A DNA stretch of 64,000 nucleotides from Candidatus Parcubacteria bacterium (GTDB lineage: Bacteria > Patescibacteriota > Minisyncoccia > Phycocordibacterales > Zambryskibacteraceae). Made by a program: the position numbers and the translations under genes. Where the stretch lies: assembly GCA_019658995.1 (NCBI GenBank), contig JAIFWN010000003.1, forward strand, positions 2,436 to 66,435, in the 5' to 3' direction. The notes below the pieces were generated by a model, which saw only the letters and a program-made list of their open reading frames with translations, made no database searches and had not been told where the DNA came from. Shown here in pieces: positions 1 through 64,000 of this stretch; position 1 is the stretch's first letter; each line of letters begins with the position of its first letter.

Positions 1-525
1 CTCTTCGGTAATACCCTTTATGCGGGCATTATTGTTCTGAAATTTCCCAGCCTTGAGACTGTAGAGGTGGTAACCGCCAAAACCGAAACCAATTTTCCTT
101 ATATCCCCGGCCTTCTCTCCTTCCGTGAGATACCGGCGCTGCTTAAATGCGTGGAGAAACTTTCAACAAAGCCCGACGTCTTTATGGTAGATGGGCAGGG
201 TATAGCTCACCCAAGGCGCTTGGGAATTGCCTCGCATCTGGGCGTTGAGCTCGGTATACCAACCATCGGTGTAGGGAAGAGCGTTCTCTACGGTAAGACT
301 GAGGGAGAGAGGCTCATAGATCCCAAAAGCTGTGAAATCATCGGTTCGGTTATAAAGACCAAGCCTAGGACAAATCCCCTGATAGTCTCCCCCGGACATC
401 TCATAACTCTCGAGGAATCCGTGGAAATAGTCCGGAATACCTTGAGTGGTTATAAGCTTCCGGAACCTACCAGGAGAGCACACAGCTTGGTAAACGATTT
501 TCGGAAAGGAATTATTAATAGTTAA
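1..525 (+). CDS. nfi: Endonuclease V (5'-truncated by window edge)
   Basis: Frame is open from base 1. Motifs FPYIPGLLSFRE, VDGQGIAHPRRLGIASHLG, PTIGVGKS, VSPGH, KLPEPTR. Confidence 0.95.
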   Translation, partial: LFGNTLYAGIIVLKFPSLETVEVVTAKTETNFPYIPGLLSFREIPALLKCVEKLSTKPDVFMVDGQGIAHPRRLGIASHLGVELGIPTIGVGKSVLYGKTEGERLIDPKSCEIIGSVIKTKPRTNPLIVSPGHLITLEESVEIVRNTLSGYKLPEPTRRAHSLVNDFRKGIINS

Positions 526-530
526 AAACC

Positions 531-743
531 ATGGCAGTAGAAATAAACAACAATCCCGGAGGAGGCGGTAATGATGGCGGCGGCAGTGCAATGACCGCTA
601 TCGTGGCTATCCTTGTCATCGTCATTATCGGACTTGCAATCTGGTTCGGTTTCCGCGGCCGCGGAGCATCGACAGACGGAGGGGCGAATATAAACGTCTC
701 CTTACCCGCAGGGAGCGGAGACGCGGGCGGCCCCGCATACTAA
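531..743 (+). CDS. Small single-pass membrane protein
   Basis: 70-aa ORF with one hydrophobic helix (AIVAILVIVIIGLAIWFGF), directly after nfi and before a terminator. Confidence 0.7.
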   Translation: MAVEINNNPGGGGNDGGGSAMTAIVAILVIVIIGLAIWFGFRGRGASTDGGANINVSLPAGSGDAGGPAY

Positions 744-746
744 GAC

Positions 747-775
747 AAATCCCGGCTCAGCCGGGATTTTGTTTT
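747..775 (+). terminator. Rho-independent terminator
   Basis: AAATCCCGGC-TCA-GCCGGGATTT stem followed by a T-rich tract. Confidence 0.85.
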
Positions 776-822
776 GCAAAAGAGGCTCAAATTAAGTAAC
801 ATTAAAGCCGTTTTCGCAATGT

Positions 823-898
823 GCCAAGATAGCTCAGTTGGTAGAGCACATCCATGGTAAGGATGAGGTCCCCGGTTCGATCCCGGGTCTTGGCTCCA
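823..898 (+). tRNA. tRNA-Thr(GGT)
   Basis: Acceptor stem GCCAAGA/TCTTGGC, D-arm AGCTCAGTTGGTAGAGC, anticodon arm CATCC-AT GGT AA-GGATG, T-loop GTTCGAT, encoded CCA. Confidence 0.97.
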
Positions 899-899
899 G

Positions 900-972
900 G
901 CCACCCTAGCTCAGTTGGTAGAGCACCGCTTTCGTAAAGCGGGGGTCCGCAGTTCGATCCTGCGGGGTGGCT
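900..972 (+). tRNA. tRNA-Thr(CGT)
   Basis: Acceptor stem GCCACCC/GGGTGGC, anticodon arm CCGCT-TT CGT AA-AGCGG, T-loop GTTCGAT. CCA not encoded. Starts 1 nt after the previous tRNA. Confidence 0.96.
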
Positions 973-979
973 CACGGCT

Positions 980-1858
980 ATGGCTTCCAAAGAAGATATA
1001 CAAAAGAAAATTAATGAGATAGAAGAGCGGATGGCTGCCGCTGACTTTTGGAATGATAAGAATAAGGCCCAGACAGATATCAAAGAGCTGCAGAATCTCA
1101 AAGACGAACTGGAAGGAGTTGGTAAATACGACAAGGGCGGAGCGGTGGTCACGATATTTAGCGGTGCGGGCGGGGACGATGCGGAGGATTTTACCCGCCT
1201 GCTTCTTGAAATGTATTTGAAATACTTCGAGAAGAAGGGATTCAAGGCCACGGTTTTGAATAAGAATGAGAACGACCATGGCGGCTTCCGAAATATTACT
1301 CTCGATGTCGACGGTAAAAACGTTTATGGCACGCTCAAGAACGAATCAGGCGTGCACCGTCTGGTGCGTATCTCGCCATTCGGCTCGCGCGGTATAAGAC
1401 AAACCTCCTTCAGTATGGTCGAGGTCATACCGAAGTTCGAGAAGGCGGATGAGCTTGAGATTCCTCCGGATGAGATCCGTATCGAGCTCTCTCGATCAAG
1501 CGGACCTGGAGGGCAGAATGTGAACAAGCGCGAGACTGCCGTTCGCGCAGTGCATATACCTACCAATTTGGCAGTGCACGTTGAGACGGAGCGCAGTCAG
1601 GCCCAGAACAAGGAGAAGGCACTCGCCATGCTCTCGGCTAAACTCTATAAACTCCGCGATGATGAGAGAAAGGCCAAGGAGAAAGGTATGTATGTATCTA
1701 AGACGACAGCCAATGAATGGGGGAGCCAGATCCGTTCGTATGTCTTGCATCCGTACAAATTAGTGAAGGATCACCGCACTGAATACGAATCTCATGATCC
1801 CGATTCAATCCTTGGCGGCAACCTTGACGAGTTCATAGAGGCCGAGAAAAATCTCTAG
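980..1858 (+). CDS. prfB: Peptide chain release factor 2 (short form)
   Basis: GAGG, ESGVHRLVRISPF (SPF motif = RF2), GPGGQNVNK, WGSQIRSYVLHPY. Confidence 0.95.
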   Translation: MASKEDIQKKINEIEERMAAADFWNDKNKAQTDIKELQNLKDELEGVGKYDKGGAVVTIFSGAGGDDAEDFTRLLLEMYLKYFEKKGFKATVLNKNENDHGGFRNITLDVDGKNVYGTLKNESGVHRLVRISPFGSRGIRQTSFSMVEVIPKFEKADELEIPPDEIRIELSRSSGPGGQNVNKRETAVRAVHIPTNLAVHVETERSQAQNKEKALAMLSAKLYKLRDDERKAKEKGMYVSKTTANEWGSQIRSYVLHPYKLVKDHRTEYESHDPDSILGGNLDEFIEAEKNL

Positions 1859-1893
1859 CCGAGGTACTTCAAAAATGGTAAAATCAGGAATAT

Positions 1894-2574
1894 ATGATTT
1901 TCTTTGACCGTGTGAGCAAGGTCTATCCCGACGGCTCCGTAGCTCTCCAGAATGTCACCCTGACCATAGAACCCAAGGAATTCGTATCTATCGTTGGCCA
2001 GTCCGGCGCAGGCAAGACCACGCTCCTAAAAATGCTTCTGGCCGAGGAGATTCCTACCGATGGGCAGGTCTTCTTTGAATCCTCGGATGTTCACGATCTG
2101 GGTAAGAACGAGATGAACGAACTTCGCCGCAAAATCGGCATGGTCTTCCAGGACTACAGGCTTATATCAGGGAAGACTGTGTACGAGAACATAGCCTTTA
2201 CCATGGAAGCGGCAGGGAAGACAGATGAAGAGATAGAGCAGGATGTCCCGCACGTCTTAGAGCTGGTGGACCTGTCGAGCAAGATATGGAACTTTCCCAA
2301 GGAGCTCTCCGGCGGCGAAAAGCAGAGAGTGGCCATTGCCAGGGCCTTAGTCAACCAGCCTGACGTCTTGGTGGCCGATGAGCCGACTGGTAACCTGGAT
2401 CCGGTTAATACTTATGACATAGTCCAGATCCTGAAGAGGATCAATGATATAGGCACGACCGTCATCCTCACCACTCACAACAAGGGCATTATAGATTCAC
2501 TCGGTAAGCGGGTTATAGTCATGGAGAAGGGTAAAATCATAAGAGACGACAAACAGGGTAAATATTTTATATAA
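1894..2574 (+). CDS. ftsE: Cell division ATP-binding protein FtsE
   Basis: Walker A GQSGAGKT, VFQDYRL, LSGGEKQR, ADEPTGNLD. Lies upstream of ftsX. Confidence 0.92.
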   Translation: MIFFDRVSKVYPDGSVALQNVTLTIEPKEFVSIVGQSGAGKTTLLKMLLAEEIPTDGQVFFESSDVHDLGKNEMNELRRKIGMVFQDYRLISGKTVYENIAFTMEAAGKTDEEIEQDVPHVLELVDLSSKIWNFPKELSGGEKQRVAIARALVNQPDVLVADEPTGNLDPVNTYDIVQILKRINDIGTTVILTTHNKGIIDSLGKRVIVMEKGKIIRDDKQGKYFI

Positions 2575-2583
2575 TCTACCGAC

Positions 2584-3510
2584 ATGTTCTGGACCAATTT
2601 CAAAAGAATATCACGCACCGGATTCATGAACTTCTGGAGAAACGGCACAGTCTCTCTGGCGTCGGTCTTTATGATGATCGTAACGCTTCTCGTCATCGGC
2701 TTCATCATCTTCGGCAGCGCCATACTCAATACCTCTCTCAATGCCCTGAGGCAGAAAGTCGATATAACCGTCACTTTCATCCCTACTGCATCCGAAGGCG
2801 ACATCACAAACATCAAGCGTTCGCTCGAGAACCTTCCGGAGGTCTCGCTGGTTACGTACACTTCACGCTCACAGGCACTGGAGGACTTCAAGAAGCGCCA
2901 TGAGAACGACCAGTCCATATTGACCGCTCTCAATGAACTCAACGAAAACCCACTCGGAGCATCTCTCGATGTCAAAGCCAAAGATCCCTCGCAATACCAA
3001 AGTATTGCCCAGTTCCTTGAGGGCAACAATGCTCTTTCGGCTTCCGGCGTGACTATCATCGACCATGTCAACTATTATCAGAACAAAGTGGCCATAGATA
3101 AGCTCACAGGCATCATCAGGAGCGCCGACAAGCTCGGCCTGGCTATTGCCATAGCTTTCATCCTTCTCTCGATACTTATCGCTTTCAACACCATACGCCT
3201 GACTATATATATCGCACGCGAGGAGATCAGCGTTATGCGCCTGGTCGGAGCCTCTACAGCTTACATACAAGGCCCGTTTGTTACCGTCGGAATTATTTAT
3301 GGTTTGGTGGCAACCGTGCTAGCGCTCATCCTCTTTCTGCCGATTACCTATTGGATAGGGAACGTTACCCAGGACTTCTTCATCGGGATGAATCTATTCT
3401 CGTATTATCTACACAACTTTCTACAGATTGCCGCCATTCTGCTCGGTTCCGGTATAATCATCGGTGCAATATCCTCCTTCTGGGCCATCCGCAGGTATCT
3501 TAAGGTTTAA
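2584..3510 (+). CDS. ftsX: Cell division permease FtsX
   Basis: TM1, extracellular loop with NPLGASL, NTIRLTIYIAREEISVMRLVGAS, GPF motif, three C-terminal TM helices. Confidence 0.92.
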   Translation: MFWTNFKRISRTGFMNFWRNGTVSLASVFMMIVTLLVIGFIIFGSAILNTSLNALRQKVDITVTFIPTASEGDITNIKRSLENLPEVSLVTYTSRSQALEDFKKRHENDQSILTALNELNENPLGASLDVKAKDPSQYQSIAQFLEGNNALSASGVTIIDHVNYYQNKVAIDKLTGIIRSADKLGLAIAIAFILLSILIAFNTIRLTIYIAREEISVMRLVGASTAYIQGPFVTVGIIYGLVATVLALILFLPITYWIGNVTQDFFIGMNLFSYYLHNFLQIAAILLGSGIIIGAISSFWAIRRYLKV

Positions 3511-4250
3511 GCCTTAATTTTACTGAAAAGGTAAGAGCCAATACCAAGGAAAGCCAGTGCGATTATCGTCACAATTGCAAAGTCGAGACCGAGTGAGAAG
3601 TGGTTACCGCCGATAAGCAGCCCGCGTATACCATCGACGTAGTAAGTCATGGGGTTGGCATGAACGATATAACCTAGAATCTTCGGCAGACCTTCGATGG
3701 GGAACATCGATCCCGAGAGGAAGAACATCGGCGTGACTATAAACTGCATGACGATAGGAAAGCCCTGCATGTCATCAAGCACTGATGCAATCCCTGTGCC
3801 GAGCGCTGTGAAGAGAAGCGCTCCGATAAACATGAAAAGGAGGGCGAGGAGAAGGTAATGGGTCTCTGGCCTGAAGCCGAAAAACATCGAAATGATGACC
3901 ACTATGACTCCCTGGATTGAAGCGACGGTGGCGCCGCCCAAAGTACGGCCGATCATAGTGTTTATGCGAGAGACCGGGGCGACCATAGTTTCCTTTAGGA
4001 AACCGAACTGCTTGTCCCAGATCACTTCTATGCCGCCGAAGACTGCGGTGAAGAGAACGGACATGGCCACAACTCCAGGAGAGAGAAACTGCAGGTAGTT
4101 GCCTTGCCCTGCCTGTTTGAATATCGATCCGAATCCGTATCCGAGCGCAAGAAGGAAAAAGAGCGGCTGTCCCAAAGTACCGACTATGCGCGAAGGGCTT
4201 CTTAAATATTTTTTGACTTGCCTCTGCCAGAGTATGTAGATTGTCTGCAT
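3507..4250 (-). CDS. ABC-2 type exporter permease (DrrB-like)
   Basis: Six TM helices, DKQFGFLKETMVAPVSR, PMFFLSGSMFP, NPMTYYVDGIR. Alternative TTG start at 4265. Confidence 0.9.
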   Translation of the reverse strand: MQTIYILWQRQVKKYLRSPSRIVGTLGQPLFFLLALGYGFGSIFKQAGQGNYLQFLSPGVVAMSVLFTAVFGGIEVIWDKQFGFLKETMVAPVSRINTMIGRTLGGATVASIQGVIVVIISMFFGFRPETHYLLLALLFMFIGALLFTALGTGIASVLDDMQGFPIVMQFIVTPMFFLSGSMFPIEGLPKILGYIVHANPMTYYVDGIRGLLIGGNHFSLGLDFAIVTIIALAFLGIGSYLFSKIKA

Positions 4251-4265
4251 GTCTTTAATTAACAA

Positions 4266-5057
4266 TTAACGTTTTCCGGTCCACATCTTGGCCATGTTGC
4301 GGAACTCGTTTTCGCCTTCTTCTTCTCGTACCGCATGACCGGTAAGCTTCAGGAAGGCGGCTTCGAGTGAGTCGGTACCTGTCCTGCTCATCAGTTCTTC
4401 CGATGTTCCTATATCGACTATCACTCCATGATCTATGATGGCGATGCGATTAGCCATCTTCTCCGCCTCGTTCATGTAGTGGGTGGTGAGGAAGACTGTG
4501 ATGTTTTCCTTCTGGTTCAGATCCCTTATGTAGTTCCACAGCAAGTTCCTGGTCTGCGGATCGAGGCCGAGAGTCGGCTCGTCGAGGAAGAGTACCTTGG
4601 GGTGATGGAGGAGTCCTCTTGCGATCTCCAGGCGGCGCTTCATTCCGCCGGAGAAGTTTTTCACATAATCACCGCGGCGGTCATGAAGTTCCACGAGCTT
4701 AAGAAGTTCTTCTATGCGCGGACGGTAAACCTCTTTCTTCATCCCATAGAGTACGGCGTGAATCTCCATATTTTCATATGTGGTAAGGTCAGTGTCCAGA
4801 GACGGATCCTGAAATACAATGCCGAAAGACTTTCTTACTTCATCGGGATTATCTTCCGGATCGAAGTTGTTCAGCTTTATCTCGCCATCCGTTTTAGGCA
4901 GGAGAGTAGTCAACATTTTAATGGTTGTGGTCTTTCCTGCGCCGTTAGGGCCGAGAAATGCGAAAATCTCGCCCCTCTCAACATTGAAGGATATATGCTT
5001 CACTACCTCGCGATCGCCGAATTTCTTGCTCAGGTTTTTAACTTCTATGATCATCAA
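4266..5057 (-). CDS. ABC exporter ATP-binding protein (DrrA-like)
   Basis: GPNGAGKTT, FSGGMKRRLEIARG, LFLDEPTLGLD, TTHYMNEA. Confidence 0.92.
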   Translation of the reverse strand: MMIIEVKNLSKKFGDREVVKHISFNVERGEIFAFLGPNGAGKTTTIKMLTTLLPKTDGEIKLNNFDPEDNPDEVRKSFGIVFQDPSLDTDLTTYENMEIHAVLYGMKKEVYRPRIEELLKLVELHDRRGDYVKNFSGGMKRRLEIARGLLHHPKVLFLDEPTLGLDPQTRNLLWNYIRDLNQKENITVFLTTHYMNEAEKMANRIAIIDHGVIVDIGTSEELMSRTGTDSLEAAFLKLTGHAVREEEGENEFRNMAKMWTGKR

Positions 5058-5071
5058 TGGGTAGTATATAA

Positions 5072-5097
5072 TACGAGAGTACCCACTTTATCTTACA
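5072..5097 (-). promoter_or_regulatory. Putative ECF-sigma-type promoter (TGTAAG-N16-CGTA)
   Basis: The same motif recurs at 5815-5840 and 6882-6908 upstream of minus-strand genes. Confidence 0.4.
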
Positions 5098-5115
5098 AGT
5101 AGAGCAAACACAACA

Positions 5116-5592
5116 ATGAGCAGTAAAATAATCGCTTTAATAGCCGTGGCTATAGTAATTATCGGCGGATGGCTTGTTTACAAGCAGAGCGGGGACGGGA
5201 CTAGTCTGGAAAATCCAATCCCGGACGCGGCCCTAAATAACCCTAATCCGAATAACACCGCTTCGGAAAACACATCTACTTCCCCGGATCCGGCTCTCAG
5301 CCAAACTCCGGCAGGCTCTGTAAAAGAGTTTACCGTTACCGGAAGCAGCTTTACCTTCGCGCCTAAGACCATGACGGTAAATAAGGGAGATACGGTCAAG
5401 ATCAACTTCGTAAACTCCGGCGGCAGCCATGACTTCGTAATTGACGAGTTTAATGTGAAGACACCTGTTCTTCAGAGCGGACAGAGCGCTTCGGTAACTT
5501 TTGTAGCGGACAAGGCCGGCGCTTTCGAATATTACTGTTCCGTGGGCACTCACCGCCAGATGGGTATGAAAGGCACGCTTACGGTCAAGTAA
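5116..5592 (+). CDS. Membrane-anchored cupredoxin (plastocyanin/azurin-like)
   Basis: N-terminal TM helix, low-complexity linker, type-1 copper ligands H (SHDF) and C-x4-H-x4-M (YYCSVGTHRQMGM). Confidence 0.88.
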   Translation: MSSKIIALIAVAIVIIGGWLVYKQSGDGTSLENPIPDAALNNPNPNNTASENTSTSPDPALSQTPAGSVKEFTVTGSSFTFAPKTMTVNKGDTVKINFVNSGGSHDFVIDEFNVKTPVLQSGQSASVTFVADKAGAFEYYCSVGTHRQMGMKGTLTVK

Positions 5593-5625
5593 AAGAAAAA
5601 CCCCGCCGAGGCGGGGTTTTTTCTT
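5593..5625. terminator. Bidirectional intrinsic terminator
   Basis: AAGAAAAACCCCGCC-GA-GGCGGGGTTTTTTCTT between convergent genes. Confidence 0.9.
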
Positions 5626-5776
5626 ATCTGATAGGGTTCTCTCCTCTGATGAGACGGATGAGAATCATGATGATAGCGATCACAAGAAGCAGGTGGATGA
5701 ACCCGCCCAGAGTGTACGAAGTCACGAGACCCAAGAGCCAGAGGATAAGAAGGATAACAGCTATAGTAACAAGCAT
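5624..5776 (-). CDS. lmo0937-family (DUF5670-like) small membrane protein, not in ORF track
   Basis: Manual translation, 50 aa: MLVTIAVILLILWLLGLVTSYTLGGFIHLLLVIAIIMILIRLIRGENPIR. WLLG...GGFIHLLLV is the family hallmark. Confidence 0.85.
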   Translation of the reverse strand: MLVTIAVILLILWLLGLVTSYTLGGFIHLLLVIAIIMILIRLIRGENPIR

Positions 5777-5835
5777 GTTTCTATAATGATTAACTTATTT
5801 CGCACACATGAATAGACGCCATCCTCTATCTCTTC

Positions 5836-6414
5836 TTACGCAAGCACCTTATGTGCGAGACCCATCTCTACAGCTTCCGCCGCGGTAAGAATTGTGTTCT
5901 TGCCCATCATCTCGAGGATCATGGCCGGAGTATACCTACCGTTCGTTGCATCTGAGACTACGCATGCATACTGGAAATCCTTGAGATGATCCTCATTGAG
6001 CATGGATTCCATATCCTCGACCGTGTAGCGCTTGTCGCCGCCGAAGGTTCTGCCGGCGAGATGGAGGAGAAGGGTAGTGTTCTTAGTCAGAAATCTTTTC
6101 GAGCCGGAGAGGAAGACGATTATGCCGGACGAGTCTACATCGCCGCTGCCTATGGTGACGAGTTTGGGCTTGAGCCAGGATGTCATCGCGTCATAAAAGC
6201 TCATGCCTATGCCGGTAGTGCCTCCATAAGAGTTAACCATAAGATGTATCTCATCATTTGAATTCTCAATCATAAGACGTTTAACGCCGGCAAGAACCTG
6301 TTCGAGGTTCTGGTAGCTTACCCCGCCGAGCCACTCTAAAGTGCGCCCCGGCTTTGATATAAAAACTGCTGGCTTAGGAGAACTCTTCAATAAAGTGCGT
6401 GTTTGGGATTTCAT
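5836..6414 (-). CDS. ClpP-like protease subunit (divergent)
   Basis: IHLMVNSYGG, GDVDSSG (Ser), LLLH (His), LTAAEAVEMGL. Confidence 0.8.
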   Translation of the reverse strand: MKSQTRTLLKSSPKPAVFISKPGRTLEWLGGVSYQNLEQVLAGVKRLMIENSNDEIHLMVNSYGGTTGIGMSFYDAMTSWLKPKLVTIGSGDVDSSGIIVFLSGSKRFLTKNTTLLLHLAGRTFGGDKRYTVEDMESMLNEDHLKDFQYACVVSDATNGRYTPAMILEMMGKNTILTAAEAVEMGLAHKVLA

Positions 6415-6535
6415 TTATATCGACTTATTCATAATTTCACCCCTACATTGTAAATATAATTACACAACATGCAAGCTCATCAGTAAAGGTCAGTTGTGCA
6501 TAAGTGGAGAAGCTGTTGACAGAAAAGTGCACAAC

Positions 6536-6568
6536 GAAAATCCCGGCTTCCACCGGGATTTTCAAAAA
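6536..6568 (-). terminator. Intrinsic terminator downstream of the KGG gene
   Basis: GAAAATCCCGG-CTTCCA-CCGGGATTTTC inverted repeat. Confidence 0.75.
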
Positions 6569-6587
6569 GGATGCTGAGGATACATTA

Positions 6588-6803
6588 TTACCTGTTGCCC
6601 TCACCACCCTCATTGCCGCCGCTATTGCCACCGCGGCTTGAGCCACCCTTCCTGCCTGCATCGCGGGCTTCTTCGGAGGTGAATTCATGGGCAGTGCCTC
6701 TCTCGTGAGCTGCCTTGCCGCCCTTGCTTGCAATCTCTTTCTGCTTCTGCTCATCCATTCCTGCGAAACCGCGCCCAGTTCTGTTGTCGTTTTGATCAGC
6801 CAT
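6588..6803 (-). CDS. KGG-repeat general stress protein (YciG/GsiB/Con-10-like)
   Basis: RGFAGMDEQKQKEIASKGG...AHEFTSEEARDAGRKGG. Confidence 0.9.
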   Translation of the reverse strand: MADQNDNRTGRGFAGMDEQKQKEIASKGGKAAHERGTAHEFTSEEARDAGRKGGSSRGGNSGGNEGGEGNR

Positions 6804-6920
6804 GTTAGTGAATTATTTATTAAGTGATAGCCGATTATCGGTCTATCGATTGATTAATAATCTCGACCTTGGATATTTAACGACGAGTCATTCTCGAGCA
6901 GTCTTACAATTTTGTGTGGT

Positions 6921-7532
6921 CTAATTTATTTTTTTCGGAGTAAGCGGTATTCTTTTTTCCCTTTTCATCCAAATATAGGCAGCTGTAGCCACTATTACGG
7001 CTCCGATGAGGTTAACAATCATATCGCCCATAGTGTCCGGCAATCCAGTTTCCATCGTCCTGGCACCAGTGAATTTGTCGAAGATGAATTCGGCGATTTC
7101 CCAGATAGCTCCGATGGTAACCGAAAACATTACTGAAAATATCGCTGAAAAGCCCGAAGAGAGATTCAGCTTGCCTGATCCCTGGTTTAATATGTAAATA
7201 AAGACGAAGCCGAAGAATCCGAGCAGAAAGCCGGAACCGAAATGCAGGACGCCATCCCACCAAGGAAACTCCTCATAAAAATTTTCCAAGCTCCCGAGGA
7301 AAAGAGTTAAGAATATGAAGATAACCGAGGTAATTTCAAGCTCGAATGGAAGATAAATATCCCACCAGCGCTTCAGTATCCCCGGAGAGATCATCAGCAG
7401 GAAAATCAAGGCCGTATATACCGCCGAAGACCACTCTCTTTGCCAGAGGAAGGCCAGAGCGGCGGCTATCATTAGGGTTCGGAGGACGTAGTAGATTCCA
7501 ACAATTATTTTATTGGGTTTATCAGCCTTCAT
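6921..7532 (-). CDS. Multi-pass membrane protein (DUF2238/YjdF-like)
   Basis: FYEEFPWWDGVLHFGSG, GAIWEIAEF, DTMGDMIVNLIGA. Confidence 0.75.
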   Translation of the reverse strand: MKADKPNKIIVGIYYVLRTLMIAAALAFLWQREWSSAVYTALIFLLMISPGILKRWWDIYLPFELEITSVIFIFLTLFLGSLENFYEEFPWWDGVLHFGSGFLLGFFGFVFIYILNQGSGKLNLSSGFSAIFSVMFSVTIGAIWEIAEFIFDKFTGARTMETGLPDTMGDMIVNLIGAVIVATAAYIWMKREKRIPLTPKKIN

Positions 7533-8444
7533 CTATATAGAGACGAAGAGAGCCATAAACTTCATCGGATCGATGGAGATTCCACTGATTTTTACCGAGA
7601 TGTGGAGGTGGGGAAATTCGGCGTAGCCGGTCTGACCGCTCTTACCGATGCTCTGTCCCTTGGAAACATTCTGACCCTCTTCAATACTAACTTCCGAAAG
7701 ATGCATATATATGGTCTGAAGTCCAAACCCGTGATCTATGATAATAGTCTTACCGTAATTCCTAAACTCCCGCACGAGTCTCGCCTTACCACTGTTCATG
7801 GCATATACCGGTGTGCCGACAGCGGCACGGAAGTCGGTACCCTTATGGCTAATGGTAGTGTTTACCGTCGAGCGGGTATAGCCGTAGACATCGGTTATTT
7901 CCACCTTCTCCAGTGGAAAGCGGAACGGTCCCGACCACAATAACGCATTTTCCGACGGTACTGAGTTTATGATCGCATTTTCCTCAGCCAAGGTGGCAAT
8001 CAAATTGTTCGCCGCTTCGGGAGTATTGCCGCCGAGACTCTCAGGAATTCCGAGCGGAGCTGTAACTATCTGACGCTTGCTAATAATCAAATTCTTGCGC
8101 AGGGTGCGGCCATCGCTCAGGCTAAGAAACAGGGGATAGACTCCAACCGGCATCTTCAGATCTATACCGATGAGCGCCGTAGGCTTGTCATTGTATGTAA
8201 ATACCCCGAGTGGCTTGCCCTGGAATGTAAGTGATTTAATAGTCGAAGTACCTATGTTTTCGACTACTACTTCTGCCGGATCGCCCTGGAGAATTGTCTC
8301 CGGCAATATCGAAATCTTAACCTCTTGTATTTCAGTATCGGGCACATTTGGAGCGGTATTCTCTGGCGCTGTTGCGGGTTTGTGCCCCACAGCCAAAGCA
8401 ACAACTATAGCTGTGATTGTGACAATCAGTAAACCTCTCTTCAT
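7533..8444 (-). CDS. M23 family metallopeptidase, membrane-anchored
   Basis: HKGTD (HxxxD), YMHL, PHLH (HxH), IDPM. N-terminal TM helix. Confidence 0.92.
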   Translation of the reverse strand: MKRGLLIVTITAIVVALAVGHKPATAPENTAPNVPDTEIQEVKISILPETILQGDPAEVVVENIGTSTIKSLTFQGKPLGVFTYNDKPTALIGIDLKMPVGVYPLFLSLSDGRTLRKNLIISKRQIVTAPLGIPESLGGNTPEAANNLIATLAEENAIINSVPSENALLWSGPFRFPLEKVEITDVYGYTRSTVNTTISHKGTDFRAAVGTPVYAMNSGKARLVREFRNYGKTIIIDHGFGLQTIYMHLSEVSIEEGQNVSKGQSIGKSGQTGYAEFPHLHISVKISGISIDPMKFMALFVSI

Positions 8445-8499
8445 ATATACATTGTAACGTTGAAAAGAGGCTTAATTTACGTTATTGTGTCACGGTATT

Positions 8500-8570
8500 T
8501 GCCGATTCGTCTAATGGTAGGACGACCGCCTCTGGAGCGGTTAATTGGGGTTCGAGTCCCTGATCGGCAG
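8500..8570 (+). tRNA. tRNA-Gln(CTG)
   Basis: Acceptor stem TGCCGAT/ATCGGCA, anticodon arm ACCGC-CT CTG GA-GCGGT, T-loop GTTCGAG. CCA not encoded. Confidence 0.95.
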
Positions 8571-8593
8571 CAAACTCGTGGTATCATTATTAT

Positions 8594-8800
8594 ATGAATA
8601 CAGCAGAAAACGCAGTTCGATCATGGGGTGGAGAGTGGGGTAACTATCCGGTCTTTATCCATGGCGGTGGAGGGTTGGGCTGTCTCTGGTTTATCGGCTG
8701 GCTCTTCACTATCGGATACCTGAAGCTAAGCTTCTGGCACGGAGTCCTCGCGATTATCATCTGGCCGTACTACCTGGGCAAGAAATTCCATAGAGCCTAA
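8594..8800 (+). CDS. Small membrane protein
   Basis: 68 aa with two hydrophobic segments. Extended -10 TGGTATCAT lies 6 nt upstream of the ATG. Confidence 0.7.
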   Translation: MNTAENAVRSWGGEWGNYPVFIHGGGGLGCLWFIGWLFTIGYLKLSFWHGVLAIIIWPYYLGKKFHRA

Positions 8801-8832
8801 TTCGTCCTATTACTGAAGTATAATAGTACTTC

Positions 8833-9960
8833 ATGAAGATCAAGTTCCTGACCATGGGTGTTTTGATATTTGCACCCTTATTTGTCTCGGCGGCCATGAG
8901 CGCTCCCTTCGAGATCTCGGGCTGGATACCGTACTGGCGAAGTGCCACCGGCACTGCAGAGTTCCTGACGCACATTGATTCTTTCAAAGAAATTAACCCT
9001 TTCGGTTATACGGTTAAGAACGACGGCACGCTTAACGATGAGATGAAGCTGAGCGAAGCTCCGTGGCCGGAGCTTACTGCCCTGGCACACCTAAAGCAGA
9101 TCAGGGTCATACCGACGGTAATGTGGTCCAATGCTTCCGCTATGGACAGGGTATTCAGAAGCACGGCTCTGCGGGCCGCGCACATTCAGCAGATCGTCAA
9201 TGCGGTCTACCTCAACGGTTTTGACGGGATCGATATAGATTACGAAGCCAAAGCGTCTGAAACCATGCCCTACTTCTCGCTCTTTCTTAAAGAGCTCTAT
9301 AAGGCCATGGGCAAGAAGTGGGTGATGTGTACCATCGAGGCCCGCACTCCTCCGGATTCTCTCAGGCCCGACTCGAGCGTGCCTTATATTCCTGCGTATG
9401 CCAACGATTACGCGGTCATAAACCAGAACTGCGACAGGGTCCGCATTATGGCATACGACCAGGCATCTGTGGACCGCAAACTGACCACTTCCGTAACCGG
9501 ACCATACGTGCCGGTAGCGGATCCGAAGTGGGTGGAGAAAGTTCTTACTCTCGCGGAAAAGAGCATATCCAAGAAGAAGCTGATGCTCGGCGTAGCTACG
9601 TACGGATACGAGTTTCGGGTGACTCCGCTCTCGAGCGGATATGATTACAAACACCTCTGGGCCTTTAACCCCAGGTATGCCACAGAACTGGCCGCATCCA
9701 TGGGTATCACTCCGAACCGCAACATCGCCGGCGAACTCTCCTTTATATATAGACCGGACGCCACCTCGACCGAGCCGACCGCGTCTGTCATAGCCACCGC
9801 TGACAGCACCTTGAGCCAGTCCTTCAATATAGTATGGTGGTCAGATGCCGAAGCTATCAGATCCAAAGTGGAACTTGCCAAGAAGCATGGAATCAGGGGG
9901 GTCTCGGTCTTCAAGATCGACGGCGGAGCCGATCCAAATATATGGCAAGTGCTTAAATAG
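8833..9960 (+). CDS. Secreted glycoside hydrolase family 18
   Basis: Signal peptide, intact DGIDIDYE (DxDxE), IMAYDQ, LGVATYG, KVELAKKHGIRGVSVF. Confidence 0.9.
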   Translation: MKIKFLTMGVLIFAPLFVSAAMSAPFEISGWIPYWRSATGTAEFLTHIDSFKEINPFGYTVKNDGTLNDEMKLSEAPWPELTALAHLKQIRVIPTVMWSNASAMDRVFRSTALRAAHIQQIVNAVYLNGFDGIDIDYEAKASETMPYFSLFLKELYKAMGKKWVMCTIEARTPPDSLRPDSSVPYIPAYANDYAVINQNCDRVRIMAYDQASVDRKLTTSVTGPYVPVADPKWVEKVLTLAEKSISKKKLMLGVATYGYEFRVTPLSSGYDYKHLWAFNPRYATELAASMGITPNRNIAGELSFIYRPDATSTEPTASVIATADSTLSQSFNIVWWSDAEAIRSKVELAKKHGIRGVSVFKIDGGADPNIWQVLK

Positions 9961-9982
9961 GCAGATCTGGTAGAATCCTAAA

Positions 9983-11800
9983 ATGAAAGCAAAAAATACG
10001 GCTAAGGAATTTCTGCAATATCTGAACGATGAATATCACAAGCTCCATAAGGGCTACGAGGAGCTGTTCTGGATTTCCTATATGGGTGATCATAGTGTGG
10101 ATAATAAGCTCAAGCTGGCCCAAAAGAGACGTGATGCTTTCCGAGCTAATCCGGAATTCCCAAAACGATTGAAGGAACTGGAAGAAGGGGCGGACAAGGC
10201 CGCTGGCGTCCGCATCGGATACTGGCTTTGGTTTTTCTCCTGCTATCAGACTCCGCCCGAGGGTTTGGCTGTAAAGGAGAAGATCGACAAGCTTGAAGGA
10301 GAAATACAAAGAAAGCGGTCAACACGCAAGGAGGGCTATACGGATCCTTATACTAAGAAGTTCGTAGCGGCATCCTCAAACAAGATGTCTGTGATGATGG
10401 TTACTCATAACGATGAGAAGGTCAGGAAGTCCTGCTTTAGTGCCAAAGAAAAATTGGCAAAACAGTTCGCCAGAGAATATGTGGAGCTCGTCAGATTGCG
10501 TAATCGATATGCCCGTGCCCTGGGTTATGGGGATTTCTATGAATATAAGCTTAGAACGGTCGATAGGATGAGCAAGCGAGAGATCTTTGGTATTTTTGAC
10601 AAGATATACCGGAAGATCAAGTATGCGGAGAAAAATATCGCCAAACTGGAAAAATCGATGCCCGGACTCAGGAAGCCATGGAATTTCGGCTATATGATGA
10701 GCGGAAATTTCATCAAGGAGAAGGATCCTTACTTTCAGTTCGACCAAGCAATCATCCGCTGGGGGCAATCTTTTGCCGCGCTCGGCATAGACTTCAAGGG
10801 AGGAACGCTGAAGCTCGATCTCCTGGACCGTAAGGGCAAGTACAACAATGGATTCTGCCATTACCCGGACTTAGTCCGTATGGAGAAAGGTAAGCTAATG
10901 CCGGGCAGCGCAAATTTCACCTGCAATATGGTCTACGGACAGGTAGGTTCGGGCCATAACGGATACCATACTCTTTTCCACGAAGGCGGGCATGCCGCTG
11001 ACAGGTTGAATTCGGAGGTCATAGATGTATGCATGAATCATGAATTTGCTCCGAGCTCCAACGCCTGGGCGGAGACTCACAGTATGTTTCTCGATACCGT
11101 TTTCAGCAGTATCGAATGGGCTTCGCGTTATGCTCTGGACAAAGATGGTCGTGCATATCCGTTCGAGCTTTTTGAACACGAAATTAAGAAGATGCATCCG
11201 CTTCGTCCGCTTTCTCTCAACGGAATGATGATGGTCTCCGATTTCGAGCGTCAGGTGTATGAGGCCAAAACTCTCACCGGAGGCAGGGTGAAATCTATAG
11301 CGCGGAATACTTTCAAAAAATATTTCGACCGTTCGGTGCCGTCGCATAACATTCTTAACATTCCGCATATTTACGACTTCGAAAGTTCGGCTTACTACCA
11401 TGGATATGCGCTGGCCACTCTGATTCTTAACCAGTGGAGAGAGTATTTCTACAAAAAATACGGGTATATTGTTGACAATAAGAAGGTCGGTGCGGAGATG
11501 TCCAGGGTTTGGAAGCTCGCCTCTACCAAAGGATTAATGGATTTTGTGAAGATGGCAACCGGTAAGCCGTTATCGGCGGATGCATTCCTGAGAGAGGTAA
11601 CAATGACTTTGCCTGGGATACTCAAGCGTGCCAAGTCTAGGATAGACAGGCTCAAGAAGGTTAAGAGGTATACCGGACCGGTAAAGTTCAATGCCAAAAT
11701 ACATCTTGTGGACGGCAAGAAGGAAATAGCGAACAACAGGAAGAGCTTCGAGGATATGGCTAAGAAGTATTCAGATTGGCTCAGTTCTGAAAGAAAGTAG
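9983..11800 (+). CDS. M3 family oligopeptidase
   Basis: LDLLDRKGKYNNGF, TLFHEGGH (HExxH), downstream AETHS third ligand. Confidence 0.85.
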   Translation: MKAKNTAKEFLQYLNDEYHKLHKGYEELFWISYMGDHSVDNKLKLAQKRRDAFRANPEFPKRLKELEEGADKAAGVRIGYWLWFFSCYQTPPEGLAVKEKIDKLEGEIQRKRSTRKEGYTDPYTKKFVAASSNKMSVMMVTHNDEKVRKSCFSAKEKLAKQFAREYVELVRLRNRYARALGYGDFYEYKLRTVDRMSKREIFGIFDKIYRKIKYAEKNIAKLEKSMPGLRKPWNFGYMMSGNFIKEKDPYFQFDQAIIRWGQSFAALGIDFKGGTLKLDLLDRKGKYNNGFCHYPDLVRMEKGKLMPGSANFTCNMVYGQVGSGHNGYHTLFHEGGHAADRLNSEVIDVCMNHEFAPSSNAWAETHSMFLDTVFSSIEWASRYALDKDGRAYPFELFEHEIKKMHPLRPLSLNGMMMVSDFERQVYEAKTLTGGRVKSIARNTFKKYFDRSVPSHNILNIPHIYDFESSAYYHGYALATLILNQWREYFYKKYGYIVDNKKVGAEMSRVWKLASTKGLMDFVKMATGKPLSADAFLREVTMTLPGILKRAKSRIDRLKKVKRYTGPVKFNAKIHLVDGKKEIANNRKSFEDMAKKYSDWLSSERK

Positions 11801-11865
11801 CAGGGTCTGCGTTATTGGATAAAGAGGCCGGATCTCGGGCTCTTACTAACTAATAATCCAAACCC

Positions 11866-12642
11866 ATGCAGAAACACAAATATATTACTCTCGTCGTCGG
11901 GGCAGCTATAGCGCTCTCGCCTCTGGCTGTTCTCAAGGCGGCATCGCTCATCGGCCTATCATACGGACCCATAGAGACCGAATTGCAGACTAATACGAAT
12001 ATCAACGCCGATCTTGATGCCGGGGCGAGCGCGGACAACCAAGATGGTGGTATTAATGCTGGTGCCGGAGCCAGCGCCAACAGTTCCATCTCTGGAGACG
12101 TCATGACGATAAAGAGAGAGGATGTCCGCGATAACCCCGATGAAGACCGGTCCGAAAACGAAGTAAACGACGACAGCCCGCTCAGTACTTCAGGTAGCAT
12201 AAGTGCCCAGGCCGGAGTCAACGCCGGTATTGCGACTTCCAATGTCGCCACAGAGAGCGATCTCAGAGCCTTTGCCGAGAATGCCATCAAATCCGATGAA
12301 AATATCAACTTCATAAGCTTCGGTAATGACAATATCAGCGTCTCTTACAAGGACCGCGGACGCTTCATTGGTGTCATACCGGTTATCATGGATGTGGAGG
12401 TGGGTGTCGACCAAGGAGGCAATGTGCGCTTCGATTATCCGTGGTTCGGATTCCTGGTTATCAAAGACAGGGCTGATCTCGAAGCACGAGTACGGGCTGC
12501 CGTAGAGTCCTCATCCTCGATAGGAGCCAACGGCTGGACCAATTATGATCGTGCCGAACTTGCCTCAAGGATCGCAGCTGCTCTAAGGGCGCATTATGAA
12601 GCCGGAGACAGCGCAACCTCAACCTCAGAAGCCAATCGGTAA
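11866..12642 (+). CDS. Secreted acidic low-complexity hypothetical protein
   Basis: N-terminal signal/TM segment, Ala/Gly/Asn/Asp-rich middle. Own TATAAT upstream and terminator downstream. Confidence 0.75.
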   Translation: MQKHKYITLVVGAAIALSPLAVLKAASLIGLSYGPIETELQTNTNINADLDAGASADNQDGGINAGAGASANSSISGDVMTIKREDVRDNPDEDRSENEVNDDSPLSTSGSISAQAGVNAGIATSNVATESDLRAFAENAIKSDENINFISFGNDNISVSYKDRGRFIGVIPVIMDVEVGVDQGGNVRFDYPWFGFLVIKDRADLEARVRAAVESSSSIGANGWTNYDRAELASRIAAALRAHYEAGDSATSTSEANR

Positions 12643-12651
12643 TACCAGCTT

Positions 12652-12679
12652 AAACCCCGCCAAATGGCGGGGTTTTTGT
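12652..12679 (+). terminator. Rho-independent terminator
   Basis: AAACCCCGCC-AAAT-GGCGGGGTTT followed by T tract. Confidence 0.88.
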
Positions 12680-12692
12680 TTATAATGGATGC

Positions 12693-13766
12693 ATGTCCTT
12701 TCAGAAAGTGGCGGCTTGGTACAAGCACAACGAACGGCATGTATCGTCGGCCGCACTTATCGGCGGATTCATATTCGACATACTAACGCTTCGGCGCGCA
12801 GACTCGTTCTGGGAAAATTTCTGGGTCGTATTTCATCTCGTCGTCGTTGCCTCGGCTATGATCTTCTTGAGCAAGAGGGAGAAAACGGGGGATAAGGCTT
12901 CAAAGACAGGCTTGTGGGCTCTTACCCTCCTTCAATTCAGTTTCGGAGGGTTGCTTTCGGCTTTCCTGATTCTTTACTTCAGGAGTTCCACATTGTCTGT
13001 GAGCTGGCCGTTCCTTCTCATACTTGCCCTGGCATTCGCTGCCAATGAGCGGCTCAAGCGTTACCACGAGCGCCTGACATTCCAAGTGTCCTTCCTCTTC
13101 CTCTCCCTCATGCTCTTCATGATCTTCCTAGTGCCGGTGCTGATCGGATCCATAGGGACGTTTGAATTCGTACTGGCCGGGGTGTTGAGTCTGGGTGCAA
13201 TCAGACTCTTCCTCAGATTCTTGGAAAAGTTTTCCGGAGATACATATCTGCGCAGCCGGAGAGCCATCCGCCTTTCGATTATTACGATCTTCATCGGGAT
13301 TAACGCTCTCTACTTCACTAATATAATTCCCCCCATACCGCTTTCTCTCAAGGAAGGCGGCATATACCACTCTGTGTCCAGGAGTCCCGGCGGTAATTAC
13401 GTGCTTGGGAAGGAACGCGGAGACCTGCTGGATTTTCTGAAACTGCATAGGACCATCCACGTTGAGCCAGGACATTCACTCTTCCTGTACTCATCGGTTT
13501 TCTCTCCGGCCAAATTCAGCACTACGGTAATTCACGATTGGCAATATTGGAACGAAGAGAGCGGTAAGTGGGTAACAATGTCGAGGATAGCCCTGCCTAT
13601 ATTCGGCGGCAGAGGAAACGGTTACAGGACTTATTCCGAATCGAGCGTAGTCCCCGGTAAGTGGAGAGTCAGTGTGGAGACACCCAGAGGACAGATTATC
13701 GGAAGGGTCGGTTTCAGAGTAGAGCGAGCCTTAACTACACCCGAAGTCATACCGGAAACGCATTAA
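12693..13766 (+). CDS. DUF2914-like membrane protein
   Basis: About 7 TM helices, then YFTNIIPPIPLSL, SVFSP, GGRGNGYRTYS, GKWRVSVETPRGQIIGR. Confidence 0.8.
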   Translation: MSFQKVAAWYKHNERHVSSAALIGGFIFDILTLRRADSFWENFWVVFHLVVVASAMIFLSKREKTGDKASKTGLWALTLLQFSFGGLLSAFLILYFRSSTLSVSWPFLLILALAFAANERLKRYHERLTFQVSFLFLSLMLFMIFLVPVLIGSIGTFEFVLAGVLSLGAIRLFLRFLEKFSGDTYLRSRRAIRLSIITIFIGINALYFTNIIPPIPLSLKEGGIYHSVSRSPGGNYVLGKERGDLLDFLKLHRTIHVEPGHSLFLYSSVFSPAKFSTTVIHDWQYWNEESGKWVTMSRIALPIFGGRGNGYRTYSESSVVPGKWRVSVETPRGQIIGRVGFRVERALTTPEVIPETH

Positions 13767-13818
13767 GAAAGCCTCTCCGGCAGCGTCTTACGTCCCGTAG
13801 TGGGAATGTTATAATGCT

Positions 13819-14385
13819 ATGGTGGCTGACTCTAATCACACGGGCGGAGACGGAAGAATCTGGTCTGTTCTCCTGGGTATCCTCATCTTATTTACGGCGG
13901 TCATATTTTATGCCCGGCATGTAAATATTGCCAGGGTGGAAGAGCAGACCCGGACCCCGGTCGTGGCCCGTTATACTAATTACGCTTATGCCATCAATCT
14001 GCGCTATCCTCCGGAATGGCAGCCTGTCGGCGGCCAGCAGTATGATCGTTATGAAGGCTCAGATGGCTTCTTCAGCGTATCGGCCGGAGGCACAGGAGAT
14101 ATTACTATTGATAAGATGGCTGAGAACGAAGCCAATCATGCCCTGAAGCCATACGGCACGGAGCCTTACATACAGAAACTGACCATAGACGGACAGGACG
14201 CCAGGCTGATTTTACCCTCTCCCGATCAGAGTCCCTCGATGCACGGACAGGCTGTACTCATAGTTAAGTATCCGACTCTCGTGACCATAGGCTCCCAGGT
14301 ATACAAGTATTTGGTATTCTGGGCAGATCGCGCCCACATACAGGATATAGCAAGCTCCATTACCTTCCTCAATAAGCTCCAATAA
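13819..14385 (+). CDS. Membrane-anchored PsbP-like hypothetical protein
   Basis: TM helix, [24 protein letters not shown]-terminal IASSITF. Confidence 0.6.
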
Positions 14386-14395
14386 TACCGAGATT

Positions 14396-14866
14396 ATGGA
14401 TAAGGCAACATTTGCTCTGGGGTGCTTCTGGGGTTCTCAGGTTTTGTTCAAAAAAATCCCTGGGGTTTTAAAAACCGTTGTTGGCTACACCGGCGGACAT
14501 GTGCCGAACCCGACTTATGAAAGTGTCTGCTCTGGTACTACCGGTCACGCTGAAGCTGTCGAGGTGGCCTACGATCCCAGTGTTGTATCCTACCCAGAGC
14601 TTCTAGAGACCTTTTTCGAACATCATGATCCGACTACGCCGAACCGTTCCGGCCCTGACGTGGGTGAGCAATACCGCTCGGCGATCTTCTATCATACTGA
14701 AGAGCAGAGAAAGGCGGCTGAAGAGTTCAGGGACAGGCTGGAACGCAATCACCGCTACAAAAATCCGATTGTGACAGAGATATTGCCCGCAGGAGAATTT
14801 TACCCCGCGGAGGAGTATCATCAAGACTATGCCGAAAAGAATCCCTCCTACGTCTGCCATATCTAA
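14396..14866 (+). CDS. msrA: Peptide methionine sulfoxide reductase A
   Basis: [32 protein letters not shown]. Confidence 0.96.
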
Positions 14867-15440
14867 ACAACTCGGCAAACTCAACACCCCGGATAAGATT
14901 CAGAATTTTCTTAATAAGACGCCATTCAACTTCGAAAGAGGCGGTGAGACGTACCGTTCGGTCGAACAAAGTTTGAAGGCCGGCAGGGCGCACTGCTTCG
15001 AGGGAGCGCTCATCGCCGCGGCAGCACTCTCAATGCACGGGCATAAGCCGCTACTCCTCGACTTGCGCACCATCAATAAGGATGCCGATCACGTAGTCGT
15101 GCTGTTCAAACGGGGCAAATATTGGGGAGCCCTATCGAAGACCAATCACGCGGTGCTCCGCTATCGCGAGCCGGTTTACAAAAGCGTGCGCGAGCTCGCT
15201 ATGAGCTACTTCCATGAATATTTCCTGGAAGACGGCACGAAGACAATGCGCAAGTTCTCCAAGCCCTTCGACCTTTCCAAAACCAAATTCGACTGGCTTC
15301 ACTCCAAGGGGGATCTCGATGGGCTGGTGGATGAGCTGGACCATTCTCCGCACGAGGATGTTTTGCCACGGGGACACAAGCTCCGTAAAGCCGAAAAGAT
15401 TGAAATCAAGTCCGGTCTTCTAGTAGAATGGAAGAGATGA
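14829..15440 (+). CDS. Conserved hypothetical protein, possible transglutaminase/papain-like fold
   Basis: AHCFEGAL (Cys) and DADHVV (His). Overlaps the msrA 3' end, so the start is uncertain. Confidence 0.6.
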
Positions 15441-15898
15441 ATCTCCATCCGATCGTCATCCACTTCCCGATAGCGCTGCTCACTCTGTACTCTATTTTTG
15501 AACTAATCAGGTTTCAAAAGGTGATAGAGAAGCCATACGTCTTCTATATAAAAGCTTTCCTTGTGACCTTCGGTGCCCTGGGAGCTCTCGCCGGAGTAAT
15601 TACCGGAGCTATAACGAGCGGATGGGCGATCGGCGGACCAAGAATTTTTGCTCTCCATCAGATTTTCGGCCTCTCAACCCTCATCCTGTCCATTGGGATT
15701 GCCAAGGGATATCTCTTCCACTGGCAGAGGCCCAATTGGTACTCGGAGCATGTACTGAGACCTAGGGTTTTAGTACCTCTTGCACTCCTTCTTCTTATAG
15801 CGATCACAATTACTGGTGGCCTAGGCGCGGCTATGACCAGAGGCACGCATTTCGACCCCTTCATGGCTCCGATTTTCAAACTACTTGGTGTCTACTAG
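15437..15898 (+). CDS. DUF2231-like membrane protein
   Basis: LHPIVIHFPIALL, a conserved His in a later helix, TGGLG. ATGA overlap with the upstream stop. Confidence 0.75.
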   Translation: MNLHPIVIHFPIALLTLYSIFELIRFQKVIEKPYVFYIKAFLVTFGALGALAGVITGAITSGWAIGGPRIFALHQIFGLSTLILSIGIAKGYLFHWQRPNWYSEHVLRPRVLVPLALLLLIAITITGGLGAAMTRGTHFDPFMAPIFKLLGVY

Positions 15899-17017
15899 TC
15901 TCATTGACTCGCGGAGTCCCAAGAGCACTGCGAAAGCAAGAATAATATATATAGAGTAGAAGGGAAGACTGGCAATAGCCAGGGCACCTGCCGCCGCACC
16001 GAAAATGAGCCCGGCCGACCTGGAAAGTCTAAAGATGGATATCAGACCCGAGTCATTTGAACTAACATGCTTAAAGAAGTAGCTCTCGGTAGTGATTTCG
16101 ATGACGCTCGCTCCGACACGAGTGAAGAAAAGGGCGACAGCCCAGGGTATCGCTTCCTTACCAAGTCCCGGTATGAATAAGAGTGAGACAAAGGTGATGA
16201 AGAAACCCCACGACATGATCTCGCGTTCGCCATAGAACCGGTCAGCAAGTATGCCGGCCGGCCATTCGAATATGATAAAAGGGAGAAGCATTATGGAAAA
16301 TATTACTCCAATCTCCGTCCAGCTGAATCCGATATGTCCGTGAAGGTATATGGGGGTATATATCGCCATCATGCCGAAGAAGAACTCAAGGATGAATCTG
16401 GCAAAGGTCACGCGGCGCACAGCCTTCCTCTTCCACCACAGGAGGAAGGGCAACGAATGCCCCGTGTACTTCCTCCTTGGATGTTTAGACCGCAGGAAGA
16501 ACAAAACCAAGATTATGAGCGGCAGGAGCAAGAGGGCCGCAGCCAGGTAGAAGTATTTGAACTTCTCATCCGTACCCAACAGTGTGATCAGTATCGGGCC
16601 GGCGGCAAAGGCGATATTTGCGAGCGTGAGATAAATACCCCGAATCTCACCGGTTTTCCTGTTGGCCGTATCTTCCTCGAGCATTATGTCTAAGGCGTAG
16701 TAGACCATTGTCGAGACAGAAGCGTATATGAGGAAAAATATAGCCGCATCATACGGGCCGAAGGCGTAGGCGGCGCCTATGGTCGAGCCAAGAGTAAAGA
16801 AAAGAAAAAGGAAAAGGAACCCTCTGGTTCCGAACTTATTGAGAAGCCTTGGTGCCAGTAAAAATAAAGCGGCATTGCCGAGTGCTCCGGCTACATAGAG
16901 TATGCCGATAGTCTGAAGTCCGAAGAAGTGCTCGAGAAAGGACGAGTTTATATAAAGAGTGGCGGCAAAGTGGAGTGAGAAAAAGAACTCCGCGAGAAAT
17001 ATGACAACCAGGCGCAT
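15881..17017 (-). CDS. MFS transporter
   Basis: About 12 TM helices, motif-A-like PRLLNKFGTR and GILADRFYGER. ATG at 17017 is preceded by TGCTATAAT. Confidence 0.88.
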   Translation of the reverse strand: MRLVVIFLAEFFFSLHFAATLYINSSFLEHFFGLQTIGILYVAGALGNAALFLLAPRLLNKFGTRGFLFLFLFFTLGSTIGAAYAFGPYDAAIFFLIYASVSTMVYYALDIMLEEDTANRKTGEIRGIYLTLANIAFAAGPILITLLGTDEKFKYFYLAAALLLLPLIILVLFFLRSKHPRRKYTGHSLPFLLWWKRKAVRRVTFARFILEFFFGMMAIYTPIYLHGHIGFSWTEIGVIFSIMLLPFIIFEWPAGILADRFYGEREIMSWGFFITFVSLLFIPGLGKEAIPWAVALFFTRVGASVIEITTESYFFKHVSSNDSGLISIFRLSRSAGLIFGAAAGALAIASLPFYSIYIILAFAVLLGLRESMRLVDTK

Positions 17018-17031
17018 CCGTAAAATTATAG

Positions 17032-17068
17032 CAAAACAAAGGCGCACGAACAGTGCGCCTTTGTTTTG
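17032..17068 (-). terminator. Intrinsic terminator after rnj
   Basis: CAAAACAAAGGCGCAC-GAACA-GTGCGCCTTTGTTTTG. Confidence 0.88.
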
Positions 17069-17076
17069 TTTATAAG

Positions 17077-18858
17077 TTAGACTCCGAGGATTACCGGGAT
17101 AATGACCGGCTTCTTCATAGTCTTTTGGAAGAGGAAGCGGGCAACGTCTTCGGAAACGGCATTCTTGGCATAGTCGAAGTTGATAGGGTTCATGCCCACA
17201 GTTGTCGACTCGATGGCACGCTTGATGATGTGACGGGTCTCGGAGAGAAGTTCCTGATTGTCGCGCAGGTAGATGAATCCGCGTGAGATGATGTCCGGGC
17301 TCTTCTTGAGTCGGCCGGTCTTCGATATGACCATGGCTACTACGACGACGAAGCCTTCCTCGGCGAGCATCTTGCGGTCTCGTATAAGCACTTCGGAGAC
17401 GTCGCCCACGGAGAAGCCCTCCACCACCATATCTTCAGAGGGTGCTTTCTCTGGAAGTTTTACAAATGTGTTGCCCTGGTCGCGGATCTCGATAATTGAG
17501 CCGTTATCGGGGACGATGACGTTTTCTGGTGGGGCACCGAGTTGACGGGCAAGCTCCGCATGCTGCTTCAGCATGTAGTGGTGGCCGTGCACCGGCATGA
17601 AGAACTTATACGGGATCTGGCGATGTACCCACTCGAGCTCGCCCCGCTTGCCGTGTCCGGAAGTGTGTACATCCGAGTCGAGGTAAGTAATGATTTTACT
17701 GTCGTGGCGGAAGAGATTATCTTTGAGCTTAGAGATAGCCTTTTCGTTGCCGGGAATGACGGAAGAAGAAAGGATGATGGTGTCGCTCCTCTGGAGCTTG
17801 ATGAACTTGTGAGTCTTGTTGGACATTCTCATGAGTGCGGCAAACTCCTCTCCCTGGGCACCGGTCGCGATCATCATGATCTTATTCGGCGGATACTTCT
17901 CGATATCTTCTATGGGGACTATATGATCCACTTCAGCCAGGTTCAGGTGCTTGATGATTTCCATATTGTTCTTCATCGAGCGGCCTTCGATAACCACCTT
18001 CTTGCCGTAGCGCTTGGCAATCCTCAAGAACTCAATAATGCGCTCGACCTGGGAGGCAAAGGTGGCAAGGATAACGCGTCCCGGCACCTGGGCGACGATC
18101 GAGTCTATGTTTTTCAAAATGAAATCTTCCGAGGGGGAGAAGCCCGGTTTCTCAATGCCCGTCGAGTCCATAGTAAAGAGAAGGATATTCCTATCCTTAA
18201 ACATTTTGTACTGCTCGATCTCCTTCTCGGTCGGTACGCCGTTCTCGTTGTCGACGCGGACGTCGCCCGTGTTGACGATATCTCCAAGGGGAGTCTCGAT
18301 GATGATGCCGGTAGAGTCGGGGATGGAATGAGTCAGGCCGAAGAAGCGAACCTTAAGGTTCGGAGTGATCGGTATGGATTTGTCGCCCTGGTCGACAATA
18401 CGCATATCGAGAGGCGGAAGCTGGGGGAACTCCTCCTGGCGCTTCTTGATCATAAGCGCGCCGAATTCCCGGGTATAGACCGGAGGATTGCCTATGCGGT
18501 TGATGATATAAGGAATACCGCCTATATGGTCGAGGTGTCCGTGAGTGATAACCAGGGCGCGGATTTTGGACTTTCTCTCCTCAATGTACTTCGTATTGGG
18601 CAGGATATAGTCGACGCCCGGAGTTTCCGCATCGGTGAACTGGATGCCGCAGTCGACTACTATGATGTCGTCACCGTACTCTATTGCCGTCATGTTGCGT
18701 CCGACCTCCTCGACGCCGCCCAGGGGCACGATACGTATGACATTCTCACCAAGCGGCGGGATGATATCGGGAGCTTTCTTCTGGGGAATAACACGGTCAG
18801 ACTTGTGCCGCATGTTCTTGCCGCGCATGCCGCGCTTGAAGGTTGAGGTTGGGTTCAT
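17077..18858 (-). CDS. rnj: Ribonuclease J
   Basis: PLGGVEEVGRNM, THGHLDHIGG, HSIPDS, ATGAQGE, VHTSGH, PVHG. Confidence 0.96.
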   Translation of the reverse strand: MNPTSTFKRGMRGKNMRHKSDRVIPQKKAPDIIPPLGENVIRIVPLGGVEEVGRNMTAIEYGDDIIVVDCGIQFTDAETPGVDYILPNTKYIEERKSKIRALVITHGHLDHIGGIPYIINRIGNPPVYTREFGALMIKKRQEEFPQLPPLDMRIVDQGDKSIPITPNLKVRFFGLTHSIPDSTGIIIETPLGDIVNTGDVRVDNENGVPTEKEIEQYKMFKDRNILLFTMDSTGIEKPGFSPSEDFILKNIDSIVAQVPGRVILATFASQVERIIEFLRIAKRYGKKVVIEGRSMKNNMEIIKHLNLAEVDHIVPIEDIEKYPPNKIMMIATGAQGEEFAALMRMSNKTHKFIKLQRSDTIILSSSVIPGNEKAISKLKDNLFRHDSKIITYLDSDVHTSGHGKRGELEWVHRQIPYKFFMPVHGHHYMLKQHAELARQLGAPPENVIVPDNGSIIEIRDQGNTFVKLPEKAPSEDMVVEGFSVGDVSEVLIRDRKMLAEEGFVVVVAMVISKTGRLKKSPDIISRGFIYLRDNQELLSETRHIIKRAIESTTVGMNPINFDYAKNAVSEDVARFLFQKTMKKPVIIPVILGV

Positions 18859-18871
18859 CTTTCTCTGTAGA

Positions 18872-20632
18872 TTAGTTTTTTACGAATATGTTCCAGACTG
18901 AATTGGTCTCTATATACCAGTTTCTCGCATCTCTGAAGCGGTCCTGCGGGCTTCCAAGCTCTCCCAGTGCTACGCCGTTTACCGTTTTCGGCACTACGTA
19001 GAGGAAGTTCGGCGAGTAAAGGAATACGGCGGGGACATCTGCTCGCACGGCGGTATCGAAGGCCTGGTAGAGCATCTCGCGTTTGGCGGGATCACTCTCT
19101 GCCCGGGCATCCGTCAGAAGCTTGTCCACCTGGCTGTTGGCATAGAGAGCTATATTCAGTCCGGGATCATTTCTCTCGCTCGAGTGCCAGAACGGATAGA
19201 CGTCCGCATCTTTGCCTACAACTTCTCCGAAGAGTAGTGCGTCATAACGACGAGGACGGATGACATTCTGATTTAGATCACCCTGGTCATATATGGTGAC
19301 GCGCACATCGGCTCCCAGCTCGCTCCAGTCGGCCTTGAGCATATCGGCCACTGCCCGAAGTTCGGGGTTGTCACTAGTAGCGAGAGATAACGATAGTTTC
19401 AGTGTATCCTTTTTGGATTTTTTTTCAAGTATGCCTGTTTCGGAGTTCTTGGTCCAGCCGTTTTTCTCGAGGAGTGCGGAAGCGGCGGCCAGGCGCTCGG
19501 CTCTGGTTTTCGGCAAGGCGGCGTCATTTATGGAAGCAAAAAGGCCGGGAGGAAGCGGGCCTGATATGGGAGTGGCATAGCCGTCGAGCACATGATCTAC
19601 GATTTCTTGCTTGGGTGCAGACATATCAAGCGCCTGACGCACGGTCTTGTCGAGAAGTGCGCTGTTTGAGTTCTGATTGAAGAAGACTCCGAAAACCCTT
19701 GGCAGGGGAGCGGAGAGAATACGTGCACCCTTCTTCTTAAGTATAAGAGCTTCGTCCGGCGAGATGCCAGAGAGGCTCTCGATATCGCCTCCATCATAAG
19801 CATCAAGGAGATCGGCCTCGGAAGGGAAGAATTTGAAAACGTAATGAGCTATGTAAGGAGACCCGGCCACGCTCTCATCGAAAGGTGTGAGGTCGTAGTA
19901 ATTCGGAATACCTCCGTTATCACGGGTCACATTGTCGACCTTGTAAGGACCCGAACCTATGGGTAGGACATTCCACTGGCTGAACGAGAACTCGTCGTCG
20001 GTGACGGATGACCAGACGTGTTTCGGCAGGATACCGACTGTCAGGTTGTTTATGAAAGGCGCATAAGGACGCTTGAGGCTGAAAGTAACCGTAGAACTGT
20101 CGATCTTGTTTACCGTCACTCCGACAAAATCTCCGTAGAGGGGACTCTTGATGCCTGGGTCGAGGATCTTGCCGACTGTGAAGACGATATCGTCGGCTGT
20201 AATCCCCGCACCGTCGTGGAATACGGCACCCGGCTTAAGCTTGGCTGTGTAAGTCAGACCATCTCCGGAGACGGTCACACTCTCGGCAAGGTCTTCCGTG
20301 AGCTTGCCGCTCTTGTCGAAGCGCAGAAGCCCTGAGTATACGAGTGAGACCAGGTTCTTGTCGGCCTCCGAAATAGCCAGAACCGGGTTAATAAACCGCG
20401 GGTTGCCTATGATTCCCTCCGTAAGAGTGCCTCCGCGGAGCGGCACATCTACGAGGAAGGAATTGTTTACACGGAATAGGAGAATGACTGCGGAGAGTAC
20501 AAAGACCACGGTGAGGAAGAAGAAGACCGCCTTCTCGGCCAGGGTAAACTGGCGCAGAGCCTTCTCGGCATAGCGAATCTTCGGTATATGGAAACGCTTG
20601 GTAAAAAGCACTCGGAGTTCTTGGTATGTCAT
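18872..20632 (-). CDS. ABC transporter substrate-binding protein family 5 (OppA/DppA-like), TM-anchored
   Basis: NPRFINPVL, FHDGAGITADDIVFT, ILPKHVW, PIGSGPY, VRQAL. Confidence 0.9.
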   Translation of the reverse strand: MTYQELRVLFTKRFHIPKIRYAEKALRQFTLAEKAVFFFLTVVFVLSAVILLFRVNNSFLVDVPLRGGTLTEGIIGNPRFINPVLAISEADKNLVSLVYSGLLRFDKSGKLTEDLAESVTVSGDGLTYTAKLKPGAVFHDGAGITADDIVFTVGKILDPGIKSPLYGDFVGVTVNKIDSSTVTFSLKRPYAPFINNLTVGILPKHVWSSVTDDEFSFSQWNVLPIGSGPYKVDNVTRDNGGIPNYYDLTPFDESVAGSPYIAHYVFKFFPSEADLLDAYDGGDIESLSGISPDEALILKKKGARILSAPLPRVFGVFFNQNSNSALLDKTVRQALDMSAPKQEIVDHVLDGYATPISGPLPPGLFASINDAALPKTRAERLAAASALLEKNGWTKNSETGILEKKSKKDTLKLSLSLATSDNPELRAVADMLKADWSELGADVRVTIYDQGDLNQNVIRPRRYDALLFGEVVGKDADVYPFWHSSERNDPGLNIALYANSQVDKLLTDARAESDPAKREMLYQAFDTAVRADVPAVFLYSPNFLYVVPKTVNGVALGELGSPQDRFRDARNWYIETNSVWNIFVKN

Positions 20633-20643
20633 GAACTTGGCGT

Positions 20644-20871
20644 CTAGGCGCGGAAGAAGAGTGATGCGAATGAAGAGATGACGAAGAGTACGGCAACAGT
20701 AATAGTACCGATGAAAAGAAACTTCTCGAAGCCGCGGCGGGTATAACGGGTACTGTTCATCCCATCGGCGCCGAAGGCTGAGCCGAGGCCCGCTTCGCTG
20801 CGCTGCAGAAGAACTCCGCAGAGGAGAAGAATCGAAAGCACTACCTGTATGTAGGAAAGTAGAGTTGGCAT
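20644..20871 (-). CDS. secG: Preprotein translocase subunit SecG
   Basis: VLLQRSEAGLGSAFG...RGFEKFL, two TM helices, 75 aa. Confidence 0.9.
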   Translation of the reverse strand: MPTLLSYIQVVLSILLLCGVLLQRSEAGLGSAFGADGMNSTRYTRRGFEKFLFIGTITVAVLFVISSFASLFFRA

Positions 20872-20945
20872 ATACCTACGAGTGACAATAATAGCACGTC
20901 GGTCTATTGACTTCAATCGCATATACGATATAAAATCGGCCCACT

Positions 20946-21263
20946 ATGAACAGACAAATCAAGAAGCTAAAGATCGTGCCCATGGGCGATAGGGTGCTTC
21001 TCAGGCCGGAGAGGGAAACGGAAGAGAAAAGAATCGGCAGTGTAAGGATCGTTCTTCCGGAAAGCGTGTCTAAGGAGAAGTCGGACCGCGGCAAGGTGGT
21101 GGCCGTGGGCGAAGGAAGGTTTGAGGACGGCAAATTGGTGCCCATGAGGGTGAAAGTCGGAGATGCGGTGATCTTCTCCAAATACGGATATGACGAGGTT
21201 AAGCTTGATGGAGAGGAACTCTATCTGGTAAAGGAAGACAGTATCCTCGCGGTAATCAAATAG
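20946..21263 (+). CDS. groES: Co-chaperonin GroES
   Basis: PMGDRVLL, GKVVAVGEG, VKVGDAVIFSKYG, EDSILA. Confidence 0.96.
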   Translation: MNRQIKKLKIVPMGDRVLLRPERETEEKRIGSVRIVLPESVSKEKSDRGKVVAVGEGRFEDGKLVPMRVKVGDAVIFSKYGYDEVKLDGEELYLVKEDSILAVIK

Positions 21264-21266
21264 AAT

Positions 21267-22907
21267 ATGGCAAAAAAAATCTTATTCAACGAAGAGGCAA
21301 GGAGGAAGCTGAAGAGCGGTGTGGACCAGGTGGCAGACGCCGTGCGTATCACGATCGGACCGAGGGGACGTAATGTTGTCATTGATAGAGGTTTCGGCGC
21401 TCCGCAAATTACAAATGATGGCGTAACTATCGCAAAGGATATAACCCTCCCCGACAAGTTCGAGAATATGGGAGCCGAGATTGTGAAGCAGGTGGCCGAG
21501 AAAACAAATGATGTTGCCGGCGATGGCACCACAACCTCGGTCGTACTTACTCAGGCTCTGGTTAAGGCCGGATATGGAAAGATGCTCATGGGCGCCAATC
21601 CCATGGGTATAAGGCGCGGCATTGAAGCCGCTACCAAAGACGCCATCGAAGCCCTTAAGAAAATATCCAAACCTATAAAGACCGATGCTGAGGTCAAGCA
21701 GGTGGCCACTATCTCTGCGGAATCGGAAGAAGTCGGGAGAATTATCGCCGATACTATAAAGAAGGTCGGGAAGGACGGAGTAGTGACGGTCGAAGAGTCT
21801 GAATCTATGGGAGTGGACAGCGAAGTGGTGGAGGGTTTGGAGTTCGACAGGGGTTACATCTCTCCCTATATGGTTACAAATGCGGAAAGAATGGAGGCTT
21901 CATACCGCGATCCGCTCATACTGGTAACCGATAAAAAGATATCCTCGGTTAAGGAGATTCTTCCGCTTTTGGAGAAGATCGCTCAGACTGGCAAAAAGGA
22001 TTTGGTTATAATCGCTGAGGATGTCGATGGGGAGGCCCTGACGACCTTCGTTCTCAACAAGCTCCGCGGCGGATTCAATGTCCTTGCCATCAAGGCGCCT
22101 GGATACGGCGACAGGAAGAAGGAAATGTTAGGCGATATAGCTGTTACGGTCGGGGCTAAGGTTGTATCTGACGATACGGGAATGACCTTTGAAAATACAG
22201 ACATAGCTGTCCTCGGACGTGCCGCGAGAATCGCTGCCACCAAAGACAGTACCGTTATTGTCGGAGGCAAAGGCAAAAAATCTGATATAGAGGAAAGGGT
22301 TGCAACTCTCCGTGCGCAGAGGGAAGACGCATCATCGAAATTCGATAGCGAAAAGCTCGATGAGAGAATCGGCAAGCTCACCGGCGGAGTGGCAGTCATA
22401 AGGGTGGGAGCGGCCACCGAAACTGAGATGAAATATTTGAAATTGAAGATCGAAGATGCTGTGAACGCCACCAAGGCCGCTATCGCCGAAGGTATCGTAG
22501 CAGGAGGAGGAAGCGCACTCCTGAAGGTTTCCCATAAACTCGAAGCAAAATACAGATCATCTAACGAGGCCAAGTCCGCCGCTGAGAATGTCCAGTCGGC
22601 AGAATTCGCCGCAGGATATCTTGCTGTCGTCGAAGCTCTCAGGGAGCCACTGAGACAGATTGCCGAGAATGCTGGAAAGGACGCGGGAGTGATTCTAGAC
22701 AGCGTGGCCAAGGGTGGAGCGAACTCCGGTTACGATGCGCTCACTGATGTTTTTGTCCCGGATATGTTTGCCGCAGGTATCATAGATCCAGTCAAAGTTA
22801 CCAGAAGCGCGGTCGAGAACGCCTCAAGCGCCGTATCCATTCTTCTGACTACGGAAGTTGCCATAGCCGACGAGCCGGAGAAGGAAAAGAAAGAACCTGA
22901 GTTATAA
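21267..22907 (+). CDS. groEL: Chaperonin GroEL
   Basis: TIGPRGRNV, ITNDGVTIAK, AGDGTTT, FDRGYISPY, GIIDPVKVTR. Confidence 0.98.
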   Translation: MAKKILFNEEARRKLKSGVDQVADAVRITIGPRGRNVVIDRGFGAPQITNDGVTIAKDITLPDKFENMGAEIVKQVAEKTNDVAGDGTTTSVVLTQALVKAGYGKMLMGANPMGIRRGIEAATKDAIEALKKISKPIKTDAEVKQVATISAESEEVGRIIADTIKKVGKDGVVTVEESESMGVDSEVVEGLEFDRGYISPYMVTNAERMEASYRDPLILVTDKKISSVKEILPLLEKIAQTGKKDLVIIAEDVDGEALTTFVLNKLRGGFNVLAIKAPGYGDRKKEMLGDIAVTVGAKVVSDDTGMTFENTDIAVLGRAARIAATKDSTVIVGGKGKKSDIEERVATLRAQREDASSKFDSEKLDERIGKLTGGVAVIRVGAATETEMKYLKLKIEDAVNATKAAIAEGIVAGGGSALLKVSHKLEAKYRSSNEAKSAAENVQSAEFAAGYLAVVEALREPLRQIAENAGKDAGVILDSVAKGGANSGYDALTDVFVPDMFAAGIIDPVKVTRSAVENASSAVSILLTTEVAIADEPEKEKKEPEL

Positions 22908-22928
22908 TAGGATTACTAATCAAAAAAT

Positions 22929-23486
22929 ATGAACAAAGGAATCATTGCTCTGGTTGTCGTTCTGGTTCTCTTGGTGATTTACGGATTCTCCGGTTATAAC
23001 AGCCTGGTGACGTTGAATGAAGGTGCAGATGCGCAGTGGTCCAAAGTGGAAGCACAATATCAGAGGCGCCTGGATCTCATCCCGAACTTGGTGAATTCAG
23101 TGAAGGGGGTGCTCACTCAGGAGCAGACTGTCTTCGGTGATATCGCAGCAGCCAGAACCGCATACGGCAGTGCGGCAACTCCAGACCAGAAAGCCGCCGC
23201 CGCAAGCCAGGTTGAAGGTGCACTCGGCAGACTTCTCGTCGTGATGGAAAATTATCCGCAACTCAACTCATCTCAGACAGTTCGCGACCTCATGACCCAG
23301 CTCGAAGGCACGGAAAACAGGATCTCAGTAGAACGTACGCGTTTCAATGATGCGGTTCTTGCATACAACACGGCTATCAAGCGGTTTCCGAAGAATATCC
23401 TTGCCGCAGTAACAGGTTTCGGTGAGCGTTCTTACTTCAAGGCGGCTAGCGGTGCCGAAGTCGCCCCCACGGTAAACCTGGAATAA
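22929..23486 (+). CDS. lemA: LemA family protein
   Basis: YNSLV, QYQRRLDLIPNLV, ENYPQL, LEGTENRISVER. Confidence 0.93.
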   Translation: MNKGIIALVVVLVLLVIYGFSGYNSLVTLNEGADAQWSKVEAQYQRRLDLIPNLVNSVKGVLTQEQTVFGDIAAARTAYGSAATPDQKAAAASQVEGALGRLLVVMENYPQLNSSQTVRDLMTQLEGTENRISVERTRFNDAVLAYNTAIKRFPKNILAAVTGFGERSYFKAASGAEVAPTVNLE

Positions 23487-23490
23487 AAAC

Positions 23491-24339
23491 ATGAAGCGAG
23501 TTCTCTTCGCTTCTATCCTCACGCCTTTAGCGCTTTTTGCCTACGTTTCTCCGGGTTCTCCGAGAGGGTATGTGAACGATTTTGCCGGGATGCTTAGCTC
23601 AGGTACAGTCTCTTCTCTGGAGCAAAGTCTGAGCCGATTTGAAAATCAGTCCGGAGCCGAAATCGCCATAGTTACTGTACCCAATCTTGGCGGAGATACG
23701 GTTGAGAATTATGCCGTAAAGCTATTCGAAGAATGGAATATAGGCAAAAGTACGGAAGACAACGGACTCCTGCTTCTGATCTCACGCGACGATCGGCAAA
23801 TACGCATCGAGGTCGGCTACGGTCTTGAGCCAATCGTGACCGATATCGAGAGTGGCAGGATCATCCGTGAAATTATTACGCCGGCATTTCAAAATGGAAA
23901 CTATGACGAAGGTGTCACTCAGGCTGTAGCGAGATTCGAGTCTGATATAGGAGATGGTACTGCGCCTCCTGAGGATAATAATTCGCCGGAATTCGGTTGG
24001 GCCGGAGGGATCTTATACTTTATATTTTTCACCTTAACGGTATTGGGATCAATCTTAGGGCGCTCCAAATCTTGGTGGGCGGGCGGGGTAATAGGAGCCG
24101 GGCTTGCGGTTATTTTAGGATTCTTTTTCTCCTTAAAAGCGGCTATCTTTGCTGGAGTATTTCTTATACCTATTGGTTTGCTTTTTGACTTTCTGGTCTC
24201 GCGATCTTATCAGAAGCACAAGGACGGCGGACCTAAGCCCCCATGGTTCTTCGGCGGCGGCGGCGGCGGCGGACATGGCGGGTTCGGAGGTTTTGGCGGC
24301 GGAAGCTCCGGGGGTGGCGGAGCCAGCGGAAGATGGTAA
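23491..24339 (+). CDS. TPM-domain membrane protein (YgcG-like)
   Basis: VNDFAGML, DNGLLLLI, RIEVGYGLE, C-terminal GGGSSGGGGASGRW. Typical lemA neighbour. Confidence 0.9.
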   Translation: MKRVLFASILTPLALFAYVSPGSPRGYVNDFAGMLSSGTVSSLEQSLSRFENQSGAEIAIVTVPNLGGDTVENYAVKLFEEWNIGKSTEDNGLLLLISRDDRQIRIEVGYGLEPIVTDIESGRIIREIITPAFQNGNYDEGVTQAVARFESDIGDGTAPPEDNNSPEFGWAGGILYFIFFTLTVLGSILGRSKSWWAGGVIGAGLAVILGFFFSLKAAIFAGVFLIPIGLLFDFLVSRSYQKHKDGGPKPPWFFGGGGGGGHGGFGGFGGGSSGGGGASGRW

Positions 24340-24348
24340 TCTAAATGT

Positions 24349-24954
24349 ATGAGTGAGGATGCTCTTAAACGCAAAATTGCCGAGCTTGAGAAGACGGTAG
24401 AGTCTTTAGAAAAAGACTTGATCCACGACAAGCTTACGGGGCTCAAAACCCGGGCCTTCTTTGAAGAAGAAGCCAGGATTTACTTCGATGTTGCTATGAA
24501 CGCGGCCATGGAACATGGTCCGAGGAGGAGACAGTGGTTCGGCTTTACTCATATCTCCTTTATATTCTTCGATATCGACCATTTCAAAAAGATCAATGAC
24601 ACTCTGGGTCACCCGGCCGGAGATGAAGTGCTGCAGTCCATAGCCGAGAGCATCAAGACCAGCGTCCGCGATGGTGATACTGCCGCACGCTGGGGCGGCG
24701 AGGAGATTGCCGTAACTCTCGTCGGAGCGACTGAACGCGATGCCTTCCACAAAGCCGAAGACATAAGGAGACAAGTGGAGAATACCCGCTTTGGCAAGTT
24801 CCCGGATCTGAAGATTACCATTTCTGCCGGAGTGGCTTCGGCCTCGCCCGGCGGAACCTTTGAAAAAACTTTGGAAAATGCCGATAAGGCTCTCTATGCA
24901 GCCAAAAATACCGGCCGCAACAGGGTCGTAACGTATTCAGAGATATCGAAATGA
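24349..24954 (+). CDS. Diguanylate cyclase (stand-alone GGDEF with short coiled coil)
   Basis: DKLTGL, DIDHFKKINDTLGHPAGD, RDGD I-site, RWGGEEI, ADKALYAAK. Confidence 0.92.
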   Translation: MSEDALKRKIAELEKTVESLEKDLIHDKLTGLKTRAFFEEEARIYFDVAMNAAMEHGPRRRQWFGFTHISFIFFDIDHFKKINDTLGHPAGDEVLQSIAESIKTSVRDGDTAARWGGEEIAVTLVGATERDAFHKAEDIRRQVENTRFGKFPDLKITISAGVASASPGGTFEKTLENADKALYAAKNTGRNRVVTYSEISK

Positions 24955-24968
24955 AGAGTCGGCCGATT

Positions 24969-25454
24969 CTAACCCCTCTTCCACTCGGTTTTAATGCCCT
25001 TGCGGCGGTTGTCGGCCATGACTAGCTCATCATAGATGCCGTCGATGAGGTCATAGTTTTTGGATTCTTCGAGGGTGACCCAGGCGCACTTGTCAGTCTC
25101 ATTTTCCTGTAGTATCACATCACCGGAGACATAGTCTGCCATGCAGGAGATGACGAGCGAGGGATTGCTGTCAGCATGAACTGTGGCCAGGCTTGTGACG
25201 TATTCGATATTCTCGATCTCTAGACCCACTTCTTCCTTAACTTCTCTTCTCAAGACTTTTTCCAAAACATTGTACCAATAGTCTTTGGTTTCTTTAGGCA
25301 GATTTATATAATCGTTGGTCTCGAGCTTGCCGCCGGGCACAGTCCACATACCTGGGAAACGCTTCTTGGTAGGAGATCTTCGAGTAATAAGATATTTGCC
25401 GTCTTTGACGATAATGGCTGTCATCACCACCTCGTGCAGGAGTTTGTTTTCCAT
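24969..25454 (-). CDS. NUDIX hydrolase
   Basis: WTVPGGKLE...LRREVKEEVGL Nudix box with an insertion. ATG at 25454 lies 6 nt after TACAAT. Confidence 0.88.
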   Translation of the reverse strand: MENKLLHEVVMTAIIVKDGKYLITRRSPTKKRFPGMWTVPGGKLETNDYINLPKETKDYWYNVLEKVLRREVKEEVGLEIENIEYVTSLATVHADSNPSLVISCMADYVSGDVILQENETDKCAWVTLEESKNYDLIDGIYDELVMADNRRKGIKTEWKRG

Positions 25455-25475
25455 GCAAACATTGTACACCAAATA

Positions 25476-25500
25476 AAAAAGCTGACTTTGCGGTCAGCTT
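25476..25500 (-). terminator. Intrinsic terminator
   Basis: AAGCTGAC/GTCAGCTT stem with T-tract on the minus strand. Confidence 0.65.
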
Positions 25501-25979
25501 GTAGTCACGACATCCTTCTTAAGGTCGAAGACCTTGGTCAGTCGCCAGTAGGCGAGGATTGGTTTCTCGCCTCGACAGCGTATTTCGCCGAGCTTTTTGA
25601 GAGCTGCCCGACCCCGCTGGTAAGGTCGATAGCCGAGAAGGATATTTCTTCCGGCAGCACCCAAAAATTTCCAAACTAAATGCCTGTCTCTTCTCAGATA
25701 TCTAAGGCAGATGACGAGGGATCCCGTTTCAGCCAGGAACTTCTCGTCGCCTTCGTTCTCAGCGATCTTTAAGTCGATCTTGCCGATGTAGGCCTCATCT
25801 TCCAAGAAAGGCTCACCGAGCTTAGGTTTGATTCCGATGTCGCCGCGCGCCTTTGAGACATTCTCGTATGGTAAAAAGTCCGGGAAGGAGAACTGCAGCA
25901 TCTTGGGGTGGAATCCCCAGATGTATGCGACTCCATCCGGCTTTTTGAACACATATACGTAGCCGTTTATGAATCGCAT
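25494..25979 (-). CDS. Hypothetical protein
   Basis: ATG at 25979 with GAGG SD, TTGCGA-N17-TAGTAT upstream, terminator downstream. The longer track ORF overlaps the tRNA. Confidence 0.55.
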   Translation of the reverse strand: MRFINGYVYVFKKPDGVAYIWGFHPKMLQFSFPDFLPYENVSKARGDIGIKPKLGEPFLEDEAYIGKIDLKIAENEGDEKFLAETGSLVICLRYLRRDRHLVWKFLGAAGRNILLGYRPYQRGRAALKKLGEIRCRGEKPILAYWRLTKVFDLKKDVVTTS

Positions 25980-26041
25980 ATAGCCTCGTCCGCTTGTCTC
26001 TCGCCATACTAAAGTAGTTAGGGTATACTCGCAACACGTTA

Positions 26042-26126
26042 GGAGGGTTCGCATAGTGGTCTAGTGCGCACGCTTGGAAAGCGTGTGTGCCGCAAGGCAC
26101 CAAGAGTTCGAATCTCTTACCCTCCG
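26042..26126 (+). tRNA. tRNA-Ser(GGA)
   Basis: Acceptor stem GGAGGGT/ACCCTCC, anticodon arm CACGC-TT GGA AA-GCGTG, long variable arm GTGCC-GCAA-GGCAC, T-loop GTTCGAA. Confidence 0.96.
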
Positions 26127-26127
26127 C

Positions 26128-26619
26128 ATGGACATAAACGAAATTTATCGCAAGGAAATGAAGATTGCGGAGGAGATATATGGATCTCAAAGTGATCCCG
26201 ATCAGATACCAATTACGGAAGAATCTTTGCAGAAACTTTTAAGCTTGAGTCCGGATACCATTCCCTTTGTGCTAGACGATAAGGGAGAACCTATTTCCTG
26301 GCTGGTAGTCATCCCCTGTGACAACGAGAATACGGATAAATTTCTTAAAGAAGAGATTACTGAACGTGAATTCTTCAATAATCTCAAGCCGGCATCACAT
26401 TATGATGCTCTGTATATTTCCTCCGCGATCACTGTGCCCGCCCATCGGCGTAAGGGCTTAGCAGGAAGGCTCATAGTCGAAACGATCGATTTGTTTAAAC
26501 ATAAATATGGAGTTAAGAGAATTTTTGCCTGGCCATGGAGCAGAGAGGGTGGCGCGGCTATGGAGAAACTTAAATCTAAATACGATATTGAATTAAGAAG
26601 AGCGTTAGATCGCATTTAA
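26128..26619 (+). CDS. GNAT family N-acetyltransferase
   Basis: LYISSAITVPAHRRKGLA acetyl-CoA motif A. First ATG outside the tRNA. Confidence 0.75.
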   Translation: MDINEIYRKEMKIAEEIYGSQSDPDQIPITEESLQKLLSLSPDTIPFVLDDKGEPISWLVVIPCDNENTDKFLKEEITEREFFNNLKPASHYDALYISSAITVPAHRRKGLAGRLIVETIDLFKHKYGVKRIFAWPWSREGGAAMEKLKSKYDIELRRALDRI

Positions 26620-26681
26620 TGTGCTTAAGGTTGTAAGCGAAGCGGCGGCAAGCAATTGATAACTGATGCGTCTCCAGATAG

Positions 26682-27134
26682 ATGCAGCTCATATCACCAG
26701 ATTTTTTAAATGGGGGCAGTATTCCAGCACAGTTTACCTGTGATGGCAATGACATTAATCCGACTCTGGAAATCAGCGGAATACCTAAAGAGACAAAATC
26801 TTTAGCATTTGTCCTTGACGATCCTGATGCGCCATCAGGGACATTTACACACTGGATAGTCTGGAATATTCCACCCGTAACAGACAAAATCTTGCCAGGA
26901 ACCCTTCCTGTGGGATCAATAGAAGGATTAAATAGCGCTCACATGCTTGGTTATATCGGACCCTGTCCGCCGGTTGGTACACATAATTACATCTTCACAC
27001 TCTATGCTCTCGATGCGACATTGGATGACCTTGATCCGCAAAAAACCGGCAGGGGAGAGCTCTTCGACAAAATGACCGGACACATCATTGCTTCTACCGA
27101 GCTGGTCGGTTTGTATTGCAGAGTTCGAAAATGA
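26682..27134 (+). CDS. YbhB/YbcL (PEBP) family protein
   Basis: FTCDG, DDPDAP, FTHWIVWNIP, YIGPCPP, HNYIFTLYALD. Confidence 0.93.
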   Translation: MQLISPDFLNGGSIPAQFTCDGNDINPTLEISGIPKETKSLAFVLDDPDAPSGTFTHWIVWNIPPVTDKILPGTLPVGSIEGLNSAHMLGYIGPCPPVGTHNYIFTLYALDATLDDLDPQKTGRGELFDKMTGHIIASTELVGLYCRVRK

Positions 27135-27211
27135 ATGTGGCGGCTCTAGTTGGGGATATTTTCATATATTTAAGGCTCAGCAGTTGCTAAAATATGGAGT
27201 AAGCAACGCCC

Positions 27212-30200
27212 TTGAAAAAGCACTCTTCTCTGCATCTCATATTCACATTCTTTCTCACGGCGATTCTTATCTACTTGGGCGGATCGCCGCCCGCCGTGAT
27301 GTCCGCCGGAGGAGTGCCATCTATCATAAGTTACCAGGGGCGGCTTGCTGACTCGGCAGGCAACCTCCTCGGCAGCTCATCGGGAACCACATATTTTTTT
27401 GCCTTTTCTATTTGGGATAATGCCACGGTCGGTTCCGGCACGAAGCTCTGGCCTGTGGCCACAACCAGTGTGCCGACGACGGTCAAGTCGGGCGTATTCA
27501 ATGTCAATATTGGTGATACGGCAGGAGGTTATCCGGATACTCTTAACTACACCTTCACCAGCCCTAATATTTTCCTCCAGGTTGATGTGTCATCAAATGG
27601 CACAACCTGGGAAACAGTTTCTCCGCGCCAAAGACTCTCATCGGCTGTATTTGCACAGGTAGCAGAGGCGGTAGTGGGGGCTTCTTCGACCGTAACTACT
27701 CTCACCAATACCAATTTCTACGGTACCTTTGCTACTACGACCAGTGCTACCACTACCAACCTTTTTGCCAATTTTTTAAACAGCGCAACCGTCACAGCTA
27801 GCGGCTTGGGAACATTCGGCAATTTCTTGGCGCTCGGCTCTACGACTCTTCAGAACTTTACTGCACTAAATTCGACAACGACGAATGCCACCACTACGAA
27901 TATTTATGTGAATGGCAAGCTCTACGGAGCCAACCTCACCAACTGCAATAGCAATGCAGACAAACTGCTCTGGGCCAATGGCCTCTTCTCCTGTGGGACA
28001 GATGGAGGCGGAGGTGGATCGGACGTGGATTGGCTCTTCTTCAACAACACCGGAATAAGACTTGGCACTACTACCAACCAGGTCTTGATCGGGTTCAATG
28101 CCACTTCATCTCTGGCTATGCTTGAGCTCAATGTGCAAGCAGGCAAGATACCGCTCTTCATCGGATCGTCGACGGAGTTGTTCAAGATAGACGACTATGG
28201 CCTTGTCTCGGCGAAAAATCTTCTCCTTGACTCTTCAACCACCCTTCAGAACTTCACCTTCGTGAGCGCTACGGGATCACAGGCCACCACTACGAATCTC
28301 TTTACCAACACACTTTTCTCGACTACCGCTTCGTCTACGAATCTCTTTGCCAATACGGCCACCTTCGGCACTCTCGTAGCAGCGAGCTTCAATCCTGCCA
28401 ATATTACGACTGGTAACCTGCTTGTCACTGGCTCATCCACTCTCCAGAATTTCACCTTTATCAACGCCACAGGTTCCCAGGCTACTACCACCAACTTCTT
28501 CTCAACGGGTATCTTCTCAACGATTTTAAATAATTCAGGCCTAGCCACTCTTGGAAATATATTGTCCTCTGGATCATCGACGCTTCAGAACTTCACTTTC
28601 ATTAACGCTACCGGAACTTCCGCTACGACTACCAACTTCTTCTCCATCAATGCTTCGACCACCAACCTCTGGGCTAATGTCATCAGTTCCGGCCTCATTA
28701 ACGGCCAGACTATTACATCCGCTGCTAACTTTACCGGTACTCTAAATGCGACTGGAGGTTTAACAACTCTCTCAAATTTGTTAGTGGCAGGCTCTTCCAC
28801 TCTCCAGAATTTCACCTTTGCTAACGCTACCGGTTCTCAAGCTACGACTACTTACTTCTTCAGTACAAACCTCTTTGGCACGAATGGAAATCTAACAAAC
28901 TTGATATTCAGTCTGGCTACCGGTACCTCTGCCACCACCACTAATTTTTTCAGCACTACCGCCTCTTCTACTAACCTCTTCGCAACCACACTCAATACCG
29001 GTAATATTACCTCCACCGCTCTTGCTACCCTCGCCAATCTCTTAGTATCTGGATCTTCCACTCTCCAAAATTTCACTTTCGTTAACGCCACTGGCTCGCA
29101 AGCCACTACCACGAATCTCTTCTCTGCCAACCTCTTTGGCACTACAGGTTTCCTCACTAACTTACAGCTAAATGGTTCCTCAACTCTCCAAAACTTTACT
29201 TTCTCTAACGCTACCGGCACTTCCGCTACGACTACTAACTTCTTCGCCACCAATGCTTCGACCACCAACTTATGGGCCAACATCATATCTTCGGGTTTGA
29301 TAAACGGCCAAAACATTACAAGTGCCGCTAACTTCACTGGGACTCTCAATGCTACTGGCGGATTGACAACGCTTTCAAACTTGCTTATATCTGGATCTTC
29401 CACTCTCCAGAACTTTACCTTCGTCAACGCCACCGGGACCTCCGCCTCCACTACCAACTTCTTCGCCATCAATGCTTCCACCTCAAACCTCTTCGCCAAC
29501 TCTCTCACAGTAGGGAATATCACTTCAATCCAGGAAACAATCACCAACCTTCTGGCCCTAGGTTCTTCGACCCTGCAGAACTTTACCGGACTTAATTCGA
29601 CCACTACCAATGCCACTACCACCCGTTTAGCCATCATTTCTCTCAACTGCGGGACTTTTACTAACAATGGCAAGCTCACCACTAACGCTGATGGCACGGT
29701 TTCCTGCAGTGATGATATCGCTGCCACACAGGATGTCGATTGGATATTCTTCAACAACACCGGAGTGCGTCTGGCCACGACCACAAACCAAGTTCTCATC
29801 GGTGCAAGCGCCACATCATCTCTAGCCAATCTTGAGATCAGCTTCCAGACAGCAGCTAAGGGCTCACTTCTCACTCTCGGTTCATCGACTCTACAGAATT
29901 TCACCTTCATCACAGCCACCGGCACTGCGGCTACCACTACCAACTTCTTCGGCACTAATATCTTCTCTACGATTCTTAATAACTCGGGTCTGGCGACCCT
30001 GGGAAATTTGCTTGTATTAGGATCCTCAACTCTTCAGGATTTCACTTTCGTTAACGCCACTGGCTCGCAAGCCACTACAACCAGCCTCTTTTCGGCGAAT
30101 GTATTTGGTACGAATGCTAACCTGACAAATCTTATCTTCAGTCTGGCTACCGGCACCAGCGCCACAACTACTAACTTGTTCTCTGGCATATCAAGTTCGA

Positions 30201-33200
30201 CAAATCTCTTCTCTTCAGTTTTGACAGTCGGTAGCAATGCGCTCTTAGTTAACTCAAGCGGCTTTGTAGGCATTGCTACCACTTCGCCATTTGCCAGGCT
30301 TTCGGTAATGCTCAATGCCGGAGATACTAATACCACCGTTTTCGCAATCGGTTCCACCACTGCTACGGGCTTTACAAATCTCTTGAGAGTGGACAATCAA
30401 GGTTCAACTACAGTTAAGACCCTGCGTTTCGACGATACCGGTGCCAACAACCTTTTCTGGACGATACGGGAGGAGTCAGGCAATAACCTGGAAATTTTCT
30501 ATCCCTCGATTCGTCGTGGCGTGTTTGTTAACGCTGGCAATGGAGGCTTTCTCGGAATTGGTACTACCTCAATGCAGGGCTTCTCGTCATTCATCGTTGC
30601 CTCGGCTACCCCGACTATGGAGATTATGGACAACAACGGTCCTGTGGATCTGAAGCACTGGCTCATAAGCGCGGATGCCGGGAAATTCTTCATAGGCAGA
30701 GCGACGGATGACCTTTTATCAACTACCACTTACTTCTTCGTTGACGGCAATATGGGCGGCAATATAGGTCTCAATGAGGCATCACCGAACTTCAGACTCG
30801 AGGCGACAGGTACCAGCGGCAGCGGCTACTTCGGTATTACCAACGCCTCTGACGGCGACGTATTCAGCATTATCTCCACCGGTAATGTGGGAGTCAATGA
30901 TGCCACCCCGGACTTTAAGTTCGAGAGTAACGGCTCGAACGCGAGCGGCTACTTCGGCATCACTAACTCGAGTGATGGAGATATCTTTGCGATAGACGGG
31001 AGCGGAGAAGTGGGCATCGGCATAGTGAATCCGTCATACGCTCTCCATATAGTGGATGATACGAACGAGACGCTCGCCATTGAAACCATTCACACAACCG
31101 GTACATCTCTTGTAATCAAGAACACCAGCGGCGGCGGACACTCCTTTTCTCTCACCAGTACGGGCTCCGACGGCTCGCCAGGCAACTTCGTCATTAGAGA
31201 CAATACGGCGAACTTTACCGGCTTTGATCTTGCCGGAGCCACCGGCAACCTGCAGATTACGCGCGATGCCTACTTCGGCTGGTCATCGAACGCAAGCGAT
31301 GCAAAGGTTGCGGCCGATACTATACTCTCGCGCATCTCTGCCGGGGTTGTTGGCACGGCAAATCTTATACTCTCCGGCAATTCGACCACGTCGCAGGCTA
31401 CTACCACGAACTTCTTCTCGGCAACTATCTTCTCTGATCTTCTAAACAACTCCGGTTTGGCCACACTCGGCAATATGCTTGTTCTCGGCTCGTCCACTCT
31501 CCAGAATTTCACATTCGGCAACGCCACTGGCTCTCAAGCCACCACGACGAACCTTTTCTCGACTAAGGGTAGCTTCACCACTATCTGCTTCACCGGAGAT
31601 GTTTGCCGAACGTCATGGCCATCGACTGGCGGAGGCGGGGGATCAGACACCAATTGGCAATTCTTTAATAATTCTGGCATCCGGCTTGCTACGACTACCA
31701 ACCAGGTTCTCATTGGCGCTTCGGCTACCACATCTCTCGCTAACCTCGAGATCGCCTTCCAGACAGCAGCCGGAGGATCTCTGTATGCTCTTGGCTCCAC
31801 CACCCTTAATAATTTCGCCTTTGCTAACTCAACCGGATCTCAAGCAACTACTACCAACCTATTCTCCACCAATATCTTCAGTACGACAGGAAACGTCTCA
31901 GGCACTCAAACAGCGGGGAATTTGCTCGCCCTCGGATCTTCAACCCTTCAGAACTTCACATTTAGGAACGCTACTGGGAGTGATGCGACTACAACAAATT
32001 TCCGTGTTTCTAATAGAGCAAATATCGTGGATCTCACGGTTGGTAGTATAGAGGGCCTTAATTCAGCATCCTTTAATGTTACAGATGATGCCTCGGGTAT
32101 ATTCGAAGTCAATTCAGCGTCAGTAGGAGATGTATTCACTGTGAATGATTTTGGAACCCCCTATTTTTCAAGGAATCTCGGACTTGGCACATCGACGCCG
32201 TCTGCCAACCTGACGATACAGGATCCCAATCCAGAAATAAATTTCTATGAAAGTAATAACTTCGCCAAAACCAGGCTGGTTCAGCTTGGCGATTCGGAAT
32301 TCGATATCGTTATGTATGACGGTTCGGGTGTTGTCACAAACGCTCTCAATATGAATTTCAACGGCGAAAACGAATACCTTTCCGGTATGTCTGGAACACT
32401 CGGCAGCAATGCAAGCGCTCGGCATGTGTTCTACATCTCACAAAGTGAAGTTGGGGGATTCGATTACAGAGGACTTTTCTCTATTGGTAGTACTAAAACA
32501 AGCGGTGGAACAGCTGTGGCGGCACTCGATGTGACTGGAAACGGTTACATAAGCGGCAAGCTAGGAGTAGGTACAACTACTCCGTATGCAGGCCTCCAAA
32601 TAGCCACATCTACAAGGCCGCAACTCATACTTACGGATATTCTGGCCGGACCTAATGTCAAACATTTCTATGCATCTTCTACGAACGGCCGTCTTGCCAT
32701 AGGCAATCTAAGCGATAATCTCGGATCCTTTACCGATATCATGGACTTGAGCTCGACAGCGATAAACTTCACGCTTGGCAGCGAGGAAAATAAAAGTTTC
32801 AATATCAAAGATGGCCCCGGGCTAACCACTCTCTTTTCGGTTGATAACGATACCAAGACAGTGGGTATCGGGACCACTACGCCCGGAGCTAAATTAGAAG
32901 TGGCCAAAACCTCTTCTGGAGCTACCTCAGATGCTCTCTTCCTTTCCAACCAGGCCTCCGCAACCAATACAGCTACCCGCCTCTCCTTCAGAGCCCAGGA
33001 TATAAAGAATATTGCTACCACTACAGCTTCAATCGTCGGTTTATTGGGTAAGAATTTCGATCAAGCTACCTCAACCCTGATCTTCTCCACACAAAATGCC
33101 GGCACCCTCACCGAGCAAATGCGATTAACTGACACAGGCCTCCTGCTGATCGGATCAACTACACTGCAAAATTTTACATTCAGAAATGCTACCGGCACCT

Positions 33201-35455
33201 CGGCTACAACCACCAACTTCTTCGCTACGAACGCTTCAACCACTAACTTTTTCGCTAACGTAATAAGTTCAGGTCTTATCAATGGCCAGACAATATCAAG
33301 CGCTGCGAACTTCACAGGCACTCTCAATGTCACAAGCGGTCAGACAACCGTATCAAATCTTTTGGCGACGGGATCCAGCACCCTCCAGAACTTCACTTTT
33401 GTTAATGCTACTGGCACTTCGGCTACAACCACCAACTTCTTCGCTACAAATGCTTCCACGACTAACCTCTTCTACGCCAACGCTGTCGGAGGAGCGGAGA
33501 CCCTGAGTGGATTGCTGACGGCTGCCAATATCCGATCGAACGGCTCGTCCACCCTCCAGAACTTCACATTTGTAAATGCGACGGGTTCCCAGGCTACGAC
33601 TACAAATTTGTTCTCAACTAACTTATTTGGCACGACAGGCAACTTCTCTGGTCTCTTAACTCTCGGAAATCTTTTGCTCACAGGCTCTTCGACCTTCCTG
33701 AATCTAACTTTTGTTAATGCTACCGGCACTTCCGCCACAACTACAAATCTCTTTGCCACCACGCTCTTCTCAACCACTCATAACAACTCGGGTCTGATCA
33801 CTACAGGCAATCTCCTGGCATCAGGCTCTTCAACTTTGCAGAGTTTTACAGCAATTAATTCGACAACATCACAGGCTACCTCGACCAATTTCTTCTCAAC
33901 GAATATCTTCGGCACAACAGGAAATATTTCTGGACTCTCGACTTTCGGCAATCTCCTTGTGTCCGGGTCGAGCACGCTTCAAAACCTCACCTTCTCCAAT
34001 GCGACGGGCTCGCAAGCTACCACAACAAATATCTTCTCCACTAACATCTTCGGCACGACTGGAAATGTTTCCGGTCTGGCTACTTTGGGTAACCTCCTCG
34101 TCTCCGGCTCCTCCACTCTTCAGAACTTCACTTTCGTTAATGCTACCGGCACTTCCGCTACAACAACAAACTTCTTCGCTACGAATGCTTCTACTACCAA
34201 TCTCTTCTTCACGACCAGCAGGGGAGGATCGGAGACCCTCACTGCCACTCTCACCGCCAATAATCTTCTTGCTAACGCTTCTTCCACTCTCCAAAACTTC
34301 ACATTTGTTAACGCCACAGGCTCACAAGCGACGACAACGAATCTGTTTGCAACCAATCTTTTTGGCACTACGGGAAATATATCGGGTACGCAGACAGTGG
34401 GGAATTTACTCTCGCTAGGCTCATCAACCTTACAAAACTTCACATTCTCTAACGCCACAGGCACTTCAGCGACCACAACCAACTTCTTTGCTACCAATGC
34501 TTCGACCACAAACTTCTGGGCAAACGTTATATCTTCTGGTCTTATCAATGGCCAAACCATTACCTCTGCAGCCAACTTCACCGGAACTCTTAATGTTACA
34601 AGCGGACAAACTACACTCTCAAATCTTCTTGTTACTGGGTCTTCAACCCTCCAGAACTTCACCTTCATAAACGCGACGGGTTCCCAGGCTACTACAACAA
34701 ATTTATTTGCCACAACTCTATTCTCAACAACACACAATAATTCGGGTCTTGGTATATTTGGCAATATTCTGTCCCTTGGCTCATCTACTCTTCAGAATTT
34801 CACGTTTGCTAATGCTACCGGTTCCCAGGCGACAACAACCAGTCTTTTTGCGACGAAAGCAGACTTTACAACTCTATGTATAGCTCAGGATTGTAAAACA
34901 GCCTGGCCTACGTCCGGAGGAGCTTCCACTGATAAGTTTGCAACTTCAACAAACGGATTGGCAATTTATCCGAACAGCGCCGCGGCAGTAGTGATAGGCG
35001 GCAGTGCCACAACCACAACCGGAGCAGAGCTCGAAGTACTCGGGGATATCTATGTTTCTGGTTCCTCAACCCTTCAGAACTTTACCTTCATAAACGCCAC
35101 AGGAACTTCAGCGACCACTACTAATTTATTTAGTACTACGGCTTCTTCTACAAACCTCTTCGCTACTGCTATCCAAGCCGGTACGGCCACATTCAATAAT
35201 ATTCTTGGGAACAGCTCCTCCACTCTCCAAAACTTCACCTTCGTCAACGCTACGGGTACATCGGCCACCACCACCAATTTCTTCGCTACCAACGCCTCTA
35301 CTACCAACTTCTTCTTTACCACATCGAACGGCGGCAACGAGACCCTTACTGCTCGAACTTCACATTCATCAACGCCACTGGCTCCCAGGCTACGACCAGT
35401 AACCTATTCAGTACGAATATATTTGGTACCACCGGCAATTTGTCTGGACTCCTGA
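27212..35455 (+). CDS. Giant Thr/Asn-rich repetitive surface/fibre protein, N-terminal part
   Basis: Signal/TM segment, IISYQGRL domain, dozens of GSSTLQNFTFxNATG(T/S)xATTTN repeats, VGIGTTTP modules. Frame breaks at about 35355. Confidence 0.85.
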   Translation: MKKHSSLHLIFTFFLTAILIYLGGSPPAVMSAGGVPSIISYQGRLADSAGNLLGSSSGTTYFFAFSIWDNATVGSGTKLWPVATTSVPTTVKSGVFNVNIGDTAGGYPDTLNYTFTSPNIFLQVDVSSNGTTWETVSPRQRLSSAVFAQVAEAVVGASSTVTTLTNTNFYGTFATTTSATTTNLFANFLNSATVTASGLGTFGNFLALGSTTLQNFTALNSTTTNATTTNIYVNGKLYGANLTNCNSNADKLLWANGLFSCGTDGGGGGSDVDWLFFNNTGIRLGTTTNQVLIGFNATSSLAMLELNVQAGKIPLFIGSSTELFKIDDYGLVSAKNLLLDSSTTLQNFTFVSATGSQATTTNLFTNTLFSTTASSTNLFANTATFGTLVAASFNPANITTGNLLVTGSSTLQNFTFINATGSQATTTNFFSTGIFSTILNNSGLATLGNILSSGSSTLQNFTFINATGTSATTTNFFSINASTTNLWANVISSGLINGQTITSAANFTGTLNATGGLTTLSNLLVAGSSTLQNFTFANATGSQATTTYFFSTNLFGTNGNLTNLIFSLATGTSATTTNFFSTTASSTNLFATTLNTGNITSTALATLANLLVSGSSTLQNFTFVNATGSQATTTNLFSANLFGTTGFLTNLQLNGSSTLQNFTFSNATGTSATTTNFFATNASTTNLWANIISSGLINGQNITSAANFTGTLNATGGLTTLSNLLISGSSTLQNFTFVNATGTSASTTNFFAINASTSNLFANSLTVGNITSIQETITNLLALGSSTLQNFTGLNSTTTNATTTRLAIISLNCGTFTNNGKLTTNADGTVSCSDDIAATQDVDWIFFNNTGVRLATTTNQVLIGASATSSLANLEISFQTAAKGSLLTLGSSTLQNFTFITATGTAATTTNFFGTNIFSTILNNSGLATLGNLLVLGSSTLQDFTFVNATGSQATTTSLFSANVFGTNANLTNLIFSLATGTSATTTNLFSGISSSTNLFSSVLTVGSNALLVNSSGFVGIATTSPFARLSVMLNAGDTNTTVFAIGSTTATGFTNLLRVDNQGSTTVKTLRFDDTGANNLFWTIREESGNNLEIFYPSIRRGVFVNAGNGGFLGIGTTSMQGFSSFIVASATPTMEIMDNNGPVDLKHWLISADAGKFFIGRATDDLLSTTTYFFVDGNMGGNIGLNEASPNFRLEATGTSGSGYFGITNASDGDVFSIISTGNVGVNDATPDFKFESNGSNASGYFGITNSSDGDIFAIDGSGEVGIGIVNPSYALHIVDDTNETLAIETIHTTGTSLVIKNTSGGGHSFSLTSTGSDGSPGNFVIRDNTANFTGFDLAGATGNLQITRDAYFGWSSNASDAKVAADTILSRISAGVVGTANLILSGNSTTSQATTTNFFSATIFSDLLNNSGLATLGNMLVLGSSTLQNFTFGNATGSQATTTNLFSTKGSFTTICFTGDVCRTSWPSTGGGGGSDTNWQFFNNSGIRLATTTNQVLIGASATTSLANLEIAFQTAAGGSLYALGSTTLNNFAFANSTGSQATTTNLFSTNIFSTTGNVSGTQTAGNLLALGSSTLQNFTFRNATGSDATTTNFRVSNRANIVDLTVGSIEGLNSASFNVTDDASGIFEVNSASVGDVFTVNDFGTPYFSRNLGLGTSTPSANLTIQDPNPEINFYESNNFAKTRLVQLGDSEFDIVMYDGSGVVTNALNMNFNGENEYLSGMSGTLGSNASARHVFYISQSEVGGFDYRGLFSIGSTKTSGGTAVAALDVTGNGYISGKLGVGTTTPYAGLQIATSTRPQLILTDILAGPNVKHFYASSTNGRLAIGNLSDNLGSFTDIMDLSSTAINFTLGSEENKSFNIKDGPGLTTLFSVDNDTKTVGIGTTTPGAKLEVAKTSSGATSDALFLSNQASATNTATRLSFRAQDIKNIATTTASIVGLLGKNFDQATSTLIFSTQNAGTLTEQMRLTDTGLLLIGSTTLQNFTFRNATGTSATTTNFFATNASTTNFFANVISSGLINGQTISSAANFTGTLNVTSGQTTVSNLLATGSSTLQNFTFVNATGTSATTTNFFATNASTTNLFYANAVGGAETLSGLLTAANIRSNGSSTLQNFTFVNATGSQATTTNLFSTNLFGTTGNFSGLLTLGNLLLTGSSTFLNLTFVNATGTSATTTNLFATTLFSTTHNNSGLITTGNLLASGSSTLQSFTAINSTTSQATSTNFFSTNIFGTTGNISGLSTFGNLLVSGSSTLQNLTFSNATGSQATTTNIFSTNIFGTTGNVSGLATLGNLLVSGSSTLQNFTFVNATGTSATTTNFFATNASTTNLFFTTSRGGSETLTATLTANNLLANASSTLQNFTFVNATGSQATTTNLFATNLFGTTGNISGTQTVGNLLSLGSSTLQNFTFSNATGTSATTTNFFATNASTTNFWANVISSGLINGQTITSAANFTGTLNVTSGQTTLSNLLVTGSSTLQNFTFINATGSQATTTNLFATTLFSTTHNNSGLGIFGNILSLGSSTLQNFTFANATGSQATTTSLFATKADFTTLCIAQDCKTAWPTSGGASTDKFATSTNGLAIYPNSAAAVVIGGSATTTTGAELEVLGDIYVSGSSTLQNFTFINATGTSATTTNLFSTTASSTNLFATAIQAGTATFNNILGNSSSTLQNFTFVNATGTSATTTNFFATNASTTNFFFTTSNGGNETLTARTSHSSTPLAPRLRPVTYSVRIYLVPPAICLDS

Positions 35456-36000
35456 CTCTCGGCAATCTTTTGCTTACTGGTTCCTCCACTCTCCAAAACT
35501 TCACCTTCGTTAATGCTACCGGTACTTCCGCTACAACAACAAACTTCTTCGCTACAAATGCTTCCACAACCAATCTCTTTGCCACAGCTATACAAGCCGG
35601 TACCGCAACGTTTAACACCATTCTCGCCAATGCTTCCTCCACTCTCCAAAACTTCACCTTCGTCAACGCTACGGGTACATCGGCCACCACCACCAATTTC
35701 TTCGCTACCAACGCCTCTACTACCAACTTCTTCTTTACCACATCGAACGGCGGCAACGAGACCCTTACTGCTCGTACCAATGCCACAACCACAGGGACTC
35801 TCAATGTGAACGGGCTCCAGTTTGCGGACAACGGAGCCAACAACCGATACTGGACGATCACCGAAGATGCAGGCAATAATCTTCAGATTTCCTACCCTGT
35901 AGCTACCGATGTCCGTATCAATCAGAACTTCCTGGTCAGTGGCTCTACCACTCTTCAGAATTTCACATCGCTCAACGCTACCACTGCTCAGGCCACTACT
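27670..36000 (+). repeat. Degenerate intragenic tandem repeat array (about 40-70 codon units)
   Basis: Recurrent TCxACxCTxCAxAAxTTxACxTT core encoding STLQNFTF. Copies are diverged at synonymous positions. Confidence 0.9.
35216..35774 (+). repeat. Exact 140-bp direct repeat (35216-35355 = 35635-35774)
   Basis: Base-by-base identity at offset 419. The frame break lies at the end of the first copy. Confidence 0.88.
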
Positions 36001-39000
36001 ACAGCCCTGGCTATAAGCAGTCTTAATTGTTCTTCGGGCGCACAGCTCCTCCAGACAAACTCATCAGGCAGCGTAATCTGCGGTACGGACGATGGCGGTG
36101 CCGGCAGTACGCCTGGGGGTAATGCCGGAGCAGTACAGTTCAACGACGGTGCAAGCGGCTTCACCGGCAACGAAAACTATCTGTTCTTCAGTAATGCCAA
36201 TAAACTCTTTGGTATCGGAAGCTCCACTCCGACTGCTATTTTATCGGCGTCGAGTACGACTGCGCTGCTTCCGGTAGCAATCTTTGATCAGCGCAGTACG
36301 GGAGGGCTTCTTACTCTCCAGCGTTCGGGAGTGGACAAGTTCACAGTCAGTAACGACGGCGGACTCAATATTTATGGCGCAACTTCCGATTCTGTCAAAA
36401 CCACTACGGGCACCGGCAAATCATCTGACTTCGACTTTACCGGTTCCACTATCGCAACCGCCAGCACTACCGCAACAAACGGTTATGTGACTATCATTGA
36501 CGGCACGATCTCCGGAGACGGTATAGTTTCCGCAACCACTACTACGACCGGTACGGTCATAGGAAACGGCGCCCAGGTTATCATTCGCTCCGACGGGCAA
36601 TATGTGATTATCCAAGGAGGTGGTACGGCAACAGCTTCTATCTGGGACGGATTCAAGAGTGGTTCCGGTGCAGCAAGCATGGCAACCACTACCATCGCTA
36701 CCGGCGGTACGGTTAACACAGGCGCTATAGCTGTCAAGCGCCCAGACGGCAGATATGTCATCTTCCACGGAGGTGCCGCTAACTTGAGTTCGATATTTGA
36801 TCCTTACAACATAACAGCAGCGGTAGCCGGTCCGCCTCCGGGAGGAGCTTGTACGACCGGTACTAACGCATTTCTGCGTCCCGACGGCAAGTATGTAGTC
36901 ATATGCGGAGGAACTACGGGATGGGGAGTATATGATCCGTCTCAGGCTCCTCCGGGCTCACTTACTGCCGGTACCGCCATAGGCGGCAACTGGGGGGCTG
37001 GCGCACACGCACTCTCAAGAGATGACGGAACCTTCCTTGTTTATCAGGGAGGTGGATCCAATACCTTTATTTACAATCCGTTCACCAATACCATGACAGC
37101 GGGTCCTACTGCGCCCGCCGCTATTGCCGCCGGTGCTTTATCTGTTCGGAGGCAGGACGGCACATTCCTTACTCTTCCGGGAGCGGCCAATACTTCCTAT
37201 TCCTATAATCCGGTAAGCACTACAACGCCGAACGGGCAGGGAGCCTTCGTTACCAATTTCGGAGTCGGACCTTCATCATCACTCTCTGACGGCTCGACAA
37301 TACTCTGGAGACAAGACGGGAAGTACACTCTGATTACCGCCAATACTACCGTGTTAAACGTGGTAGATCCCGGTTCCGGATCTATTGTTCCTAAGTTTAC
37401 CAATCCGGGCGCACCCCTAGCTCTTTCCGGGAATGCCGGAGCGGGTATCACTGCCTTTATGCTGCCGAACGGCAGGTACGCCATACTGCGCGGCGGCGGC
37501 CAAGCCATTGATACTTACGACATGAACTTCGCTACCGGTTTATCGAGCGGCAATGTTCAAAATTCATACTACGAAAGCGAATGTATAGATAACACCAATT
37601 TGTCCTTGGACTCGACTCTGAACTGGAACAAAAATGACGAAGGCACTATCTCGGCCCAAATAAGAACTGTAACCAGTCCTCAGGACTGCTCGACGGCGAC
37701 ATACCGCACCATACAATCTAGCGGCAGTCTCATTGGTGCCACCACTACGGCCAACAACAGGGTCCAGTTCAAATTCTTCTTCCAGCGCGAACTTCCGAGA
37801 TTCCTCGACCAGGAGTGGGGTGTGCGTAAGACCGCGCAGACCAGATACCGCCGCGTCAACGCCGACCCGGTCCTCTATGATGTAACGGTAGACAACTCCA
37901 CATCACTCCATAGAACGCAGTTCGACTTTGGCAATGCCGTATCCTCTACTACGGCACCATCTTCAGGACCGGTAGCGGTTAACATTACCAATGACACAAA
38001 CCGCAACAACGCCTTAGCTCTGGCTGCAGGCGTCGGCTACGGCACTACCATTAACACTGCGAATAACGGCTATTACAACGGAGCTTTTGGCTTTGCCCAG
38101 CCGCTTTCAACACCGACAGCATCCACCACCGTGGTAATGAAGCGCCCCGATGGCAAGTTCACTATCATTGCCGGTAACAATACGATCAACTCCAATGTTT
38201 ATGACCCGGCACTGGCTACCTCTACTGCCGCCACTGCCGCAGCCAATAAACCTACGGTACAAATAGGCAATGGCGCATTGGCCTTCAAGCGTCCCGATGG
38301 CAAGTTCCTGATAGTCATGGGTAACACGAGCAGTACCACGGTCTCCTCCGTTGGTGCTACTACTACGAACATTTATGATCCGGTTACCGACACGTACGTT
38401 GCCGGACCGAATCTGGCAACCGGCGGAAGCAGTAACGGTGCCGGTGCCGGCGCGGCTGTCATTCCTCTCCCTAGCGGCAGGGTACTCATCATTCATGGCA
38501 ATGCTACCAACGCTACTTCTGTATATGATCCGGTACAGAACACCATGACTGCCGGACCGAATCCTACGGCTGTAGTAGGTTACGGTTCAATAGTGATTCC
38601 TCGTCCTAACGGCCAGTATATGTTCATACCCGGTATGGTCTCGCTTACCTCTTGTACGGTGAACACCACAGTTAACCTCTTCGATCCATATGCCATGGTG
38701 TTTACTACAAATGCTGGTGTGGCTAATGCAGGCGGCACAGGACCGGGAGCCTTTGCATTACAAAGGAGTGACGGCACATGGCTCATAGTTCGTGGAGGTG
38801 CATCAACCGGTTGTCTCGGTACGGGCACTACTGCTATCTATGATCCAGTCTCCCATCTGTCCACTATTACCGGTCCTGGTTTATCAACAAATGTCGGCCT
38901 TGGAGCTTACGCTCTGCCTCGTCCTGACGGCACATGGCTTCTTGTAAATGGCGGCGGCGGAGTATCACTCGCCGGTCAGAGTGCTACACAAATATATATA

Positions 39001-41061
39001 GAACGAGGTGGAGGGTTAACCGCTACCGGTGACCAGTCAACAATTGGCGCATTTATCTCTGGTCCGACGATGAACGTGGCGGCAAATAGCGGAGGTACGG
39101 CCTTTCAGCTTCCTGACGGCAAGTTCGCCATCATAACGGGAGCTGCGACTACCACTACATCCAACAGTATGCAGTTCTACGATGCAGGATGGGTAGCGAG
39201 TGGCATATACAGGTCTGAGCAATTTGACCTCTCTCCAGTGGGGACGAAGCTCGATTCCAACTCAACTCTTAACTGGAAGTCGAACATGATATCATCCGCT
39301 GTGGGCGGTATCTCCGCCGAAGTAAGGAGCGCTCCCACACAAGCTGCTCTGGCAACGAGTACTACGAGGGAGATACCGATATCGGGCGGACTCATCAATC
39401 CGGCCGCCACCGACACCTGGCTCCAGATAAACTTCAACTTCAGGAGAAGCTTCCCATCTTACGGAGGTATATACAGCGACGTATGGTACTCTTCCGCATC
39501 TATGAGCTATCCACTTCGTCCTGTTGTTACTCCGACTTTGTATGAATTTAAGATAACAAAAGATGATGATCTTTTGACTCTTAACGCCGATGGCTTGGCG
39601 CTCTTCAGAGTCAACTCTGGCGGAGACGTCTATACATCGACAGGAGGCACCATCAACACCTCCGGCGCAGACCTTGCCGAGCGCTATACCTCGCAAGAGC
39701 CTCTCGACTTCGGCGAAGTGGTCTCGGTCGATCCGATGAATAATCATGCGGTCAAGAAAACTTCTTACCAATATCAGCCCGATGCACTCGGTGTGGTCTC
39801 GACCGATCCGGGCTTCGTGGCGGGCGCTTATACTGAAGATTCTTATCCAATAGCTCTTGTCGGCCGCGTGCCGGTAAAGGTTTCGACGGAAAACGGCTTC
39901 ATCCGCGCCGGCGACAAGCTCACAGCAGCGAGCGTCCCTGGCTATGCCATGAAGGCTACTCTTGCCGGACATGTTATCGGCCACGCACTCGAGAATCTTA
40001 AGAGCGATAAGCTTGTAGACTGCCCGGCAAGCAGTATCGTCATACCCGGCAGGAAGTGCGGAGTTGTGATGATGTTCGTCAGCCTTGGGGATTTCATAGG
40101 AGAACCGGTTGGCGATGCCATGATGGAGTACAACAGTTTGCACAATATAGATATTTCGAGCTTTGCTACTACATCTGTGATGCTCGGCGATGAAGCTATA
40201 GGCATTGTACCGGGTACGAGGGAAGCCAACGTATTGAACTTCCTAGAAAACCTGAGGAAGGATAGGGAAGCCGGCTCTTCTTACCGCTCCGAAGTATTTG
40301 CCGATAGAGTATCGGCTGTTTCAGACATTATCGCGCCAAACATTTTTACCCGTATTCTCAAGGCTGAAAGTGTGGAAGGACTGACATTTAAAAGCGATAA
40401 GGTCATTGCCAATGCTTTGGTAGTAAATAGCATCGGTGCTGAGGGCACGACCACGCTAGCTCTTATGGGTGATGTGAACTTCTTCGGTCGACCTTACTTT
40501 ACTTCGGACACTGCTGGCAGTGCCATCATAAAGAAGGGCGCTAAAACAGTGGAGATCATCTTCGACAAGGAGTACATCGATACGCCGATAGTGAGTTCCA
40601 CTATCGCTCTTGAGTCGGCTTCGACGAGCGAAGCACAGGAAGAAGAGATATTCACTCAAGATATCCGCTTCATAGTCTCAAGAAAGAGTGTTCACGGCTT
40701 TACCATAATCTTGAACAAGCCGGCTCCAAACGACATCGGCTTCAGCTGGATAGCTCTGGCGGTGAAGGACTCAAAACTCTTCACCTCAAGAGAAATACCG
40801 CTTGCCGAGACTACTCCGATCACCGCAGTTGTAGAATCTGTGCCTCCTCCGCCAACAACTCCGCCAGTCTCAAATGAGCCGACTTCTACAACCACTATGC
40901 CAGTTGAGGCAACAAGCACTCCATCTATGATAGAAACCACGCCTACAACTACTCCTTCCGTATTACCATCTGAACCAGAATTAACTCCCCAAGTCGAGCC
41001 CGAATCAACACCTATAGTTGATGTTTCTCCATCTGAACCATCCCCGCAAAGCGGGCCATAA
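35356..41061 (+). CDS. Giant surface/fibre protein, C-terminal part (Kelch-like propellers, Peptidase_G2-like domain, Pro/Thr tail)
   Basis: Same repeat resumes in the new frame from 35356 (NFTFINATGSQ). Then 2x7 RxDG blades, ADLAE...GVVSTDP...ALVGRVPVKV, and a P/T/E-rich end. Confidence 0.85.
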   Translation, partial: NFTFINATGSQATTSNLFSTNIFGTTGNLSGLLTLGNLLLTGSSTLQNFTFVNATGTSATTTNFFATNASTTNLFATAIQAGTATFNTILANASSTLQNFTFVNATGTSATTTNFFATNASTTNFFFTTSNGGNETLTARTNATTTGTLNVNGLQFADNGANNRYWTITEDAGNNLQISYPVATDVRINQNFLVSGSTTLQNFTSLNATTAQATTTALAISSLNCSSGAQLLQTNSSGSVICGTDDGGAGSTPGGNAGAVQFNDGASGFTGNENYLFFSNANKLFGIGSSTPTAILSASSTTALLPVAIFDQRSTGGLLTLQRSGVDKFTVSNDGGLNIYGATSDSVKTTTGTGKSSDFDFTGSTIATASTTATNGYVTIIDGTISGDGIVSATTTTTGTVIGNGAQVIIRSDGQYVIIQGGGTATASIWDGFKSGSGAASMATTTIATGGTVNTGAIAVKRPDGRYVIFHGGAANLSSIFDPYNITAAVAGPPPGGACTTGTNAFLRPDGKYVVICGGTTGWGVYDPSQAPPGSLTAGTAIGGNWGAGAHALSRDDGTFLVYQGGGSNTFIYNPFTNTMTAGPTAPAAIAAGALSVRRQDGTFLTLPGAANTSYSYNPVSTTTPNGQGAFVTNFGVGPSSSLSDGSTILWRQDGKYTLITANTTVLNVVDPGSGSIVPKFTNPGAPLALSGNAGAGITAFMLPNGRYAILRGGGQAIDTYDMNFATGLSSGNVQNSYYESECIDNTNLSLDSTLNWNKNDEGTISAQIRTVTSPQDCSTATYRTIQSSGSLIGATTTANNRVQFKFFFQRELPRFLDQEWGVRKTAQTRYRRVNADPVLYDVTVDNSTSLHRTQFDFGNAVSSTTAPSSGPVAVNITNDTNRNNALALAAGVGYGTTINTANNGYYNGAFGFAQPLSTPTASTTVVMKRPDGKFTIIAGNNTINSNVYDPALATSTAATAAANKPTVQIGNGALAFKRPDGKFLIVMGNTSSTTVSSVGATTTNIYDPVTDTYVAGPNLATGGSSNGAGAGAAVIPLPSGRVLIIHGNATNATSVYDPVQNTMTAGPNPTAVVGYGSIVIPRPNGQYMFIPGMVSLTSCTVNTTVNLFDPYAMVFTTNAGVANAGGTGPGAFALQRSDGTWLIVRGGASTGCLGTGTTAIYDPVSHLSTITGPGLSTNVGLGAYALPRPDGTWLLVNGGGGVSLAGQSATQIYIERGGGLTATGDQSTIGAFISGPTMNVAANSGGTAFQLPDGKFAIITGAATTTTSNSMQFYDAGWVASGIYRSEQFDLSPVGTKLDSNSTLNWKSNMISSAVGGISAEVRSAPTQAALATSTTREIPISGGLINPAATDTWLQINFNFRRSFPSYGGIYSDVWYSSASMSYPLRPVVTPTLYEFKITKDDDLLTLNADGLALFRVNSGGDVYTSTGGTINTSGADLAERYTSQEPLDFGEVVSVDPMNNHAVKKTSYQYQPDALGVVSTDPGFVAGAYTEDSYPIALVGRVPVKVSTENGFIRAGDKLTAASVPGYAMKATLAGHVIGHALENLKSDKLVDCPASSIVIPGRKCGVVMMFVSLGDFIGEPVGDAMMEYNSLHNIDISSFATTSVMLGDEAIGIVPGTREANVLNFLENLRKDREAGSSYRSEVFADRVSAVSDIIAPNIFTRILKAESVEGLTFKSDKVIANALVVNSIGAEGTTTLALMGDVNFFGRPYFTSDTAGSAIIKKGAKTVEIIFDKEYIDTPIVSSTIALESASTSEAQEEEIFTQDIRFIVSRKSVHGFTIILNKPAPNDIGFSWIALAVKDSKLFTSREIPLAETTPITAVVESVPPPPTTPPVSNEPTSTTTMPVEATSTPSMIETTPTTTPSVLPSEPELTPQVEPESTPIVDVSPSEPSPQSGP

Positions 41062-41069
41062 AATAAAAT

Positions 41070-41471
41070 ATGACAAAAAAATATAAACTTGCTTTAAGTG
41101 TTGCTCTAGTTTTGGTGATGGGCGTGTTTGTTGGAGTAGGGATCGTAAAGGCGACTGGAAGTAACCAAATAACCACTTTTAATTTAATAGGGGATAATAA
41201 GTTCAAATTTCATGTAGTTAGCTTCGATTGCTCTACATCTACTGACGAAACTTTCACATTACCTACAACCGTTCAGAATAACGGAGTGATTCAAGTAGTA
41301 AAAACAGATTCAACCTCTTGCTCTGGTAGAAAGATAACTCTCCTACCATCTTCGGGAGATATGATTGAAGGCGGACCCGAATATGTTATTTTTTCTGGTA
41401 CAGGTTCTGCAGTTACATTTGTTGCTGACGGAGCAAATAGAAATTGGTGGGCAATTAGTAGCTATAGATAG
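41070..41471 (+). CDS. Small exported protein with phage-tail-accessory-like motif
   Basis: Signal/TM segment, TFTLP...VVKTD...ITL...DMIEG...VTFVADG...WW pattern. AT-rich. Confidence 0.6.
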   Translation: MTKKYKLALSVALVLVMGVFVGVGIVKATGSNQITTFNLIGDNKFKFHVVSFDCSTSTDETFTLPTTVQNNGVIQVVKTDSTSCSGRKITLLPSSGDMIEGGPEYVIFSGTGSAVTFVADGANRNWWAISSYR

Positions 41472-41523
41472 TAAATTAGTCATAATCTAGCTGGTCATAC
41501 TTGGCTCTGCTATAATTCGCTCA

Positions 41524-41919
41524 ATGGAAAATTTGAAGCAGGAATTCAAGAGTCTGTCTAAGAAGTTAAGAATGGTATTTCTGGCAGTTCTGACAGTCGG
41601 GATCCTTAGCTTAATCTCAACGGCCGTATTGGCAGAGAAGCTCCAGAAGGCTTCGGATCCGGCTCTGGCTGCGCAGGAAGAGATACAGAAGGTCGTGGCT
41701 GAAGTGGGAAGGTTCATAATCCTGCCTGACGATGAGACCCCAACCATGGCAACTGTCTCGGACCCCTCGAAGCTTAGCGGCCAGCCGTTCTTCGAAAATG
41801 CGGAAGCTGGTGATAAGGTTCTCATCTATACCATATCCAGGAAGGCTATACTCTGGAGACCGTCTACAAAGAAAATAATCGAGGTAGCCTCTATCAATGT
41901 CACTTCTCCAGCACAATAA
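41524..41919 (+). CDS. Conserved bitopic hypothetical protein
   Basis: TM helix, then LPDDETPTMATVSD...QPFFENAEAGDKVLIY...KAILWRPS. Preceded by TGCTATAAT. Confidence 0.75.
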   Translation: MENLKQEFKSLSKKLRMVFLAVLTVGILSLISTAVLAEKLQKASDPALAAQEEIQKVVAEVGRFIILPDDETPTMATVSDPSKLSGQPFFENAEAGDKVLIYTISRKAILWRPSTKKIIEVASINVTSPAQ

Positions 41920-43243
41920 CAGAGCACTTAAGGTTCTCATTCTCTCTTTCGTCTTTGCCGGAATATTTTCCACAGCTAGGGCGCAAAACTTCTCTTCCGG
42001 CGGCTATTCCGTACTCGCTCCAGTTATCGCTCCCGGCGGACACTCTACCTCCCCAAGCTACTCTCTCATAAGCGTAATATCCCAGCTTGCCATAGGCACT
42101 TCATCGGCAACCGCTTTTAATCTATCAAGCGGTTTCCTGTATTATCCCTTCATAACCACGCCTATTCTCGCGGCCACTCCGGGTAATGCGCAGGTAGTGC
42201 TCAATTGGACGGCTGCCGACGGTGTGCTTGGCTGGTCGGTCGGCTCGTACTCGGTGGGACAAACTGTTACGGCGGGCAGTGATTACTCATACACTAATGT
42301 CGGCAATGTACTCACCTCGACTCGTACAGGACTTTCCAATGGCACTACTTACTACTTTATAATCCGGGTCATCGACGCGGCTGGCAATACAGTAGCTACT
42401 TCGACTGAAGTCTTTGCTATGCCCGTCGCTCCGGCTGGCGGAGGAGGTGGAGGCGGGGGCGGAGGTGGCGGAGGAGGTGGAGGCGGGGGCGGAGGATACA
42501 CTGGCGGTGGTACTGGGAGCGGCAGAGTGAACTTCTCAGGACGGGCCTATCCGCGAAGTACGGTGACGGTTCTTAAGGACGCACAAGTTGTCATTACTAC
42601 CGTGGCTGATGCTGCAGCCAACTTCGCAGTCTCACTTATGAACCTCTCGGGAGGTAATTACTTCTTCTCATTATATAGCGAAGACAACAATGGCGTGCGC
42701 AGCAGTCTCCTGACCTTTCCGGTTTCCGTTACCGATGGCTCTACCATGAATATCGGAGGCATCTTCATCACTCCGACCATTGCCGTAGACAAAAGCGAAG
42801 TCAAAAGGGGAGACAATATCTCTATCTTTGGCCAGACGGCCGCCCAGAGTGATGTCACGATCCAGGTTAACTCCGACGAGCCCTTCTTCGCCAAAACCAA
42901 GGCTGATGCCTCCGGTGGCTATCTCTATAATTTCGACACGGTGCCACTTGAGTATGGCGACCACAGCACCAAATCCAAGAGCGCTTTGTCGGGTGAGATC
43001 AGCTCATTCAGCTCCGTTGCCGCCTTCAAAGTCGGCACACAGAACGTGCTTATAGGCAACTTGCCGAAGACTTGCAATAAAAAGGGCGATACCAACAAGG
43101 ACTGCAAGGTTAACCTTGTGGACTTCTCTATAGTAGCCTTCTGGTACAAGCGCCCCAATCCGCCGGCCAATGTCGATCTGAACGGCGATAAAAAAGTGGA
43201 CCTCATAGACTTTTCCATACTGGCTTATAACTGGACCGGATGA
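41897..43243 (+). CDS. Secreted FN3 + poly-Gly + Ig-like + dockerin protein
   Basis: Signal peptide. FN3 (ATPGNAQVVLNW...TGLSNGTTYYFII), G20 linker, two Ig-like repeats (SGRAYP, FGQTA), duplicated Ca-loops GDTNKDCKVNLVD and DLNGDKKVDLID. Confidence 0.82.
   Translation: MSLLQHNNRALKVLILSFVFAGIFSTARAQNFSSGGYSVLAPVIAPGGHSTSPSYSLISVISQLAIGTSSATAFNLSSGFLYYPFITTPILAATPGNAQVVLNWTAADGVLGWSVGSYSVGQTVTAGSDYSYTNVGNVLTSTRTGLSNGTTYYFIIRVIDAAGNTVATSTEVFAMPVAPAGGGGGGGGGGGGGGGGGGGGYTGGGTGSGRVNFSGRAYPRSTVTVLKDAQVVITTVADAAANFAVSLMNLSGGNYFFSLYSEDNNGVRSSLLTFPVSVTDGSTMNIGGIFITPTIAVDKSEVKRGDNISIFGQTAAQSDVTIQVNSDEPFFAKTKADASGGYLYNFDTVPLEYGDHSTKSKSALSGEISSFSSVAAFKVGTQNVLIGNLPKTCNKKGDTNKDCKVNLVDFSIVAFWYKRPNPPANVDLNGDKKVDLIDFSILAYNWTG
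42437..42496 (+). repeat. 30-bp tandem duplication encoding Gly20
   Basis: GGCGGAGGAGGTGGAGGCGGGGGCGGAGG(T/A) twice. Confidence 0.9.
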
Positions 43244-44010
43244 TGAAATACCCAATATATATAGCATCTCTTATGCTTCTGCTCCCTGTGACTCTCTCCG
43301 CAGCTACGGCTGTTATAGAAGTTGATACGATATCGGAATCCGTGAACGCACTCGAAGCTACTGTCCGGATCCCTTTAGGTATGGAAGTTAAAGAAGTCCG
43401 AAGCGGTGATTCGGTAATAGTCTTTTGGATCACTCCGCCTACGCTGTCGACATCGACAAATTCCATTTCCTTTGCCGGATTTACTCCGGGCGGGTTCAAG
43501 GGCAAACGGACGGTCTTCTCTGTTGTCGGTGAGTTCGACAAGAGCGATCTCTCCGGCATAACATTCAGCGCGGTGCAGGCGCTTAAGAACGACGGTGAGG
43601 GCACGTCTGCCTCGGTCAGGCTTAGCGCCTCTCTTTCAGAATCGGTAGAGGATACCATCGTGCCGGAAACATTTGCTCCTCTTCTGTCGCGATCCGACGA
43701 TGTCTATGCCGGCCGGCTGTTCGTTTCCTTCTCGGCTCTCGATAAGAATACCGGTGTAGCCAAGTTTGAGGTAGCCGAGACCTTCTTCGGCCGACCTGAT
43801 GACGAGGACTGGGTGGAGGCCGCAAGTCCGTATGAAGTCAAAGACAATCTGCTCTTGAAGAGAGTTTATATAAAAGCTACTGACCATAAGGGCAATTACA
43901 GAGTAGAGTCTGTTTCTCTGCCGTACAGGCTCCCCGCAGAGATTTTCCTTGCTATAATTATTGGAGCGTTATGTATACTCGCTCTTCGCTATTCAAAGCG
44001 CTCTTCGTAA
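43240..44010 (+). CDS. Cohesin-like protein with C-terminal membrane anchor
   Basis: Signal peptide, VNALEATV...FW...ISFAGFTPGGF...ALKNDGEGT (paralogous to the next gene), Ig-like domain, TM helix and basic tail. Confidence 0.65.
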   Translation: MMKYPIYIASLMLLLPVTLSAATAVIEVDTISESVNALEATVRIPLGMEVKEVRSGDSVIVFWITPPTLSTSTNSISFAGFTPGGFKGKRTVFSVVGEFDKSDLSGITFSAVQALKNDGEGTSASVRLSASLSESVEDTIVPETFAPLLSRSDDVYAGRLFVSFSALDKNTGVAKFEVAETFFGRPDDEDWVEAASPYEVKDNLLLKRVYIKATDHKGNYRVESVSLPYRLPAEIFLAIIIGALCILALRYSKRSS

Positions 44011-45728
44011 TAATCTTCTTCGTCGCGCCGGTTCTGGCCAGTGCCGCTACGCTCTTCATTTCGCCGGAATCAGATTCATACGCTGCGGGAAAAACTTTCT
44101 CTATAAGAGTCAGGGTTTCTTCGCCTCAGGCTATCAATGCGGTATCGGGATCTCTCACCTTTCCGACGGACAAGCTGCAGGTTACATCGGTTTCTAAAAC
44201 CGGCTCGATACTGACTCTGTGGGTTGCCGATCCTTCATACTCCAACTCTGATGGCAAGGTGAGCTTCGAAGGTGTTGTACCTAACCCGGGATGGAGCGGT
44301 ACGGGTGGAACTGTCGCTACCGTCAGCTTCCGCGTAGTCGGATCAGGCTCCGCCAAGGTTTCCTATACGGCCGCATCGGTCCTGGCAAACGATGGCAATG
44401 GTACAGAGCTCTGCTACAATTGCGGTCTCTCAGCGACATACACCCTAGGCGGAGCTCCAGCTCCGGTAGTCCCGGCTGAGGAAGTCGAGCCTTCGGGTAC
44501 TCCCGGCGCTCCCAATATCACTTCGTCTTCGCACCCGGTGCAGAGCAAATGGTATGGGGAGGAAGATGCCAAGTTCTCCTGGACGAACGAGCCGGGCGTG
44601 ACGGCAACCAGAGTGCTTCTGGGAAAGAGCGCCAATTCCACTCCGACCGCGGAGTACACTCCGCCCATAACTAATAGGGAGATAGACAATATCGAAGATG
44701 GCATATGGTATTTCCACGTACAGAACAAGAATAGTAAAGGTTGGGGTTCGACCGCCCACTACATGATCAAGGTCGATACCACTGATCCTGACTCATTTGT
44801 AATGAAAGAGGTGGCGCGTCCCGATGATACCGATCCGAGAGTCAGACTGTCGCTCTCTGCCTCCGACGATACCTCGGGTATAAAGTCCTTCGGCATTCAA
44901 GTGGACAAGGGTGAGATGCAAGACTGGGTCGAAGACGGTACCGGCATATATGTGACAGATCCTCTGCCGCCGGGCGAGCATACAATTTTTGCCAGAGCTT
45001 ATGACGAGGCGGGGAACTTCGCTACGGCTTCGGTTAATGTGGAGGTGAAGGGAATCCCGGCACCCAAGATCACTTCGTATACCGACAAGATTTCCGGATC
45101 GGCGCCAATCATTGTAAGAGGTACAGCTTTGCCAAACTCGATAGTTAGAGTCACTCTTACTAAGGGCGGATCTCTCGGCGGGATCTTCGGCTCCGACTCC
45201 GGAGAAATATCACCGTTTACCAAGGATACCAAATCCGATGACTCCGGCGATTTCTCACTTTCTCTGGATACCAAGGGCATGGAGAGCGGAGCATACGACT
45301 TGACCGCCATAGCTATAGACCGTCGAGGCGCCCAAAGCGAGCCGACCGCACCGAAGACCGTGCTCATCAACGCCGGATGGCTCCGCTCTATAGGTTCGAC
45401 GATCCTTACCGTCCTGGCCATAGCGGTGCCAGTGCTTGCACTCCTCTTCCTCCTCTTTATCATATTCATGAGGGGTTTCCATACCGTGAGGATGACCAAC
45501 AGGAAGTTCAGGGCCGAACTTCATAATATAGAGCATCTGGTCGATCAATCCTTCGTCCTTCTCAAGGAAGACGTCGAGGACTCTATCAGGCTATTAGAGA
45601 AGACGAAGTCGAGGAGGAAATTGACCGAGGAGGAGGAGGCTATAATTGATAGGCTCAGACAGAATCTCCGCGATGCCGAGAAGGTCATACACGGTCAGGT
45701 GAGAAGAATAGAGAAAGAAATTGGCTAA
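43971..45728 (+). CDS. Cohesin + Ig-like domains + TM + cytoplasmic coiled coil
   Basis: TLFISP...GKTFSIRVRV...INAVSGSLTFPTDKLQV...GTVATVSFRV..SGSAKVS cohesin pattern, Ig-like repeats, TM helix, helical tail. Confidence 0.78.
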   Translation: MYTRSSLFKALFVIIFFVAPVLASAATLFISPESDSYAAGKTFSIRVRVSSPQAINAVSGSLTFPTDKLQVTSVSKTGSILTLWVADPSYSNSDGKVSFEGVVPNPGWSGTGGTVATVSFRVVGSGSAKVSYTAASVLANDGNGTELCYNCGLSATYTLGGAPAPVVPAEEVEPSGTPGAPNITSSSHPVQSKWYGEEDAKFSWTNEPGVTATRVLLGKSANSTPTAEYTPPITNREIDNIEDGIWYFHVQNKNSKGWGSTAHYMIKVDTTDPDSFVMKEVARPDDTDPRVRLSLSASDDTSGIKSFGIQVDKGEMQDWVEDGTGIYVTDPLPPGEHTIFARAYDEAGNFATASVNVEVKGIPAPKITSYTDKISGSAPIIVRGTALPNSIVRVTLTKGGSLGGIFGSDSGEISPFTKDTKSDDSGDFSLSLDTKGMESGAYDLTAIAIDRRGAQSEPTAPKTVLINAGWLRSIGSTILTVLAIAVPVLALLFLLFIIFMRGFHTVRMTNRKFRAELHNIEHLVDQSFVLLKEDVEDSIRLLEKTKSRRKLTEEEEAIIDRLRQNLRDAEKVIHGQVRRIEKEIG

Positions 45729-45740
45729 AACTAAAACACA

Positions 45741-46112
45741 ATGACAGAACTTAATCCAAAACTTACCGAAGACGAAAAGGAAGTAATGTTTGCCAAAGGC
45801 ACTGAAGCTCCTTTCACCGGCGCTTATGTCCATACCAAGGACAAGGGTACATATATCTGCAAAAATTGCGGAGCGGAATTATTCAAATCCGATGCCAAAT
45901 TTGATTCCGGCACCGGCTGGCCCTCCTTCGACAATCCGGCCAACACGCAAAATGTAGTACTCGAGCCAGACAACTCCCATGACATGCACAGGACAGAGGT
46001 GAAGTGCGCGCACTGCGGAGCGCATCTCGGACATGTCTTCGATGACGGGCCGACTACGACAGGGAAGCGCTACTGCATCAACTCGGTTTGCCTGGATCTG
46101 AAAAAGGAGTAA
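45741..46112 (+). CDS. msrB: Peptide methionine sulfoxide reductase B
   Basis: GTEAPFTG, CxxC, FDSGTGWPSF, HLGHVFDDGP, RYCINS. Confidence 0.96.
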   Translation: MTELNPKLTEDEKEVMFAKGTEAPFTGAYVHTKDKGTYICKNCGAELFKSDAKFDSGTGWPSFDNPANTQNVVLEPDNSHDMHRTEVKCAHCGAHLGHVFDDGPTTTGKRYCINSVCLDLKKE

Positions 46113-46126
46113 TTCACAGAGTTGAC

Positions 46127-46155
46127 TTGACAAGAAAAGCGGGTTGGAATATAAT
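46127..46155 (+). promoter_or_regulatory. Consensus sigma70 promoter
   Basis: TTGACA-N17-TATAAT, perfect match. Confidence 0.9.
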
Positions 46156-46263
46156 AAGGGGGATGTAAGTTTCTCCATAGGTTTCGGGCTTGCCCTGTGA
46201 ACGTAGAAGAGAAAAGACCGGCGCTTACATGTTTAAAAATTTGGCCGGCAAATAGTTATAGAG

Positions 46264-46548
46264 ATGTCAACAAAGCTCTACGTAGGAGGTATTCCTTACA
46301 CCACGACCGAACAGTCGCTTAAGGATGCTTTCAGCAAGGCTGGTTCCGTTACTTCTGCTTCGATCATAATCGACAGAATGACGGGCCGCTCCAAGGGATT
46401 CGGTTTCGTCGAGATGGCAAATGATGCGGAAGCAGAAGCTGCCATCAACATGTGGAACGGTGTGGATTTCGAAGGTCGCAAGCTTACGGTCAACGTAGCT
46501 CGCCCCCTCGAGCCCCGCGCTCCGGGCATGAACCGCCGCCCTATGTAA
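46264..46548 (+). CDS. RRM RNA-binding protein
   Basis: RNP2 LYVGGI, RNP1 KGFGFVEM, GRKLTVNVARP. Confidence 0.95.
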   Translation: MSTKLYVGGIPYTTTEQSLKDAFSKAGSVTSASIIIDRMTGRSKGFGFVEMANDAEAEAAINMWNGVDFEGRKLTVNVARPLEPRAPGMNRRPM

Positions 46549-46570
46549 TATCCCGCAAGGGAATTTACAG

Positions 46571-46598
46571 ACAAAAGCTCCCGCAAGGGAGCTTTTGT
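46571..46598 (+). terminator. Intrinsic terminator
   Basis: ACAAAAGCTCCC-GCAA-GGGAGCTTTTGT. Confidence 0.88.
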
Positions 46599-46610
46599 TA
46601 TACTTTAAAT

Positions 46611-47060
46611 ATGAGTTTGAGGAAAAAGCTCGTCTTACTGGCAATAGCGGTATCGGCTCTGGTACTGGCTTTTAAATTCCTGCCGTATAGCTGCGACTGC
46701 GGACCGGATACGCTTCAGATCGGCGATACAACTATAAGCGTAGCCATTGCCGACTCTCCTGAGGAGAGGGAACAGGGGCTTTCGGGACGTGAAAGTCTTC
46801 CCGAGGGTAAGGGAATGCTTTTCGTTTTTGAAGAGCCCGGGGATTACGGCTTCTGGATGAGGGATATGAAGTTTCCGATAGATATTATTTGGATAAATTC
46901 CGAGAAGCGTGTGGTTGGTATAGAAAAGGACATCAAACCAGAAAGTTACCCTGATACTTTCCGGCCCAGCGAAGCCGTAAAATATGTCCTTGAGGTGCCA
47001 GCGGGTTTCTCTCAAAGACACTCGGTTGACACAGGCACGGAGGTGTATTTTGCATTCTAA
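46611..47060 (+). CDS. DUF192 family protein
   Basis: EREQGLSGR, GMLFVF, FWMRDMKFPIDIIW, YVLEVPAG. ATG at 46611 lies 6 nt after TGTTATACT. Confidence 0.9.
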   Translation: MSLRKKLVLLAIAVSALVLAFKFLPYSCDCGPDTLQIGDTTISVAIADSPEEREQGLSGRESLPEGKGMLFVFEEPGDYGFWMRDMKFPIDIIWINSEKRVVGIEKDIKPESYPDTFRPSEAVKYVLEVPAGFSQRHSVDTGTEVYFAF

Positions 47061-47120
47061 TCCACAGGGCTTTTGACCGGTTTTTCACCTAGAATATGGA
47101 TACAAACAGAGTAATTTTCT

Positions 47121-49757
47121 ATGGTTATATTTGTCACAAGACGAGACGGCACCAAGGAGCCCTGGAATGCCGATTACATCAACCGCTCCATACAGAGAGA
47201 GACAAAGGGCCTGCCTGATCCCATAGCCAAAGTCATACAGATAGCCAATGACACGCGCCTGACCGTCTATGATGGCATCACTACCGACGAGATGGACGTG
47301 GCTACCATCAACGCCGCTATCCAAAATATCAAGGATGATACTGATTACGACATCATAGCCAAGAGATTGCTGTTGAAGACCATATATAAGAAGGTGGTCG
47401 GCCACTACAAGTCAGATGACCGCGCCGAACTGATCATCAAGCATCGCGACGGCTTCATCAACTTCGTCAAATCCGGCGTAGAGGCCGGACGGCTCCATCC
47501 CTTTATGATAGAGAAGTTTGATCTGGAGCGTATTACCGATGCCATGAATCTCGACCGCGACGAGCTCTTCCTATACTCAGGGCTCGACGGTCTCATGAAC
47601 CGCTACGGCATGAAGGACGCTGACCAGAAGCCGCTAGAGACTCCTCAGTACATTTTCATGCGCGTAGCCATGGGACTTTCATATAACGAAGACGATCCAA
47701 CCGCCTGGGCTGTCCGCTTCTATGACAAACTTTCCAAACACGAGTACATGGCCGGAGGTTCGACCATGCTCGGATCCGGTACAGTACGCTCCTCACTGTC
47801 TAACTGCTTCCTTCTTGAGATACATGACGACATGGAGCATATTGCCAAGTCGGTCTCGGACGTCATGCTTCTTTCCAAGGGTTCCGGCGGATTGGGCGCA
47901 TCGGTAACCAAACTTCGCGCAGCCGGCTCGCCGCTGAAAAGCAACTTCGGAGGATCATCGACCGGTCCGGTGACTTTCGCCAAGATTATCGACACCGCCA
48001 TCCGCGCCATTCAGCGCGGGGGGAAGAAGAAGGGAGCATTGTGTTTCTATATGGAAAACTGGCACCTCGATTTCCCGGACTTCCTCGACTGGAAGCATAA
48101 TGCCGGGGATGACTACCTGCGTATGCGTACCGCCAACACTGCCGCTTATATTTCCGATGAATTCATGAAGCGAGTGAAGGCGGGCGAGGATTGGTACCTC
48201 TTCGATCCGGCCGAGACTCCGGACTTGAACGAGATGTACGGCAAAGTCTTCTCCAAGCGTTATGCCGAATATGTGGATATGGCCGAGAAAGGTCAAATAC
48301 GGGCCTGGAAGAAGATGCCCGCCCGCGAGCTTTGGAGGAAGACCTTGGTAGCCCTCCAGACTACTTCCCACCCGTGGATCACCTGGAAGGACCCCATCAA
48401 TCTCCGGGCACTCAACAACAATATGGGTACCATCCATATGTCGAACCTGTGCACAGAGATCTGCCTCCACCAGGACAAAGACAACATAGCCGTATGTAAC
48501 CTCGCTTCGTTAAACCTAGCCGCGCATGTCTCGGAGAAGCAGGTCAACTGGCAGAAACTCGAGGAGTCGGTCCGTCTTGCCGTCCGCCAGCTGGACAATC
48601 TCATAGATATCAACAAGCTCCCCGTCAAAGAAGCCGAGAAGAGCGATAAGGAGAACCGCGCCATCGGGCTCGGGGTTATGGGCTTGGCCGATGTCTTCGA
48701 ACGCCTTGGCTTGTCATATGATTCCGTCCATGCGCATAACTTTACTGACCGTATCTTCGAATTTGTTTCCTACATGGCTATCGACGAGAGTACCAATCTG
48801 GCCCGCGAGAGAGGCAACTATCCGAATTTCGAAGGCAGCCGCTGGTCCAAGGGTATGGTGCCTGTGGATACCCTGGAAATTCTCGAGGAGCGCCGCGGCG
48901 TGCCGCTTACCGTCGATAAGGAGAGCCATCATCGCGGACTCGACTGGAACATCCTGCGCGAGAAGGTTAAGACCGGTATCAGGAACTGTACACTCATGGC
49001 CGTGGCTCCGAATGCCAACATCGGCCTGGTTGTCGGTACGGTACCGGGCATCGATGCCCGCTTCTCCCAAGTCTTCTCGCGCAACAAGATCAGCGGCAAA
49101 TACCTGGATATCAATCACAACCTCGTGCGCGATCTCAAGAACATGGATCTCTGGGAGAAGGTCAAGGGCCGCATCATCGAGCTCCAGGGCGATATCTCCT
49201 CGATCGAAGAGATACCGGACCACATCAAAGATATTTATAAAACTTCCTTCACTACCTCCGCCTATGCTTATATAGAGGTGGCCGCAAGAGCGCAGAAGTG
49301 GGTTGATCAGGCTCTCTCGCGCAACATGTACCTCGAGACTCGGGATATCGACGAGACGATGAAGATTTATGAGACTGCCTGGGAGAAAGGTGTAAAGACT
49401 ACTTACTACCTCCACATGAAGCCACGCCATACCGCCGAGCAGTCGACTGTGGCAGTCAACAAGGGTACTGCCATGGGCAAGAAGGGCTTCGCCGCCCTCA
49501 AAACTGTGCCAGTAGCCGCCACTCCGAGCGCTCCGGTATGGAACAAGACCGCAATCCAGCCGAAACTCATAGAATCCGTCGAAGTATCGAAGATCTCCGA
49601 GAAGCCGGTTGAGTCCGGACAGGTTGTAACGGTTGCTTCCCGTGAGCCGGAAACGGTGAGAGTCGAGCCAAGCGTGCCAGCAGAGTCCAGACAAGGCTTG
49701 GTCGTGCACATGCCGGAGAATCCCGCAGACGCCAATATCTGCGATAGTTGTCAGTAA
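47121..49757 (+). CDS. nrdA: Class I ribonucleotide reductase alpha subunit with ATP cone
   Basis: VTRRDG ATP cone, SNCFL, SNLCTEI, AVCNLAS, TTYYL, C-terminal CDSCQ. Confidence 0.96.
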   Translation: MVIFVTRRDGTKEPWNADYINRSIQRETKGLPDPIAKVIQIANDTRLTVYDGITTDEMDVATINAAIQNIKDDTDYDIIAKRLLLKTIYKKVVGHYKSDDRAELIIKHRDGFINFVKSGVEAGRLHPFMIEKFDLERITDAMNLDRDELFLYSGLDGLMNRYGMKDADQKPLETPQYIFMRVAMGLSYNEDDPTAWAVRFYDKLSKHEYMAGGSTMLGSGTVRSSLSNCFLLEIHDDMEHIAKSVSDVMLLSKGSGGLGASVTKLRAAGSPLKSNFGGSSTGPVTFAKIIDTAIRAIQRGGKKKGALCFYMENWHLDFPDFLDWKHNAGDDYLRMRTANTAAYISDEFMKRVKAGEDWYLFDPAETPDLNEMYGKVFSKRYAEYVDMAEKGQIRAWKKMPARELWRKTLVALQTTSHPWITWKDPINLRALNNNMGTIHMSNLCTEICLHQDKDNIAVCNLASLNLAAHVSEKQVNWQKLEESVRLAVRQLDNLIDINKLPVKEAEKSDKENRAIGLGVMGLADVFERLGLSYDSVHAHNFTDRIFEFVSYMAIDESTNLARERGNYPNFEGSRWSKGMVPVDTLEILEERRGVPLTVDKESHHRGLDWNILREKVKTGIRNCTLMAVAPNANIGLVVGTVPGIDARFSQVFSRNKISGKYLDINHNLVRDLKNMDLWEKVKGRIIELQGDISSIEEIPDHIKDIYKTSFTTSAYAYIEVAARAQKWVDQALSRNMYLETRDIDETMKIYETAWEKGVKTTYYLHMKPRHTAEQSTVAVNKGTAMGKKGFAALKTVPVAATPSAPVWNKTAIQPKLIESVEVSKISEKPVESGQVVTVASREPETVRVEPSVPAESRQGLVVHMPENPADANICDSCQ

Positions 49758-49784
49758 TTAATATTTGCAAATAAATAAAACAGA

Positions 49785-50825
49785 ATGCTCATAGGGAAAG
49801 CCAGTCCGGACGACATGAATCTGCATCCCATCCGCTACCAGTGGGCTTATGATCTCTATAATCAGGCAGTCAGGAATACCTGGTTCCCGCACGAAATTGC
49901 TCTCAAGGAAGATCTCGATGACTGGGAGAAGATGACGGAAGACGAGAGGCATGCCGTCAAATTCCTTATGGCCTTCTTCAATCCGGCGGAGCTCATCGTC
50001 AACCGTTCCATAGCTCTCGGTATCTATCCCTATCTCAAATCTCCCGAAGCGCACCTATATCTGGCCAAACAGATGTGGGAGGAGGCCAACCACTGTGTGG
50101 CCTTTGAATATGTTTTGCAGACTTTTCCCTTTGACCGCGAGAATATCTTCCAGCTCCACTTAAGTGTGCCTTCGATGGCCGCCAAAGAAGAGTACATAAA
50201 TAAATATATGAGGAGGATGACGGAAGAGACACTGAACATTGAGACCATGGACGGCAAGAAGGACTTTCTCAGGAATCTCGTGGCTACTAATATAGTTATG
50301 GAAGGTATCTGGTTCTACTCTGGCTTTATGGTGGCCTTGAGCTTCCGCCAAAGGAATCAGCTCCGTAACTTCGGCTCGATGATCAACTGGGTTCTTCGCG
50401 ACGAGTCTCTCCATCTCAAGTTCGGCATGAACCTGGTCCACAATATTTTGGAGGAGAATCAGGAACTTCTTACCGAGGATTTCGCCGCCGAGATCCGCGA
50501 TATCATCATCGAGGGTGTGAACCTCGAGACGCAGTACAACAAAGATCTTTTCCCTCAAGGCATTCTCGGCCTCAATGCCGATTACGTGAACCAGTATGTG
50601 CAGTATGTCGCCGACAGACGCTTGGAGGAGCTTGGACTGCCAAAGTTCTACAATGCCACCAACCCGGCCAAGTGGATGTCTACCGCTACCGACGTCTACG
50701 AGCTCGTCAATTTCTTCGAAGCCCAGAATACCTCTTACGAGGTTGATGGCCACAGCGCTTCGGTCAAGAAAGAAGAGTACAAAGAGCCAACCGCCCCGGC
50801 TATACCTGCCGGAGTAGGGGAATAA
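49785..50825 (+). CDS. nrdB: Class I ribonucleotide reductase beta subunit (class Ic-like)
   Basis: WFPHEI, FFNPAE, EEANHCVAF, MEGIWFYSGF, RDESLH, NFFE...Y. Confidence 0.95.
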   Translation: MLIGKASPDDMNLHPIRYQWAYDLYNQAVRNTWFPHEIALKEDLDDWEKMTEDERHAVKFLMAFFNPAELIVNRSIALGIYPYLKSPEAHLYLAKQMWEEANHCVAFEYVLQTFPFDRENIFQLHLSVPSMAAKEEYINKYMRRMTEETLNIETMDGKKDFLRNLVATNIVMEGIWFYSGFMVALSFRQRNQLRNFGSMINWVLRDESLHLKFGMNLVHNILEENQELLTEDFAAEIRDIIIEGVNLETQYNKDLFPQGILGLNADYVNQYVQYVADRRLEELGLPKFYNATNPAKWMSTATDVYELVNFFEAQNTSYEVDGHSASVKKEEYKEPTAPAIPAGVGE

Positions 50826-50831
50826 GAGATA

Positions 50832-50861
50832 AAACGAAAGGTGCGTCTTGCGACGCACCTT
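50832..50861 (-). terminator. Intrinsic terminator between convergent genes
   Basis: AAGGTGCGTC-GCAA-GACGCACCTT followed by TCGTTTT on the minus strand. Confidence 0.8.
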
Positions 50862-50877
50862 GGTAGCAACCTTCTTC

Positions 50878-51048
50878 TCAAAGAAGAAGTATCGCAATGA
50901 GCATGCTGCCGAGTCCCCAGCGTACAGCGCTGCCGAAGTTCCTGGAGTCTGCGGCCCTGGCTGATCTTGAGATAAATGCCCAACATATCAGGAGTACCAG
51001 GGCTTGCATCATCAATGCTCCTGCGATTTTCTGAGTCTCCGCATCCAT
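50878..51048 (-). CDS. 56-aa two-helix membrane protein, not in ORF track
   Basis: Manual translation: MDAETQKIAGALMMQALVLLICWAFISRSARAADSRNFGSAVRWGLGSMLIAILLL. GGAG SD, own promoter and terminator. Confidence 0.65.
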   Translation of the reverse strand: MDAETQKIAGALMMQALVLLICWAFISRSARAADSRNFGSAVRWGLGSMLIAILLL

Positions 51049-51084
51049 TGCCTGTCTCCAAAAAGAGGTTTGTGATCCTTTATA

Positions 51085-51114
51085 ATTATACTACATATAC
51101 TATGAGTTTGTCAA
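51085..51114 (-). promoter_or_regulatory. Sigma70 promoter
   Basis: TTGACA-N18-TATAAT on the minus strand. Confidence 0.8.
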
Positions 51115-51162
51115 GTAGAAAGAGTAGGGCTTAAATTAAGCTCAGGATGATACAATTTACCC

Positions 51163-52152
51163 ATGACTATACGAGTAGCAATTAACGGCTTTGGGCGCAT
51201 CGGCAGGGCGTTTTATAAACTAGCAAAGGAGAATCCGGACCTTGAGGTTGTGGCGGTCAACGACTTGGCTCAAAAGGAGAATATCGAGTATCTTCTGAAA
51301 TTCGATACCGTTTACGGCCAGTGGAAAGGTAAATTGGATGCCAAGTATCTCTCAGAGCCCGAGCCATCTCGTCTCCCTTGGAAGGATTTGAACATTGATG
51401 TAGTGGTCGAAGCTACTGGTCGCTATACGACCTACGCCACCGCCAAAGCCCATCTTGATGCCGGGGCCAAGCGCGTGGTGGTAACCGCGCCGATGAAGGA
51501 TGATCCGGTGCCGGGAGTAGAAGGCGCTACGGTGCTTCTTGGTATCAATGAGGATAAATTCGAGACTTGCGAGATCACTTCGAACGCTTCTTGTACCACC
51601 AATGCCGCTTCTCCTGTACTGGCTATCCTCGACGAAGCGCTCGGAGTGGAGAAAGCTATATTGAATACCGTCCACTCTTATACAGCGAGCCAGGGAATCG
51701 TAGATGGCCCGAACAAGAAGGATTGGCGAGAGGGCCGTGCGGCGGCGCAAAACATCGTGCCATCGAGTACCGGAGCAGCTATAGCCGTTGGCAAAGCTCT
51801 CACACAGCTTGATGGCAAGTTCGACGGAATCTCTATCCGCGTGCCCACGGTTATCGGCTCGATTGCCGATATCACCTTCATCTCCAAACGCGATACGACT
51901 GTAGAAGAAGTGAACCAGATCATGACCAAGGCTTCACACACGGATAAGTGGAAAAATATTTTCGAAGTGACAGATGAACCGATTGTCTCCTCCGATGTGC
52001 GCGACGCGGCACATGCCTCTATCGCCGATCTCGCCTTCACCCGAGTAGTTGGCGGCAACTTAGTGAAAGTCTTGGCTTGGTATGACAATGAGATGGGGTA
52101 TACGCATACTCTTATAGAGCATGTGGTGAAGTCAGGGTCGAAAATAAAATGA
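51163..52152 (+). CDS. gap: Glyceraldehyde-3-phosphate dehydrogenase type I
   Basis: INGFGRIGR, SNASCTTN, NIVPSSTGAA, AWYDNEMGY. Confidence 0.97.
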   Translation: MTIRVAINGFGRIGRAFYKLAKENPDLEVVAVNDLAQKENIEYLLKFDTVYGQWKGKLDAKYLSEPEPSRLPWKDLNIDVVVEATGRYTTYATAKAHLDAGAKRVVVTAPMKDDPVPGVEGATVLLGINEDKFETCEITSNASCTTNAASPVLAILDEALGVEKAILNTVHSYTASQGIVDGPNKKDWREGRAAAQNIVPSSTGAAIAVGKALTQLDGKFDGISIRVPTVIGSIADITFISKRDTTVEEVNQIMTKASHTDKWKNIFEVTDEPIVSSDVRDAAHASIADLAFTRVVGGNLVKVLAWYDNEMGYTHTLIEHVVKSGSKIK

Positions 52153-52787
52153 AAACTTGGATTAAAAGCGGACTAATATTAGGAGTCCTCTCGGTCACCA
52201 TTTCTCTTGCAGGTAGCATACCACTAGTCGTAGATTACTTATCAGTCGAGCAAGGACTCGGGTATGTAGATCACGCCACTTTCATACCCCAGCTTGTTGT
52301 TGTGGTTGCTCGTTTACCGCTTCTGCCGGTGCCTCGCCCTGCCGAGTTATGGATGGAGAGGGCGATGGGTGGGTATGTTTTTAGCATTTTTATGACCTTA
52401 TTGGCTGGATTTGGGTGGCTTGCTCTAAGTTGGATCGTACATCTTATTTGGTCACGATTAGGTGACTACAAGTACAGAGTCAGATCACTTTTGTTTAGCA
52501 GATTTACCCTACTTTTCGCTGTCGTGCCTCCTATCCTGTTTCTATTGGCAGTATCTATTACAGAAATGGCGGGAGAATTTTGGGGAGGCCTTCTTGCTAT
52601 TATGTTAATAATCCTTACTTACCCGGCTTTCCTGCTCAGTGGTGTGTTGGAAAGAATTCATGGCCCATTGGGTATTTATTATCCGAGTGATATCAATTTG
52701 ATACATTTGTCCGCCCTAACCTTCCTGATTGGGGGATATGTAATTGGGGTATTTGCCAACTATATTCGTAGAAATCTAGAGGAGTAA
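52149..52787 (+). CDS. Hypothetical multi-pass membrane protein
   Basis: Five to six hydrophobic segments. Overlaps the gap stop. T-rich. Confidence 0.6.
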   Translation: MKTWIKSGLILGVLSVTISLAGSIPLVVDYLSVEQGLGYVDHATFIPQLVVVVARLPLLPVPRPAELWMERAMGGYVFSIFMTLLAGFGWLALSWIVHLIWSRLGDYKYRVRSLLFSRFTLLFAVVPPILFLLAVSITEMAGEFWGGLLAIMLIILTYPAFLLSGVLERIHGPLGIYYPSDINLIHLSALTFLIGGYVIGVFANYIRRNLEE

Positions 52788-52789
52788 AT

Positions 52790-53227
52790 ATGAAAATTTA
52801 TATTGGTAGCGATCATTCCGGGTTCGAACTCAAGGAGAAACTGATCCCTTTCTTGCGCGACCTCGGACATGAAGTGGAGGATAAGGGACCGCACCAGTTC
52901 GACAAGGATGATGATTACCCGGACTTTATCCGACCGGTGGCCGAAGCGGTGGCTCGCGATATCGAGGCCAAAGGAATCATTATCGGTAAATCCGGTGAAG
53001 GCGAGGCAATGGCGGCAAATAGAGAGAGGGGGGTACGTGCGGCAGTCTACTATGGCAATAACTTGGAAGTGCTGAAGCTCTCCAGAGAACACAATGATGC
53101 TAACGTGCTCTCGCTTGCTGCGGGTTTCGTACCGGCAGACGAAGCCGCCTCGGCAGTGAAGCTCTGGCTCAATACTCCTTTTTCCGAAGAAGAGAGACAT
53201 ATAAGGCGCATAGCGAAACTGGATTAA
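52790..53227 (+). CDS. rpiB: Ribose-5-phosphate isomerase B
   Basis: IGSDHSG, DDYPD, SGEGEAMAAN, REHNDANVL, RHIRRI. Confidence 0.93.
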   Translation: MKIYIGSDHSGFELKEKLIPFLRDLGHEVEDKGPHQFDKDDDYPDFIRPVAEAVARDIEAKGIIIGKSGEGEAMAANRERGVRAAVYYGNNLEVLKLSREHNDANVLSLAAGFVPADEAASAVKLWLNTPFSEEERHIRRIAKLD

Positions 53228-53761
53228 ATGGAGATAATCCCCGCGATTCTGGAGAAAAACGAAGAAGATTTCATAAATGCAGTTGCTTTTTTGCCGCCGG
53301 AAGTGAAGTTTGTGCATGTAGACGTGCTGGAAGATGATGTCTGGGCTCCGATCGAGAGAGATTTTGAAGCGCATCTAATGGTGGAAGATCCCGAAGAGAT
53401 ATTCGATATATGGAAGGAAAGGGGAGCAAAGCGGATTATTGCGCATAAGATATTACCGAAGACCGAAGGTATGGAGGTCGGTTTAGGATTAGAAATGCAT
53501 ATACCAATCACGGACGAAGTTTTTGGGGCCGACTTCGTGCATCTAATGTCTATAGCCAAGATTGGTGAGCAGGGACACCCCTTAGACGAGCGCATCTTTG
53601 ATAGAATAAGAGAGGTCAAAGAAAGATTCCCCGGCAAAATCATATCTGTCGACGGCGGTATAAACATATCGAATTACGAAAAACTAATTGAAGCCGGTGC
53701 GGACAGGCTGGTAGTGGGTTCAGGATTCAAAGAACTATGGACATTACAGATGAAAAAGTAA
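53228..53761 (+). CDS. rpe: Ribulose-phosphate 3-epimerase (compact)
   Basis: IIPAIL, HVDV, EAHLMV, VDGGIN, VVGS. Confidence 0.88.
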   Translation: MEIIPAILEKNEEDFINAVAFLPPEVKFVHVDVLEDDVWAPIERDFEAHLMVEDPEEIFDIWKERGAKRIIAHKILPKTEGMEVGLGLEMHIPITDEVFGADFVHLMSIAKIGEQGHPLDERIFDRIREVKERFPGKIISVDGGINISNYEKLIEAGADRLVVGSGFKELWTLQMKK

Positions 53762-54600
53762 CAGAACTGGAGAAGCGCGCGAATGACATTCGCATCTCCA
53801 TTATTAATATGCTCCTAGAGGCTAAGAGCGGCCATACCGCCGGGCCTCTTGGCATGGCTGACATCTTTACCGTACTTTTCTTCCATATTCTTAAACATAA
53901 ACCCAAAGATCCCAAGTGGCCGGAGCGAGACAGGCTGGTGCTTAGTAACGGCCATATTTGCCCGGTTTATTACTCAACTCTGGCACATGCTGGGTATATC
54001 CCCATGGAAGAACTAAGAACTTTGAGGAAGTTCGGCTCACGCCTGCAGGGTCATCCGCACAGAGATTTCTTGCCTTACCTTGAGTCATCATCCGGACCGC
54101 TTGGATCCGGCCTCTCACAAGCCGTTGGCATGGCTCTGGCTGACAGAATGGATGCAAAGGAAGATAAGAGAAGAATCTATGCGCTCCTCTCCGACGGTGA
54201 GCACGACTCAGGACAGCTCTGGGAGGCTGCTATGCTTGCAGGTAAGAACAAATTGCGCAATCTCACCGCTGTTGTAGACAGGAACAATATTCAGATAGAC
54301 GGCTTCACCGAAGACGTGATGCCCCTGGAGTCCTTATCAGACAGATGGCGAGCCTGGAACTGGCATGTGATTGAGATTGATGGCCACAACATTCGTGAGA
54401 TTGTTGATGCCTTCAATAAGGCCAAGACCATATATGAAAAGCCTACCGTCATCATCGCCCATACCATACCAGGGAAGGGAGTGAAAGAGTTTGAGCGAGA
54501 CTACCGCTGGCATGGCAAGCCGCCGAATGTTGAGGAAGCCAAAATGGCTTTACACGAGCTCCGTACTCTCGGCGGCAAAATAAGAAGCGAACATCAATAA
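53737..54600 (+). CDS. tkt: Transketolase N-terminal subunit
   Basis: SGH, RDRLVLSNGH, LQGHP, GPLGSG, SDGEHDSG...N TPP motif, WHGK. Confidence 0.93.
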   Translation: MDITDEKVTELEKRANDIRISIINMLLEAKSGHTAGPLGMADIFTVLFFHILKHKPKDPKWPERDRLVLSNGHICPVYYSTLAHAGYIPMEELRTLRKFGSRLQGHPHRDFLPYLESSSGPLGSGLSQAVGMALADRMDAKEDKRRIYALLSDGEHDSGQLWEAAMLAGKNKLRNLTAVVDRNNIQIDGFTEDVMPLESLSDRWRAWNWHVIEIDGHNIREIVDAFNKAKTIYEKPTVIIAHTIPGKGVKEFERDYRWHGKPPNVEEAKMALHELRTLGGKIRSEHQ

Positions 54601-55577
54601 TGCTCAATCCTGATTTGAAATTGAATGAAAAGCTATTCGACAAAGATGTCGAGCAAGTACCGATACGCAAAGGCTTTGGCGAAGGGCTTGTGAAGGCGGG
54701 AGAAGAGAACCCACAAGTTGTCGTGCTCTGTGCCGACCTGACCGAATCCGCACAGGCCCTGGCTTTCAAGGAAAAATTTCCAAATAGATTCGTAGAAATA
54801 GGTGTGGCGGAACAGAACTTGGCTTCGGTAGCCTCAGGCATGGCGGCAATGGGCAAGATTCCATTTATCACTTCGTACGCAATGTTTAGCCCTGGCCGCA
54901 ACTGGGAGCAGATCCGCACGACCATTGCGTACAATAACCGGCCAGTGAAGATCGCCGGCTCTCATGCCGGCATCAGTGTAGGTCCGGATGGCGGCACACA
55001 TCAGGCCATTGAGGATATCGCTATTACCAGAGTCATTCCGAGGATGGTTGTGATCTCACCCTGCGATGCTATTGAAGCGCGTAAGGCCACCGTAGCCGCA
55101 GCTAAGACAGATACGCCAGTATATATAAGACTGGCGCGCGAGAAGACCCCTGTCATGACTACGGATAAGACCCCCTTTGAGATCGGCAAAGCGCTAATAG
55201 TCTGGGAGTCTAAAAAGCCTAAAGTCGGCATCATTGCTACAGGCGCGCTCTTGTATAAAGCTCTTGAAGCGGCTAAGGAGCTCTCGGGAAAAATTGAAGT
55301 GGAGGTGATGAACCTATCGACTATTAAGCCCTTGGACGAAAAGGCTGTAATAGCTCTTGCTAAGAAGACTAAAAATATTGTGACGGTCGAAGAGCACCAG
55401 ATAAGGGGCGGCATGGGCAGCGCGGTGGCGGAGTGCCTGGCAAAACACTTTCCCGTGCCCATGAGGTTTATTGGAGTCGATGATCAGTTCGGTCAGTCCG
55501 GCACACCGGAAGAATTGATAGAGCACTACAGCATGGGCAAAACTGCTATAATTGAGGGGGTTAAAAGCCTTCTCTAA
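54600..55577 (+). CDS. tkt: Transketolase C-terminal subunit
   Basis: ADLTES, EIGVAEQN, GPDGGTHQAIED, TVEEH, FGQSG. Confidence 0.93.
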   Translation: MLNPDLKLNEKLFDKDVEQVPIRKGFGEGLVKAGEENPQVVVLCADLTESAQALAFKEKFPNRFVEIGVAEQNLASVASGMAAMGKIPFITSYAMFSPGRNWEQIRTTIAYNNRPVKIAGSHAGISVGPDGGTHQAIEDIAITRVIPRMVVISPCDAIEARKATVAAAKTDTPVYIRLAREKTPVMTTDKTPFEIGKALIVWESKKPKVGIIATGALLYKALEAAKELSGKIEVEVMNLSTIKPLDEKAVIALAKKTKNIVTVEEHQIRGGMGSAVAECLAKHFPVPMRFIGVDDQFGQSGTPEELIEHYSMGKTAIIEGVKSLL

Positions 55578-55581
55578 AATC

Positions 55582-56076
55582 ATGAAAAAATTGATACCAA
55601 TTGTGTTTGCGTTGGTAATAATCCCGCAGATTACTATGGCTGCGTGGTGGAAGCCATGGAGTTGGAACTGGGGATCTTTTATGCGCTCAGATAGAGCAAG
55701 TGAAGTGCTAAAGCAAAATGCCGAAAAGAAAGTTGAAAAAACTACCACCACAAAGCCTCAGCCGAAACCCTCTGTGGTTCCGGTCACTACATCGACTCCG
55801 GAAAGTCAGATCTCTAAAGTCGAAATTCGAGCAAATGGCACGAAAGGCTGGATAAGACAAACTGATAATGTAGTCATCTCTTGGACTTCGAATGCGAAGG
55901 AATGCACCTTAAGTCTTGAAGATATGGCTTATTCTGTTCCCGGCATAGGAAATAAAGATTTCAAGTTGAGTTTTTCCGGACCTTACGACACTAAACACCC
56001 AACTTTCTGGATCGGCTGCTATATTGATGGCAAATGGGTTTCAGATAATGTCGTTGTCGGTGGATTACTTCAATAG
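55582..56076 (+). CDS. Secreted hypothetical protein
   Basis: Signal peptide followed by AAWWKPWSW, P/T/K linker, small beta domain with two Cys. Confidence 0.7.
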   Translation: MKKLIPIVFALVIIPQITMAAWWKPWSWNWGSFMRSDRASEVLKQNAEKKVEKTTTTKPQPKPSVVPVTTSTPESQISKVEIRANGTKGWIRQTDNVVISWTSNAKECTLSLEDMAYSVPGIGNKDFKLSFSGPYDTKHPTFWIGCYIDGKWVSDNVVVGGLLQ

Positions 56077-57012
56077 TCTTTCAATCCCTTCTCGCGTAAG
56101 GAGACCTTTCTGAGCGCCGACTTGCTGTACGACTGACATAGAGTTAACTGCGCCCCAGGAGAGTGCCGTGAGTAGATCGTGACCAAGTGCCAAGGCTGCG
56201 ACGGTAGTGGATGCGAAGGCATCGCCGGCGCCGGTGCGCTCGAGCGGGGGTTTGGTATCCGGGAACGGCTTTTGGGAAATGACCTCTCTGCCATCATATG
56301 CATAAGCACCACTGGGTCCGTCCGTAAGTACCACAATCTTTGGTCCGAGTTCCCGCATGCGCTTGAGCAGTTCTTCCTTGCCTAGAGTGTTTATTCCTAA
56401 AATCTTCTCGGCCTCGGCTATATTGCAAAAAAAGATGGCTGTCCGTGCATAAACCTCTTTCAACTCCCTGCCCATGTTTATTTGGAAAGTGCCGGGCTGG
56501 AAAGCGAGCGAGGTCTCCGGATGCCTGTTCAAATACTCGACAATTTGTCTGTGGTAGTCGAGAGTGTCCTCACCCAGAGAAGAGAGATAAAGCCATTTCG
56601 GCGGCGCAAACTCCGGCAGTTTGTATTCATAAGCCTCGTGCTTCACGAGTATGGTGCGGTCATCCTCATACCAGAGCACATAATGGTGATTCGTGGTGTG
56701 TCCAGCATGAGTCTTTACTAATCCTACATCTACTTTGTTTGACTCAAGGGCCGCCAAGCACTCCTTGCCGAGTGCATCATCACCTAAATCAGCTATAAGG
56801 GCCGATGAAAGCCCTAAGCGGGCGGCCGAGACGGCGGCATTGGGGCTGTTGCCTACCGCATAAACATCCTCCGCAGAATCGAAGGGAATCTTTTCGCCGA
56901 ATGGCATTGTGATTGTGCATTTTTCCCTATCAATATCGCAGTGCACACTCGCATCCTTGAGCCTAATGAAAGTGTCTGTAACGATGTCGCCTATAGCCAC
57001 AAAATCGTGCAT
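56065..57012 (-). CDS. PfkB family carbohydrate kinase
   Basis: GNSPNAAVSAARLG, TDGPSG, ERTGAGDAF. Confidence 0.9.
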   Translation of the reverse strand: MHDFVAIGDIVTDTFIRLKDASVHCDIDREKCTITMPFGEKIPFDSAEDVYAVGNSPNAAVSAARLGLSSALIADLGDDALGKECLAALESNKVDVGLVKTHAGHTTNHHYVLWYEDDRTILVKHEAYEYKLPEFAPPKWLYLSSLGEDTLDYHRQIVEYLNRHPETSLAFQPGTFQINMGRELKEVYARTAIFFCNIAEAEKILGINTLGKEELLKRMRELGPKIVVLTDGPSGAYAYDGREVISQKPFPDTKPPLERTGAGDAFASTTVAALALGHDLLTALSWGAVNSMSVVQQVGAQKGLLTREGIERLLK

Positions 57013-57059
57013 TTGCATAATTCTAACACGTCTAACTCTGCCGTGGTAAAATAGTACCA

Positions 57060-57908
57060 ATGAAAACGCTTAAGGAGGCTGTTGCGGAAGCGGCAGAAAA
57101 AATGGTTGCCATAGGCCACTTCAACGTATCGGATTCCGAGGGCTTTAACGCAGTGGTGGAGTCGGCCAAGGAACTCGGAGTACCGGTTATCATAGGAGTG
57201 TCAGAAAAGGAGAGGTCTTTCCTTGGTGTAGCCGAGATACGCGCGCTTGTTTCGGTAGAGCAGGGTAAGGGGTTACCCGTGTACCTTAATGCCGACCATA
57301 CTTACTCGGTCGAGGCTTCAAAGGAAGCTGAAGATAACAAATTCGATTCCGTCATTATCGACGGAGCCGAGAAACCTTTCTTTGAGAATGTAATGATGAC
57401 TAAGGAGGTGGTCAACTACGCCAAAGGAGAGAATCCGGAGATCTTGGTCGAAGGCGAACTCGGCTTCATCGGCTCTGGTTCCATGCTGCGCGATGAGATA
57501 CCAGAGGGAGTCTCGGAAGAGACTCAGACAAGTGCCGAAGATGCCGCGAAATTTGTAGAAGAGACGTGTGTGGACCTCTTTGCCCCATCGGTCGGCAATA
57601 TTCACGGACTTATAAAAAGCGGCGAGCCGAAGCTGAATATTAAGAGGATAAAGGAGATTGCCAAGGTGGTAAACGTACCACTGGTACTCCACGGAGCTTC
57701 TGGTAATACCGACGAAGATATAGCACAGGCTATTGAGGCAGGCATCCGCATAGTCCACATCAATACCGAGCTCCGCCAGGCATACAAAAAAGGCATCAAG
57801 AAAGGCTTGAGCTCCGACGAACTGGCCCCTTACAAATTCATGGCTGAAGGTGTGGAAGAGATGAAGAAGATCGTGACAGCCAAACTAAAACTTTTCAACA
57901 AATTGTGA
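57060..57908 (+). CDS. fba: Class II fructose-bisphosphate aldolase
   Basis: NADH, VEGELG, SVGNIHG, LVLHGASG, HINTE. Confidence 0.92.
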   Translation: MKTLKEAVAEAAEKMVAIGHFNVSDSEGFNAVVESAKELGVPVIIGVSEKERSFLGVAEIRALVSVEQGKGLPVYLNADHTYSVEASKEAEDNKFDSVIIDGAEKPFFENVMMTKEVVNYAKGENPEILVEGELGFIGSGSMLRDEIPEGVSEETQTSAEDAAKFVEETCVDLFAPSVGNIHGLIKSGEPKLNIKRIKEIAKVVNVPLVLHGASGNTDEDIAQAIEAGIRIVHINTELRQAYKKGIKKGLSSDELAPYKFMAEGVEEMKKIVTAKLKLFNKL

Positions 57909-59500
57909 AAGAGGAGATAAAAAAGTTTTTTAGAGGAGAAGCTTTGGATGACGAGGCGACACTCAAGCTTTACAGCAAAGACGCGTCGCTGTTTATGGTG
58001 AGGCCGAGGCTCGTGGTGTATCCCAAGAACCCGGAAGATCTGCAAAATTTGGTGAAATGGGTGGGGGAGAACAAGAGCAAGGATCCGACGCTTTCTGTCA
58101 CTGTTCGCGCCGCCGGCTCATGCATGTCGGGCGGCCCACTCAACGAGTCAATAATCGCCGATGTGACCAAGCATATGAATATGGTCGGAGAGATAAGGGA
58201 AGAGGGAACAGCAGTACAGCCGGGTTTATTCTACAGGGATTTTGAAAAACGAACTCTCGAAAGGGGTCTGATATTGCCCTGCTACACTGCATCGAAGAAT
58301 CTCTGCGCGTTGGGCGGCATGATTAGCAACAACTCCGGAGGCGAGAAGACGCTCCGCTACGGCAAGATGGAAAATTTTGTGACGGAGTCAAAAGTTATTT
58401 TTGCCGATGGCAACGAATACACCGTAAAGCCCCTCACCAAGCAGGAGTTGGGCCGCAAGATGGCTGATGGCGGTTTCGAAGGCGAGCTTTATGAGAAGCT
58501 CTACCAACTTATAGAGCAGAACAAGGAAGTGATAGAGAAAGCCAGACCGAATGTATCAAAAAATTCCGCCGGTTACTATCTCTGGAATATCTGGGATGGC
58601 AAAACTTTCGACCTGAACAAATTACTCGTCGGTTCCCAGGGCACTCTCGGCATAGTTACGGAGGCTAAGGTCAAACTTGTGCCGGTCGAACCGGTGTCGA
58701 GGCTTTTCGTCATCTTCCTCAAAGACTTGTCGCCACTCGCAGATGTAGTGAATGAGATATTGCCGACCGCTCCTGAGTCCATAGAGTGCTATGATGACGC
58801 GTCTATCAAGCTGGCAGTCAGATTTCTGCCGAAATTTATCCTGCGCTTTATCCCCGAGGCTCTGATGATCCTTCGCGGAGGAGTGCCCAAGCTAGTTCTC
58901 CTCGTCGAGTATACCGGGAAGACCGAGGAAGAGGTCTTGAAGAAGCTCGATATATTGAAAGATAAGATGAAGCATTTCGATCTGCCGACTCACAGAGTCG
59001 ACTCGGCCCGCGAATCCGAGAAGTATTGGACTATCCGCCGTGAGAGTTTTAATCTCCTGAGAAAGCATGTGAGGAACGCCCGCACAGCCCCATTTGTGGA
59101 CGATGTGGTGATCAGGCCTGGGGACATGCCCGCCTTCCTACCATCGATGAGGAAGATTCTGGATGACTACAAACTCACGTATTCGCTCGCGGGACACGCA
59201 GGTAATGGCAATTTCCATGTCATACCCCTCATGGACATGCGCAATAAGAAAAACATACAAACTATTAGGGAAGTGGGTGAGAAGATTTATGATCTCGTGG
59301 GAAAGTTCCACGGCTCGATCACTGGCGAGCACAACGACGGCATAGTCCGCACTCCGTACTTGGGTAAAATGTACTCGCCGGAAATCTTAGATCTCTTTCG
59401 GCAAACCAAAGAAATATTCGATCCCCAAAATGTTTTTAATCCCGGTAAAAAAGTCGGTGGCACTATCGACTATCTTACCTCGCACATAGCTATTGAATAA
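57905..59500 (+). CDS. FAD-linked oxidoreductase (D-lactate dehydrogenase/GlcD-like)
   Basis: YSKDAS, RAAGSCMSG, GGMISNNSGG, GSQGTLGIVT, GHAGNGNFH, GEHNDG, FNPGK. Confidence 0.88.
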   Translation: MKEEIKKFFRGEALDDEATLKLYSKDASLFMVRPRLVVYPKNPEDLQNLVKWVGENKSKDPTLSVTVRAAGSCMSGGPLNESIIADVTKHMNMVGEIREEGTAVQPGLFYRDFEKRTLERGLILPCYTASKNLCALGGMISNNSGGEKTLRYGKMENFVTESKVIFADGNEYTVKPLTKQELGRKMADGGFEGELYEKLYQLIEQNKEVIEKARPNVSKNSAGYYLWNIWDGKTFDLNKLLVGSQGTLGIVTEAKVKLVPVEPVSRLFVIFLKDLSPLADVVNEILPTAPESIECYDDASIKLAVRFLPKFILRFIPEALMILRGGVPKLVLLVEYTGKTEEEVLKKLDILKDKMKHFDLPTHRVDSARESEKYWTIRRESFNLLRKHVRNARTAPFVDDVVIRPGDMPAFLPSMRKILDDYKLTYSLAGHAGNGNFHVIPLMDMRNKKNIQTIREVGEKIYDLVGKFHGSITGEHNDGIVRTPYLGKMYSPEILDLFRQTKEIFDPQNVFNPGKKVGGTIDYLTSHIAIE

Positions 59501-59525
59501 AAAGGCCCGCTATTTGTGCGGGTCG
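59499..59525 (-). terminator. Intrinsic terminator
   Basis: GACCCGC-loop-GCGGGCC followed by TTTTT on the minus strand. Confidence 0.55.
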
Positions 59526-59713
59526 TCAAGTAGGATTGATGGGTTTTCAAGCTCGTTGAGAAGTCGGGTATCGTGTGCGATGGTCTGGCGGAGCGTTTGT
59601 TCATGAGGGGGCGCAATTTTCGGCTCCTGAAGGCGCTTGGTGTTCTTACTAATTGCATTTTTTAGTTTCTCTTTCCTATTTTCATAAGCGGATATGACAT
59701 CAGTGCAGTCCAT
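59510..59713 (-). CDS. Small hypothetical protein
   Basis: GGAGG SD 5 nt before ATG at 59713. Fills the intergenic gap. Confidence 0.45.
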   Translation of the reverse strand: MDCTDVISAYENRKEKLKNAISKNTKRLQEPKIAPPHEQTLRQTIAHDTRLLNELENPSILLDDPHK

Positions 59714-59789
59714 CTTTACCTCCAAAGAGCGCTGTCTTAGGCCATTGTTCCATCTTGATTAAAGGTCGTCAATAGGCTAAGATGTGGAA

Positions 59790-60464
59790 ATGCTCTCCCT
59801 CAAGGCTGAGATCAGAGACACAAAGGTCAAACCGGACGAAATCCGCAAAGCGGGGAAGATTCCCGCTGTTTTCTATGGCAAAAAGGAGCCTAGTACTCCT
59901 GTTGCCATAAAGAAGACCGACTTCCTCAAAGTATGGAAGGAGGCTGGAGAATCGTCCGTAATCTCGCTTGAGACTCCTGAGGGTGCCGTGGAGAGCCTCA
60001 TACACGAAATAGATTTTGATCCCGTCACCGGAAGTCCTCGTCATGCTGACTTCTATGTGTTCGAGAAGGGTCATAAAGTTAAGGTTGAAGTGCCTATCGA
60101 GTTCACCGGTGTTTCCGCCGCGGTCAAGGATATGGGCGGCATATTGGTCAAGGTCATGCATGCGCTCAAAATCGAGGCCATGCCCAAAGACCTGCCGCAC
60201 AATATCGCCATCGATATAACCCCGCTTGTTTCCTTCGAAAGCCAGATACTGGCAAAGGATGTGGTGATACCGGAAGGCGTAACTCTCCTTGAAAATCCCG
60301 AGGAAGTGGTAGCGCTGGTCAATGCCCCTCGTGAAGAAAAAGAGGAGGAAGCGGCTCCTATAGATCTTTCGGCAATCGAGGTGGAGAAGAAGGGCAAGGA
60401 AGAGACTGATGAAACGGCTGCCGAGGGCGAAGTGCCTGTCAAAGACGCTAAGGAATCCAAATAA
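59790..60464 (+). CDS. rplY: 50S ribosomal protein bL25 (long CTC form)
   Basis: GKIPAVFYG, HADFY, VEVPIEFTG, acidic tail. Confidence 0.93.
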   Translation: MLSLKAEIRDTKVKPDEIRKAGKIPAVFYGKKEPSTPVAIKKTDFLKVWKEAGESSVISLETPEGAVESLIHEIDFDPVTGSPRHADFYVFEKGHKVKVEVPIEFTGVSAAVKDMGGILVKVMHALKIEAMPKDLPHNIAIDITPLVSFESQILAKDVVIPEGVTLLENPEEVVALVNAPREEKEEEAAPIDLSAIEVEKKGKEETDETAAEGEVPVKDAKESK

Positions 60465-60491
60465 ATTCGCCGCGCGGGCGGCATTATAATA

Positions 60492-61883
60492 ATGAACTTT
60501 CGACGTCAGTTTATCGTATTCTATCTGTGCTTCTCGGTAATTTCGGCTTCGGCTGTGCCATTTTTCATAAACCCGGTCTCTGCTCAGACTGATCCATGTA
60601 ATACGAATATCGCCGGTAAGTCTAATGCCGAACTTCAGCGTGATCTGGATGCTTGTAATGCTGAGATAGAGAAGTGGACAGAGGTCTTGAACAATACCAA
60701 GAAGAATACCGCTTCGTACGCTACAGAAGTGGCCAAGCTGACTGCCAGGATCAATGCCGCTCAGGCTACCATCAAGGGCAAGACTATCGCTATCGCTAAT
60801 CTCAACTCCAATATTTCCAAAAAGCAGGGTGAGATCAGCCAGCTTGAGAGCAAGATTGATCAGGATATAGAGCACATTGCCGAATTGGTCAGAAAGACCA
60901 ACCAAATTGATTCTTTCTCCGTAGCTGAAGCTATTCTTTCGGAAAAATCTTTCTCGGATTTCTTTGTCGATATCGACTTGTACACATCTACCCGAAGCTC
61001 TCTCATAGCGCTGGTTGATAGTCTCCGCGGTGTGAAATCTGAAACGGAGACTCAGAAAGCCGAACTGGCCAAGCAGCGGGATGCCGAGGCCGAAGCCAAG
61101 GCTGTGATTGAAGCCAATAAGAAAAAGGTCGAGCAGAGCCAGGCTGAGCAGAAAACTCTCCTTACCCAGAGCCAGAATCAGGAGAAGGCCTACGGCCAGC
61201 TCCTTGCCGAAAAGCAGGCCAGGGCTGCGGCTATACGCACAGCACTCTTCGGTCTCCGTGACTCCGCGGCCATACCATTCGGCACTGCGCTTCAGTATGC
61301 CCAAGCTGCAAGTCAGAAGACTGGTGTGCGCCCGGCGCTCATCCTGGGTATACTCCAGCAGGAGTCCAATCTTGGACAAAATGTCGGTACCTGTGTCATA
61401 ACCAACCTATCTTCAGGAGAGACCCGTAACGTCAACACGGGCAGGGTATTCCCGAACGGCATACATCCTACGCGCGACTTGCCTCTTCTCCAGACGCTTC
61501 TCTCGGAGCTTGGGGGCGATCCCCTGAACACTAAGGTATCGTGTCCACTCTCGATCGGCTATGGCGGAGCCATGGGTCCGGCGCAGTTCATTCCATCCAC
61601 ATGGAATCTCATGAAGAACCGTATCGCAGCGGCTACTGGAAAATCTGTCCCAGATCCCTGGAATCCTTCGGACGCTATTATGGCCATGGCGCTCTTCCTC
61701 AAAGACCTGGGTGCGGCCTCGGGCTCGTTTACCAACGAACGCACGGCTGCTTGCCGATATTATTCCGGTAAAAACTGCTATGGTGCGAGCGGCGCACCGA
61801 ATTCCGGCCTTTCCTATGGCAATAGCGTCATGAACAGGGCGGCAACCATACAAGCCAATATCGACCTGTTGCAGGATGTCTAA
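60492..61883 (+). CDS. Coiled-coil plus lytic transglycosylase (SLT/MltB-like) cell-wall hydrolase
   Basis: Signal/TM segment, long coiled coil, ILQQESNLG (catalytic Glu), GGAMGPAQFIPSTW, DPWNPSDA. Confidence 0.85.
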   Translation: MNFRRQFIVFYLCFSVISASAVPFFINPVSAQTDPCNTNIAGKSNAELQRDLDACNAEIEKWTEVLNNTKKNTASYATEVAKLTARINAAQATIKGKTIAIANLNSNISKKQGEISQLESKIDQDIEHIAELVRKTNQIDSFSVAEAILSEKSFSDFFVDIDLYTSTRSSLIALVDSLRGVKSETETQKAELAKQRDAEAEAKAVIEANKKKVEQSQAEQKTLLTQSQNQEKAYGQLLAEKQARAAAIRTALFGLRDSAAIPFGTALQYAQAASQKTGVRPALILGILQQESNLGQNVGTCVITNLSSGETRNVNTGRVFPNGIHPTRDLPLLQTLLSELGGDPLNTKVSCPLSIGYGGAMGPAQFIPSTWNLMKNRIAAATGKSVPDPWNPSDAIMAMALFLKDLGAASGSFTNERTAACRYYSGKNCYGASGAPNSGLSYGNSVMNRAATIQANIDLLQDV

Positions 61884-61910
61884 AATACTGGTACAGTAGC
61901 CGAGCATATA

Positions 61911-62168
61911 ATGAAGAAAGAAATACACGCCAAAGAATACAGACCGGTCCTCTTCAAGGATAACGGCAACGGCATGGAATATATCATTCCTTCGACCGTC
62001 GCCACCAAGGAAGAAGCTAAGGCAAAGGATGGTAAAACTTATCCGCTTTTCCGCGTGGAAATCTCTTCATCTTCACATCCTTTTTATACGGGGCAGGAAA
62101 AGGTTCTTGACTCCGCAGGCCGCGTAGAACGCTTCAAGCAGAAGCAGGCTAAGGCTAAGAAAAAGTAG
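61911..62168 (+). CDS. rpmE2: 50S ribosomal protein bL31 type B (Cys-less)
   Basis: [32 protein letters not shown]. Confidence 0.95.
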
Positions 62169-62171
62169 ATT

Positions 62172-63053
62172 TTGGAATTTGACATAGAAAAATACAAAGC
62201 GAACCCAAAGACGGCTTATATGGCCAAGGCGTATTTGGAAGTGCCCGACCAGGAGTCGAAACAGATGATCCTCGAAGAGATGGATAGGATTCTCAGCACC
62301 GACGTGCCGGAAAATGAGGAATTCCCAAACGAGATAATCCTCGAAGTCCGTGCCGGGGCGGGTGGAGAAGAGGCGGCCCTCTTCGCCAAGGAGCTTGCGG
62401 ATATGTATATATCTTACGCGAAGCTGGCGGGATGGAGCGTGGCGGTAGTGGACGAGTCGTTCTCAAGTGTCGGCGGCTACAAGGAAGCCTCTTTTGAGAT
62501 CCGCGGCATTGATGTATATAAAAAGCTCCGCTTCGAGACCGGGGTGCATCGCATTCAGCGGGTGCCTGATACAGAGAAAACAGGCAGGGTTCATACCTCT
62601 ACCGCTTCTGTGGCCATTCTGCCAGTGCGAAAAAAGACAACTATAGAAATAAAACCTTCAGACATAGAGATCGAGACCTCGCGCTCGGGCGGAGCCGGCG
62701 GACAGAACGTCAACAAGGTCGAGACCGCCGTGCGTATCGTCCATAAGCCTACCGGCATAGATGTGCGTTCAACCTCGCAGAGAAACCAGCTCAAGAATAA
62801 AGAGATGGCCATGTCTATCCTTGTGGCCAAGCTCCAGGCAAAGAAAGATGAGGAGGAAGCCGCCAAGTACTCGGCGGACCGCAAATCCCAGATTGGCACA
62901 GCCGACCGCTCGGAGAAGATCCGCACCTATAATATCCTTCAGGACCGCATCACCGATCATCGTATAAACGTCAGCTGGCACAATATCCAAAAGATCTTCC
63001 AGGGCTATATGGAGCCGATAGTTGAGGCTCTTGAAAAGGCGGCAACAGTCTGA
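62172..63053 (+). CDS. prfA: Peptide chain release factor 1 (short form)
   Basis: [24 protein letters not shown] (PxT motif), [18 protein letters not shown]. Confidence 0.95.
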
Positions 63054-63076
63054 TAATATCAACACCGCACTAGAAA

Positions 63077-63808
63077 ATGCCAACCAAGGGACAAAACACG
63101 GGTCTGATCGATGAGCTCTTCGCCGCGGGAGCTCATTTCGGCTTTGTTAAGGCCCGCCGCCATCCATCAGCCATACCATTCATCTTCGGACAGAAGGATA
63201 AGGTCGAGATTTTCGACCTTGAGAAGACTTCCGAGGAACTCCTCAAGGCCTTGAAGTTCATAGAGGAAAAGGGCAATGAGAATGCCGTTCTTCTCTTAGT
63301 CGGCGGTAAGTCCGAGGCCCGAGAAGCTGTTAAGGAAACCGGAAAGGAGCTCGGGATGCCGTTCGTCAGCGGACGCTGGATCGGCGGCACTCTCACCAAC
63401 TGGCCTGAAATCAAGAAGCGCATAGCTAAGCTCGAAGACCTGACTACTAAGCGCGAAAGAGGCGAGCTCGGCAAATATACAAAGAAGGAGCGTCTCCTGA
63501 TTGATCGCGAGATAGACAAGCTCTCACTATACTTCAGCGGCTTATCGAAAATGATCGCACTTCCTAAACTCCTAGTGGTGGTTGACCCCAAGAAGGAGCA
63601 TATCGCAGTCTCCGAGGCCAAACGTATGAATATCCCGGTCGTCGCCATAGCCGGTACCGACACCAATCTCTATGATGTTAATTATGCTATACCGGCCAAT
63701 GATGCTTCAAGGTCTTCCATAGCTCTCATACTGAAGAAAATTGCTGAGGCTTACAGAACCGGTGTATCAAACCAGAAGAAGAACGAACCGGTGCCAGAAG
63801 CAAAGTAA
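63077..63808 (+). CDS. rpsB: 30S ribosomal protein uS2
   Basis: AGAHFG, RWIGGTLTN, IPANDAS. Confidence 0.96.
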   Translation: MPTKGQNTGLIDELFAAGAHFGFVKARRHPSAIPFIFGQKDKVEIFDLEKTSEELLKALKFIEEKGNENAVLLLVGGKSEAREAVKETGKELGMPFVSGRWIGGTLTNWPEIKKRIAKLEDLTTKRERGELGKYTKKERLLIDREIDKLSLYFSGLSKMIALPKLLVVVDPKKEHIAVSEAKRMNIPVVAIAGTDTNLYDVNYAIPANDASRSSIALILKKIAEAYRTGVSNQKKNEPVPEAK

Positions 63809-63829
63809 GAGACCTGGTACAATTTACAT

Positions 63830-64000
63830 ATGGCAGAAATAACTACAGCCGATATCAAGGCCCTTCGCGACGAAACCGGTCTTTCCATTGGCGAGGTGAG
63901 GAAAGCGCTCAATGAGGCCGGGGGAGATAAATCCAAAGCTCTCGAGGTTTTGAAAAATAAGAGCGTTGAAGCGGCGGCTAAGAAGGCTGACCGGACCCTC
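63830..64000 (+). CDS. tsf: Elongation factor Ts (3'-truncated by window edge)
   Basis: Manual translation MAEITTADIKALRDETGLSIGEVRKAL...AAAKKADR. Follows rpsB. Confidence 0.93.
   Translation, partial: MAEITTADIKALRDETGLSIGEVRKALNEAGGDKSKALEVLKNKSVEAAAKKADRTL

Follow-up and report, generated by a model that had tools for sequence, protein, structure and literature searches.

The window analysed here is a stretch of 64,000 nucleotides from Candidatus Parcubacteria bacterium, in which positions 27212–45728 hold seven ORFs according to the ORF list. All of them are on the plus strand, as a preliminary description of this 18.5-kb block had claimed, and they encode a giant fibre in two reading frames, two small proteins, a secreted adaptor and two cohesin-like proteins. 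The last four genes were also said to overlap each other, and the coordinates give overlaps of 23 nt (bitopic protein and adaptor), 4 nt (adaptor and short cohesin) and 40 nt (the two cohesins). No glycosidase family was found above the Pfam or NCBIfam cut-off within the block, in agreement with the absence of a recognisable glycosidase module noted before. Scans for promoters and terminators gave nothing usable within the block. A GH18 gene is located 18 kb upstream of it.

The fibre gene and its small neighbours

The 5' ORF of the fibre gene (27212–35455, 2747 aa) begins with a hydrophobic leader, as judged by hydropathy, followed by a base domain and by Thr/Ser/Asn-rich repeats that include 23 SSTLQNFTF-type units. 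The base domain (27308–27700, residues 33–163) contains a YQGRL strand and is the predicted trimeric socket for the N-terminal plug of the adaptor described below. It had no match in Pfam, PHROG or the PDB, and a search of plasmids and phages returned none either. The 3' ORF (35440–41061, 1873 aa) carries, in order, the last shaft repeats, Gly-rich R-x-D-G repeats, a chaperone-like domain and a Pro/Thr/Glu tail that begins at 40783. The R-x-D-G repeats look propeller-like by eye, with zero family match.

The fibre of about 4,600 codons in the preliminary description is indeed there, but as two ORFs separated by a frame break rather than as one intact gene. Sequence comparison of the region 35216–35777 showed that the 143-bp stretch 35216–35358 is 99.3% identical to 35635–35777, and that the frame shifts near 35356–35358, that is, at the end of the first copy. 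The break is probably an assembly error or mis-join at the duplicate, and because the frame changes where the duplicate ends, the true length of the fibre is uncertain. Alternatively, the system could be decaying in this strain, with a real frameshift and with the short cohesin as a relic, since the break contains no N and the short cohesin is truncated. However, the 13.8 kb contain a single break, and it falls precisely where a near-exact duplicate ends; a like pattern with an N gap occurs in the related genome G001, the fibre of G002 is unbroken (3144 aa), and the same form of the short cohesin is present in 6 other genomes. Consequently, we consider decay very unlikely.

The chaperone-like domain (39670–40110) is a putative intramolecular chaperone of the phi29 gp12 D4/Peptidase_G2 type, based on a motif and weak profiles. 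Its initial D-x-A-E-x-Y motif is invariant in 9 rows, and the phi29 gp12 D4 (3gqh), the Dpo31 D4 (28nb) and Peptidase_G2 share this start as well as a G-R-V-P-V-type block. The profile matches are weak (28nb, E 5e-4; 3gqh, E 0.02), and PF11962 was matched by 3 of 9 members with a best E of 4e-4, below the Pfam cut-off, whereas the domain of the window's own fibre had no Pfam match. In addition, about 330 further residues follow the domain in the window, in distinction to phi29 gp12 D4. We take a D4-type domain to have a catalytic Glu and a cleavage site. Of the 'autocleaving' label, what stands is these weak matches to a D4-type chaperone. An S74 chaperone was considered and rejected, as the PF13884 matches are on C5 and C6, elsewhere in the genome, and none is in this gene.

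Two small genes follow the fibre. The exported protein of 133 aa (41070–41471) has a GC content of 37.8% and zero homologues among 40 relatives, and is probably an accessory insertion. The bitopic protein of 131 aa (41524–41919) had been listed in the same block. That it belongs with the cohesins was not supported: its homologues are also found downstream of two other fibre loci of the same genome that have neither cohesin nor dockerin, so the bitopic protein accompanies fibre genes whether cohesins are present or not.

The dockerin adaptor and the membrane cohesins

The adaptor (41897–43243, 448 aa) consists of a leader, the plug, an FN3 domain, a run of 20 Gly residues (181–200), an Ig region and a C-terminal dockerin. 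The domain set is thus as first described, with FN3 itself at E 0.067, below the Pfam cut-off, and Big_6 above it (28.6 bits vs. 27.6). The proposed search with Dockerin_1 (PF00404) identified the C-terminus above the gathering cut-off, with 25.2 vs. 22.9 bits, and with 27.2 bits in a genome-wide search. The dockerin (43079–43240) contains two Ca-loop motifs starting from D398 and D427, and its residues D409, S411, D431, D438 and S440 are invariant across 116 rows.

The two cohesin-like proteins both have an N-terminal hydrophobic segment and, as previously stated, a C-terminal TM anchor, each shown by hydropathy. The long one (43971–45728, 585 aa) is composed of a cohesin fold (residues 25–162), three Ig/FN3-like domains (175–466), a TM helix at about 482–506 and a cytoplasmic tail that forms long helices in the AF2 model. 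Through this tail the protein might, as first proposed, connect inward. A weak resemblance to ATP synthase subunit b (E 0.67) in the TM segment and tail was treated as generic helix similarity. Since single-sequence AF2 gave a pLDDT of 37.8 for the ectodomain, the alignment-based model was used instead; with 86 sequences, residues 25–162 reached a mean pLDDT of 89.1. In VIA-align, ranks 1–17 were all cohesin-containing chains (best Z 15.4, rmsd 2.4, 133 residues), and the top non-cohesin chain had Z 12.4, while the whole model returned Ig/FN3 arrays alone in Foldseek. The cohesin fold is thus found on prediction in the long protein. The proposed search with Pfam Cohesin (PF00963), on the other hand, failed on its own for both proteins of the window; this model matched in 10 of 41 genomes and in 2 of 17 members of the short family. 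The short protein (43240–44010, 256 aa), with a cohesin-like domain, one Ig-like domain and the TM helix, is a paralogue of the long one (hhalign 99.9%) and is without the first strand present in longer family members, a form also found in the 6 genomes mentioned above.

The linkage of these genes was surveyed, as had been proposed, with 30 Ig-dockerin adaptors whose loci extend 2.5 kb or more downstream. In 29/30 of these loci the adaptor is succeeded by a cohesin gene, and in 27/30 by two or more. Furthermore, the dockerin is fused to proteins of 5524 and 5045 aa ahead of two cohesin genes in G024 and G021, respectively. Could the block then be a minimal cellulosome-like system for enzyme display? 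The dockerin and cohesin folds are true ones, and the GH18 gene lies upstream. However, one dockerin above the cut-off occurs in this 96% complete genome, on a protein without catalytic family match, and the cohesins are found on single-cohesin proteins alone. With neither several dockerin-tagged enzymes nor a multi-cohesin scaffoldin, the cellulosome was rejected, and enzyme display is extremely improbable, except if unassembled DNA encodes dockerin-tagged enzymes. The dockerin, the cohesin fold, the single dockerin of the genome and the conserved linkage support the earlier reading of the block as a non-cellulosomal, membrane-anchored cohesin–dockerin plug-in system.

Another explanation is that the plug holds the fibre, and the dockerin and cohesins serve some other role, such as a surface lattice, mutual binding or binding of host ligands, so that the fibre is held loosely or indirectly. 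In its favour, the cohesins miss the Pfam cut-off and the short one is without a strand, one dockerin is served by two or three cohesin genes, and the essential dockerin protein SEML1_0315 of Southlakia is without a cohesin-annotated neighbour among the gene rows covered. Nevertheless, the dockerin-then-cohesin order in the surveyed loci, the conserved Ca-loop residues and the fusions of giant proteins to dockerins ahead of cohesins argue for pairing, and we regard a separate role as distinctly unlikely.

The plug and its predicted grip on the fibre base

The plug (41984–42148, adaptor residues 30–84) makes up the first 55 mature residues of the adaptor, in which the motif S-x(2-3)-[FY]-x-[VL] occurs three times, around Y37, Y55 and F74. 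All three aromatics are present in 108 of 116 rows. It should be noted that the ungapped autocorrelation of the plug profile was not above that of shuffles, 242 of 1000 of which reach the real value. No stand-alone short plug protein was scored.

A complex of three fibre-base copies with one plug was predicted with a score of 0.85, while the best of 3 controls, including the plug vs. an unrelated trimer, scored 0.00. In calibration, the counts of which hold only roughly for this job, 116 of 157 solved complexes attained the mark, as did 2 of 215 mismatched pairs. The runs agreed in at least 88% of contacts, with a partner pLDDT of at least 71 and the same face used on all three copies. The three base copies around the plug have pLDDT 77–87, and the score covers the partner alone. 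The prediction is one model in 3:1 format with own alignments, in which the trimer is assumed rather than scored. Because neither the fibre base nor the plug has a sequence relative in the PDB at E up to 10, the high score is less likely to reflect a structure memorised by the model.

The distribution of the two partners was then compared. Close homologues of the fibre base (E<1e-25) occur in 12 of 41 relatives and in 2 of 150 other genomes of the phylum, and the plug–FN3 module is present in 14/14 genomes with such a homologue, 11 of which come from one genus and are therefore not independent kin. In G015, plug and fibre base are located within one ORF of 5078 aa. Three members of the same genus, namely G009, G010 and G017, were without a fibre-base match; they encode Pam pilins, and their adaptors lack the plug. 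G036 has the plug with no fibre match, its adaptor being 280 bp from the contig end. A pilin or chaperone-like gene precedes 16 of 17 plug-less adaptors vs. 0 of 13 plug adaptors, where 4 of these 16 had seeded the profile used. These pilins are of Pam type by NCBIfam; a 'WxL/DUF916-like' label for the relatives' genes had no Pfam support, and their chaperone-like proteins no family match. Farther afield, the PamT N-terminal profile, an independent one, matched in 14/23 fibre-base-positive vs. 15/127 negative genomes, and out of sample, a fibre-base gene was found in 8/16 further PamT-profile loci in fetched DNA.

Could the cohesin–dockerin trio be a general surface anchor that does no more than adjoin the fibre gene, with the plug binding another ligand and the complex being a false pass? 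Fibre-base genes without a near plug do exist, and the linkage is therefore not universal. Among distant fibre-base loci, neither profile detects a plug in 7/18 (of which 3 have <2 kb upstream); the plug cassette is present in 4/80 metagenome loci, where 67 fibre ORFs are cut off by the end of the locus, and in 2/8 closed metagenome fibre ORFs with at least 4.5 kb downstream, 4 of the eight being proteins of 330–360 aa in another context. In addition, it is another secreted protein that lies immediately ahead of the plug adaptor in G003 and in G013, and structure models may dock β-rich Ser/Gly peptides indiscriminately. However, the controls scored 0.00 even for the plug with an unrelated trimer, the plug accompanies the fibre base whatever the type of anchor and is joined to it in G015, and plug-less adaptors stand behind pilin or chaperone-like genes instead. 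Accordingly, mere adjacency seems unlikely. The earlier suggestion that the system possibly anchors the fibre thus gains specific support, by way of the adaptor's N-terminal plug, from the predicted complex and the co-occurrence.

A candidate fibre anchor and its relation to known systems

Taken together, we think it rather probable that the block builds a three-link anchor, in which the fibre base joins the adaptor plug and the adaptor dockerin joins a membrane cohesin. The hydrophobic N-terminal leaders suggest that fibre, adaptor and cohesins are exported. The fibre would trimerise with the help of its C-terminal chaperone-like domain, which might cut itself off, if the weak phi29 gp12 D4 matches are a guide. 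A single adaptor chain is predicted to lay three similar β-strand motifs on the YQGRL strands of three fibre-base domains, and therefore one plug would hold one trimer. The FN3, Gly20 and Ig domains may act as a flexible spacer, and the Ca-loaded dockerin would bind a TM-held cohesin, to judge from family and synteny. The fibre would then extend outward and serve as an adhesin, with a host cell as a plausible target in view of the CPR lifestyle. The cassette is modular, and relatives carry a single Pam-type linker strand in place of the plug, next to Pam pilins, or a dockerin fused directly to a 5,000-aa protein.

What is new here is the link between fibre and adaptor via the plug. With subscription journals mostly outside the coverage, no paper on a cohesin–dockerin fibre anchor or on the plug in Patescibacteria was found. 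One of the most similar systems is the Pam pilus of Ca. Mycosynbacter amalyticus, for which a preprint (Troman et al., 2026, PMC13278184) reports a 'tail fibre-like protein' that is consistently located beside the pam operon. PamR is described there as a membrane-anchored spacer whose N-terminus binds, and PamT is taken as a plain tip pilin; the words 'cohesin', 'dockerin' and 'trimer' are absent from that text. The plug matches the NCBIfam PamT model at positions 8–78 (E 3.5e-6, 26.6 bits vs. a cut-off of 240), and of the 4 PamT proteins above the cut-off, the 3 that were scored all carry it. The plug is thus homologous to the PamT N-terminus, but here it is placed directly on a dockerin adaptor, and the window's own genome has no match to NF058581 Pam pilins or to PamT.

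The window shares the cohesin fold and the duplicated Ca-loop dockerin with the OlpA/OlpC complexes of C. thermocellum (3ul4, 4dh2) and with cohesins of A. fulgidus (2xdh), C. perfringens (2vo8) and R. flavefaciens ScaE (2zf9). It resembles single-cohesin cell-surface anchors and non-cellulosomal cohesin–dockerin pairs, with one cohesin domain per anchored protein, which is held by a C-terminal TM helix rather than by SLH or sortase anchors (cf. PMC9012536). In contrast to those cohesin–dockerin anchors, it has no enzymes and no multi-cohesin scaffoldin, and its cargo would be a fibre attached via a second joint. Among Patescibacteria, SEML1_0315 of Southlakia epibionticum is likewise described as a dockerin-bearing surface protein, of 927 aa with protease, hydrolase and tRNA genes as neighbours, and is essential for epibiotic growth by Tn-seq (Wang et al., 2023, PMC10633639).

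The MAT fibres of Bdellovibrio are secreted mosaics that share a conserved N-terminal domain and in some cases end in a self-cleaving chaperone, and the surface element bound by the N-terminal domain is stated to await identification (Caulton et al., 2024, PMC10769870). One subgroup of MAT fibres has an S74 chaperone, whereas that of the window resembles the G2/D4 type, and the anchor here would be a dockerin–cohesin pair. As a lead, the fibre base may be homologous to the MAT N-terminal domain.

It is also conceivable, at somewhat less than even chances, that there is a general fibre-mounting code, in which a 55-residue chain of three pseudo-repeats grips a YQG-type fibre base and is grafted on interchangeable anchors, including dockerin–cohesin pairs, Pam tips, TM helices and, as leads, T9SS and IPTL-CTERM tails in other phyla. 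If true, the code would make PamT a fibre carrier and may supply the surface partner that MAT fibres lack. The plug itself leads to the prediction that, in the cultured CPR parasite, the PamT N-terminus carries the adjacent tail-fibre-like protein, for which the Pam preprint gave no explanation. Should the fibre base prove homologous to the N-terminal domain of MAT fibres, the locus would point to a candidate for the MAT anchor that Caulton et al. had yet to identify. For display purposes, a single chain that plugs into a trimer would be of use as well. As to how Patescibacteria keep adhesins on a monoderm surface, the locus would provide a complete chain from fibre to membrane, the joints of which are small soluble domains.

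The cohesin-dockerin anchor and its exchanged cargo

The block at 27212-45728 is a conserved, enzyme-free cohesin-dockerin anchor. Seven ORFs on one strand occupy it, and the overlaps among the last four agree with the preliminary description. Housekeeping genes flank it on contig C10, which belongs to a 545 kb genome that is 96% complete. The named homologues of the block proteins come from Parcubacteria, Paceibacterota and other Patescibacteria, which makes this the probable affiliation of the organism. The gene of the 133-aa exported protein (41070-41471) is an orphan, while that of the 131-aa bitopic protein (41524-41919) is found after fibre genes whether cohesins are present or absent. 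The window also holds a GH18 family gene without a dockerin (8833-9960) and two peptide chain release factor genes (980-1858 and 62172-63053), presumably those of RF2 and RF1.

The 448-aa secreted adaptor (41897-43243), for which a dockerin had been proposed, scores above the Pfam Dockerin_1 cut-off in the profile search and is the sole protein in the genome to do so; at least 1442 of the 7994 candidates scored are its relatives. Two cohesin-like proteins had also been proposed. According to model and structure comparison, domain 1 of the 585-aa protein (43971-45728) has a cohesin fold; behind it lie three Ig/FN3-like domains, a TM segment and a tail that is helical and contains conserved residues. 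The 256-aa protein (43240-44010) is its paralogue, but the first strand is missing, as in 6 of 16 other aligned members, and neither protein matches Pfam Cohesin by itself, although their relatives do. At six loci (L028, L029, L034, L035, L036 and L049) two genes replace the long cohesin, one encoding a cohesin with the C-terminal tail and the other a cohesin with the Ig domains. At L030, a 308-aa form is reduced to cohesin, TM and tail, and the cytoplasmic tail is therefore the retained part.

The synteny survey, counted with cohesin profiles derived from this same family, finds a cohesin gene downstream of 29/30 Ig-dockerin adaptors and at least two in 27/30, the 30 being those with at least 2.5 kb downstream among 39 dockerin matches in the fetched loci. 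Based on this linkage and established cohesin-dockerin biology, the adaptor dockerin likely binds a membrane cohesin.

Among relatives, the cargo is exchanged and the anchor is constant. For example, G024 and G021 have the dockerin at the end of a 5524-aa and a 5045-aa protein, respectively, with two cohesin genes behind. Pam pilin matches occur in only 3/41 relatives (G009, G010 and G017), whose adaptors lack the N-terminal modules and start, by eye, with one strand like the pilin linker. A chaperone-like gene lies within 15 kb upstream of 16/17 complete plug-less adaptors versus 0/13 plug-bearing ones, where the profile was seeded by 4 of the 16 positives and one of the 13 has just 280 bp upstream. 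Five same-genus genomes carry, between fibre and adaptor, a 326-334-aa exported protein that is class A beta-lactamase-like by eye (L033:5650-6654, L034:4708-5688, L035:4693-5673, L036:4835-5824 and L030:10321-11307).

The fibre gene

The fibre, previously described as a single gene of ~4,600 codons, is here two ORFs (2747 and 1873 aa), and the frame change coincides with the end of a 143-bp stretch that has a 99.3% identical copy 419 bp downstream. A like pattern surrounds an N gap in G001, and the 3144-aa fibre of G002 has no break. The frame break is quite probably an assembly error. Of the 80 metagenome homologues, 67 extend past the end of the fetched locus. A domain in the C-terminal part shows a weak match to the phi29 gp12 D4-type chaperone, and self-cleavage via this chaperone-like domain is plausible. 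The 5' ORF (27212-35455) contains 114 N-x-S/T sequons, contributed by shaft repeats.

Three further fibre genes lie outside the window, two at G000:C6:16245-28639 and one at G000:C15:54802-58650. Both C6 fibres carry S74 chaperones, lack the fibre-base domain and have a helix-turn-helix-like start (by eye), the C15 fibre shows a weak G2 match, and a homologue of the bitopic protein is located downstream of both loci.

The plug and the fibre base

The plug (adaptor residues 30-84) contains three S-x(2-3)-[FY]-x-[VL] motifs, whose aromatics are all conserved in 108/116 rows; its ungapped autocorrelation is not above shuffles (242/1000 reach the observed value). Since three motifs suggest a trimeric partner, one plug was folded with three copies of the fibre base (fibre residues 33-163, 27308-27700). 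The predicted complex scored 0.85, while the best of 3 controls scored 0.00; the mark applied is reached by 116/157 solved complexes and 2/215 mismatched pairs, which is a rough guide for the 3:1 format with custom alignments. Contact agreement between runs was at least 88% and partner pLDDT at least 71. In the model, the same face is used on each copy (domain residues 7-16, 90-94 and 102-114), and the best contacts to copies 2 and 3 are made by plug residues 55-57 and 74-76. A PDB sequence search gave no relative of plug or fibre base. The prediction supports plug-fibre-base binding, in line with the earlier suggestion that the system may anchor the fibre.

Close fibre-base homologues occur in 12/41 relatives and 2/150 other phylum genomes, and the plug-FN3 module is present in all 14 (11 of one genus). 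One of these genomes (G029) joins plug and FN3 to a different C-terminal part, not Ig-dockerin (L047:1-1066). For distant fibre-base matches, the iterated plug profile (0 matches on 2391 reversed proteins) finds the plug in 9 of 18 fetched loci and the PamT profile in 2 more; 3 of the remaining 7 have less than 2 kb of upstream DNA. There the plug comes ahead of a pilin domain, an FN3 protein or another type of anchor, and G015 has plug and fibre base within one 5078-aa ORF. L190:10117-14541 (G155) encodes a 1474-aa protein with N-terminal plug and C-terminal pilin-type domain, adjoining a fibre-base gene.

The NCBIfam PamT model, which is independent of our plug alignments, matches the adaptor N-terminus (E 3.5e-6, in part across the leader), a second protein strictly within 27-78, and 15/18 scanned proteins. 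PamT N-terminus matches occur in 14/23 fibre-base-positive versus 15/127 negative genomes, where kinship inflates any test. A fibre-base gene is found at 8/16 further PamT-profile loci, among them 2/4 true PamT loci, the other two of which are at contig ends. Evidence against the link comes from the metagenome fibre-base loci, of which only 4/80 have the plug cassette, or 2/8 of those with enough downstream DNA. Six metagenome loci (L098, L112, L143, L148, L159 and L166) encode short 330-360-aa fibre-base proteins, and the DNA fetched around them lacks a plug; directly downstream are a gene for a membrane protein of 252-271 aa that looks TatC-like by eye, and glycosyltransferase-like genes. 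Outside Patescibacteria, Atlas gives leads only. Plug-like models (TM 0.47-0.61, short) turn up on proteins with a T9SS or IPTL-CTERM tail, on dockerin proteins and on proteins standing alone; look-alikes of the fibre base (0.93) come from Bacteroidota and Verrucomicrobiota.

Relation to known systems

In the literature, Pam pili are described with PamT as a plain tip pilin and a co-located tail-fibre-like gene (Troman et al., 2026; PMC13278184), the anchor of MAT fibres is left unidentified (Caulton et al., 2024; PMC10769870), a dockerin protein is among the essential genes (Wang et al., 2023; PMC10633639), non-cellulosomal cohesin-dockerin pairs are discussed (PMC9012536; PMC8542988), and giant genes are reported in other phyla (preprint 10.1101/2023.11.21.568195). 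The block is neither a Pam pilus nor an S74 MAT locus, the S74 fibres of the genome mapping elsewhere. Its anchor likely works like a cellulosomal cell-surface anchor, but the block itself is not a cellulosome; with a single protein above the dockerin cut-off in the genome, the non-cellulosomal system first suggested is supported. The anchor's joint to the fibre is predicted and genomically supported, and the full chain from fibre through plug adaptor and dockerin to a membrane cohesin is, on balance, the arrangement we favour.
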